Of a DNA stretch of 64,000 nt, positions 1 through 64,000 are shown in pieces. The notes under the pieces are model-generated. The model was not told the origin of the DNA, did no database searches, and saw nothing but the letters and a program-made list of their open reading frames with translations. Position 1 is the first letter of the stretch. Each line of letters begins with the position of its first letter. The stretch is from Selaginella moellendorffii (taxonomy: Eukaryota > Plantae > Lycopodiophyta), in contig NW_003314288.1 in the NCBI RefSeq assembly GCF_000143415.4, positions 820,642 to 884,641 on the forward strand, in the 5' to 3' direction. The position numbers and the translations under genes are program-made.

Positions 1-1126
1 TGCGACATACTCACCAGTTCCTTGGCAACGTCTTCCTTCCAGATTTTTTGAGCTTGTCGTGAGTGGTGACCTGCTTGCTCTCTCCTGTGACGACTTCTTC
101 CAGCCTCTGGTGCCCAACCTCAAGGCTCTCTTGTGGATGGAGCTAGCCCTACACAGTGTGTGTGTGTGTACCAACCAGCAGATGCACAAATCGTTGAGAA
201 TTAGCAACAAGTGTGTATCATAGGCTTAGTACGTAGTGTACTAGTGTACATGTACATGTGTTTCAGCTAAATATAATGGGACAAATACACCGAAGAAGTG
301 TGTATAAGAAGAGTAGAAACAAATTAAGAAATGTAAATTAAGAAGTGCAAAAGAAATGAAAATAAAAATTGTCCATCCTCATCAGTTTGCTGAAATTAAG
401 TTGGATTCAATTCTTCCACCTCCAAATATTGTGTGATTGAGTTGTAAGTTAATTAATAGTAGAAAATAAAAAAAAAACAAACATTGAAAAAATAGTGTTT
501 GATAATATCTTCTTTGCTTTTAGTTTTTTATTTTCAAAAGAAAATTAGTGGGGGAGTGCTGGTAAAGATATCTTTGCCGTTCATTGGTGGTTAATTAAAT
601 GAGCATGTTTAGAGATGTTTATAAGAGTTTAGCTCTGGACCAAGAGTTACCCGAAAATTAAAGTTCAAAATTTACTTTTTCCCTATTTGCACAATAGCTT
701 AAGCTAAAGTAATGTACTTACCCTTATTTTTTATGGGAAAATTATTAGTATTTTGGATTTGCACAAAAAAAAAAAGGGAGGATTCTTAAGTAATTTTCAA
801 AAACCACGACCAAATCTAAAGTGTTGGGATCATTTTATTTTAAGGGAAGTTGTTAAAAATTATTCCAGAAATATTCGAGAAGATCCTTAGGTTAGGGTTT
901 GGCGTGCCTGTGAAGAAGATCTGATCTCGCGGCACGGCCCGAGAATTAAAACATGGCAGCAGCCGCGGAGATTTATGAGGAGAGGAAGAAGCAGGTAATC
1001 CGATTTTAGGGTTGGAAGAGGAAACAGAGCTCTGGGAAATGGGGCCGATCAAGCTGGATCTGGGCCTGCTCGTGCTGTATCTTCACCAACAGGAGGAGGA
1101 AGCGGTGCCCATGGAGGGAGAGGTGG

Positions 1127-1410
1127 TTATGGAGTGGGAGGAGGGTGTGGGGTGGCTGGGGTTGGCTGCGGATCTCTCAGTCTGGCCCCGGGAGGATTAG
1201 GCCATGGTTCTGAGGCGGCTCGAGGAGGGGGTGCCCTGGGAGGAGGAGGCCATGGTTCTACTCTAGGAGGAGGATGCTGCAGTTCTTCTCTGGGAGGAGG
1301 AGGCCATGGATCATCGCCAGGAGGAGGCCAAGCCTCGGTGGGAGGAGCCGAAGCCACAGCGGGAGGAGTCCAAGCTGTGCCCGGAGGAGCCCAAGCCACG
1401 TCCAGAGGAG
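1127..1410 (-). repeat. Low-complexity Pro/Gly-rich repeat (WPPPP-type units); coding status unknown
   Basis: Recurrent GGAGGAGGAGGCCATGG-like units; minus frame reads WPPPP repeats; no recognisable domain. Confidence 0.35.
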
Positions 1411-1415
1411 CCCAA

Positions 1416-1600
1416 TGTTATAATCCAGCGCAAAAAAGACGGAGATCTAGTTGCCCTAAACTATGTTACATCACCTCTTAAAGTTACTGTGCACTATGAG
1501 CCCTAGAGTAGGTTAAGTCCCTTACCCTAACATGCTTTAATATACCTTTGAGCCTCCCTTTGACTGACGTTGACCACGTAGTTAAAACTGGTGCTTAACA
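1416..1600 (-). mobile_element. Solo LTR (185 bp) with 5-bp TSD CCCAA
   Basis: TGTTA...TAACA termini; CCCAA at 1411-1415 and 1601-1605; aligns to the LTR at 6189-6421 with an internal deletion of about 50 bp. Confidence 0.85.
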
Positions 1601-1619
1601 CCCAAAGTCGATCCAATTC

Positions 1620-2320
1620 GCAACATCAACAGGTACTTGATGTCTGGAGAGAGTGTTGGAACTGACTGGTTCCCTCTGGAGTGCAATATCTCCATCAGGC
1701 CCGGTTGGTTTTGGCACAGGAACGAGGCTCCAAAATCCCTGGAGCAGCTGCTCGACGTTTTCTACAAATCATCTGCCAGGAACTGCTTGCTCCTACTCAA
1801 CGTCCCTCCAAACTCGTCGGGACTGATCGACGAATCCGACTTCCAGACGCTGGAGTGGTTTAGCTCCGCCATAGATTCCATCTTCAGCATCAACTTAGCA
1901 GTGAATCCCTTGTCCATGACAGCAAGCAGCGTTCGCAGCTCTTTGTTTGGGCCGAAGCAAATCCTTGACAAGTGTATGGAAACTTTCTGGGCTCCAATGT
2001 AAGGGGAGTCGACCGGCTGGATCGAGCTTGATCTTGGCAAGGTCTCAAAGTTCAATGCACTGGAGATCCGAGAGCCAGTAAACATGGGACAAAGGGTCAT
2101 GGAATATCATGTCGAGGCATGGGACAGCGAGCTGGACTGGTACCTGGTGAGCAACGGTAGCACCATTGGTTACAGGAAAGTGGATTGACTGGAAGAGGAT
2201 CAAGAATGCGCTGCTTGCCTCGTTCGACTGCTGATTGATGCGTTGTGGGGAGATCCATTGATCTGCTTCTTTGGTTTGTACTTTGATATGTACAACCTCA
2301 GGCACTTGTCTTCTATTTAG
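1620..2320 (+). pseudogene. FUC1: Alpha-L-fucosidase 1-like (GH29) C-terminal fragment
   Basis: DWFPLECNISIRPGWFWH...RNCLLLLNVPPNSSGLI...FNALEIREPVNMGQRV...DPLICFFGLYFD matches the plant FUC1 C-terminus; in-frame stops at 2000 (TAA) and ~2186 (TGA); N-terminal half absent. Confidence 0.88.
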
Positions 2321-5300
2321 AAGAGAAACTACAAGAGGATATGTATATTTTCTGGATCGATAAGGTATGAGAAACATAGCTTTGGGTTGGAAATCCCTGG
2401 CCTGATCAATAACAGTCTCTTTGCATCACTCCTAACAGATTGGAGCCTAGAGAACAACCAAAAAAAATCAAGAGCTAGCCCTCTACCCTTTGAGCTCGTG
2501 GAAAGTACCCTTGCATGGAGGTGGCTGGTTAAACTTGAGAAGTTAGCTTGTCTGGAGGACCTCCTGTTGCTCCTGCTTCCTCACCACAAAATCACACCTG
2601 CAAACACATGTTCATACATTGAACTAGTACTTCTCAGATTTAAAAGCTTTGAAAATACATTTGTCAACGTGATGAAATGTTTTTAATTTATAAACACAAA
2701 AATATTCTAAATAAATATCAACAATTAAATTATAGAATATTCAAGAATACCCAGGTATATCCTATGTTGGTTTGTTTAAGCAAACCAAAAATATAGTGCC
2801 TAAATTGAAGAAATACTCAAAGGTGTAAATGACTATAACTTAACTGAAGCATAAAAGATAGGTATTGTGGAAAAATAAAGAATATATGTGTGCAAATACT
2901 AAACAGGTCATACACTTTGTGGGTGTTCTTTTGCAAATAGCCTGCAGAAAAAAAGCTATTAAAATAAATATTTGATTTGTAAAGAATACTTGATGCATTA
3001 AAAATATGAGATTATATAACACTTTTTCTCCATCTAGCATGTCATAGAGGACAAAGTAGCAATCTATTTAAATTATAACTCAATGTAGATTAAAATCACT
3101 AAAGGATGATCCTAACGAGTCAAAACAACTATTATACTTGTCTCAAAAAGCTAGCAATATTCTAATCTGAATACCAATCCTGGATTTGGAATGATGCTAG
3201 ACTGGAAGGTTAAAGGGAACTGAAGTATATCTCTAGTTGAGTCTAGTATTCCTGAGAGTTTAAGAATGATTAAGATTGTACTCCAATATGTTAGTTTTGA
3301 AATTTTCATATACTTATATTCCATGGTATTGGAAGAGAAGGGAATATATTGGTCATGAAACATTGAACAAGTGCTAGTTGCCATTGAAGAAGCAATATTG
3401 CCTATACAACAACATTATATATAAAACTCCACCCTGCAGAATAGAAAGAAAGTTTTCGAAAGGAATGGATGAGTAGGAAATGGCACTTGTGATATTTCTT
3501 ATTTCCAATGGGGAGAATTGTTTGGGATGTTGAGCATCCCTGATTGCTATGCTAGATAATATGTTTGATAACATATGTCAAACTTCTCATCATCAAATTA
3601 GTTAACTATCCTTCATTATGCATATATTAATTCCTAAAGCTCTCCAAGGATTTGGTTCTTGACAGATTATGGCATTGACTTTGCGGAAGATTTGATAAAT
3701 TTCCTTGTAAAATCGCCTTGCATACATGCTTTGCAAAGAACAATCCAGTCAACATAGATTAACCCCATCATAAAAGTGGGCCAATTGTCTTTAAACTTAA
3801 TTCTCTGTATCAACATCCAGTGAAGCCTTCGTAAATGCTAGCCATCAACGAATGGGCTGAGGCCCAGCTCCAGCAACATGCTGTGCAATGCTTCGCAAGC
3901 AGAGAGGATACCATATGGAACACAGAGAGGAGAACATATGAAGCATGTCGGGAGGCAACCAGGGAGATAGGATTCAAAAGGAAGGCAATGGGAACGAGCT
4001 ATCACCTTACTGCAATCAGCCCGTCTCCACCCGCGCCTCAAACGCAAGCTTTCCACACCACTACTTCCCACTTTAAACAAGAGCTCATGAGAGACTTCCA
4101 CGGCTCACTCTCACCGGCATGGTCTTGAGAATCTGGATTGCCACGCCTAGCATGGCACTGATGTGGAGCAGGAGCAGTGCAGTGCTGCTGCTGAAATTCA
4201 CAACAGCAGCATTGGATCTTGCATTGCTGACTATAGCAAACCCACTGCACTTAACATTCCAGATGCATGGGACACCACGGACTCATACGCGAGAGGCAGA
4301 GGACTATGCTCCTCATGAAGACTCTCCTATGCTCAATCCTCTGTGCGTCCCGCTCTCCATCCATGGGGGATGGGGCGGCTCACGGAATGGCTGGATATCA
4401 ACGATTGATCTTTGGGTCAACACATCAAAACAGAGAAGAATCAAGTCTGAACTGCTCTGAAGATGTTCTCCAGCATCACATAAGGCAATGCATCACTCAC
4501 AAGGCTGGACTGGCACGTAAATTCCGCAGCATGCATCCCTCAATTCATCTCCCCGTGGTTTTTACAACAAACGTTGCCCATGCAACTCCATCAGCTGGCA
4601 AAGGCATATTCTCCAGGACATCCTCGCCCTAGCCGTCCTAGAGCATCAACAATGCAGGTGTAGTGGTATTGCGAAGGGTCCAATCCCTTGTCAAAGCTCA
4701 TTGCCGTGAAGTAGCTTGCTTCCTTGACGAGCCCCAGATGGCTACACGCCATCAAAACGAGGGAAACGCTGCCTTGTCGGGATCAAAGCCGTGAAGAAAC
4801 ATCACCCAAAAGAGCTGGATCGCAGAATACGCATGGCCGGTCATGGCATATGCTGCTAGCATCGTGTTCCAGGAGACCAAATTCCAAGTTGGTATTCTAT
4901 CAAACGTCTTCTTCGCCTCACAAATATTTGCATCTAAAGCATATACCACGAGAATTGTGTTCCATGAATAGGAATCCCAGCAGCAACACAAAGAAAACAC
5001 TCGTATAGAGTCTTTGAAACAACCTCTCTGGGCATAAACAGTGATTATTGAGTTCCATGAAACAAGATCTCTGTGTGGCATTGCTTCAAACAATTTTTTT
5101 CCTTGATCAGCGTCACCTTTTTGCACATATGACTTGATCATAATCGTATGCTGTGCAGAGGCATCCTATCAAACAAACTCTTGGCTTGAATCAAATCCCC
5201 ATTTTGGGCATAGCAGCAGTGCATCGCCCCCCAGAGGATTGTGTTTCGGTGTACAATCTCCTGGAAGACATCCTCCGCCTCCTCCACGAATCCATTCTCC

Positions 5301-5423
5301 GCAAACATGACGAGCATCACCGCGTGAGTGATGGTGTTCTTCTCGGGCATGGAATCAAATGCGGCCTTCGCATCGCCACTCACCCGTGCTGCGCGAAACC
5401 CTGCACGAGGGTCGTCCACGCTA
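2190..5423. repeat. Segmental duplication, copy 1 (direct copy at ~56081-63082)
   Basis: Colinear similarity through the fucosidase tail, AT-rich spacer and PPR 3' half; copy 2 is interrupted by the Harbinger element. Confidence 0.9.
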
Positions 5424-5787
5424 CCACATTCGTCTCGGGCATCTGATCCAGCACCTCTCTCGCTTGCCCAATCTCTCCGCCATGAGCAAATCCCTGCAGC
5501 AGTGTCGCCCACGTCTTGCAGTTCCTCTCGGGCATCGCATCAAACACCGCCTTGCTTGATCCAATCTGCCCGCAATCACTCAGCGCCTTGACCATCACAG
5601 TGGAGGAAACTACGTCCCACACTGCCATTAGATCGAACGCTGCCTTGGCCTCGCCCGGATGCCCACTCTCGGCATACGCGGTCGCGAGCGCTGTCCACGA
5701 CGTGATGTTCTTGGCTGGCAATGCATCAAAGATCCTTCTCGATTCCTCCAAATGCCCACACCGCACGTAGACAACCAGTGTTTCCAT
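4540..5787 (-). pseudogene. PLS-class PPR pseudogene with E-domain end
   Basis: Tandem motifs such as VFDAMPERNxxxW and LVSWN; YTCIVDALG and KNHGEMN* terminus; spread over several frames (frameshifts). Confidence 0.88.
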
Positions 5788-6188
5788 ACATAATATCTAT
5801 GCTGATGACTTATGATTAGTAAACAGAAGTACAAGAGACTTGCTATAATGAAACTTCAAACAATTAAACACTGAATAGAGGAAATTGCTAAGCCAAAGTC
5901 CACCAAGATCATCACATTTATACTATTTATGACGCTAGCAAAAACAAACATAAACTACTTATCCTCCATTAATTCTATATTGCATGTTATGAAAGAGAGT
6001 GGAGGAGAGAGAATAGGAGGACTTTTGTTATTTGTTGGTGATAGAGAAGAAGCACAAGAAATAGAACTCCTATTATCCATAAATGTCAAAAGAGAATAAG
6101 AATGTTTTTAGCATATTATTGACATTTGGCACAAGTTCCAATGTTATGTCCCCATCCATGATATTCCTCACATCATGAACAACAATTG

Positions 6189-6421
6189 TGTTATGACATG
6201 GCATGAAAAGTCAACAATCTAGTCTTCCTGAACTAGATTACACCTCCTTTTGAAGTTCCTCACCGCCCAACCACCCCTGAGCTACCTCAAAAGGTCCTTT
6301 GCACTGCCGCTCCACAATGAGCCCTAGGGTATGTTAAGTTCTTTACCCTAACATGCCTTCATAAACCCTTAAGCCTCCCTTTGACTGACGTTAACCACAT
6401 GGTCAAAGCTGGCACCTAACA
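6189..6421 (-). repeat. 3' LTR (233 bp) of the gypsy element
   Basis: TGTTA...TAACA termini, preceded by the PPT on the minus strand; homologous to 1416-1600 and 39841-39950. Confidence 0.8.
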
Positions 6422-9400
6422 ATTTTTCCCCCCAATAAAGTCCTTGTCCCAAGGATGAGTTGTACCAGTTTTCACCCTTTCTGGGGAACCCTGCTCAAGC
6501 TCTTGATTCATCTTCCATAGCTGTATACATTAAGGAGGCATTGGGCCTGACACTTCGAGATAGTATACATTTCAACTGGCTAACATAAAATACTGGATGA
6601 ATTTTCACCCCAACTAGCAGCCACACTTGATAAGCCGCCTTACTGATGTGCTCCAGCACTTCATATGGGCAAACATACTGATGAGAAATTTTATCACTCT
6701 TCCCATTTTGCAAAGGCACTAAAGTGTTCCACTGTTCACTTGACGGAAAAATCACTCATATAAAGATGAGATACCCACTTTATATTCCTGGAATTGGCGA
6801 TACTTATTAGCAAATTTCTCCGCTTTATCCTAAGTTGCTTGCAAATTCTATTTGCACACTACCAGAATTTCATCAAGTTCCATGGCCAAATCAGTTGCCT
6901 TTGAATCAAGTTTTTCTTGAATATCCTTACTCAAATGCAATTCCAATTCCACGGCTCTTTGAGGATGCTTTTCAAACATGGCAAAGCAAAAACTTAGCTT
7001 GGTTCCACTGTGTTGACTATTGTTGTAAGCAAATTGCACCAATGAAAAATATAGATCCCACTGTCCTTGCCTTTGACTAATACTATAGCATAGCATATCC
7101 TCCACCACCTAATTCACACGCTTAGTTTGCCCATCTGTTTGAGGATAATCTCCACTCAAGAGTTTCAAAGTCATTTGCATAGCTTTTGCAAAGTTGTTTC
7201 AAAATCCACTAGTGAACTTTGAATCTCGATTGTTAACGATGTCCTCTAGCAAACCAAAATCAGAAAAAGCCTTCTCCAAGTAGACCGCAACCAAGTCTAA
7301 GGCAATGACACTCTTCCGAAAAGCCAACAACCACACATATTACGTCAAACGATCCACTATGACCCACACTTGCTTTTTGTGCCTCTGTGTTCAAGTGATG
7401 AAGTCCATAGAGATACTACACTAACAGCTCTGAGGAATAGGTAAAGGTTGCAAAAGTCCCTTCGAATTCTCCCATATCACCTTTACTCGTTGATAGAGCT
7501 CACATGACTTACAGTACTCAAGGATATCAACCTTCATATTCTTCCAATAGAAATTGTGCTTAATCAACTCATATGTCTTTTTCCCCCAAAATGACTAACC
7601 TCTGGACGATCATGATAGTGGAATAACACTTGAATAATTAACACATCCACCCATGGCAAATACACATGGCCATTGTAGTAAAGAATCCCATCCACCAATG
7701 AGAAAGGTGCTTCCATTTAGGCTTACAACGAGACCACCTCAACATCTTGAGCTTGAGCACATTCAACTAACTGCTCAAACTCATTAACCACCTTACCCAA
7801 ATGATGATAAAACTATGTTTGTAACATCGTCATATGCCAAACACGAGATAAAGCATCTGCCACCACATTCAATTTTCTTGAACGATGCTTAATAAGAAAC
7901 TCTCGTTCACAGTGTTGATGGATCACAAACTCTTTGTATATCTTTGCATATAGAAGGAGTTGAACACTAAACAAGCTCATTGGATGGTCAAACTTATGGA
8001 ATTTGACTGCATCATCAAGATAATGTTACCATGTCCATAAAGCATGAACAATGGAGAGTAACTCTTGTTCATATATGGAATAGCATTGCTCTGCAGGATT
8101 CAAAGTTCGACTCTCATATGCAATAAGCTGTCCCTCTTGCATGAGAACTCCTCCCAGTGTATAACCACTCACATCATATATCACCTTATAAGGTTTTGAT
8201 GGATCAACAATGTGAAGCACTGAAGCCTCACTCAACAAACGTTTCAATGCCACAAAATTATCCTCATGTGGTTTCTTCCACTCGAATGGCACGTTCTTAT
8301 GCAACAATAATGTCAAAAGAATAGCCACCTCTGCAAACTTATGCTAAAAATGTTAGTAGTAATTAGCCATACCAAGGAAACTGCATAACTTAGCCACTGA
8401 AGTTGGTGTAAGTTAGTTCTCCACCACAGCCACCTTCCTTGGACCCGTCTTGACACCCTTGGATGTCATAATATGGCCTAAATATTCCACCTCCGACTTT
8501 GCAAACTTATATTTGCTTTTTTTCACATAAAGTTTGTTGTTATAGAGTAATAAAAGAACCTTGCGCAAATGCACCTTATGCTCTTCCATATTTTTGCTAA
8601 AATGGACGTTAGTAAATTGGCTACGTCCTTGGCTCCAACGTAATCCCATGCTCCACACCTCGTAATGGAGGCAATTCATAAGGAAGTTTAGAGGGAAAAA
8701 CATCAGAGAACTCTTCGAGTATAATCTGCACTACTGCCTCTCCTCCACACATGGCTTGGTCCCCCAAGTCATGAACAAATAGTAAGTAACTCAAAAGTAC
8801 TTTTCCATTACGACAAGCTTGCTTCAAAGATGTAGTAGAGAGCATAACAATTGGAGGTTGAACTCCCTCTTTAAACCACACATCTTTAATGCCACCGTAC
8901 TCCAACGAGACACGTTTAATACTCCATTTTATCTTTGGATCCACCTTCACCAACTATGACATCCCAAGAATGAGATCCACATAATGAAGATCCATGAGAT
9001 AAAAAGTCTCCACAAATGTGGTTTTGCCAACCAACACTTCCAGCCCTTCTACACAAATATCGAAATGCCAAATAAAGGTAGCTGCACCTTCTACCATATA
9101 TGGAAGAACTTCTCATGTCACTAGGCCATGCTCCTCAACAAATTTTGTGGAAACAAAGTTGTCATCACTCCCCACTGGACTGCTATGGAACATGCCCTCT
9201 AATAAGTTGATGCACGAGTGTCCTTGACCTTCATCTTGTTCCACACATAGTTAAGTTGACAAGCAACAATAGAAAGCCTCCTCCTCCAACCGGAATGGTC
9301 GTCCTCGTCATCCTTGCACTGCAAAGTTTGCAACTTCTTAATATCTAACTTACCATTAGTAGAAGATTGGCCATTCTTGTTGCTATATTATTTGTTCTTC

Positions 9401-10122
9401 ACAGTGGACAATCAACTTTATAGTGTCCTAGCTCGCGGCAATGATGACAACTTTGTCTATAATTCTTCATAAAGAATTTCTACTTCTTTGATCCTTGTGT
9501 ACCCGAAAGAGCCACCATAGACTTCAACTTGTGATGTTTATTCCCATCTTAGTGTCCACAATAATCATCACGTCGATTCTCAATAGAAAGACTCATCGGA
9601 CGCTTGTGAAACTTATACTTATCATTGTCAAGTCGACGAGTAGCATCAAAGAGCTCCTCCAAACTCTTTATATGTTAAAAATGATGCAAGTGTTGTCGCA
9701 TGCTCTCACTATGAAGGCTATTAATAAAATAGGACTTGTTCTGATCTGGGTCTTTCATTGGAACACGGCTAATTAAGCAAGTCAACTTCTCAATATAGTC
9801 CCCAAGCTTCATTTTCCCTTGTTGAAAATGTCAAAGTTCAATGTGAGCATTCTCCACGTCATAGTGAGGAGCAAAACGTAAATGGAAAGCAACCTCAAAT
9901 TCATCCATTGTAAATACTAATGGTTTTTTATCCACAGCACAAGACTCCTCAAGCTAATTCCACCACCGAAGACCTATATCACACAAAACCATTGAAATAG
10001 CCACTAAAGCCTCTACATCTGGAATTCCTTTAGTAGCCAAAAATTTCTTTACATTAACTAGCCAAGTTAGACACTCATCCACACCACCATCACCAGAAAA
10101 GGTTGGAATCTTGAGTTGATCC
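6189..10122 (-). mobile_element. Decayed Ty3/gypsy LTR retrotransposon, 5'-truncated
   Basis: Gag (KIPTFSGD..WL..RWW), RT (EVEYLGHI), RNase H (IAYESRTL..YEQELL), integrase (FAYNNSQH, HPVFYVSQLK); PPT GGGGGGAAAAAT directly before the 3' LTR. Confidence 0.88.
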
Positions 10123-10139
10123 AACCTTTTCTTCATCAG

Positions 10140-11790
10140 CGAATGGAAGTGTACAAATTTGCAAGAGTGATCGGCAATTCCCAGTTTATTTTACTTCCTT
10201 TTCAGCCATACAAGCTTATTTATGCGTTGATGCTTGCTGAAGCTGGAAAGATAAACAAAGCTTTAAGGTTGGTAGTGATTTTTAATGGTATCCTTCGTTA
10301 ACACAAGGTTTCTTTTTGAAGGTATTGCCAAGCGGTGTTGAAAACATTGAAAACAGCGGGCCATGCAGCTGATGTGTGCAAAGAAGCGGCTGTAGCCTTG
10401 GAAGAGCGTCTTCATATCCACTCTCAGGTTTGTAAGTGGACACTCGGCTTTTATACTCACTTTCCTGTTATCCAGGGAGGCTCGACGTCAATTGTGCAAT
10501 GGTTTTTTGGCAATATTGGTCTACACATGATGATAGGCCCTTCGCCCCCGAAAGCTTCCGACAATGCTGATATTAATAACCATCCCACAACAGCTTCTAG
10601 TAGAAGCAGTGTATCACTTGCCTCATCAGCATCAATGGAACCCATAAGTGATAATACGAGAAGATCCAGCATGCCAGCGAGAAGCATTTCTGAGACTGAG
10701 TATAGGCCTGCACAGGTAACTCGACTTGCTCTTGTGTACCTTCGATTAAGACTTGTATTCTTTCATCAGATCGTTAGTCCAGTGAAAGGAACGCCAAACA
10801 GAGGCGTCTTTACTTCTTTCGTGCAAAGAGCGATGGGCTTCATAAAAACACCTTTGAAGGAGGTTTGTAGAAGCTTTGGAAAGAGTGCTAGCTGATTGAT
10901 GGTCGGGTATGTGATGCAGGCAAAGCTTGGCGACAGCAACAAGTTTAGATACGACGAGACACTGAAGCGCTGGGTTGGAGAAGGAGCCAAGGCACAAGCG
11001 CCAGACCTTCCATTGGCTCCTCCTCCCACGGCAAACAAGCTCGTCTCGCGCGTGGAGGAGAATAGCGCTCCTATTTCCATGTCTCCGGAGAGACCAGAGC
11101 CAACTCCAGAAAGGCCGCAACCGGTTGTGAGTGGAATCCCACCAATGCCTCCGAGCAGTAACCAGTACGCAGCCTGCGCACATCAAAACGTTAGATCAAG
11201 GTACCGTTTTGGTCATTCCCAGCACTCCAATCTCACGAGGTTTTTGCAGATATGTTGATACATTCAACAAAGGTAGCATAACACCATCCAAGACGTCATC
11301 GGACTCTCCTCCACTGTTTGGCATGGTGCCAAAGGCAAGCGCAAAGCCTTTGGCTCCAGCGAGATTTTTCGTGCCTGCGGCCGCTGCTGCTGCTGCTCCA
11401 GATATCAACAGCAACCATTCGGTGGATCCTTCCTCGGCACCAGCCTTTGTCTCCGACACAGCATTCTCAAACGGGAATGGAGCATTCGCTCAGCTGGTTG
11501 TACAGGATATGAGAAACGATCCGAAGCCAACGCCTGATCATCTCTCGAGCAGCTCTTCGCCAGCAATGTTCTATTCAAATCACTATCCAGCAGCACTGTC
11601 GACCATCTCGTTGCCGCCACCTCCAGCTCTGGAAGTCACTCCGCCAGTGATGGTCGAGCAGCAGCAGCAAAACCAACACCAGGAAAGTTCGATTCATCGG
11701 CACCACTATCAACAGTCCCGCACAGTGGGATTCGAAGCTGCCAGTTCCTCCGGAGTGTTTGGAGACGACTTGCAAGAGGTGGAATTGTAA
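10140..11790 (+). pseudogene. SEC16: SEC16/MAG5-like 3' portion, copy 1 (6 exons, 5'-truncated, spliced frame open)
   Basis: GNSQFILLPFQPYKLIYALMLAEAGK, AKLGDSNKFRYDETLKRWV, VRSRYVDTFN, DDLQEVEL*; GT-AG introns 10268-10321, 10428-10475, 10716-10769, 10863-10919, 11201-11249. Confidence 0.88.
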
Positions 11791-12008
11791 ATCACACTCC
11801 ACAAGTAAGTAGTGTTGCTGGGTGGATTTTGGTAGAGCAGTGTAGCGAAGTAGTAGTCGTGGAAGGAGGAATTTTTTTTGGCTGGGGTGATTCTTTGGAG
11901 CCACGAGCGAAACGAGAAAGCTCCTTAAAGTTGCTAGAGAAAGGAAACTCTTTACAAAGCAAAGGCCTTGTGATGAATATACCTCGAATAATCTCCCGGA
12001 TTTAAAAT

Positions 12009-12335
12009 ATGGCGCGCCTAGCTCAGAAGGCATCGTGTTGGTGGGATGAAATGCTGGTTGTCTACGCGCGGTGTGGGCATTTGAAGGAATCGAGAAGGAT
12101 CTTTGATGGATTGCGGGCCAAGAACATCGCATCGTGGACGGCGCTTGCGACCGCGTATGCCGAGAGTGGGCATCCGGGCGAGGCCAAGGCAGTGTTCGAT
12201 CGAATGGCGGTGCGGGATGTAGTTTCCTCCACTGCGATGGTCAAGGTGCTGGGCGACGCTGCTGCGGGGATTTGCTCGCGGCGGAGAGATTGGGCGAGCA
12301 AGAGAAGTGCTGGATCGGATGCCTGAGACGAATGT
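12009..12335 (+). pseudogene. PPR gene 5' half, broken at 12335
   Basis: Inverted paralog of ~5426-5781 with a ~70-bp internal deletion; ends abruptly at GAGACGAATGT. Confidence 0.85.
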
Positions 12336-13590
12336 AATCAATTGGCACTGCTCCTCTCAACACAAAGAAGGTCCAGGATGGAATAGCAAAAGAGATGTTG
12401 AAGATATGGAAGTCACACTCCTACCCAGGTTAAGTCAGAAAGAACCAGACCATCTGACAGAGGCATTACCTGATCGCTTGTCCTTCAACGTAGCGCATAA
12501 GAACAGTAATCAACAGTATAAAGGTGACTGTTCAGCTAGAGGTCTTTGGCCTAGGTGGCATAGAAATGTGGGAGCTTCGATCAAAGACTTATTGGATCTA
12601 CAAAGAGCTAGCAAGCCATCACTTACAGCAAAGTTCTTGTTGGGATCTTGTTTTTCTTCCTCAGCAGTGGACAAGGTAATACAATGAAAAAGGTAAAGTC
12701 AGGTATTTTTTTAACGTCCGCTTGGAGCAAACCCTGCTCATCGGATGGCCTCATGACAACCCATCACAACCCAGGATGAAAACTCCACATCAAAGCTTAA
12801 GGCAGCATTGCTTGTGATCGCCTTCATCTTGCTTTACAAACTGAAGTTATCGAGGTTCGTGATTGGATAATGCTTGATGGTGCTGAGACTCAAATCATCT
12901 TTGTTATGGAAACAACCCCATCACCTCAAGGTATTGTTTTCTATCCCCATAACAGTGGTGCACTGTTTCCATGTATAGTTCCCGAGGAGGTCCCAGTTCC
13001 CAGGATGGCCTTCGGTAAAAGGTTCAGGACGATACATCAGAGAGGGAAATACACTGAACTGGATCCTAAGGTTCAACTGGGAGAATGCTCTGCAATACAC
13101 TAGTTTGGGGAGTACCTATATCTGATCTTATATAGGATCCGGCTCAGTTATCCTGGGAAGGTAATGAGTTCAGTGTGTCTTTTTTATGTACAGGTCTAAG
13201 CATGGCAGAGAGCTTTTGATGGATAAAATTGACACCAAGTTTATGCGGAAGTTGAAGAATTGGAAGTACATTGTGAACATGTAGAAGACACTGGTGGAAG
13301 CTAAGGTAAGCTGGCTTCTTGTGCAGGACAGCATCCCTGTTGGTGATTGGCTCACAGTTCACAAAACTCTGTGTATTCTATGCAATGAAAACCCCGTGGA
13401 GATGCTTGAACACCTCTTCACATGCAAATTTGCAGTTGGTATTTGGCTCTTTGATCAGAGATTAGGTCCAGAATCAGCTGGTTCATCACGAAATACGGTG
13501 ACATTTTTCCCTCTGCTCCAACTGTGATGAACAGTAGCTGAGGAGAAAGAAGCTAGCAAAGCATCCCGCTAACAAAACTGCTAACTGTCT
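12336..13590 (+). mobile_element. Degenerate non-LTR (LINE-like) fragment
   Basis: zf-RVT-like CILCNENPVEMLEHLFTCKF..IW and an LGVPI-like motif; heavily deleted; inverted copy at ~38190-39407. Confidence 0.55.
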
Positions 13591-13599
13591 CACGTGACA

Positions 13600-16370
13600 C
13601 AACACCTCCAGCCATCAACAGGGTCAGAAAAGAAAGAAAGGATAGGAGCAAGCAACTACTTCCCCTCTTCCTTTGGAATGTCATCCAAGTCATACTCAAA
13701 ATTAGGAAACAACTTCCTCACATCATCCTCAGCTTCCCATGTAGCATCATATGGAGAATAACCATTCCACTGAACAAGTAACTCTTTCCAAGTCTTACGA
13801 TGTGTGCGCACTAGCCGTTGCTATAACACACAAGTAGGGCCAACCTTCAAACATCTATCTCTGGAATCTTGATCACAGACTGGTCCAAGATAGCAAACAC
13901 ACCTTCAAATTCCTACATAGAAGACGGGATGAATCTTGACACCACTAGGCAAGTCTAGTTCATAGGCAAGGTCTCCAACTCATTTGAGAATAATCCACGG
14001 CCCACAGTACTGTGGTGACAACTTAGAACTACCTCCACCTTGAAGAGCTCACTGAGCTTCAGACAACCGAAGGAAAACCTTGTCTCCAACCTGAAACTGC
14101 TTGTGCTGACGATGCTCATCAGCCAACTCCTTTGCCTGGTGCACCTTAAGAGAAGCCAAGTTCATACCAACAGGGGACCGAGGTTGAAAGCCATACATTG
14201 CCATAAACGGAGCCATGTCAATAGCCAAATGGAAGGCACAATTATAGGCAAACTCTAACAAAGGTAGGTACTTCTCCCAAATACCTTGCCTCTTCAGATG
14301 ACCAACAAACAATCTCAGCATGTCTTCCAGCACCTAATTAACTCGTTTTGTTTGTCCATCTGACTGTGGATGCTCATGCTCAGCTTTGTCTCAAGCTTCT
14401 GGAACACCATCTGCCAAAACTCCAAAGTGAACATGGGATCCCAATCACTTACAACATCCTTAGGCAGCCCATAGAGAAATACAGCTGAGCAAGGTCAAAA
14501 GCCTTAGCATTTGTCTTCACAAGGAAGAAGTGAGCCAACAACATTACACAATCCACAACAACCCAGATAGCATCATTGCCTTGAAGTGCCTACTATGAAA
14601 CTCATAGAAAATGTTATCCCACTTCCGCTGAGGTTAACTATAGTAGAGACCTTCATGCTTCTGACAATCCATTGTGACCACCTGGCCAGTCTAACAACTG
14701 TGCACATACTTATCAACACCTGACTTCATTCCAGGCCAAAATAAATGCGTCTCTACCAGAACACACATCCTCGATGTCCTGCACTTGGTGCAACGGACAC
14801 TCTTACAGAATCCACTGTAAAAGAACATCATCTCTAGGAACCATAGCCCGATTCCTCTTGACTAGGAAACCATCTTGTACATCAAAGGAAGCACAATCAC
14901 ATTGGACAAGGCATCCCCCTTCAAAACAACTGCACATGCCTTCACTACAAAGGAGTTGAAGTCAGCAAGCTCCTTAATTTCATCCAGCAAACCACTGGAG
15001 AGCTTCCCAAACGAGATAGAGTTCACCATCCTAGACAATGGAGAAACAACCACCTATACTGTCTACTCCTTTCAAAAACAGGAAAATTGTCTTAAAGAAA
15101 AGTTGGAGATCTTGGAAAACCTAGCAACTTTGCTTTAAACATAAATCTTCTGAATTCACGAGTAATCTGCAGTCAAAATTACCCTTTGACTTTTACTCGG
15201 GAATCCCCGGGGAAATCGGTTTTCATCACCTTCAACCCCAGAGCAAACTCCTCTGGATCTGCACATCCATTTCCTGCAAAAACTCCAGACGATGAGCTAG
15301 CCAGCCTCAAAGCTCCATCTGGCAAGTGACAAGTGGTAAAGTTATCCACATGAAAAATCCAAACCATACAGATAATGCCTCCACTCTTTGACCGCAACAA
15401 CTACAACATACAACTTCCTATCCCGAGTTGGCAGTTCAACTAAGTTGCATCAAACTTGTGCCTTATGTAGGCAATAGAACAGCAGTCTTGCACCAAGACA
15501 GCTCCTATACCCTCATCACTAGCCTTGTTAATGAAAGTATGTGTAGCAACAGAGTCAAAGAGGACACTGAGCACTTGGCTATGCACAACTCATTGCACAA
15601 ACAACCGTACAGCTCAAATGAGTTGATACAATTCTTCTTCACTCCTTCAGAAAGCTTAGTGACAGCAGTGTCAGCTAGAACATGAGTAGATACATTCTCT
15701 CCTTGGTCCACACTGACACCCATGGCCTCACTAGGATCAGAAAGAGAAAAGGACTCATGAGCCATACCCTCTGAACGCATAGACTCCATAAAGTGAGCCT
15801 TAGCCTTCTACCACAAGTGGCTTATCACAAGCAAATATCTATAGAATATACATAATTGCTTTAACAGCTCAAATGCTTCTTGACACTTTTACCCCACACA
15901 ACCTTAGCATGCTTGGTGGTGTTTCGAAGCATATCCATCAAAGGAGCAGCAATCAAGGAGAAGTCCTTCACAAACCGGCAAAAGACTCCCACCATACCAA
16001 GGAAACCCATGCACAGTAGGGGGAACAAGCTAGTCAACGACTATCTGAGTCTTTTGAGGATTTTCCCGCACACCATCTCGTGGCACCACATGTCCGAGAT
16101 AGGTGATCTCCTCCAAGAAGGACTCACGCTTTGAGAGTTTAGAATACAGCTTGTTCTCCCTCAATAGCGGCAACATTTGCCTCACATGCATCTCATGTTC
16201 CTCCTTAGTCATAGGACATCATCAAAGTAGTGCCTCGCACATGAGATTGCATAACTCTATCAAAAGAACTGCTTGATAATAGCTAGCCTCAGCCATCATA
16301 CGAAGCAACATCTTTGCTTAGTTAGAAAAGACTCCTTGAGCATTCCAAAGCTTCAAAACGAGATAGTCAA
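13600..16370 (-). mobile_element. Deletion-riddled chromodomain gypsy remnant (family B), copy 1
   Basis: RT (LRENKLYSKLSK..ITYLGHVV), RNase H, integrase (WEKYLPLLEFAYN), chromodomain-like LLVQWNGYSPYDATWE, PPT GGAAGAGGGGAAG. Confidence 0.8.
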
Positions 16371-16374
16371 AGGA

Positions 16375-17182
16375 TCTCAGCTAGCAATAAGTAACATGGC
16401 TAGTCTTCTTTTGATCAATTCTTCTTGGTTGATTTCATATTGTATTGCTATTCGTAGTGATGGAATGATGTACTCGAGTGGTGTCAAAGATTCAAGGCCG
16501 TAGGTGAGCTTGAATAGTGTTGAATTTGTTGAAACCTTATATGCGGTTTAATATGCCTACAGGGCATCGTAGATGTGATCATCCCAGTCTTTCTGATTTA
16601 TTTTCATGATTTTCATAAGGATTTTTTTGAGTGTCTTGTTTGTAGACTTTGCTTGACCATTGTCTTGAGGGTAATACGGTGTTGAAGCCTTGTGCTAGAT
16701 AGTGAATTCTTGAGTTAGAATTTTGATTTCAATGATAAAGTATATTCTTTGATTAGTGATGAGTTCTCAAGGTAAGCCATATCTTGTGCTGATGTTTTTG
16801 TAGATGAACTTTGTTGTGTTCTTTGTTGTAGCAGTCTTTATTGGTTGAGTTTTAGCTCATTTTGTCATATAATTTATTGCAATTAGAATGTACTAGGTTT
16901 TCTTGGAGCTTGTCATAAGTAGACCAACAAAATTGAGTCCCCATCATTGAAAAGGTTTAAGTGGAATTTTTGGATGAAATTCTTGAGTTTATTTCTTTGG
17001 GGCATACTTGGTTCTTTGGTAAATGTTGCATTTTTGACAGAACTTGGCTTAGTTGTGCCAAAGTGTTGGCCACCAAAGTCTTACTTGTAAAATTTTTCAA
17101 GCTATGATTTCTTTAGCAAAATGTCCTTTTACTTGTCCGCAATAAACTTCTTCAAGTAGATCTTGTGTTTCTTCTGGGTTTG
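16375..17182 (-). mobile_element. Integrase fragment of the A-rich gypsy (family C)
   Basis: Inverted copy of ~32040-32845. Confidence 0.75.
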
Positions 17183-17410
17183 AGGAGAGAGCCAATCTTA
17201 TAAGCCCAGTGGAGTAGAGGAATTGTCACCAGAGAGTAAAATCTTTGCTTCTTCGAGGGTGTCCTTGTTCTTGCAAGGCAAGAAGGATTATCTTCTTCTT
17301 AGCCGTGATCTCCAAGCTAGATTGGAATGTTCTTTCTCCGTCCAGGATTCTTGGATTCTTGCAAGGAATACCTCGCGAATCGCGAATGTGTGTGAGATCC
17401 AGCAAAGTTT

Positions 17411-17624
17411 ATGGCATTGCTCTTCCCCAATTTCGTGATTTCCACAGACACCTCAGAGGATTGCTTGCTCTCCTGGGGAGCACTGCTCAAGAACTGCCGG
17501 GATCTGTCACAGGGGAGGCGAATCCAGGCCCGCATTGCACAGAGCGAGCACCGCTGCAACAAATACCTCGCGAATCTGCTCGTCCTGATGTATGGCAAAT
17601 GCTGCAGCGTCGATGACTGCATTT
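17411..17624 (+). pseudogene. PPR N-terminal fragment abutting SEC16 copy 2
   Basis: LLKNCRDLSQGRRIQARI...YLANLLVLMYGKC is a typical first PLS motif. Confidence 0.7.
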
Positions 17625-19891
17625 GAGGTGAAAAGGCTACTGATTGCCGGAAAGCAGAAAGAGGCTTTACGGGCTGCTCAAGACGGGCAACTTTGGGGAT
17701 GTGCTCTTCTTATGGCCGAGAGAAGGTACCTTGTCTTGTAGCTTTGATGTATAGACCGTTAGTGATGGTCTTGTGGTTTTTAATAGTTCTACACCGACAC
17801 TATAGCGGAGATGGCTCAACGTCAGTTTCAACCAGGGTTTCAGCAGCAGTACAAAAGCTGTTTTGTCTCATGGTGCTACACGACGGGAACAAATATGTCC
17901 TTGGTTCTAGCTACGTAACAGCGTTTCAACCTCAACCGGTTCCAGCATCCGCTGTAGATGGTGCAACACAGGTAAAATACTGTTATCAAGCTACTCTCTT
18001 GCTTAAGGAGTGCATGTTGACTTGCAGGACGCAGTAGAAGGAATGCTCGAAGAATGGCAGGAAAACCTGGCTATAATGGCAGCTAAGCGAACTAATGGGG
18101 ACGAGAGAGTGATTATGCATCTTGGTGATTGTCTCTGGAGACATCAAGATGAGGTATATACATGGTCACACATTGATGTTTCTCATAATTTTAACTTGCA
18201 GATATGTGGAGCCCATATTTGCTATCTTGTTGCAAATGCTAGTTTTGAGCCTTTCTCCCCTTCTGCCAGACTTTGTCTTATAGGTGCCGACCATTGTAAG
18301 TATCCACGCACGTACGCTAGTCCAGAAACTATCCAGGTAAGCCGTGTTTGTCCTCAATAACAATTGTTAACCTTTTCTTCATCAGCGAATGGAAGTGTAC
18401 GAATTTGCAAGAGTGACTAGTTTATTTTACTTCCTTTTCAGCCATACAAGCTTATTTATGCGTTGATGCTTGCTGAAGCTGGAAAGATAAACGAAGCTTT
18501 AAGGTTGGTAGTGCTTTTTAACTGTATCCTTAAGGTTTCTCTTCGAAGGTATTGCCAAGCGGTGTTGAAAACATTGAAAACAGTGGGCCATGCAGCTGAT
18601 GTGTGCAAAGAAGCGGCTGTAGCCTTGGAAGAGCATCTTCATATCCACTCTCAGGTTTGTAATCGGACACTCGGCTTTTATACTCACTTTCCTGTTATCC
18701 AGGGAGGCTTGACATCAATTGTGCAACGGTTTTTTGGCAATATTGATGATAGGCCCTTCTTCCCCGAAAGCTTCTGATAATGCTGATATTAATAACCGTC
18801 CAGCTAAAGGAACGCCAAACAGAGGCGTCTTTACTTCTTTCGTGCAAAGAGCGATGGGCTTCATAATAACACCTTCGAAGGAGGTTTGTATAAGCTTTGG
18901 AAAGAGCAGTAGCTGATTGATGGTTGGTACGTGATGCAGGCAAAGCTTGGCGACAGCAACAAGTTTAGATACGACAAGACACTGAAGCGCTGGGTTGAAG
19001 AAAAAGCCAAGGCACAAGTGCCAGAGCTTCCGTTGGCTCCTCCGGCAAACAAGCTCGTCTTGCGCGTGGAGGAGAATGGCGCTCCTATTTCCATGTCTCC
19101 GGAGAGACCACAGCCAACTCCGGAAAGGCCGCAACCGGTTGTGAGTGGAATCCCACCAATGCCTCCGAGCAGTAACCAGTATGCAGCTCGCGCACGTCAA
19201 AACGTTAGATCAAGGTACCGTTTTGGTCATTCCCAGCACTCCAATCTCATGAGGTTTTTGCAGATATTTCGATACATTCAACAAAGGTATCGTAACACCA
19301 TCCAAGACATCATCGGACTCTCCTCCACTGTTTGGCGTGGTGCCAAAGGCAAGTGCAAAGCCTTTGGCTCCAGCGAGATTTTTCGTGCCTGCGCCCGCTG
19401 CTGCTGCTGCTGCTCCAGATATCAACAGCAACCATTCGGTGGATCCTTCCTCGGCACCGGCCTTTGTCCCCGACACGGCATTCTCAAACGGGAATGGACC
19501 GTTTGCAGCAGCAGCATTCGCTCAGCCGGTTGTACAGGATATGAGATGCGATCCGGGGCCAATGCCTGATCATCTCTTGAGCGGCTCTTCGCCAGCAATG
19601 TTCTATTCGAATCACTATCCAGAAGCACCGTCGACCGTCTCGTTGCCGCCACCTCCAGCTCTGGAAGTCACTCCGCCAGTGATGGTTGAGCAGCAGCAGC
19701 AAAACCAACACCAGGAAAGTTCGATTCATCGGCACCACCATCAACAGTCCGGTACAGTGGGATTCGAAGCTGCCAGTTCCTCCGGAGTGTTTGGAGACGA
19801 CTTGCAAGAGGAGAGGACAATTCATGCGACCTGCCGAGTTAAAACAGGCACGTAGAAAAAAATGTGATGTTCTTCCTTTGTGGAATTGTAA
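17625..19891 (+). pseudogene. SEC16: SEC16-like fragment, copy 2 (longest 5' extent)
   Basis: EVKRLLIAGKQKEALRAAQDGQLWG, EEWQENLAIMAA, HLGDCLW, AHICYLVA..ARLCLIGADH; internal deletions, frameshifts and a 69-bp insertion near the stop. Confidence 0.88.
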
Positions 19892-21229
19892 ATCACACCC
19901 CACAAATAAGTAGTTGGGTTAGTAGAGCAGTGTAGCGAAGTAGTAGTCGTGGAAGGAGGAATTTTTTTTGGCTGGGGTGATTCTTTGGAGCCACAAGCGA
20001 GAAAGCAAGATAACTAAAATGGATCAAACAATATAATTCAGGAATTAAATTCTATAAAGCAATAAAATTTAAAATGAAAACGGTAAAATCTAACATAGAA
20101 TTTAAATAGAATAAAATAGAGTAAAAAACTAGAACATATGCAACATATACTCTTCAATAATAAATTTCAAGCCATGATTCTCATTGTATAATCCATTAAA
20201 CATAATTTCGATAAATACTAAAAAAATTCTAGTTATGTCATTTTTTTAAAAAACTTTTTATGGTTGAACTATATGACAACATTAAATATCTGTACTACAT
20301 TATTTAATAATCCTGCCTAAATTCAAACAAAACTGATACAAGCTATTAGTATCATAACACTACCCTATTCTTTGTCTAAGGAAATTTTCCCCCTCTTAGT
20401 CTTATGGTTTTTTCTTAGGTTTTATTATTTGAGTTCTCTATAGATCACATCTTAGGAGGCATTTTTCCTTCCTCTCTAGCACATCCTAAGCACATATCTC
20501 TCCCACACTGTTTTGGTTTGTTTATGGCCATGGTAAGTTTTTCTTTCCTCAAAACATATGGTTTCCATTATTATAAAGAATATACACTTATTGCTTGGCG
20601 TGAGACTATATGATAGTGTAGTGTATTTACAAGAGAGTCATCCCATACTTGTCTATAGGCATGAGAGCGCATGCCTAAAAATCTCAAAACAAAAGAACAA
20701 AGATTTACAAGAGAGAGTCATCTAAAACTTGTCTATAGGTGTACAAGTGCACACCAAGAAATGTCAAGCTTCTTTGGAGAAACTCAAATTTGAGTTTTGC
20801 TAGGCATGAGCCCACACGCTAGCTTAAAAAAACAAGAGACTATGAGAGAGAGTGTGTTAGAAATCCTTACATTTTTGAAAAATGAGTTTGAGACCATGCT
20901 TGTTCAAAGTTAAGTAACCCCCATTTCTCTGGTCATTTTACAAAGTTGCACTTACCAATCTGTTTCTCTCTTAATTTAACTTTGGTTTATTGTGAGCTCA
21001 TATTCTTTCATCAATACATTAAATTGGGTTTAGCGTGCAAGTGCATGCTAGAAATTCTTTGACTTTGTATGTGCTTATTTTATGCATTTTTAATTATTTT
21101 TGCTACATATTTTCATGTTTTGTCTTCTCATATTCACAAAAGGAGCTTTGTTTTTTAATTTTCTTTTTTCTTGTCTTTTTTTTTGTTCTATTTGTGTTTT
21201 GATATTTGTAATTTTCTTTGTTTTCCTCA

Positions 21230-21822
21230 AGTTGTTAAAAGGAGATGTAATAGAGATTGTTTGGGATAATGGAGAATCAATTGCAAAGGGAATAATAGAA
21301 TCTTTAGATGCTACTTGCATTTGTCACTGTGCTTCTTTAAGCGTTAGATGTGTTTTGCTTTGCATTATTAAGGTGTTTAACTCGAATTACTCCCCCTTTA
21401 CAGGTGAGTTGGATGTTAGTGGGTTTTCTATATAGAAGCAGAATCAACTGATGTCTCTAATAGAGATATTTCCTACCAAAATCTCTTAGGGAAATACAAT
21501 TAGAACATAGAGGAATAATGATGAAGATGTTATTCCATAGAAGATAGAAAGTAAAAATATTTCCGGAGGCAAAAATATCCCTAATTTTGGTTATTCTTCT
21601 ATAGATATAAATGCTTGTAATATATGGTATAAAGCTCTTGTGAAGATAGTGGATGCTATACATGCAATTATGGCTGAGGGACTAGTTATTGTTGTAGACC
21701 CTCAAGATGCTCTACACTACATAACTTTAGGATGGGATTATATTGGAATCTCAAACTCTTCTTTTGTTGATGTTTCAAGTAAGTTGAAAATAGGTAGTCT
21801 AGTTCAATGGAAACTATCTTAA
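21230..21822 (+). mobile_element. Probable CACTA/En-Spm TnpA-type (Tnp1-like) remnant
   Basis: Two motifs, IAKGIIESLDATCICHCASL and MAEGLVIVVDPQDALHYITLG..VQW, resemble the Tnp1/En/Spm domain; contains stops; inverted copy at ~47520-48110. Confidence 0.45.
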
Positions 21823-23314
21823 ACTCTTTTTGGTAATAGTATACCATTTACCATATTAATAAGCACTTGCATTTCTTCTTCACATTATTGAAAATGAAAA
21901 TATACATTTATCAGATGAGCTATTAAGAACCAACCAAGCAAATAGAAATCAAATACCAAAGATTTAACAAGTCGAGGTCCCTTGGGGACGATGGGGAATA
22001 AAAATAACAGTTAATCAAAGCATGGATAGCGATCGAAGATAAAAAATACAAGAATCAAGGATCTAGAAACCTATATCAACAACAACCTTGAGAACAACAA
22101 CACTTAGAATATAACCACTACTCAGGTTAGACTTTTTGAACATCACTATCGACTGGAGAATGCGGACGCTCATAGTGAGGGTGTGCATGACTTTATACAA
22201 CACAATTAAAGGTAGGCCACAATTACTTTACAATAATTTAACACAACAAGGACTCATAAAAAGAGTAGCCATAGTATGCACTTTTGTTTGATTTTGAAGT
22301 TGGCGAGCAAAGACTTTGTTAAAGACTAATCAACTTTACCGAGCTGAGTACAACATAACAACACAAATACCAATACATAAGATTATGTTAGTTTATACCA
22401 CATGATTCTACAACTATACAACATTGCCTTGAGAAGAACACAACAAACCAAAGACAACAACAAAACCAAGAAAGCAAATTCAAAAAAATGATAACTCAAG
22501 AAAACTTTAGCATAATAGAAGACTCAAGCTTAAATCAAAATCCTAGAGACCATATTCAAGACTTTCGACAAAACGACCCAAGCCACACAAGATTTACTCA
22601 CTGAACAACGTAAGTATATTTGGTATGTACAAGGATTGAATAAGATATACTAGCAAATGGTTACTCTTGCAAGTACATAAGAAGATCTAGATGTCGAGAC
22701 CTCTATTGACAATATCTCCAAGAAAATCAAGAACCTCAAGAAACAACTCTAAAAATTTTTAAAAGTAGAAACAACAAGAATAAACGACTCTTCTAATGAT
22801 AAGGAAGAATACAAACTCGAAGTCATGAAGAAAGACAAGAATCAAGAACTTACCAAAATATTCAAGAAAGTTACAATCAAGAACAAACTTAAAAAAAGAG
22901 TATAGTGTACGAAATGTAAGAACAAAGGATACATCCTAACGGAGTGTAAATTACTGATTCTTAAGTGTTAGATCTGTTAAAAATAAAGATATATAGCAAA
23001 GATCTATCGATACAAAAGAGCAACTAAAGTCATATGAGTTAAGAATATACCTTGAACTCCTATACCAACTAGAAGACATTATAATCAACCCAGACAAGAA
23101 CCACAGTAGTGGTAACTGAACTATCAGAATCAAGGTACATATAATCCTAACCCTAGATACCATCAACAATACAATAATGGCAACCAAGACAATCAGTATC
23201 AGCGACCATACCAATAGGCTTATTATCAGCCTTATCGAGACAACCAACAATGGAGACCACCACCCCAGCAAAACAACTATCAACAATAGTACCACAACAA
23301 TCAACAATGGAGAC

Positions 23315-23700
23315 TGTCAGGAACCCCCAATCCTTGCCACATTCCTGACTCTTGTCGGATTCCTGACCTGCAGACCACATTCCTGATTCTCGAGACACTT
23401 CCCTATTCCTGACTCTCGAGACACTTCCCTATTCCTGACTCTCAAGACACTTCCCAATTCCTGAGTCTCGAGCCACATTCCTGATATTGATGTGGCGCCT
23501 CCTCGACCTCAGCTATATTTAGGCCGTCTTCAATCCAAGAGTGGTGGAGCTTCATCAACCTATAGTATATATAGGTTAGCCTTGTTCCATTTCTCCACAA
23601 TATGAATCAACACTAGTCTAAGGCCTCTTCTTTGTTTTCACTAGCTTTTTCTCTTTGTCTTTAGCATTTTCTAGTCTTGATCTTGTTGGGGGTCTTGACA
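23315..23700 (+). repeat. 5' LTR (386 bp) with 26-bp tandem units
   Basis: Near-identical to 28545-28957; TATATATA at 23566-23573. Confidence 0.95.
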
Positions 23701-23702
23701 GT

Positions 23703-23718
23703 TTGATTCAGATTGTGG
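23703..23718 (+). promoter_or_regulatory. Non-tRNA primer-binding site, complementary to the element's own LTR
   Basis: TTGATTCAGATTGTGG is the reverse complement of CCACAATCTGAATCAA (28852-28867 exact; 23595-23610 one mismatch); no TGG-type tRNA PBS. Confidence 0.8.
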
Positions 23719-23797
23719 TTTTTGCTTTTCTTTTAGCTCGCTTTGATTATTTGATTGCCTTTATCTTTTTCCCCCTTTCTTTTCTTTCTTCTTGCCA

Positions 23798-24787
23798 ATG
23801 GAGTCTCCAAGCCATCCTGATTTCTTTGCCGAAGTCCTTGCAAAAATCCAGTNNNNNNNNNNNNNNNNNNNNNNNNNNNNNNNNNNNNNNNNNNNNNNNN
23901 NNNNNNNNNNNNNNNNNNNNNNNNNNNNNNNNNNNNNNNNNNNNNNNNNNNNTTCCTGAACTGAAGGTGAGTTTCCCGGCGAAATTTTCAGGCAAGCGTT
24001 CGGAGCTTCGTGGATTTTTGAACCAAATGGAGCTGATCTTTGCACTTCAACATCGGCGGTACCCCACTCCCGAGTCTCAAATCGGCGCGATTGGGACGTT
24101 GCTCGAGGGTGTAGCTTTGTCATGGTTTTCTCCTCTTCTAGAGAAGAGCATGAAAGGGGTCGTGGTTCCGGAGCTGATGGATCTTCAATTGTTCAAAGAG
24201 AAGCTCGAAGCATGTTTTGGCGAGACGGATCGGGTTCGGGCTGCTACCACAAAGATGAGACATCTCTCTCAGGGGTCTTGTCCTGCCTCGATCTATGCTG
24301 CAGAGTTCCAACTCCTTGCCTTGGACACTCAGTGGGATGAGCGGGCCCTGATTGACCAATTTCGTTTCGGCCTCAACAACGGTGTCAAGGATTTGTTGCT
24401 CACCATGGAGGATCCCAAGGACCTGTCGGACGCCATCAACAAAGCTATTCAATGTGACAATCATCTCTTTGAACGTCGTCAGGAAAGTTGCCGCGCCGCT
24501 GTTTTTCCGTCCCAGACTTAGGAATCCCAGCTTGAGTCTTCGGGGCATAGTCCTAAACCTACTGCTCCGGTCCCGATGGATATTTCTGGTACTCCCCGAC
24601 TCATTAGAGGAAGTTGAGTCCTGCTGAGAAGCAATGTCGAATATCTCATAATCTTTGCCTCCACTATGCTGATCCTAATCACAAAGCAGTTGTGTGTCCC
24701 AAGAAGCCTCCCCAATTGCTCGAGTTCACTCTGCCTCAAAGTCCACCTCTGTTGCAGTCGGGAAATGACCCTGTCCAAACAGAGTAA
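23798..24787 (+). pseudogene. gag: Chromovirus gag (spans the gap; stop at 24519, frameshift ~24611)
   Basis: PAKFSGKRSELRGFL..GVALSWF..QFRFGLNNGVKD; PVPMDI; degenerate zinc knuckle LCLHYADPNHKAVVCP. Confidence 0.88.
23853..23952. other. Assembly gap (100 N)
   Basis: Run of N. Confidence 1.
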
Positions 24788-24804
24788 GAGCTGTCTGTTT
24801 GGAC
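24760..24804 (+). promoter_or_regulatory. -1 programmed ribosomal frameshift signal (gag to pol)
   Basis: G GGA AAT in the gag frame, 6-nt spacer, perfect 11-bp stem GTCCAAACAGA/TCTGTTTGGAC; the -1 frame is the pol frame. Confidence 0.75.
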
Positions 24805-27800
24805 TCCCTGAATAAAAATCACTTTTCTTCCTTATCAAGCTCCTCACCACCTTTCATCAAAGCCACCACCAATTCCCGCAACTTCCGCGTCCCATGTCTC
24901 CTTTCTTTCACCGGACAATCAGGACTCAAGGCTTTGGCGCTACTGGACTCGGGTGCAACTTCTTGCTTCATGGACACGGACTTTGCTGCCCGACATCACA
25001 TTCCTCTTTCTCCTACCATACGGAATCTGAGGGTTGAAGGCATTGGTGGGCATTTTGTGTCTCCATCTTCTGGACTTAGGGAAACGTTGCCCGTTCGAGT
25101 ACGCATTGGGTCCACCGTCACCGATATCGCCTTCAACATCATCAGTAGCAAGTCCTCCTCTGTGGTGCTTGGTCTTCCTTGGTTCCAACTACATCAGCCT
25201 CAGATTTGTTGGAAGGACTTACAGCTCATCTCTCCCACATCACCATCTCCCACGTCTTCCCTTGCTGTTCATCGAGTCCGAATCAGGAAAAGTTCCCTAA
25301 ACTCAAATCGGGGTTCTGTTCCTGACTCTACGAAGTTTTCACCCTCTTCTTTTTCCTCTCTTCCATCTTACACTGGACAGTATCCTCGTCTCATCATTCC
25401 ATTTAGTCGTACACCTCCTCCTATCTCCACAATCACTATGCAAGAACTCCTTCATGAAGAACCTATTTTCTTTTTTGCTTTGCATGTTTTTCCTGTCAGT
25501 CTTCCTGAGAAGTATCATGATTTTGGGGATGTGTTTGACAAGATAAAAGCTAGTGTATTGCCTACTCATCAGCCTTATGATTGTCCCATTGATTTACAGG
25601 AAGGAGCGTCGCCTCCATGGGGGCCTATCTACGGGTTATCCCCATCCGAGCTTAAGGTTCTCAAAGAGTACGTGGATGAGAACCTTGCCTCAGGGTTCAT
25701 TCAGCATTCGCAGTCCATAGCTGGAGCGCCTGTCTTCTTTGTCAAGAAGAAGGATGGGAGTTTACGGCTAGTCATCGATTACCGAGGTTTGAACAAGGTG
25801 ATTGTTCGGAACCGTTATCCGCTACCCCTAATTTCGGACTTGTTGGAACGCCTCAGCGGTGCCCGCTTCTTCACCAAGATTGACCTCCGTGGCGCATACA
25901 ACTTGATCCGGATCCGGCCTGGTGATGAATGGAAGACTGCGTTCTGAACCCGCTATGGCCACTTCGAGTACACTGTCATGCCATTTGGCTTGACAAATGC
26001 TCCAGCAGTTTTCCAACACATGGCGAACGACGTCTTTCGGGAGTTTCTTGATCAGATGGTGATCGTCTACCTGGATGACATCCTCATCTACTCAAGAACT
26101 CAGGAGGAGCACGACGAACATGTACGCAAGGTGCTGGCGAAGCTGCAAGAACACGGCCTATACGCGAAGCTTGAGAAATGTTCCTTTGATCAGCAGTCTG
26201 TGGAGTTCCTTGGGTACATTGTCACTCCTGAGGGTATCACGATGGATCTTGCCAAAGTCAAGACTATTCTCGAGTGGGAGCCTCCACAATCAATGTCGAA
26301 CATTCAGGTTTTCCTTGGCTTCGCCAACTTCTACCGCAAATTCATTGATCACTACTTTGACATTGTCCTTCCTCTCACGCATCTCACTCGCAAGGATGTT
26401 CCCATCTCTTGGTCTACTGCTACCCAGCACGCCTTCAACACTCTCAAGGCAGCCTTCAGTTCTGCTCCCGTTTTGATCCATGTTGATTCCTCACAACCTT
26501 TCTTCATCGAGGCTGACGCCTCCGACTTTGCCATCGGTGCTGTGCTGTCTCAACTCGAAGCGGATCAAGAACTTCATCCAGTCGCTTTCCATTCTCGGAA
26601 ATTCCAGCCTGCGGAGATCAATTACAAAATCCACGACAAGGAGCTCCTTGCCATCGTGGATTCCTTTGGAGAGTGGCGCCGTTTCTTGGAGGGGGCGGGC
26701 CATCAAACAACAGTCTGGATGGATCACAAAAATCTTGAGTACTTTGCCACTTCTCGAGTTTTAAGCCGTCGTCAAGCAAGGTGGGCACAATTCCTGAGTC
26801 GGTTTGACTTTGTTATCAAGTACAGACCTGGAAAGCTTCAAGGCCTTCCTGATGCTCTTTCAAGGCGCTCCTATCTCAGTCTCAGGCCTGGTAATCTTGC
26901 CTTTGATCAACAAGATCAAATTATCCTCGGTCCTGATCGGCTTCAAGTTATGGCAATTTCCCTGGCCCCTCAGGACTCCTCCTTGATGGATGCCATCAGA
27001 AACGATCTTCAATCCGATGATTTCGCCAGCGACGTTTTCCCCCATCTTCAGGCTGGACACCCTGTGACTCCCGACTGCCGGCGATTTGACGAGTTCGAGT
27101 TCTTAGATGGCTTATTATACCGTGGGGAGCAGCTTTACGTTCCTGAAGGTGATGCTCGAAGGTTGGTCCTAATGGCGTGCCACGATAGCCCGACTGCTGG
27201 TCACTTCGGCATTGCGAAAACCTATGAGCTAGTTGCACGGGACTTTTGGTGGCCTCACATGGACGACTACATCAAAGCTTTTGTTACCTCCTGTGACACT
27301 TGCGCCCGGAATAAGGTACCTCGCCACCTTCCTTTAGGTTTGCTTCGTTCCCTTCCGGTCCCTTCAGGTCCTTGGGAATCCATCTCCATGGATTTCTTGA
27401 GTGATCTTCCGAGTTCTTGAGGCTTCAACAGCATTTTAGTTGTGGTGGATCGCTTCACAAAGATGGCGCACTTCTTGCCATGTACCAAGGAGTTTTCGGG
27501 CGAGGACATGGCAAAACTGATATTCAGGGAAATTTTCCGACTTCATGGGATTCCTACAGATGTGGTTTCGGATCGGGGGCCTCAGTTCATCTCTCATTTC
27601 TGGCAACGGTTTTTGCAGCTGCTTGGAGTGAAGGCCAACCTCTCTTCGGCGTATCATCCTCAAACTGATGGGCAGTCCGAGCGAACGATTCAGACGTTGG
27701 AACAATTCTTGAGGTGCTTCATCAACTATCATCAGGAGAACTGGTTCGATATCCTTCCCCTTGCTGAGTTCTCCTATAACAACTCTATTCACTCCTCGCT

Positions 27801-28533
27801 TCGAATTTCCCCCTTCTTTGCAAACTCTGGCCAAAATCCCCGATTCAATCTCTCACTTCTTTCTCCATCCGAATCCTCTCATTCAAATCCCCGCTCTGAG
27901 GCATTTGTCTCCAACCTCCAAGAAATCCACAACTCCATCTCCTTCCACCTCCATCGTGCTCAGGAATCTCACAAAACATTTGCCAATGTCCATCATCAGG
28001 ATTGTCCCCCTTACAATATCGGGGATAAAGTTTGGCTCCTCAGGCGAAATATCTCCACCACCAGGACCTGTCCAAAACTTGATTTCAAACGCCTCGGTCC
28101 TTTCCCTATCACTGCCATCATTAATCCTGTCACTTATCGCCTTGCACTTCCCTCCTCATATCAAATTCACCCCGTTTTTCATTCCTCTCTCCTTGAGCCT
28201 TATATTCCCAGTCCTATTCCCAATCGGGTCATTCCTCCACCTCCACCAGTGCAGCTTGAGGATGGGTCTGAGTACGAGGTTCAGGACATCCTTAATTCCA
28301 AGATTTCACGGTCTAAACTCTACTATCTGGTCGACTGGAAGGGTTACGGGCCTGAAGAATGCACTTGGGAACCTGCGGACAACCTGATTCATTCTCCTGA
28401 CCTTGTTCAAGACTTCCATCGCCGCTATCCTAGTCGTCCCAGTCCTCATTCTTTTTCTCCATCTCCCATCCCTCGCCACTCATCTCATCCTCCTCATCGT
28501 TCTCATTCACATTCTCGTTCCACTCGTTCTTGA
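24760..28533 (+). pseudogene. pol: Chromovirus pol (PR, RT, RNase H, INT, chromodomain), one frame with premature stops
   Basis: LLDSGAT; YLDD; ADASDFAIGAVL; HDSPTAGH..CDTC; SDRGPQF; YEVQDIL..YLVDWKGYGPEECTWEP; TGA at 24766, 25945 and 27418. Confidence 0.95.
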
Positions 28534-28544
28534 GGAGGGGGTGC

Positions 28545-28957
28545 TGTCAGGAATCCCCCAATCCTTGCCACATTCCTGACTCTCGTCGGATTCCTGACCT
28601 GCAGACCACATTCTTGATTCTCGAGACACTTCCCTATTCCTGACTCTCAAGACACTTCCCTATTCCTGACTCTCAAGACACTTCCCTATTCCTGACTCTC
28701 AAGACACTTCCCAATTCCTGAGTCTCGAGCCACATTCCTGATATTGATGTGGCGCCTCCTCGACCTCAGCTATATTTAGGCCGTCTTCGATCCAAGAGTG
28801 GTGGAGCTTCATCAACCTATAGTATATATAGGTTAGCCTTGTTCCATTTCTCCACAATCTGAATCAACACCAGTCTAAGGCCTCTTCTTTGTTTTCACTA
28901 GCTTTTTCTCTTTGTCTTTAGCATTTTCTAGTCTTGATCTTGTTGGGGGTCTTGACA
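28545..28957 (+). repeat. 3' LTR (413 bp)
   Basis: One more 26-bp unit than the 5' LTR. Confidence 0.95.
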
Positions 28958-31900
28958 GAGACCACCTTTACAATAACTAAACTATCAATAGCAAAATCAA
29001 CAATATGATCCACCACCTAGAGTATTTCCTTACAATAACTATCAATAGTAACCTCAAACTCAAAAAATCCGAACTCAATACCAACAACAACAAAATCAAG
29101 GAAGTCGACCTCCTCAACAAAATCAGCAATATCAAAGGCCTCCTCCAACAACAAGAAATATCAATATTGACTAAATTGAAAATGAACACTTTGAAGATGA
29201 ACCTAAGGTAAGAGCTCTAACTCAAAGTCAGAAAAAACACTATACTTCTGAAGATGACCTTGAAGAAAAGTCAAAGAACAAAAATTCCAAGACGAAGTGC
29301 AAGAAATCTCAAGGCACGAATAGCATCAAAGTAAGGAGCTAGTCAACACAATTCAGCAAACCCTTCAACAATAACAACCTGAAATTGCAGATGATCAGGA
29401 AATTGTGACTAAAACTCTATCAAGAAAAGAGGAATAACCAAAGCCCATCATCAACATTTTTCAACAAAGTATCACACTCACCCTTCTAGAACTTTTACAG
29501 ATAACTTCATACTTAAGAAAATAACTTCTTAAGATATGTCAAGCTTCTCCACCAAAAAACTTCAGCTCAAGTCAAGAAAAAAACCAACAACTCATCCCAT
29601 AAGGCAAATATCCAACCTAGCGACTATGATGAAGATGTACCATGCATCCCAATCACGATAGGAAAATACAAAGTTATATAAATAATCATCAACGATAGAG
29701 AAAATATCAACATTATTGAGTATTCAACCTGCAAAGTAATGGGACTTGGACTAATCCACTCTACACCCTTCAACATCAAGATGGCCAACAATTGGAGTGT
29801 ACAACCATCAGAAATCATGCATAACATTCCTATCAAGATTAAAGATCAAGAATTTAAGGTAACTTTCATCGTACTCAAGATGGCAAAAGACCAAAGTTGC
29901 TACGAAGTACTTCTTAAACGAACTTGGCTCAAGACAATAGACATTATCACATATTGGAGGAATAATACCATCACCCTTGAAGGACATAAAGATGCTCCAC
30001 AACTATCTACCAGTATTGTAAAGATTGTAAAGAAATTTTAACTAACCACAATCAAACAATATGACTAGAATGAAAGACTCGACAGCTATGAAGAAGCTCA
30101 AATTCTCAAGGCATACCCCAAATTAAAAATGCTAATCTAAGTCAATCTCAACTGAATCATCCTGAAGAAAACAAGCAATCATGATCCTCAACTTCAAAAT
30201 GAAGATTTCCAACACCAAGATTTGAAAGAAAAGACAACACCAGCACACATGAAAAAACAACAAGAACATTCAAGCATCAAACTTGAATAGTTTAAACCAA
30301 CTCATCAACAAATTCCACTCCAAGAACAACCAGGTCTACAACAAGAAGGATCATGACTTACACCAATACTTAACCTTGAAGAACCAGCTCAAGAAATTAA
30401 CCTTAGAACACTTGAAGAACCAAAAAAAATTCACATTGCCCAAGAGCTTGATGAAGATTTTAAAGCAAAAGCAACCCAACTACTTGACATTTATCAAGAT
30501 GTTTTCACCTAGTTCTAGACTGACTTACGAGGAATTCCACCTGAATTCTACACACATCGGATTGAACTTCTATCACAAGCAGTACCAACAAAGCAATCAG
30601 CCTACCAAATGAATCCCAACATATAAATCAAAGTCAAGGAAGAACTTGACAAAGTCGAAAATGTTGGATTCATCTTCCTAATTCAAAATCTAAAATGGCT
30701 ATCACCACTAGTTATTGTCCCCAAAAAGAACAACAAGCTTAGGATTTGTGTCAACTATAAAAAGCTCAACAATACAACCCAAAAGAACACCTTTTTAATT
30801 CCATTCTCTGATGAAATTCTTGATGCAGTTGCAAGATATGAGATGTACTCCTTTCTCAATAGCTTCAATAGACACAATCAAGTACACATTGCGCCTAAAG
30901 ATCAACACAAGATGACTTTCATCAATCCATGGGGAGCATATGCCTATCTTTGCATGCCTTTCAGTCTCTCCAATACACTATTCATGTTTCAATGGATCAT
31001 CACTGACACTTTTCGAGAATACCTCACCGAATTTATAAAGAGTATTTATGGATGACTCCAGTGTCTTTAGCAACAAAGAAGACATCTCTAATGCTTAAAG
31101 AAATGCTTCATCAAATGCTGTGATCACAAAATCGCATTGAACCCCAACAAGTGCATTTTCTTCATCAAATCAGGAATTCTACTCAGACATATAGTTTCCA
31201 AAGAAGGAATCCTCATTGACAAGGACAAGACCCTCACAATCACCAACATACAACAACCATTCAATATTTGAAGCCTTTGATCATTCCTCAGTAAGATGGG
31301 ATGCCATTGAAGATTCATCAAAGACTACGCTAAGATTGCAAAACCCATCATTGAACTCTTCAAGAAGAATCAAGCTTACAATTGGACTCAAGATTGTCAA
31401 AATACCTTCATCAACCTCAAGAATTCCCTCACCCAAACTCCAATACTTGCTCAACCAAACTGGAACAAAGACTTTAACATCCAAGTTAGCACCTCCAAGT
31501 ATGCCCTCAAAGCAATCCTTTTGCAACAACAAGATCATAAAGACCGATCAATCTACTATGCAAGTCAACGACTCAACTCAACCGAAATGAACTATACTAC
31601 AACTGAGAAAGAAGCTCTAGCAATGATCTACGCACTCCAAAAGTTTTGATACTACCTACTCAGTAACTTCCTTCACCTTCTCAACAAAATAATCTTCACT
31701 AGCAAAATTGCATGATGGTTCTTACTAGTTCAAGAATATAACTTCGAGATCATTTACAAGCCTAAAAGAGAACATGAACACCTAAGCCACATTACAACTG
31801 ATGAACAACTAAAACACAATATGGACAACTTTCTTGACTCTAATATCCTTTGAATCCACACATCACCAACCTAGATGGACAACATCTACTACTACCTCAC

Positions 31901-33396
31901 AATAGCAACAATACCAAATTGATATTCAACCTCCGACAAGCACAAGCAATTTGTCTTGAGGACAAGACTATATTTAGTCGTGGGAAGAAAACTATATAAA
32001 CAAGGAAGAAATAACATTTTATGAAGATGTGCAAACCCAGAAGAAACACACGATCTACTTGAAGAAGCTTACTATGGACAAGTAGGAGGACATTTTGCTA
32101 AAGAAATCATAGCTCAAAAAATTTTACAAGCAAGACTTTGGTAGCCAACACTTTGGCACAACTAAGCCAAGTTCTATAAAAAATGCGATATCTACCAATG
32201 AACCAAATATGCACCAAAGAAATAAACTCAAGAACTTCATCCAAAAACTCTAATCAAACATTTTTAATGATGGGGACTTGACTTTGTTGGTCCACTTATG
32301 ACAAGCTCCAAGCAAAACTAATACATTCTAGTTGCAATAGACTACATGACAAAATGGGATAAAGCTCAACTAATAAAGATTGCTACAACAAAGAACATAA
32401 CAAAGTTCATCTATGAAAATATCATCACAAGATATGGCTTACCTTAAGAACTCGTCATGGATCAAGGAACACACTTTATCAATGAAACCATCAAAATTTT
32501 GACTCAAGAATTCACTATCTAGCACAAGGCTTCAACCATACTACCCTCAAGGCAATAGTCAAGCAGAGTCTACAAACAAGACACTCAAAAACATCCTCAT
32601 AAAAATCGTGAAAATAAATTAGAAAGATTAGAACAATCACATCTACAATACCCTGTAAGCATATCGAACCACATATAAGGTTTCAACAAATTTGACACCA
32701 TTCAAGCTCACCTATGGTCTTGAAGCTTTAACACCACTTGAGTACATCATTCCATCACTACGAATGGCAATACAATATAAAATCAACCAAGAAGAATTGA
32801 TCAAAAAAAGAATAACCATGCTAGAACAACTTATTGCTAGCTTCCTTTGACTATCTCATTTTGAAGCTTTGGAATACTTAAGGAGTCTTTTCTAACTCAG
32901 CAAAGATGTTGCTTCATATGATGGCCGAGGCTAACTATTATCAAACAGTTCTTTTGATAGAGTTATGCAATCTCATGTGCGAGTCACTACTTTGATGATG
33001 TCCTATGACTAAGGAGGAACATGAGATGCATGTGAGGCAAATGTTGCTGCTATCGAGGAAGAACAAGTTGTATTCGAAACTGTAAAAGCATGAGTTCTTC
33101 TTGGAGGAGATCACCTATCTCAGACGTGTGGTGCCATGAGATGGTGTGCGGGAAGATCCTCAAAAGACTCAGATAGTCATTGACTAGATTGTTCCCCCTA
33201 CTGTGCATGGGTTTCCTTGGTATGGTGGGAGTCTTTTGCCAGTTTGTGAAAGACTTTTCCTTGATTGCTGCTCCTTTGATGGACATTCTTTGAAACACCA
33301 CCAAGCATGCTAAGTTGGTGTGGGGTGAAAGTGTCAAGAAGCGTTTGAGCGGTTAAAGCAATCATGTATATTCTACAGATATTTGCTTGTGATAAG

Positions 33397-35934
33397 CCGT
33401 GTTACGAACACGGCCGGGATCCCGGCCGTGTTCACTGTGTTTCACGAACACGGCCATGGGTCGTGTTCCCACGGCCGTGTTCGTGAACAGTGGTCCGTGT
33501 TAGTAACACGGACCACTGTTCAGAATATTCTCGCGCGGATTATTCTGGTTTTAGGGCGCACGGCATCACATGACAATCCAGCCAGGGCGCACCATTTCAG
33601 GGCACAGCAGCAGCAATCCAAGGCAAACAAGCATGGCGCAGCAATCCAGCATACTGCGAAAGCATCCTTCTTCGCGATGGTGGGATGAGGTAAGTGTTCT
33701 TGAGAGTAGGGGGCATGGCCACAAATTATGGTCATGCAAATACTGCCCAATGGTGAACAAACTGAGTGGTGTTGATCGTGTGCGAGCTCATCTGTTAGGA
33801 GAAGGCCCAGGCAGCAAGGATATTGTGAGTTGTCCTCTCATCCCAGGTAACAAGAAAGCGGATCTGCTCAATATGCAAAAGGTTATTGATTCCGAGAAAG
33901 GAGCAAGGGGGAAGAAACGGCCGAATGAATCTGGTGGTGCTTCTATGAGAATGGATGGCAATGTCCAAGGATTTCCACCGGTGGTATCATCCCAGTCAAG
34001 TGGAAGTGGCTGCAGTTCCCTGTTTTTTAGCAAACAGAGTCAAGTCCATATTGTTGATTCGATGGATCTTGAGCGGAAGAACCGAGTTGATGTGGCTATC
34101 GGAAGATTTTTCTGGAATGAACACATTCCATTTGTCAAGGCTCGGTCACCTTACTTCCTCAACATGATACAGGAAGTTGCCAGGCATGGTGTGCCTTATG
34201 CACCACCAAAATATGATGATCTCCGGGATAAGCTTTTGGTGAAAGAGAAACGATTCATTGACATTGAGATGGCGTCCTTGAGGAAGCAGTGGGAGCAGAG
34301 GGGTGCAACCATATGCACAGACGGGTGGGCAGATAGGAGGAATCGGCATATCATGGGGCTTGTGGCATATAGTCAAGGACGAGGAGCTTTTTTGAAGGCT
34401 ATCGACATTTCCTTAACAGGAAAAACAGCTGAAAATACTCTGCGCTGCTGGGAAGAAGGTATTAACATTGTAGGTGCAGAGAACGTTGTCATGGTTGTGA
34501 CCGATGGGGAAAATGCAAACAGAGCAGCAGCAGCACTTTTGCAACAGAGGTACCCGAAAATTCAATGGGCAGCATGTTTTGCCCATTGCTTGAACAATGC
34601 CTTGAAAGACTTCGGTGTACTTCCATGGATGGCAACACTTCTGGAGCGTGGAAAGTCTTTGGTGATCTTCGTTAGAAACCACTCTCATATATTGGCACTA
34701 CTGGTGGAGTTTACTCACAAGCGATTGCTGCGTTATTGTGATACCAGGTTCGGCTACAACTTCATTATGATGGAGAGGCTGGTGGAGCTCCGAGAAGCTT
34801 TACAACAGATGTTCGTATGCCCTGCGTACAGAGCAAGGCCTGAGTCGAAGTCGAGAGCAGGAAGGGACAGTTATGCAACGGTTTTTGATGACAGTTTCTG
34901 GCAACAGGTTAAGGACATGCTAGAGGTGTCCAAGGATGTTATGCTGCTTCTTCGTGTTGTGGACGGTGATATACCTGCAATTGGAAAGATATATGAGTGC
35001 ATGAACAGGTTGGATGCAAGTTTAGAGGAAGGACAGTCGGATTATGGCAGGTACAGGGAACTTCATCAGATCATGTCTAATAGGTGGCATGAGTATCACT
35101 CGCTCATGCACTCGGTGGCGTACATGTTGGACCCCGAGTTTCAGGAGTATGAAAAGCATGCTAACAGAGAGGTCATGAAGGACTGGAATGCTTATCTGCT
35201 GGCCATGTTTACATCCAGTGAGAGGGATGTGATACGTGATGAGCTTTTAACTTACCGGAGGATAGGAGGCATTTTCAACTCATATGATGCTAAGGCTGAT
35301 CACACTAAGAGGGGAGCTGTACGTTGGTGGGAGGACTATGGTTATGAAACTCCAGCTCTTCAGAAGTTGGCCATTCGAGTTCTAAGTCAGGCATGCTCGT
35401 CGTCCTCGGTGGAGAGATTGTTCAGTACTTTCGAGCATGTTTCTTCAAAAAAGAGGAACAGACTTACCATGGACAGGACAGCGGATCTGGTTTTTGTGGC
35501 TTGCAACACCAGGTTGTTAACCTGCAAAAATGATCGTGATTACGACAAGTTTGTAAGCTACAAAGTCCTGGAGACAGTTCCTCATCCTGAAGACGAGCTT
35601 GAGTCAGGACAGGAAGAGGAAGATGGAGATGATGTCGAAGATCGTGAGGTCAAAGATCATGAGGTTGAAGATGACGATGAGATGCAGGATATTTGAGTAG
35701 TTTAAAAGTGTGAAGTAGTTTATGTGCAAATAAAAATATTAAGAATAATATAATAAAATATAGCATATTCCTATAATAATATAATAAGAAATAGAATATA
35801 ATTTTTAAATAACATATTCTTAGAATATTCAGTACAATATTCGTGAGCCATCGTGGGCCGTGATCGTGTTCCGTGTTTGGGTTCCTGAAATCTGAGGCTC
35901 GTGTTCGTGTTCCGTGTTCGTGTTCGTAACTATG
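33397..35934 (+). mobile_element. hAT DNA transposon, apparently intact (2538 bp)
   Basis: 8-bp TSD GTGATAAG (33389-33396, 35935-35942); imperfect 16-bp TIR sharing GTTACGAACACG; subterminal CGTGTTC clusters; empty sites at 15821-15828 and 40794-40801. Confidence 0.95.
33633..35696 (+). CDS. hAT transposase (687 aa; 708 aa from the upstream ATG at 33570)
   Basis: BED-type zinc finger (WSCKYC..HL..C), TICTDGW, VVTDG, CFAHCLN, DTRF, C-terminal dimerisation motif LAIRVLSQACSSSSVERLFS; uninterrupted. Confidence 0.95.
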   Translation: MAQQSSILRKHPSSRWWDEVSVLESRGHGHKLWSCKYCPMVNKLSGVDRVRAHLLGEGPGSKDIVSCPLIPGNKKADLLNMQKVIDSEKGARGKKRPNESGGASMRMDGNVQGFPPVVSSQSSGSGCSSLFFSKQSQVHIVDSMDLERKNRVDVAIGRFFWNEHIPFVKARSPYFLNMIQEVARHGVPYAPPKYDDLRDKLLVKEKRFIDIEMASLRKQWEQRGATICTDGWADRRNRHIMGLVAYSQGRGAFLKAIDISLTGKTAENTLRCWEEGINIVGAENVVMVVTDGENANRAAAALLQQRYPKIQWAACFAHCLNNALKDFGVLPWMATLLERGKSLVIFVRNHSHILALLVEFTHKRLLRYCDTRFGYNFIMMERLVELREALQQMFVCPAYRARPESKSRAGRDSYATVFDDSFWQQVKDMLEVSKDVMLLLRVVDGDIPAIGKIYECMNRLDASLEEGQSDYGRYRELHQIMSNRWHEYHSLMHSVAYMLDPEFQEYEKHANREVMKDWNAYLLAMFTSSERDVIRDELLTYRRIGGIFNSYDAKADHTKRGAVRWWEDYGYETPALQKLAIRVLSQACSSSSVERLFSTFEHVSSKKRNRLTMDRTADLVFVACNTRLLTCKNDRDYDKFVSYKVLETVPHPEDELESGQEEEDGDDVEDREVKDHEVEDDDEMQDI

Positions 35935-38189
35935 GTGATAAGCCACTTGTGGTAGAAGGCTAAGGCTCATGCTATGGAGTCTATGTGTTCAGAGGGTATG
36001 GCTCATGAGTCCTTTTCTCTTTCTGATCCTAGTGAGGCCATGGGTGTCAGTGTGGACCAAGGAGAGAATGTATCTACTCATGTTCTAGCTGAAACTGCTG
36101 TCACTAAGCTTTCTAAAGGAGTGAAGAAGAATTGTATCAACTCATCTGAGCTGTACGGTTGTTTGTGCAATGAGTTGTGCATAGCCAAGTGCTCAGTGTC
36201 CTCTTCGACTCTGGTGCTACACATACTTTCATTAACAAGGCTAGTGATGAGGGTATAGGAGCTGTCTTGGCGCAAGACTGCTGTCCTATTGCCTACATAA
36301 GCCACGAGTTTGACACAATTGAACTGCCAACTCGGGATAGGAAGTTGTATGTTGTAGTTGTTGCGGTCAAAGAGTGGAGGCATTATCTGTATGGTTTGGA
36401 TTTTTCATGTGGATAACTTTACCACTTGTCACTCTTTTCACTCGCCAGATGGAGCTTTGAGGCCGGCTAGCTCATTGACTAGAGTTTTTGCAGGAAATGG
36501 ATGTGCAGATTCCAAACCACCAGAGGAGTTTAGCTCTGGGGTTTAAGGTGACGAAAACCGATTTCCCCAGGGATTCCCGAGTAAAAGTCAAAGGGTAATT
36601 TTGACTGCAGATTACTTGTGAATTCGGAAGATTGATGTTTAAAGCAAAGTTGCTAGGTTTTCCAAGATCTACAACTTTTCTTTAAGACAATTTTCCTCTT
36701 TTTGAAAGGAGTAGACAATAAAGGTGGTTGTTTCTCCATTGTCTAGGATGGTGAACTCTATCTCATTTGGGAAGCTCTCCAGTAGTTTGCTGGATGAAAT
36801 TAAGGAGCTTGCTGACTTTGACTCTTTGTAGTGAAGGCACGTGCAATTGTTTTGAAGGGGGACGCCTCTTCCAATGAAATTGTGCTTTCTTCGATGTACA
36901 AGATGGTTTCCTAGTCAAGAGGAATCGGGCTATGGTTCCTAGAGATGATGTTCTTTTACAGTGGATTCTATAAGAATGTCTGTTGCACCAAGTGCAGGAC
37001 ATCTGAGGACGTGTGTTCTGGTAGAGATGCATTTATTTTGGCCTGGAATGAAGTCAGGTGTTGATAAGTATGTGCACAGTTGTTAGACCGGCCAGGTGGT
37101 CACAATGGATTGTCAGAAGCATGAAGGTCTCTACCATAGTTAACCTCAGCGGAAGTGGGATAGCATTTTCTATGAGTTTCATAGTAGGCACTTCAAGGCA
37201 ATGATGCTATCTGGGTTGTTGTGGATTGTGTGATGATCTTGGCTCACTTCTTCCTTGTGAAGATAAATGCTAAGGCTTTGGACCTTGCTCAGCTGTATTT
37301 CTCTATGGGCTGCCTAAGGATGTTGTAAGTGATCAGGATCCCACATTCACTTTGGAGTTTTGGCAGAGGGTGTTCCAGAAGCTTGAGACAAAGCTGAGCA
37401 TGAGCATCCACAGTCAGATGGACAAAAAAAAAGAGTTAATTAGGTGCTGGAAGACATGCTGAGATCGTTTGTTGGTCATCTGAAGAGGCAAGGTATTTGG
37501 GAGAAGTACTTGCCTTTGTTAGAGTTTGCCCATAACTGTGCCTTCCATTTGGCTATTGAGATGGCTCCGTTTATGGAAATGTATGGCTTTCAACCTCGGT
37601 CCCCTGTTGGTATGAACTTGGCTTCTCTTAAGGTGCACCAGGCAAAGGAGTTGGCTGATGAGCATCGTCAGCACAAGCAGTTTCAGGTTGGAGACAAGGT
37701 TTTCCTTTGGTTGTCTGAAACGCAGTGAGCTCTTCAAGGTGGAGGTAGTTCTAAGTTGTTGCCATAGTACTGTGGGCCTTGGATTATTCTCAAACAAGTT
37801 GGAGACCTTGCCTATCAACTAGACTTGCCTAGTGGTGTGAAGATTCATCCCATCTTCTATGTAGGAAGTTGAAGTGTTTGCATTCTGGTAATATCTTGGA
37901 CCAGTCTGCGATCAAGATTCCAGAGATAGATGTTTGAAGGTTGGCCCTACTTGTGTGTTATAGCAACGGCTAGCGCACACACATAGTAAGACTTGGAGAG
38001 AGTTACTTGTTCAGTGGAATGGTTATTCTCCATATGATGCTACATGGGATGTTGAGGATGATGTTGTTTCCTAATTTTGAGAATGACTTGGATGACATTC
38101 CAGAGGAAGAGGAGAAGTAGTTGCTTGCTCCTATCCTTTCTTTTCTGACCCCATTGATGGCTGGAGGTGTTGTGTCACGTGAGACAGTT

Positions 38190-39835
38190 AGTGGTTTTGT
38201 TAGTGGGATGCTTTGCTAGCTTCTCTCTCCTCAGCTACTGTTCATCATAGTTGGAGCAGAGGGAAAAATGTCACCGTATTTCGTGATGAACCAGCTGATT
38301 CTGGACCTAGGTCTCTGATCAAAAAGGCAAATACCAAATGCAAATTTGCATGTGAAGAGGTGTTCAAGCATCTCCATGGGGTTTTCATTGCATAGAATAC
38401 ACAGAGTTTTGTGAACTGTGAGCCAATCACCAACAGGGATGCTGTCCTGCACAAGAAGCCAGCTTACCTTAGCTTCCACCAGTGTCTTCCACATGTTCAC
38501 AATGGACTTCCGATTCTTCAACTTTTGCATAAGCCTGGTGTCAATTTTATCCATCAAAAGCTCTCTGCCATGCTTAGACCTGTACATAAAAAAAGACACA
38601 CTGAACTCATTACCTTCCCAGGATAACTGAGCCAGATCCTATATAAGAACAGATATAGGTACTCCCAAAACTAGTGTATTGCAGAGCATTCTCCCAGTTG
38701 AACCTTAGGATCCAGTTCAGTGTATTTCCCTCTCTGATGTATCGTCCTGATCCTTTTACCGAAGGCCATCCTGGGAACTGGGACCTCCTTGGGAACTATA
38801 CATGGAAACAGTGCACCACTGTTATGGGGATAAAAAAAAATACCTTGAGGTGATGGGGTTGTTTCCATAACAAAGATGATTTGAGTCTCAGCACCATCAA
38901 GCATTATCCAATCACGAACCTCGATAACTTCAGTTTGTAAAGCAAGATGAAGGTGATCACAAGCGATGCTGCCTTAAGCTTTGATGTGGAGTTTTCATCC
39001 TGGGTTGTAATGGGTTGTCATGAGGCCATGTTTGCTCCAAGCGAACGTTAAACAAATACCTGACTTTACCTTTTTCATTGTATCATACCTTGTCCACTGC
39101 TGAGGAAGAAAAACAAGATCCCAACAAGAACTTTGCTGTAAGTGATTGCTTGCTAATCCAATAAGTCTTTGATCGAAGCCTATGCCACCTAGGCCAAAGA
39201 CCTCTAGCTGAACAGTCACCTATATACTGTTGATTACTGTTCTTATCCGCTACGTTGAAGAACAAGCGATCAGCTAATGCCTCTGTCAGATGGTCTGGTT
39301 CTTTCTGACTTAACCTGGGTAGGAGTGTGACTTCCATATCTTCAACATCTCTTTTGCTATTCCATCCTGGACCTTCTTTGTGTTCAGAGGAGCAGTGCCA
39401 ATCGATTCCTTGTTTCTAGTTACCACCCTGTCTAGGCAAGATCTTCTGTAGCTGAGCTCTGAAGAGGAGGTGCCAGCTCTGGTTTTGTGGATATAAACCT
39501 GACACAAGCACTTTGAAGAGAAGAGCTTCGGATTGAATTTCTGGTGTGGCACATTCCGAATAACTGAATTCCACTCTACTTTTGCCCGGACTTTGCACCT
39601 GCTGGAGTTTCTAAAGTTTCTACATATGTCGTTGGTGATCAAGTGTTGGTGAGTTATCGGGTGTTGTGGATCCAAGGCTTTTGCTGCATAGGTCCTTATC
39701 ACATCGTCCAACAAGTTTGTCCACAAATCTATGTGGTGACACTCAATGCACAACGTCAAGAGAAGATCCATGTGAAGCAGTTAGCTCGATATTGTTTGTG
39801 AACAGATTGATGTAAGGATTCTACCATATATTCTA
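38190..39835 (-). mobile_element. Degenerate LINE-like fragment, unbroken version
   Basis: Contains as one contiguous stretch the sequence found split between 12336-13590 and 63081-63510. Confidence 0.6.
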
Positions 39836-39840
39836 TATAT

Positions 39841-39950
39841 TGACCATTTTGAGGTAGCTCGGGGGTGGTTGGGTGGTGACAAATCTCAAGAGGTGGCATA
39901 GCATAGTCTATGGTGACTAGATCTCTATCCTTTTGCACCGGATCATAATA
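39841..39950 (+). repeat. Partial LTR of the 6189-6421 family
   Basis: Reverse complement matches ...GATCTAGT...CCCAACCACCCC.GAGCTACCTCAAAA; the LTR end lies at 39950. Confidence 0.7.
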
Positions 39951-42900
39951 GAAACCATCTCCTGCATCGAAGGAAGTGCAATCGCATTGGAAGAGGCACC
40001 CCTCTTTAAAACAATCACTACAAAGGAGTCGAAGTCAGCAAGCTCCTTAATTTCATCTAGCAAACCACTGGAAAGCTTCCCAAAGAGCTGGAAAGAGTTC
40101 ACCATCCTAGACAATGGAGAAACAACTACCTTTACTGTCTACTCCTTTCAGAAACAGGAAAACTGTCTTAAAGAAAAGTTGTAGATCTTGGAAAACGCTT
40201 TAAACATCAATCTTCTGAATTCACAAGTAATCTGCGGTCAAAATTACCCTTTGACTTTTACTCCGGAATCCCCATTTTTGTCACCTTAAACCCCAGAGCT
40301 AAACTCCTCTGGTGGTTTGGAATCTGCACATCCATTTCCTGCAAAAACTCCAGTCAATGAGTTAGCCGGCCTCAAAGCTCCATCTGGTGAGTGAAAAGAG
40401 TGACATGTGGTAAAGTTATCCACATGAAAAATCCAAACCATACAGATAATGCCTCCACTCTTTGACTGCAACAACTACAACATACAACTTCCTATCCCAA
40501 GTTTGCAGTTCAGCTGAGTTGCGTCAAACTTGTGGCTTATGTAGGCAATAGGACAGCACAACTCATTGCACAAACAACCGTACAGCTCAGATGAGTTGAT
40601 ACAATTCTTCTTCACTCCTTCAGAAAGCTTAGTAACAGCAGTGTCAGCTAGAACACAAGTAGATACATTCTCTCCTTGGTCCACACTAACACCCATGGCC
40701 TCACTAGGATCAGAAAGAGAAAAGGACTCATGAGCCATACCCTTTGAATGCATAGACTCCATAGCATGAGCTTTAGCCTTCTACCACAAGTGGCTTATCA
40801 CAAGCAAATATCTGTAGAATATACATGATTGCTTTAACTGCTCAAACGCTTCTTGACACTTTCACCCCACACCAACTAAGCATGCTTGGTGGTGTTTCAA
40901 AGAATATCCATCAAAGGAGCAGCAATCAAGGAGAAGTCCTTCACAAACTGGCAAAAGACTCTCACCATACCAAGGAAACCCATGCACAGTAGGGGGAACA
41001 AGCTAGTCAACGACTATCTGAGTCTTTTGAGGATCTTCCTGCACACCATCTTGTGGCACCACATGTCCGAGATAGTTGATCTCCTGAAAGAAGAACTCAC
41101 ACTTTGACAGTTTAGAATACAGCTTGTTCTCCCTCAATAGCAGCAACATTTGCCTCGCATGCATCTCATGTTCCTCCTTTGTCGTAGGACATCATCAAAG
41201 TAGTGCCTTGCACATGAGATTGCATAACTCTATCAAAAGAACTGTTTGATAATAGTTAGCCTCGGCCATCATATGAAGCAACATCTTTGCTTAGTTAGAA
41301 AAGACTCCTTGAGCATTCCAACGCTTCAAAATGAGATAGTCAAAGGATCTCAGCTAGCAATAAGTTGTTCTAGCATGGCTAGTCTTCTTTTGATCAATTC
41401 TTCTTGGTTGATTTTGTATTGTATTGCCAATCGTAATGATGGAATGATGTATTCAAGTGATGTCAAAGCTTCAAGGCCGTAGGTGAGCTTGAATGGTGTC
41501 AAATTTGTTGAAACCTTATATATGGTTCAACATGCCTACAAGGCATTGTATATGTGATTATCCCAATATTTCTGATTTATGTTCATGATTTTCATGAGGA
41601 TGTTTTTGAGTGTCTTGTTTGTAGACTCTACTTGACCATTGTATGGTTAAAGCCTTGTGCTAGATAGTGAATTTTTGAGTCAGAATTTTGATGGTTTCAT
41701 TGATGAAGTGTGTTTCTTGATCTGTGATGAGTTCTTAGGTAAACTATATCTTGTGATGATGTTTTCATAGATGAACTTTGTTGTGTTCTTTGTTGTAGTC
41801 TTTATTGGTTGATTGCAATTAGAATGTATTAGTTTTGCTTGGAGCTTGTCATAAGTGGACCAACAAAATCAAGTCCCCATCATTGAAAAGATTTGAATGG
41901 AGTTTTTGGATGAAGTTCTTGAGTTTATTTTTTTGGTGCATATTTGGTTCATTGGTAGATATCACATTTTTTATAAAACTTGGCTTAGTTGTGCCAAAGT
42001 GTTGGCTACCAAAGTCTTGCTTGTAAAATTTTTTGAGTTATGATTTCTTTAGCAAAATGTCCTTCTACTTGTCCATAATAGGCTTCTTCAAGTAGATCTT
42101 GTGTTTCTTTTGGGTTTGCACATCTTCGTAAAATGTTGTTTCTTCCTTGTTTGTATAGTTTTCTTCCCACGACTAAATATAGTCTTGTCCTCAAGACAAA
42201 TTGCTTGTGCTTGTCGGAGGTTGAATATCAATTTGGTATTGTTGCTATTGTGAGGTAGTAGTAGATGTTGTCCATCTAGGTTGGTGATGTGTGGATTCAA
42301 AGGTTATTAGAGTCAGGAAAGTTGTCCATATTGTGTTTTGGTTGTTCATCAGTTGTAATGTGGCTTAGGTGTTCATGTTCTCTTCTAGGCTTGTAGATGA
42401 TCTCAAAGTTGTATTCTTGAAGTAGTAAGAACCATTGTGCAATTCTGCCGGTGAGGATCGTTTTGTTGAGAAGGTGGAGGAAGTCACCGAGTGGGTAGTG
42501 TTGAAACTTTTGGAGTGTGTAGATCATTGCTAGAGCTTCTTTCTCAGTTCTAGTGTAGTTCATTTCGGTTGAGTTAAGTCTTTGACTTGCATAGTAGATT
42601 GATCGGTCTTTATGATCTTCCTGTTGTTGCAAAAGGATCACTCTAACGGCATAATTGGAGGCATCGACTTGGACGTTGAAGTTTTTGTTCCAGTTTGGTT
42701 GAGCAACTATTGGAGCTTGGGTGAGGGAATTCTTGAGGTTGATGAAGGCGTTTTGACAATCTTGAGTCCAGTTGTAAGCTTGATTCTTCTTGAGGAGTTC
42801 AGTGATGGGTTTTGCAATCTTGGTGTAGTCTTTGATGAATCTTCGATAGTATCCTATCTTACCGAGGAATGATCGAAGGCTTCAAATATTGAATGGATGT

Positions 42901-43635
42901 TGTATGTTGGTGATTGTGAGGGTCTTGTCCTTGTCGATGAGGATTCCTTCTTTGGAAACTACATGTCCGAGTAGAATTCCTAAAAAATTCTTTGTTGCTG
43001 AAGACATTGAAGTTATCTATAAATACTCACATAAATTCGGTGAGGTATTCTTGAAAAGTGTCAGTGATGATCCATTGAAACATGAATGGTGCATTGGAGA
43101 GATTGAAAGGCATGAGAAGATAGGTGTATGCTCCCCATGGATTGATGAAAGTCGTCTTGTGTTGATCTTCAGGTGTAATGTGTACTTGATTATGTCTATT
43201 GAAGCTATTGAGAATGGAGTACATCTCATATCCTGCAACTGCATCAAGAATTTCATCAGAGAATGGAATTAAAAAGGTGTTCTTTTGGGTTGTATTGTTG
43301 AGCTTTTTATAGTTGACACAAATCCTAAGCTTGTTGTTCTTTTTGGGGACAATAACTAGTGGTGATAGCCATTTTAGATTTTGAATTAGGAAGATGAATC
43401 CAACATTTTTGACTTTGTCAAGTTCTTCCTTGACTTTATTTATATGTTGGGATTTATTTGGTAGGCTGATTGCTTTGTTGGTACTGCTTGTGATAGAAGT
43501 TCAATCCGATGTGTGTAGAATTCAGGTGGAATTCCTCGTAAGTCAGTCTAGAACCAGGTGAAAACATCTTGATAAATGTCAAGTAGTTGGGTTGCTTTTG
43601 CTTTAAAATCTTCATCAAGCTCTTGGGCAATGTGA
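39951..43635 (-). repeat. Inverted-repeat arm: gypsy B copy 3 (39951-41350) plus gypsy C RT-RH-INT (41350-43635)
   Basis: Reverse complement of ~30430-36910 without the hAT insertion. Confidence 0.88.
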
Positions 43636-43999
43636 AGTACCATTATACCATTCTAATGCTTTTCTTTTAAGTGTGAAAGGGAATAGAAGTTTTTTGTTGT
43701 CTTCTTGCTGATTGACTTATATAATTTAGTTAAATTGCTTGAGATGTCTTTCTACATTTTCAATTTTGCTACCAGTGAAGATTGGATACATAATCATGAT
43801 GCTATAGGGTGTTGTTGGGTTGATGAGTGCCATCTTTCTACTGTTGGTGATGGTTCAGTTTCTGGAGAAGTTGGATAAGATTGAAAGTTGTCGATGTTGT
43901 AATCTTCATAATCGGGAGTTTTGAGTGGTGGTAAATTTTGATTTAAGTCTAAATTTTGATTGATTGTTTCTTCCTTGGCATTGGTTGTGTTGATGTTGA
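43636..43999 (-). mobile_element. Gypsy gag fragment
   Basis: LFPFTLKRKALEWY retrotransposon-gag motif. Confidence 0.55.
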
Positions 44000-46572
44000 T
44001 GTAGTGCACTCTATCTCTCTCCCCTTAAGTTAACTAGAAAAGGGGAATTTTCTTGATAAGAAAGCCCTTAGTGGCTATTTTATCCCCATTTATCCTCCAA
44101 GGTATCTTCATTTTTGCATTGAATCTATCAATGCTTCCATTGTGTAAATCAACTATTCCATATGAGGCAACTAGTCATCTACCCATACCGCAGTCCTATG
44201 GTGGATACCTATGAAACACAAACCCTAAAGCCCCAAAGTGGAGCCAAAAGGGTGCCACATGGTAGTGGCCGAAGCAAAAGCCAAATGAGCAAAACACTAA
44301 AACCTCCAACTTGAAAAGTCAAGAGCGGGAGTGGAACTCCCAACGAAGGACCTAAGATGGACCTGAGATGGAGTTCGAGATGGAGTTCAACATGGATCTG
44401 AGATGGAGTCCGAGATGGACCCGAGATGGACCCGAGATAGAGTCCAAAATGGACCCAAGATAGAGTCCAAGATGAACCCAAGATAGAGTTCGAGATGGAC
44501 CCAAGATGGAGTCCGAGATGGAGTCTGAGATGGACCCGAGATGGAGTCCAAGATGAACCCAAGATGGAGTTTGAGATGGACCCAAAATGGAGTCCGAGAT
44601 GGAGTCTAAGATGGAGTCCAAGATGGACCCAAGATGGAGTCTGAGATGGACCTAAGATGGACCCGAGATAGAGTCTGAGATGGAGTCTGAAATGGAGTTT
44701 GAGATGGAGTCTGAGATGGATCTGAGATGGAGTCCGAGATGGACCTGAGATGGAGTCTGAGATGGAGTCCAAGACGGAGTCCGAGATGAATCTGAGATGG
44801 AGTTCGAGATGGACCTGAGATGGACCCAAGAGGGAGTCCAAGATGGACCCAAGATGGAGTCTGAGATGGACCCGAGATGGAGTCCGAGATGGACCTGAGA
44901 TGGAGTCCAAGATGGACCCGAGATGGAGTTTGAGATGGAGTCCAAGATGGAGTCTGAGATGGAGTCCGAGATGGAGTCCAAGATGGACCCGAAAGGGAGT
45001 CCAAGATGGACCCAAGATGGAGTCCGAGATGGAGTCCGAGATGGACCTGAGATGGAGTCCAAGATGGACCCGAGATGGAGTTCGAGATGGAGTCCAAGAT
45101 GGAGTCTAAGATGGAGTCTGAGATGGAGTCCAAGATGGACCCGAAAGGGAGTCCAAGATGGACCCAAGATGGAGTCCGAGATGGAGGCCAAGATGGAACC
45201 GAGATCAAGACTGAGACCAAGTTCGAGTCTGAAACCGTGACCGAGACTGAGTCCGAGTCCGAGTTCGAGTATGAGTCCAAGTGTGAATACTAATACAGGC
45301 TGTTGGGTGAAAGCCTAAAGTGATCGTCCCCTAGGGGGGGGGAGGGGCACTGCAAGGGGTTCCAAAAGTATAGTAGGGAGAGTGTGGTTGGACCCTAGTG
45401 GAGCCAGTTTGGCCCAGGAAGGTCATACCCAGCTGTTGGGTGATGAGATAACCATTGGGAAGTCCAAGACTAGAGTGAATACGTACCAACAAGCAGAGCT
45501 TGGTGAAGTGTTCAAGAGCCAGCTATAGTCCTCTCGGGAGATTAAATAGTCGATGCTCCTAGTCCAAGCATGGGTGGCACTACCTACTTAGATACCTGAC
45601 ATGGCTCAACGGAACCTCACTCTAAGCCCATGGCTAGAGCACCCAAATGCAGAAGGCAGAGAGAGTACCCATGAAGCTCATGTAGGGCCATGGTGTTCCA
45701 AAATGTTATTCCAAAGTCCCAAACTGTGGAAAGGAAGAGGAGTAGTCCTTTGGTGTGGCAACCAAGGATACAATCATACAGTGAGGAAACCCCAGAGGAC
45801 AATGTTACTTGGCGATCAAGCCTGTGGGCCTTGATCTAGTGGTAGTGTTGGCAAACACAGCCATGGACAGAAAGGGGACTGAAAAAGGGATATTGGGGAA
45901 GGCTGTTCCCCATGTTTGCGGGCATCCTAAGGATGCTAAGGAGTGGATCTAGGATGATCACTCATGGATGGACGGCCTAGTCTTTGAGAGACGGGACTGT
46001 GATGTAGGTGGTGTTAGACCACCGATGTGACCAAGGTGAATGGGCATAGCCTTAGCGTAATAAGCTGATATGTTAGTGGTACCTTGGGGTTTCAGTCATG
46101 GGATAGGACATGCGGAGCACTTGGACCAAGTGCAAACGTTGAGTGGCATGGACTCCATTCTTAGGGCTAACAAGCCCTAGGTCCTAAATTGGACTTATGG
46201 AGGTTGTGAATGAGACTCCTCCAAGTGGTCGGAAATGTGGTTAAGTGACTAAAGTAAAATAGAAAAATTAGTTGCTTACAATACTTTCATCCGTGGATGC
46301 TCCACACAAGAGGAAAGATGTATGCGTGGATGCCCAATACATACGATTTCAAATTTAGGGGTAGGAATATACTTTGTTCAAGGGTATATTATATTTTTAA
46401 ATAGCCATTAATGAAATTTTAAGAAGCCACTAATTAATGGGAATCGAACCCATACCATTTGCTCTGATACCACATGTAATGCATCCTATCTTTCTCCCTT
46501 TAAGCCAACTAGAAAAGGGGCAATTGCCTGATGAGAAAGTCTTTAGTGGCTATTTTATCTCCATTTATCTCC
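44000..46572 (-). mobile_element. Non-coding LTR element remnant with tRNA-Met PBS
   Basis: ~98-bp direct repeats at 44000-44098 and 46475-46572 (LTR 3' ends); TGGTATCAGAGC on the minus strand at 46461-46472. Confidence 0.65.
44352..45200. repeat. Minisatellite of mixed 12-bp (GAGATGGAGTCC) and 11-bp (GAGATGGACCC) units
   Basis: About 70 units; a variant unit recurs at 44828, 44991 and 45143. Confidence 0.95.
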
Positions 46573-46634
46573 TGTGACAGTATATCCAAATCTCATCCCA
46601 TGATCACATATACTATAGTTACTTTGTTTGCCAA

Positions 46635-49600
46635 CTTGTGTGGCTTGGGTCGTTTTATCAAAAGTCTTGAATATAATCTCAAGGATTTTGATTGAGGCTT
46701 GAGTCTTCTATTGCTTGTCTACTTTTAATTTTTGCTGGAGTTGTTTCTTCTCATTTTGTATTTGTTATATCTAATCTCGCTCTTATTTTTTGAGTGGATC
46801 AGGGTTGTGTTTGTACATTCAATGTTGTGCTAGATTTTTCTTGCATTATCATTTTCTTAAATTTGCTTTCCTGGTTTTGTTGTTGTTGTCTTTGGTTTAT
46901 TGTGTCCTTCTTGAGGAAATGTTGTATAGTTGTAGAATCATGTGGTGTAGACTAACATGATCTTATGTATTGGTATTTGTGTTGCTACATTGTACTTAGC
47001 TCAGTAAATTTAATTAGTCTTCAATAGAGTCATTGTTCACCAACTTTAGGATTGAACAAGAGTGCATACTATGATTACTCTTTTTACGAGTTTTTGTTGT
47101 GTTAATTGTTGTAAAGTAATTGTAGCCTATCTCTAATTGTGTTGTATAAAGTTGTGCACATCCTCACTATGAGTGTCTACATTCTCCAGTGGATGGTGAT
47201 GTTCAAAAATACTAAGTTGAGTAGTGGTTGTATTCTAAGTGTTGTTGTCCTCAAGGTTGTTGTTAATACAGATTTCTAGATTCTTGATTCTTGTATTTTT
47301 TATCTTTGATTGTTGTCCATGCTTTGATTAACTATTATTTTTATTCCCCATCATCCCCAAGGGACTTCCACTTATTAAATCCTTAGTATTTGATTTCTAT
47401 TTGCTTAGTTGCTTCTTAATAGCTCATTCGATAAATGTATATTTTCATTTTCAATAATATGAAAAAGAAATGCAAGTGCTTATTAGTATAGTAGATGGTA
47501 TACTATTACCAAAAAGAGTTTAGGATAGTTTCCATCTAACTAGACTACCTATTTCCAATTTACTTAAAACATCAATAAAAGAAGAGATTGAGATTCCAAT
47601 ATAATCCCACCCTAAAGTTATGTAGTGTAGAGCTTTTTGAGGGTCTACAACAATAACTAGTCCCTCAGCTACAATTGCATATATAGCATCTACTATCTTC
47701 ACAAGAGCTTTATACCATATACTACAAGCATTTATATCTATAGAAGAACAACCAGAATTAGGAATATTTTTGCCTCCGGAAATATTTTTACTCTCTATCT
47801 TTTGTGGAATAACATCTTCATTCTTATTCATCTGTGTTCCAATTGTATTTCTCTAAGAGATTTTGGTAGGAAATATCTCTATTTGAGACATCATTTGATT
47901 CTACTTCTATATAGAAAACCCACTAACATCCAACTCACCTGTAAGGGAGGAGTAATTCAAGTTAAACACCTTAACAATGCAAAGCAAAACACATCTAACT
48001 CTTAAAGAAGCACAGTGACAAATGCATATAGCATCTAAAGATTCTATTCTTCCCTTTGCAATTGATTCTCCATTATCCCAAACAATCTCTATTACATCTC
48101 CTTTAACTTGACAAAAAAAAAGAAAATTACAAATATCAAAACACAAATAGAAGGAAAAAAGTACAACAAAAAGACAAGCAAATAGGAAATTAAAAAACAA
48201 AGCTCCTTTTGTGAATATGAGAAAACAAAACATGAAAATATGTAGTAAAAATAATTAAAAATGCATCAAATAGGCACACACAAAGTCAAAGAATTTCTAG
48301 CATGCACTTGCATGCTAAAGACCCAATTTAATGTATTGATAAAAGAATATGAGCTCACAATAAACCAAAGTAAAATTAAGAGAGAAACAGATTGGTAAGT
48401 GCAAGTTTGTAAAATGACGAGAGAAATGGGGGTTATTTAACTTTGAACAAGCATGATCTCACACTCATTCTTGAAAAATATAAGGATTTCTAACACTCTC
48501 TCGCTCATGGTCTCTTGTTTTTTTAAGCTAGCATGTGGGCTCATGCCTAGCCAAACTCAAATTTGAGTTTCTCCAAAGAAGCTTGACATTTCTTGGCGTG
48601 CACTTGTACACCTATAGACAAGTTTTGGATGACTATCTCTTGTAAATCTTTGTTCTTTTGTTTTGAGATTTCTAGGCATGTGCTCTCATGCCTATTGGGA
48701 TGACTCTCTTGTAAATACACTACACTATCATGTAGTCTCACGCCAAGCAATACTAAAATACAAGTGTATATTCTTTATAATAATGGAAACCATATGTTTT
48801 GAGGAAAGAAAAACTTACCATGGCCATAAACAAACCAAAACAGTGTGGGAGAGATATGTGCTTAGGATGTGCTAGAGAGGAAGGAAAAATGCCTCCTAAG
48901 ATGTGATCCATGAACCTAGAGAACCCTGCCTAAAAAACCATAAGGCTAAGAGGGGGAAAATTTGAAATGCAAGCTTGACAAAGAATTTGAAATGCAAGGG
49001 TAGTGTTATGATACTAATAGCTTGTATCAGTTTTGTTTGAATTTAGGCAGGATTATTAGATAATGTAGTACAGATATTTAATGTTGTCATATAGTTCAAG
49101 AAGAGACTCCATAAAAAGTTTTCTCAAAAAATGAGATAACTAGATTTTTTTTAGTATTTATTGAAATTTTTTTTACAAGATTATATAATGAGAATCATGG
49201 CTTGAAATTTATTATTGAAGAGTATATGTTGCATGCTGTAGTTTATTACTCTATTTTATTCTATTTATATTCTTTGTTATATTTTACTGTTTTCATTTTA
49301 AATTTTATTGTTTTATAGAATTTAGTTCCTGAATAATATTGTTTGATCCATTTTATTTATCTTTCTTCTTTGCTTCGCTCGTGGCTCCAAAGAATCACCC
49401 CAGTAAAAAAACAATTCCTCCTTCCACAACTACTACTTTGCTACACTGCTCTACCAAAATCCACCCAGCAAGAGTCACTACTACTTGTGGAGTGTGATTT
49501 ACAATTCCACCTCTTGCAAGTCGTCTCCAAATACTCCGGAGGAACTGGCAGCTTCGAATCCCGCTGTGCCAGACTGTTGATGGTGGTGCCGATGAATCAA

Positions 49601-51590
49601 ACTTTCCTGGTGCTGGTTTTGCTGCTGCTGCTCGACCATCACTGGCGGAGTGACTTCCAGAGCTGGAGGTGACAGCAATGAGACGGTCAACGGTGCTGCT
49701 GGATAGTGATTCGAATAGAACATTGCTGGCGAAGAGCCGCTCGAGAGATGATCAGGCGTTGGCCCCAGATCGTTTCTCATATCCTGTACAACCGGCTGAG
49801 CGAATGCTGCTGCTGCAAACGGTCCATTCCCATTTGAGAATGCCGTGTTGGGGACAAAGGCCGGTGCTGAGGAAGGATCCACCGAATGGTTGTTGTTGAT
49901 ATCTGGAGCAGCGGCAGCAGCGGCCGCAGGCACAAAAAATCTCACTGGAGCCAAAGGCTTTGCGCTTACCTTTGGCACCATGCCAACCAGTGGAGGACAG
50001 TCCAATGATGTCTTGGATGGTGTTATGCTACCTTTGTTGAATGTATCGACATATCTGCAAAAACCTCGTGAGACTGGAGTGCTGGGAATGACCAAAACGG
50101 CACCTTGATCTAACGTTTTGACGTGCGTGAGCTGTGTACTGGTTACTGCTCGGAGGCATGGGTGGGATTCCACTCACAACCGGTTGCGGCCTTTCCGGAG
50201 TTGGCTGTGGTCTCTCCGGAGACATGGAAATAGGAGCGCCGTTCTCCTCCATGTGTGAGACGAGCTTGTTTGCCGTGGGAGGAGGAGCCAACGGAAGCTC
50301 TAGCGCTTGTGCCTCGGCTCCTTCTTCAACCCTATCTAAACTTGTTGCTGTCGCCAAGCTTTCCCTGCATCACGTACCAACCATCAATCAGCTAGCGCTC
50401 TTTCCAAAGCTTCTACAAACCTCCTTCAACGTGTTTTTATGAAGCCCATCGCTCTTTGCACGAAAGAAGTAAAGACGCCTCTGTTTGGTGTCCTTTTGCT
50501 GGACTAAAAATCTGATGAAAGAATACAAGTCGTAATTGAAGGTACACAAGAGCAAGTGTGCAGGCCTAAAGTCAGGCTCAGAAATGCTTCTTGCTGGCAT
50601 GTTGGATCTTCTCATATTATCACTTATGGGTTCCATTGATGCCGACAAGGCAAGTGATACACTGCTTCTGCTAGAAGCTGTTGCGGGACGGTTATTAATA
50701 TCAGCATTATCAGAAGCTTTCGGGGGCGAAGGGCCTATCATCTTGTGTAGACCAATATTGCCAAAAACCATTGCACAATTGACGTCGAGCCTCCCTGGAT
50801 AACAGGAAAGTGAGTATAAAAGCCGAGTGTCCGCTTACAAACCTGAGAGTGGATACGAAGACGCTCTTCCAAGGCTACAGCCGCTTCTTTGCACACATCA
50901 GCTGCATGGCTTGCTGTTTTCAATGTTTTCAACACCGCTAGGCAATACCTTCGAAGAGAAACCTTGTGTTAACGAAGGATACAGTTAAAAATCACAACCA
51001 ACCTTAAAGCTTTGTTTATCTTTCCAGCTTCAGTAAGCATTGACGCATAAATAAGCTTGTATGGCTGAAAAGGAAGTAAAATAAATTGGGAATTGCCAGT
51101 CACTCTTGCAAATTCGTACACTTCTGTTCGCTGATGAAGAAAAGGTTAACAATTGTTAGGACAAAACACGGCTTACCTGGATAGCTTCTGGACTAGCATA
51201 CATGCGTGGATACTTTCAATGGTCGGCACCTATAAGACAAAGTCTGGCAGAAGGGGAGAAAGGCTCAAAACTAGCATTTGCAACAAGATAGCAAATATGC
51301 ACTCCAAATATCTGCAAGTTAAAACTATGAGAAACATCAACGTATGACCATGTATATCCTTCATCGCGATGTCTCCAGAGAGAATCACCAAGATGCATAA
51401 TCACTCTCTTGTCTCTATTAGTTCGGTTAGCTGCCATTATAGCCAGGTTTTCCTGCCATTCTTCAAGCATTCCTTCTACTACGTCTTGCAAGTCAACATG
51501 CACTCCTTAAGCAAGAGAGTAGCTTGATAAAAGTATTTCACCTGTGTTGCACCATTACAGTAGATGTTGGAACCGGTTGAGGTTGAAGCG
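46635..51590 (-). repeat. Inverted copy of ~17920-22595 (SEC16, spacer, CACTA-like remnant, gypsy C 5' part)
   Basis: Colinear reverse-complement similarity with matching ORF translations. Confidence 0.9.
49499..51590 (-). pseudogene. SEC16: SEC16-like fragment, copy 3
   Basis: Same exons as copies 1 and 2; stop after IGADH; deletion in the FRYDETLKRW motif. Confidence 0.88.
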
Positions 51591-54500
51591 TTATTAATTT
51601 ACTAAATTGATTTGCTCAAGTGGTTGATCACAAAAAACATATGAAATATAATTTCTCTATTAATCAATTTTATAGGTAAGATACTCCTTTAAGGAAAAAT
51701 CTTTTATATTAGAACCAATTTTTGGTTTAAGGGTTTCTTGTCTAGGTATTCCTTTGAATATTGAATAAAGATCAGCTTCTGAAATTAACTCAATTTCAGG
51801 GAAATCTTCTAAGATTTGTTGTTCTTGGAAACCATCTAAACCTTCCTTTTAATTATAAAATTGAATTTTGAGGTGGATCTTTCTTTTCCAATTGTATAGA
51901 ATGAGCATAGACCTTTTCTGGTTGCCTTGCTCTATATATAAATAACCATTTTTCCAGTCTTGGTTTGTATAAGCAATTTTTAGCCAAGGTTTGCATAGTA
52001 GAGTTTTGTAAGCATAATCTCATTGTTTTATTTTAAGAAAGACATAATTGAGTTTTTACTTTAAGCCAACCATATTAGTTAAGACATTTCTAATAATTCC
52101 AATGGGCTTAACACTTTGGTCATTAGCCATTTGTATATTACATGGGGTTGGTTGAATTGGGGCTAAGTGTATGTAAACTCTTGAATTTAGATTTTTCGGG
52201 AGGTCACCCAACCCAGTACTATTCAAACCCAGACATTTAACCCTAAATATCCCAAGACCATTAACCAATTGGAAAAAAAAGTGCACTCTTATTCATAGGC
52301 CCTTTCCCTCTATATTTGAACTCTATGGATTGTCTCTTAAGTCATTCTCTTTAGTTGCTTACACCTTAATTCTTTACAAATACTTTCTTTTAGAATATTT
52401 ATGCTTAAGCCACCATCAATAAAAGTTCCACATAATAGATTCTTACCAATCTTTATATCAATTGTAAAAACTTCATTATCACAATCTTTTAGCTCAATTA
52501 CAATGGCCATAGATGGGATTAAAGTTTTTTCTTTCTTAGGCGAGAGCTCTCTAAGCAATGTAGCTTTAAGGTAAGGTGTTATAGTGAAAAGTTGGGTTAG
52601 AGTGAGTGTAATTTCAACATTCAAATTGTTTTTCACTGCCTTCTTTTCATCCTTGCCATCGAGCTTTAGTATAGGATTTTCCTTTTGAGGTAATGATAAA
52701 TTTGTGTTAGCTTGTAAAGGTGTGAGACTCTTTGTGCTAAAATCACCATTCTCCAAATCGACTTGTGGTTGCAAGTCTTGGAATTGTTAAGTGATTTCTG
52801 TGCTAATATTTTTCTTTTGGTGCCATTGAGAGTTGGGGATGATTTTTATTACTTAGCATCTATGTCATGATTAGAGCTTAATGAAGAAGGGCTGAATCTA
52901 AAAGCCAAGATAAAGAGAGTGAGGTATCTCTTCTATATCTAACCATTCTACCTCAATGTGCCTAACTGTAGGTTGTGTATCTTTAGGAGGCCTATCATTT
53001 TTGCTTGATGATTTAATTTGATTATATAGCATAGGATAACAAATAGGAGTCTTAGCTTAATCATACTTTTTTGGCTTTTTATATTCTCTAGGCCTTTGAG
53101 TTAATCATATTCTTTAAGTTAATTCTAGTTTATAGGCCTATTTTCCTCATGGCTAGGTGGATAATCTCAAAAATTACCCTTAGGTGGATAATCCCGATGG
53201 TCATCTAGCATTTTAGCACATGAGTATTCACGTTTGGCACTTTGATTATTATTATAATTGTTTCTTCTACAATAACGTTTACCGTCAAATGGATAGCTTT
53301 GCCTACATGTTGTTTTATTAACTCAGGCTACCCGTTGGCCTCCTGTTTGTTTAAACAAGGTTTTACACTCCTTAGCTAAATGCCTTTATTTTTCACAAAA
53401 TTAGCACTTTATTAGTTGAACTTTGCATTCATTTTTGCTATGGCTTTTATTTTTGCATTTAATACATCAAATCCTTTATTTGAGATTGGTTTACAATTTA
53501 AAGCTCCTTAAACAACTAGTTTCCTTGTCTATAAAAGTTGTCTTTTTGTTTGACTTCACCATATCTACCATGTCATATTATTTTATCAGATCTTAGTAGG
53601 CAATCATGACTTTTTTCGAATCATCAAAATCTACATAAACTTTCTTTATCTCATATTCACAATAAATTTTCTTGAGGCTCTATATGTATATGCGTAGGCA
53701 CATTTTGTTTAACACTAATACTTATAATGCTTGTTAAATCAAGTTGTATATTCCTTGATTGTCTCAGATTTTCCTTGATGAAGCTTTTGCAACTTATCAT
53801 AGTTTTCTCCTAGGTTTGTTTCCATGGAGAAAATTTATAGGAAAAACTTTGTTTGCTCATCAAATGTGCCAAGATTTTTAACATTATTATCATAGTACAA
53901 GTCTTTGACTTTGTTTTGGAGTGTATAGGGGAAAAAAATTCTTTTTTTTCTTATTTGCTTAATTGAGCTTAATTGCTTTTATGTATTGCTTAATATGTAG
54001 TTGTGGGTCCTCTCCTTTAATTTCAGAAAAGGATGAATATGTAATGACGGTACTTATTGTTATTTTTGCAATTGCTATTGTGCTCATTGCAATTTAATAG
54101 GAAATGCTCTATTTTGTAAATAGTATAAGCAAAATAAGTGTTTGGTTCGTAGGGGAACTTGGATCATCGTCAAAGGGTAAAGGTTGTAAATTTAGCACTT
54201 CTTTCTCTTGTGGGGAATCACTCTAGCTATTTTGTGTTCCACTACTCTTAGTTGAAGTAGAGGCATTTTCTATGTGCCGATGTTGCCAAAGAGGAGTAGT
54301 GTATGGATTCACATATTCTAAATGACCATCAAAGTTGTATTTAGATTTTTGATCTCTTCTTCATTGAGGTGCACCCAATATGCTTTTATCTCACTCTCTT
54401 CCAAGTTTTTCTTTAACTTGATTGAGTAATGATTTAGTCTTTTCTGAAGGGAGGTTAAGATCGCAAATATCACGAGCAAGTGCCTTGTAATTTCATTCTA

Positions 54501-55520
54501 GATCTTGTGAATACTTCTTTTTAGATTGTCTTTTGCTCATCAAATTGTGAGAGAAATATTGTATATCTATTACTTTATTTAGTATAGACAATGACAATTT
54601 TATACATAGAGATTATGCCATTTAAAGCTTTATAAGTACAATCAATTGTTGGTCTATGCATATATATTTTGAAGCCTGTTGGTGTTGTTATTATGGCAAG
54701 CTTAATTATTATGCCTCGTTTGTAGAGTGAGTGGTACAAGGCTTTAGTATGCAATGTATCCCTTTTGTAAATTAGTGTATCAATCACTCTTAGGAGCAAG
54801 TATCTAATTTCCCAACCAATTTTAAAATAAGGATAGCCTTCCTCTAGAAGCCAAATATCTAGAACATTTTTTATACAAAATTTCCAAAAATTTCTTGAGT
54901 AATAAACTTTATTTTTAAGAGCATATCTATATTTCTCAAATGTGGTCTACCTTAAAAGATTTTTACTTCACAAAATTTTGTTGCCTACCAATTCAAATTT
55001 AGAATTGATCCAATATCTATTAACCCAATTATCACCAAGTGTACTTCTGCCTATAGGTATCCAAGTTTTATTGTGAACCATTAAAGTTGCCACAATAGCT
55101 TTTTTGCCTAAAGATTGCATAAAATTTAGCAAATGTTTAGTAGGCAAAATTTTATAAATCCTTTACAAGTTATAATACTCAGAATTTACATCTAGTTCGG
55201 ATAGGCAAAATATCTCTCTATCTAGGAAGAATTCTTGTTCTATTTTCTTTTTGTATAGATAACTCCACATATATAAGTCTTATTTATTCTGTGTACCTAT
55301 AAAGTATTATCACACTTTCTTTGACAATAGGAAAGATACAAGGAGTCAAACTTCTGTATACCTTGAGTAGAATATTGTCAAGTATTTTGCTCGGTAATTC
55401 ATTAAGTTGTTTAAGCAATTTCGTTAAATCTATCATTCACTAGCCTAGTTAGGCACGCAAGATAATTTAGTTTTTGCTTCCTTATACTTTTGCTTAGTCA
55501 CACAGAGTGGGGATCAACCA
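51591..55520 (-). mobile_element. Highly decayed AT-rich gypsy, 5' part (gag, protease)
   Basis: FFPYTL gag motif ~53920; TFIDGGLSINIL and IQMANDQSVKPIGIIRNV protease-region motifs. Confidence 0.65.
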
Positions 55521-56084
55521 ACTTTTATTTAAGTCTATAAGAAAAATGTATCTTTTGATATGTGTGATGGATCACTAATAAATATTTTTATTTTGTTTAC
55601 CTGAATTCCCCTATTTAACTTTTATGGAAGGTTTTCAACCTTTAATCTCTCCACCTAGGTGTGTAGGAGGATCTTCCCTTTCTGCCCATGCTTAGTATGG
55701 TTAAGATTAATTTAGTGTAAAGACTTTAGCGTGTGATAGTTAATTCTAGAGTAGCTTGTTTGCTTCATAATGGGTCTTACCCTTTAGCTTATATCCAACC
55801 TTGCCTTTACAATTATGGAATTAAAAAGAGTGGCTTATTGCTTTTGGAAAATTTTAGGCAAACTAGATCAACACTAAAGACTAATTTAAACGGGCCGTGG
55901 AGACTATTCCATGAAATTGCCCTATGAAATCAACACAAAAGTCAAATTGTCTAATACATGATAGCTTGTTATAAATCAATTTGCTTATGGAATGACGTTA
56001 AGTAGCTTTTTAAATATATGATAGCTAATTTGTGGAAGATTTTGCTTCAGATCTAGACAAAAATTGCTTTTCAAAGTAAATTGA

Positions 56085-56217
56085 TTGGAAGAGAATCAAG
56101 TATATGTTGCTTGCCTCGTTCAACTAATATTTGACGTGTTGCGGGGAGATCCATTGATCTGCTTCTTTGGTTTGTACTTCAATATGTACAACCTCAAGCA
56201 CTCATCTTCTAATTTAG
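56085..56217 (+). pseudogene. FUC1: Alpha-L-fucosidase C-terminal tail, copy 2
   Basis: GDPLICFFGLYFNMYNL, paralog of 2190-2320. Confidence 0.75.
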
Positions 56218-56935
56218 AAGAAAAACCACAAGAATATATATATATATTTCATGGATACACTTTTCAGGTATGAGAAACATAGCTTTGGGTTGGAAGTCCC
56301 TTGCCTGATCAATAATAGTCTCTTTGCATCACTCCTAACAGATTGGGCCTAGAGAACAACCAAAAAAAATTCAAAAGCTAGCCCTCTACACTTTGAGCTC
56401 CTAGAAAGTACCCTTGCATAGAGGTGGCAGCTGGTTAAACTTGAGAAGTTAGCTTGTCTGGAGGACCTCCTGTTGCTCTTGCTTCCTTGCCACAAAATCA
56501 CACCTACAAACACATGTCCAAACATTGAACTACAATATAGTTCTCAAAACAACATCTTTTTGCCAAAAGCATCAGTTAACTATATAGTCAACTCTTTGTA
56601 GTCAACGTGATGACCATTATTAAAATGTTTTGAATTTATACATACAAGATTAGTCTAAATAAATATGAACAATTAGATTATAGAATATTCAAGAATACCC
56701 AGGTATATCCTATACTGGTTTGCTTAGAGATGCTATGTGACTATCACTGTCATTTTCTGTGCGGTGACAGTGATAAAATGCTGTATATGTAACCATCATC
56801 CACATCAAATTATTCTAGAATATTCTAAAATCAAGTTACCATTGAGTCAGTGCTAATTTGTCATTGAAGTGGTCCAGTCTAAACCCTAAACCACTAAGAG
56901 CCCTAATTTCTTTGCTTGAGGGCCAAGCATCCGGG

Positions 56936-58226
56936 ATGAATAGGGCAACGGTTGTGGTTTCTGTGGTTGTTGTGGCTGCTGCTGCAATTGATCAGTTGGT
57001 TGTTGCTTATAGAAGACCTAGAAGGTGTCTTAGAGAAAATCTTGAGGATGAGAGGCTTAAAGTTACTCTTTACCAACAATTAATGCTAGTGTATCATCAC
57101 ATGTGCTTGGCAGTAGTTGGGAGTTGATTGCAATTGAACTTCTTTTAAGAGGGGGATTTCTATATCAGACTAAGATCTCTTCATTGGTTTTGTTATTGGG
57201 TGGATGAAGTTGGAATGCAAGATCTAACAAGGTAGAGAGAGTTCTTCAAAGTTTCTAAGGAGCAGTTCATGACAATCTACGAACTTGTTGCTCTGTCAAT
57301 GCAAATAACACTGCCTCCAAATTTTAAAAACATTCCATATAGATATGTTCTTGTTGGTAAGCAAGTTGCCATTGCTTTATGGAGATTAGTTTTAGGTGAT
57401 TCTTTTGCTAGGTTGATAGAGCATTTTGATGTTTCTAAAGCAATTGTCCAGAAGTATTGTTAGAAGTTCTCCAACTCAACATTCTAGCATCTAGGACAAC
57501 TTCTTGTGTGGCCAGTAGATCTGTCAATAGTAAAAATAAGTTTCAAGAGTTTTTTGGCTTCTTGAATTGCTATGGTGCAATTGACTACACGTATTTCAAA
57601 ATTGAACTTCCTGGAAACACTTTTGCAAGTGATTATTACAACAAGGACAAGGATAAATCAATTGTCATGCAAGCAATCATTGATAGTGAAGCAAGGTTCT
57701 TGGATATTTGAGTTGGAGATCTTGGGAGTTGCAATGACATAACTATTTTGAGGAAGAGTTCATTCTACAAAAGAGCTCAATCAGGTGAAATTCTTAACAA
57801 ACTAATAGTCTCAAGAGGCCAATACTAGTTTTGGGAATATATCATCGGAGACTCAGGATACTACGAGCTTCCGTGATTAGACCATTTCCAAGTGTAAATG
57901 GAACTAAATTGAGGGAAGCATTCAACTTTTATTTTTCATCTTTGAGGATGGTATGTGAGAGAAGTTTTGGATTATTTACAAGTCATTGGAAGATGTTTAG
58001 AAAGTTGGTTAAAGTTGAGACCATCACTCAACTAATAGTTGCCATAAAAACAACTTGCATTCTGCATAACTTCATTATTAGTATAGGTGACATAGGGGAA
58101 ATAGATATTGAGCCTGCGCCAGTGACTAATCAACCACAAGACTGGTGATTGGAGCCTCATGTCGTTGCTACAGAGGTTAGAAACATTCTCATTACTTATG
58201 TAGTAGACTTAAGCAAATCCACTTGA
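56936..58226 (+). pseudogene. Harbinger DDE transposase (HARBI1/ALP1-like)
   Basis: KQVAIALWRL, NCYGAIDYTY, SIVMQAIIDSEARFLDI, GSCND, IIGDSGY, CERSFG, CILHNF; stops and frameshifts. Confidence 0.88.
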
Positions 58227-58669
58227 AGCTCACAAATTTATTTATTTTAGCGTGCTCACAAACTCAAGTTTTGTTTTATTTTTCAGGGTTTTAATTCGGA
58301 GATTTCAATACAAGGCTTGAAGGCGGGTGCAGCAGGGAACCTGGCTGAGAGCAGAGAGAGGGGGGCTATGATGAGTTTAGAGTCACAGTTGCTGCCAGTA
58401 TTGGTCTGATTCTAACATTCAGGTTTGTTTCTGTTCTTCTCATAAGGAAGGTTTTAAAATGATTAAAGGGGGTTTTGCGTGTTGAGTCGTCTGGCGGCAA
58501 GAGGAAGAGGGAAGAAAATGATTTGGAATGGCACTGCAGAAGATGCTTGGAAATGCAGCTTGAGGCTGTTGACGCAAGGGAATGCAACTTGAGGCCATTG
58601 AAGCTATTCTATCACTAGAAGTTGGGACACTACTTGGTTTCCCAATGAATTCTTCAAAATTCCCAATGA

Positions 58670-58921
58670 ATTCGGTGGTAGGGCGGGTGGTAGAAGGCCT
58701 CGATGTTGTCCAAAAGATTGCAAGTACCAGGGTGGTCAAAGATAACACAAGCAATCTTTACTTCCAATACGTATTTTCTTCTCTTTGTTCCTTGGGAAAA
58801 ATCTTATCTTGAATCCCCACAGCATTGCCAAGCTTATAGGCAATACCTGAGCAGTGGTCGCTGAGAGGGGATTCAATCAACCATACACAAAGATTGTCAT
58901 TTCGCAGTGTGGCATTCTTGG
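58670..58921 (+). pseudogene. CYP26-2: Captured fragment of a chloroplast cyclophilin CYP26-2-like gene (2 exons plus intron)
   Basis: VVGRVVEGLDVVQKIASTRVVKDNTSNLYF / intron 58767-58822 / IAKLIGNT*AVVAERGFNQPYTKIVISQCGIL; recognised from memory of the plant CYP26-2 C-terminus. Confidence 0.8.
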
Positions 58922-59149
58922 TACTTACTCTTGCAAAGTTCTTTCTTTCCTTTCAATCTAACTCTGATCCATTCATGTTTCTATTGCCAAAAAACTGATA
59001 CAAACAGCTTTACATGAATGCTCATGTCCTTCCAACAAGAATGCTCTATCTAAATTGATGGAATTGATCCAAGGATATTGGTAGTGGCAATGCAAGATGG
59101 GAATGCTGGGCCTAGAATTGTTGATCAGGTAAATCATCACATCTTCATC

Positions 59150-60199
59150 AGTTCATCATCTTTCTCATTGCTTTGGAGATAGTAATCAGTGACATTGTAA
59201 ACTACAAAAGTGAAGTTCATGAATAAGAATGTGAATTGACTTACCAAAGAATCAGCAATTATAAACAAGGCTTGAGTTACTTGATTCACACTCTTCATCA
59301 TCTAACTATCCACAACTAGAGTATGCTCTATAAATTCTTCCTTCTAGCTATTTTCCATTGTATCAATGAGGCTCACATTGTTGTCACACAGCGCTCCTGC
59401 AAGTTGTTTTGCAAGTTGTGTATGGGACTTCTTCCTCAGCTAGCCTGAACTATGCTTTTCAGGATTATTGTTGTTTTCTTTCATTGCCAAAAGTGATTAT
59501 GAAGAAAAACTACAAAAAATACCTTTAGGCTCTAATTCTCCACATGGAGGTAATAGTGATTGCTGTTGTGAAGCTCTTGGTGTCAGTAATGGTGATTGTT
59601 GGGATGTAAGTAGTGAAGACATTAATTCCTAAGTCTGTCTTTGTGAATTTATAGTTTGACAGTCCTAAAGCCACTCGTCCATCATTGCATAGAGTTGATC
59701 ATTGAACTTTGGTGGTAAATCAGCTTCACAATGTTGCTCTGTTGTCATGTTTCAATATTGCTTTTGCCAGTAGGAACATGATATTCATATGACTTGATTT
59801 TGTTGAACTCTTTGTAGATATACTCCCAACAAGATTGGCATTGCCCAGGCAAACAGTTGACACCATATGTCAAACAGTAGCTGGAAACTTAGTGAATGGC
59901 TGGAAGTCTAAAAAATCCAAAACTTACTCGGAAACTTGCTGCCAATGAACACTTGTAGTCTTGTGCCTCTTCTGAATGCTACCTCACTACTGTAAGAAGA
60001 AATTATGCTTCTTTGCTTCATTTAGAGCCAACAATTCATTTAAAGACCAATGCCCCCAATTTTTAGTTGGCTTCAGAGGCTTCAGTGGAGTGGGAGCAGT
60101 AAAATTCCCCCTACTGAATTGAGAACCATCATACAGAAACTTTTAATGACATTGAGTGAAGAACACAATCTCTAAATCATTTAGCTGTTGCTTTCCCAT
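59150..60199 (-). pseudogene. Harbinger Myb/SANT (trihelix-like) DNA-binding ORF
   Basis: HWSLNELLALNEAK..HWQQVSE / intron / YCLTYGVNCLPGQCQSCWEYIYKEFNKIKSYE..LPPKFNDQLYAMMD. Confidence 0.72.
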
Positions 60200-62188
60200 T
60201 CTGCTCAAGACCCTAAAACCATGAATTGACATGTCAGCAATAGTGGCGGGAGGAAATAACTACCACATCAGCATTTTAACCTGCTATTGCAGGTTTCATG
60301 GTGGACAACTAACTGGGCCAGTTTTGAAAAACATTCAAATTGATTTCACTGTCACAATGCCATTGTTAAAAAATGACAGTGATGGTGACATGTACTAAAG
60401 CAACGTTACTTCAAATTGCTGATGTGGCCATCACAATTTGACTGTGATAGTCACATGTGGAATGTCTATTAAGAAAACCAAAAATATAGTGCCTATATTG
60501 AAGAAATACTCAAAACTGAAGCTATAGAAGATAGGTATTGTGGAAAAATAAAGAATATAAAAATATGATATGTGTGCAAATAGGTCATACACCTTGTGAA
60601 ATAATCATTTGCATGTCTGGAAACCGTAAGCTAATGTGACCATCATCGTCTATTTATGCAATCAGCTGTTTGGTGTTCTTTTGCAAATCGCCTGCAGAAA
60701 AAAATCTATCAAAATAAATATTTGAATTGTAAAGAATACTTGGGGAATGCATAAAAAATATGATCTTATTTAACACTTTTTCTCCATCTAGCATGTCATA
60801 GAGGACAAAGTAGCAATCTATTTAAATTATGACTCAATGTAGATTGAAATCACTACAGGATGATCCTAAGGATTCAAAACAACTAATTATCCTTGTCTCA
60901 AAAGGCTAGTGCAATATTCTAAATCTGAATACCAATCCATAATTTGGAATGATGCTAGACTGAAAGATTAAAGGGAACTGAAGAGTTGAGTCTAGTATTC
61001 CTAAGAGTTTAAGAATGATTAAGATTGTACTCCAACATGATAGCTTTGAAAATTTTCATATACTTATATTCCATGATATTGGAAGAGAAGGGAATAGTTG
61101 GTCATAAAACATTTTACAAAGTGCTAGTTGCCATTGAAGAAGCAATATTCCCTTATACTTGCTTTATAATTATTTGTCACAACAACATTATATGTAAAAC
61201 TCCACCCTGCAGAATAGAAAGAAAGTTTTTGAAGGGAATGGATGCGTAGGAAATGGCACTTGTAATCTTTCTTATTTCCAAATGGGAGCTAGAACATAGA
61301 TTTGGATGCCTTGAGAGGCGCACTCTGCTTGCGCCATGTCAAACTTCTCATCATCAAATTACTTAACTTGCATCCCTATATATCCCTATACTAATTCCTA
61401 AAGCTCTCCAAGGATTTGGTTCTTGACAGGTATGGCATTGACTTTGCGGAAGATTTGATTTCCTTGTAAAATCGCCTTGCATACATGCTTTGCAAAGAGC
61501 AATCCATTCAACATAGATTAAGCCCATCATAAAAGTGGGCCAATTGTCTTTAAATTTAATTCTCTGTATCAACATCCAATGGAGCCTTCGTAAATATCAA
61601 GAATGGGCTGAGGCCCAGCGGAGAGGATAACATATGGAACTCAGAGAGGAGAACATATGAAGCATGTCGGGAGGCAATGAGGGAGATAGGATACAAGGAA
61701 GGCAATGGGAACGAGGTATCAATGAGCCCATCTCCACCCGCGCCTCAAACGCAAGCTTTTCACACCACTACTTCCCACTTTCAACAGGAGCTCATGATAG
61801 ACTCTCACCGGCATGGTCTTGAGAATCTGGATTGCCACGCCTAGCATGGCACTGATGTGGAGCAGGAGGAGCGCAGTGCTGCTGCTGAAATTCACAACAG
61901 CAGCATTGGATCTTGCGTTGCTGGCTATAGCAAACCCACTGCACTTAACACTCCAGATAGATTTCTGAAGACTCTCCTATGCCCAATCTCTGTGCGTCCC
62001 GCTCTCCATCCATGGGGGATGGGGCGGCTCACGGAATGGCTGGATATCAACGATCGATGTTTGGGTCAACACATCAAAACAGTGAAGAATCAAGTCTGAA
62101 CTGCTCTGAAGATGTTCTCCAGCATCACATAAGGCAATGCATCACTCACAAGGCTGGACTGGCACGTAAATTCCGCAGCATGCATCCC

Positions 62189-63082
62189 TCAATTCATCTC
62201 CCCGTGGTTTTTGCACGCAGTAACAAACGTTGCCCATGCAACTCCATCTGCTGGCAAAGGCATATTCTCCAGGACATCCTCGGCCTCTTTCAATCGCCCT
62301 AGTCGTCCGAGAGCATCAACAATGCAGGTGTAGTGGTCTTGCGAAGGATCCAATCCATTGTCAAAGCTCATTGCCGTGAAGTAGCTTACTGCTTCCTTGA
62401 CGAGCCCCAGATGGCTACACGCCGTCAAAACGATGGCAAACGCTGCCTTGTCGGGGTCAAAGCCGAAAAGTGCTGGAACGCAGAATACGCATGCCCGGTC
62501 TGGGCATATGCTGCAAGAATCGTGTTCCAGGAGACCAAGTTCCAAGTTCGCATCTCATCGAACGATTTCTTAGCATCACGAATATTTGCATCTAGAGCAT
62601 ATACCACTAGAATTGTGTTCCATGAATAGGAATCCCAGCAGCAAACCAAAGAAAACGCCCGGATCGCCTCTTTGAAACGACCTCTCTGGGCATAAACAGC
62701 GATTGTCGCGTTCCATGAAACAAGATCTCTGTGTGGCATTTCTTCAAACAATTGTTTTCCTTGATCAACATCACCTTTTTGGGCGTATGACTTGATCATA
62801 ATCTCCACAAAAGTACGCTGTGCTGAGGCATCCTATCAAACAAACTCTTGGCTTGAATCAAATCCCCATTTTGGGCATAGCAGCAGTGCATCGCCCCCCA
62901 GAGGATCGCGTTTCGGTGGACAATCTCCTGGAAGACATCCTCCGCCTCCTCCACGAATCCATTCTCCGCAAACATGACGAGCATCACCGCGCGAGTGATC
63001 GGGCATGGAATCAAACGCGGCCTTCGCATCGCCCACTCGCCCGCGCTGCGCGAAACCCTGCACGAGGATCGTCCACGCTACC
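62189..63082 (-). pseudogene. PPR gene 3' half with E domain, broken at ~63082
   Basis: AFAIVLTACSHLGLVKEA..DHYTCIVDALGRLGRLKEAEDVLENMP..AWATFVTACKNHG; paralog of 4540-5423. Confidence 0.9.
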
Positions 63083-63510
63083 TTGTTTCTAGTTACCACC
63101 CTGTCTAGGCAAGATCTTCTGCAGTTGAGCTCTGAAGAGGAGGTGCCAACTCAGGTTTCGTGGATATAAACCTGACACAAGCACTTTGAAGAGAAGAGCT
63201 TTGGATTGAATTCCTGGGTGTGGCACATTCTAAATAACTGAATTCCACTCTACTTTTGCCCGGACTTTGCACCCGCTGGAGTTTCTAAAGTTTCTACATA
63301 TGTCGTTGGTGATCAAGTGTTGGTGAGTTATCAGGTGTTGCGGATCCAAGGTTTTTGCTGCGTAGGTCCTTATCACATCGTCCAACAAGTTGGTCCACAA
63401 ATCTATGTGGGGCACTCAATGCACAACGTCAAGAGAAGATCCATGTGAAGCAATTAGCTCGATATTGTGTGTGAACAGATTGATGTAAGGAACCTACCAT
63501 ATATTCTATG
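63081..63510 (-). mobile_element. LINE-like fragment, copy of ~39408-39835
   Basis: Direct repeat of 39408-39835. Confidence 0.7.
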
Positions 63511-64000
63511 GTAGATATAGATAAACTCAACAAGATTAGAATACACTAACTTTTTAATATTAATAAATTAACAATTTTTAATGTGTATTTATGGAGCCCA
63601 CAAGAGTAGGAGTGAGGTGTTATCATATTATGAATCCCAGAAGATCAAGAGTGAGAGGTGTTAATCACATTATTTATATGCTCCATATGATCCTGAGGTT
63701 TAGGGGGCCCAGGTAAGTAAGAGGAAGGAAAAAAAAGAATTAATTAGAGTGAAAATGCGAGTTATTGTGAAATTAGAGTATAAATGTGAGTTAAGAGTTA
63801 ACACGAGCTAAGAGTAAAAACGTGATGTAGCAGCTTAAAAGAGGGAAGTAGGAATGCTCGGATGGAGTTCCACCAGGTAGAAAAGACAAGTCATACCTCA
63901 AGCCTCGGATTGCTCCCAACCCCCTGCCTCCACCGGTTGCCTACTTTAACCAAGCCCCGAACCACCCAGCAGTTCTGGCGCACAGGGATGACATCAGCCC

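Follow-up and report, generated by a model that had tools for sequence, protein, structure and literature searches.

A segment of about 50.7 kb (12336..63082) within the 64-kb stretch of Selaginella moellendorffii DNA analyzed here (the window) has likely been inverted by two double-strand breaks followed by end joining. The segment spans 50,747 positions, a length that is approximate as it includes a 100-N placeholder. Four strings had been quoted for the two junctions and their continuous paralogues, and an exact lookup in the window recovered all of them at their positions. At junction A (12325-12348, plus strand), GAGACGAATGT is followed directly by AATCAATTGGCAC, with the break at 12335/12336; here, the 5' part of a PPR copy is blunt-joined to the 3'-ward part of a LINE relic, without the GG. 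Junction B (minus strand, ending at 63071) reads ACTAGAAACAA-GG-TAGCGTGGAC, and the 5'-ward part of the LINE relic meets the 3' part of the PPR copy through a single shared GG (CC at 63081-63082 on the plus strand); because this GG is common to both partners, the junction can be placed only within 63080/81 to 63082/83. The continuous PPR paralogue (PPR-A) reads GAGACGAATGT-GG-TAGCGTGGAC at 5414-5436 and the continuous LINE-like paralogue reads ACTAGAAACAA-GG-AATCGATTGGCAC at 39395-39420, both on the minus strand, and the chimeric strings of junctions A and B occur once each in the 64-kb window. Self-BLAST of the window revealed that these short strings are the tips of long alignments. On the LINE side, 12336-15828 aligns over 3.5 kb with 39407-35935 in inverted orientation (94%), and 63081-63509 aligns with 39408-39836 in direct orientation (95%); on the PPR side, 63082-61966 corresponds to 5425-4316 (89%), with homology extending to 56073/2177, and 12335-12048 pairs in inverted orientation with 5426-5784 (about 90%). 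Each breakpoint falls within a repeat, and the LINE homology extends for 3.5 kb to one side of its breakpoint and for 430 bp to the other. Judged from these alignments, the junction pattern cannot have arisen by chance.

The window was rebuilt with 12336-63082 reverse-complemented and was then aligned to the continuous paralogues. In this re-inversion, as in the self-comparison, both of which had been proposed as checks, the two pairs aligned straight through the breakpoints. The restored PPR copy (PPR-B) showed exact continuity with PPR-A through CGAATGT-GG-TAGCGTGG, and in the restored LINE copy 2, compared with copy 1, the only sequence missing at the breakpoint was GG. Homology at the breakpoints amounts to 0 bp at junction A and 2 bp (GG) at junction B, and in the re-inversion alignments the two junctions showed neither duplicated or triplicated sequence nor templated insertions. 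Both parental sequences return on re-inversion, which bears out the original prediction that a single inversion produced both junctions reciprocally; the alignments likewise support its view that the joining was non-homologous, that the ends overlapped by 2 bp (GG) at one junction, and that the net loss was 2 bp, and its polarity, with the chimeric arrangement as the derived state, also held.

We favor two breaks and end joining because the partners have only GG in common and the junctions carry neither a transposon end nor a duplication. The first break would have fallen in a PPR pseudogene copy at AATGT/GG/TAGCG and the second in a degenerate LINE relic at AACAA/GG/AATCG, and the four ends would have been rejoined crosswise by non-homologous end joining. 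In the simplest scheme, cuts between T and GG in the PPR copy and between GG and A in the LINE would make junction A blunt (…AATGT/AATC…), and at junction B the two GG ends would anneal and collapse to one (…AACAA-GG-TAGCG…), for a net loss of 2 bp. The GG at junction B would also suit an inversion through replication-based template switching (FoSTeS/MMBIR) on 2-bp microhomology, but we consider this improbable: the event is balanced, with only 2 bp lost and nothing duplicated or inserted; junction A has no microhomology; and the copy-number change that is usual for template switching is absent. Inversions also arise when inverted repeats undergo non-allelic homologous recombination (NAHR), or when hAT or CACTA ends take part in alternative transposition. 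Such inversions resemble the present one in segment size and repeat-rich setting, and the window contains many inverted repeat pairs as well as a hAT element whose 708-aa transposase ORF (33570-35696) is intact. However, over 20 kb separates this element from either junction, both breakpoints lie away from transposon ends, no transposon terminus, target site duplication (TSD), or terminal inverted repeat (TIR) was found at either breakpoint or junction, and the joined partners, PPR and LINE, are non-homologous sequences that share only GG rather than inverted homologous repeats. An origin by transposon or homology is hence scarcely credible, and the anatomy of the junctions, as read from the sequence, excludes both NAHR and alternative transposition.

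The repeat that received the second break is a LINE relic joined to an antisense Ty3/gypsy pol relic; the two form one repeated unit, of which the window holds three copies. Copy 1 (35935..39836, minus strand) is continuous and serves as the reference for this breakpoint. In copy 2, the 3'-ward part of the LINE relic occupies 12336..13600 on the plus strand and is followed to 17182 by the gypsy relic (minus strand), with integrase- and RT-like ORFs, and the 5'-ward part occupies 63083..63509 on the minus strand, the repeat unit ending at 63509. Copy 2 also retains a zf-RVT relic (13294-13527) about 0.95 kb 3' of the break, and its location on the plus, sense strand agrees with the LINE orientation given in the original prediction. 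With the zf-RVT cutoff at 27.5 bits, copy 1 passes narrowly (27.8 bits) and copy 2 falls just short (27.4 bits); these matches weakly but genuinely speak for the LINE label. The ORF that carries the LINE breakpoint in copy 1 (39310-39771) matched no Pfam family.

The PPR side consists of PPR-A (2177..5784, minus strand), which is the continuous reference, and PPR-B, whose 5' part lies at 12048..12335 (plus strand; Pfam PPR matches in ORF 12009-12326) and whose 3' part lies at 61966..63082 (minus strand), with flanking homology to PPR-A that reaches 56073, broken only by a 3.7-kb insertion (56727-60468). In the un-inverted order, some 6 kb separated PPR-A from PPR-B, the two lying head to head; the inversion shifted the 3' part of PPR-B by 50 kb, into direct orientation with PPR-A. 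PPR-A had been described as intact. It is continuous but not intact, being itself a pseudogene: its ORFs do not exceed 135 aa, and three or more frame changes are required; restored PPR-B likewise requires at least three. Relative to PPR-A, PPR-B has lost 71 bp in its 5' part, which shifts the frame, as well as 11 bp at 62998/62999 and 16 bp at about 62465, and alignment to PPR-B revealed that the lesions specific to PPR-A include two 1-bp deletions, one of 14 bp, and one of 7 bp. The homology between the two copies begins in the middle of a PPR motif, …(T/M)LVVY(V/A)RCGHL…, upstream of which their sequences are unrelated, and both copies have an in-frame TGA in an E1-like motif (GEMN*GMHAAEF…PYVMLENIF). 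In neither restored PPR-B nor PPR-A does one ORF span the PPR array together with the C-terminal E/DYW part, and the disrupted target, judging from its reading frames, is not a functional PLS-class PPR gene. The break falls about 360 bp into a PPR-like stretch of ~1.35 kb. The statement that the inversion cut a PPR gene in half is therefore too strong, since the copies are frameshifted, have a common stop, and start mid-motif, and the break is off-centre. The mid-motif starts, the common TGA, and the several frame changes per copy make it most likely that PPR-A and PPR-B descend from an already truncated pseudogene and that the copy cut by the inversion was dead. A frameshift common to both copies at '...LLW/EIMIKSY' was considered as proof of death before duplication and was dropped, as PPR-A has an overlapping 9-bp indel there; the frameshift is uninformative because common and independent lesions need an equal number of events. 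Exact-product lookups of the chimeric ORFs across the junctions (12307-12687, plus strand; 62836-63099, minus strand) matched no record, and a word-index protein search with the PPR-B pieces 12009-12326 and 62425-62808 gave no match in the length range searched, a result that does not extend to longer proteins.

The inverted segment is almost entirely transposon-derived: it contains a chromovirus, the hAT element, gypsy and LINE relics, unclassified repeats, a tandem array with a 12-bp unit, and the 3.7-kb element at 56727-60468. One unclassified repeat family occurs at 10123-11911, 17925-22591, and 46635-51587, and its ORFs matched no Pfam family. No candidate working gene was found in the inverted segment, a search in which spliced genes may be missed. 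The sole N run of the window is an assembly gap at 23853..23952, inside the segment, and this gap, together with a repeat-rich region in which copies are 88-95% identical, would favor an assembly artefact, either chimeric contigs or a misoriented scaffold piece. Against this, the gap lies inside one Ty3/gypsy chromovirus (23315-28957, plus strand) that encodes protease, RT, RNase H, integrase, and chromo domains. Its LTRs (5', 23315-23700; 3', 28545-28957) are in direct orientation and about 98% identical, and it is flanked by a 5-bp TSD, GAGAC, at 23310-23314 to the left of the gap and at 28958-28962 to the right. Since the LTR pair and the matching TSD flank the gap, the two contigs carry one insertion in the correct order and orientation, and both junctions sit on one continuous chromosome segment. 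The gap is 11.5 kb and 39 kb from the junctions, which are well inside contigs; therefore, the gap does not create them. Exact reciprocal products at non-homologous sequence are, moreover, not something that assemblers make.

The region of junction B was also compared with contigs from four public runs (X1, X2, X6, and X8; all Logan contigs). Record 20 of X6 (sample S3) is a 58-nt contig that matches 63053-63110 with no mismatch and crosses junction B; its flanks of 30 and 28 nt fall below the 31-letter bridging rule, its depth is 2, and the run is not recorded as DNA or RNA. The length of this contig is about the maximum for a contig between the two observed branch points with 31-letter words. 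Junction B thus probably exists outside the assembler, in an independent read set, and with this exact contig added to the points above we regard an assembly artefact as highly improbable.

The same runs also contain the un-inverted arrangement. The join GAATGT-GG-TAGCG, in which 63082 runs into ACATTCGTCTCGGGCATCC..., is present in record 21 of X6, record 30 of X8, and a contig of X2. Record 21 of X6 has 63053-63082 in common with record 20 and continues for 213 nt, starting ACATTCGTCTCGGGCATCCGATCCAGCACT…, as the reverse complement of the PPR 5' part. Compared with PPR-B, record 19 of X6 has 0 mismatches in 497 nt and record 30 of X8, a run with a different sample and organism label, has 1 mismatch in 258 nt; the un-inverted contigs do not come from PPR-A, because PPR-A is only about 89% identical. 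A near-identical un-inverted form therefore exists in public reads (X2, X6, and X8). A loose end before 63081 in X6 carries the continuous LINE join, with GG and a C specific to copy 2. In the un-inverted sequences recovered from reads, at the loose ends of 63081 and 63082, each parental site has its GG, which confirms the predicted 2-bp bookkeeping independently of the paralogues. Record 30 of X8 holds the un-inverted join on one contig with an 11-bp insertion (TGCTGTTCTTC after 62998); the window is without those 11 bp, which are present in contigs of both X6 and X8 and restore the local PPR frame, and no contig with the 11-bp deletion of the window was found in the four runs compared, which therefore represent the window's haplotype incompletely. 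Record 31 of X8 spans 63454-63970 (LINE end and flank), and that sample thus has the insertion site in common with the window; X8 contains the un-inverted join and no inverted junction. A PPR-B-specific un-inverted 33-mer had 0 exact matches in metagenome contigs, as expected for a collection that is not plant DNA.

The un-inverted form is probably the other allele, and the inversion would then be heterozygous or polymorphic. It could instead represent a paralogue of more than 99% identity from a recent large duplication, one copy of which was later inverted, with the inversion now fixed. Further close relatives of the PPR unit do exist in the genome, because numerous variant contigs of this region occur in X1 and X2, where their depths add up to thousands, and among them is a third PPR form that has the 16 bp at 62465; the repetition of PPR-A/B-type units in the genome fits a paralogue as well. 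On the other side stand the near absence of mismatches in the un-inverted contigs, the similar depths in X6 (2.0 for inverted-specific, 2.7 for un-inverted-specific, and 3.3 for common sequence), and the combination in X8 of the un-inverted join and the LINE insertion site (63454-63970) with no inverted junction. We consider such a paralogue unlikely and retain the allelic reading. Nearest to junction A, the inverted allele differs by C>T at 12324, on the strand whose 3' end lies at the break, and by G>A at 12340, the mirror change across the junction. It is improbable that the inversion is a young variant, still segregating or heterozygous and with both alleles retrievable from public data, in which these two changes record the deamination of cytosines in single-stranded DNA exposed by resection during repair; if it were, they would constitute a natural break-associated mutation signature in a lycophyte. 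We did not adopt a repair signature from these two CpG transitions, as ordinary CpG decay suffices.

The inversion belongs to a known kind of structural variant and involves no new mechanism. Staggered-break inversions of Drosophila are also two-break and non-homologous, and they leave inverted duplications at both breakpoints; the present junctions differ in having no duplication and a net loss of 2 bp instead. A closer counterpart is HsInv0379, a polymorphic human inversion of 415 kb formed by non-homologous end joining, with breakpoints in unrelated L1 blocks, which disrupts a gene (PMC4591017). Both inversions are balanced, with breakpoints in transposon or gene sequence without recombining homology (PMC4591017); in both, elements that break off abruptly in the derived arrangement point to the ancestral one, a member of a gene family contains one of the breakpoints, and the variant is polymorphic, here probably. 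The two differ in size (50.7 kb here), in the 2-bp microhomology at one junction here versus none in HsInv0379, and in the disrupted unit, which is a pseudogene fragment here and an expressed gene there.

Taken together, this is a base-resolved natural end-joining inversion in transposon-rich lycophyte DNA, for which public data may hold both arrangements. It can be used as a structural marker, as a check on assembly or haplotype phasing, and as a data point on double-strand break repair in this lineage. No obvious functional effect is expected, because the segment is transposon sequence and the cut PPR copy was most likely already dead; no working gene appears changed, and the biological consequence is probably nil. 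The sole effect to be expected beyond that would be local suppression of recombination in heterozygotes.

At the junction between positions 12335 and 12336 (junction A), one end of the inversion, we compared the window with the contigs from the public read runs X6 and X8 that continue through the PPR breakpoint uninverted. The window carries T and A at positions 12324 and 12340, whereas these contigs and both paralogues carry C and G. The two differences, which lie 12 bp and 5 bp from the junction, are CpG transitions, and each falls on the strand expected to be single-stranded after end resection. Ordinary CpG decay also accounts for them. The 3′ part of PPR-B, the PPR copy split by the inversion, lacks 11 bp at 62998/62999 that the X6 and X8 contigs contain, and the same 11 bp are also present in soft-clipped contigs of the runs X1 and X2. 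Putting them back restores the local PPR frame, and the deletion form of the window was not seen among the contigs of X1, X2, X6, and X8.

The identity between PPR-B and PPR-A, the continuous pseudogene copy, is mosaic (4330–4620 versus 62110–62400); it reaches 97–99% around the E1-like motif and just downstream, and is 86–90% across most of the PPR array, a pattern for which gene conversion between PPR-A and PPR-B is one possible cause. Over positions 61000–64000, which look low-copy, the contig depths of X1 and X2 sum to thousands, with hundreds of short variant contigs at 90–100% identity. This points either to many relatives of the PPR unit in that sample or to a library made from something other than plain whole-genome DNA.

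A repeat family is present in three copies (10123–11911, 17925–22591, and 46635–51587) that are 89–92% identical, one of which stops 137 bp upstream of the PPR-B fragment; its open reading frames (up to 224 aa) matched no Pfam family. The inverted segment contains a tandem array at 44365–45205, consisting of approximately 72 copies of the 12-bp unit GAGATGGAGTCC with 76–81% matches. A young chromovirus occupies 23315–28957, flanked by the target site duplication GAGAC. Its LTRs are approximately 98% identical, with one LTR having an additional copy of an internal 26-bp tandem unit, and the assembly gap falls after the 5′ LTR/PBS region of the element and before gag.

Copies 1 and 3 of the gypsy/LINE composite form a tail-to-tail near-palindrome (30430–43636) with arms 88–96% identical. 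Copy 1 (30430–39836, plus strand) alone carries a hAT element (33399–35934), bordered by duplicated GTGATAAG(C), and the remaining two copies in the window have an empty site at this position. The transposase open reading frame of the element (33570–35696, 708 aa) is apparently intact and encodes DUF659 and hAT dimerisation domains. The opposite arm is copy 3, which is truncated and inverted (43636–39951). Copy 1 ends at 39836 and copy 3 is cut off at 39951, leaving a spacer of only approximately 115 bp, and this site may represent a second, older rearrangement junction.
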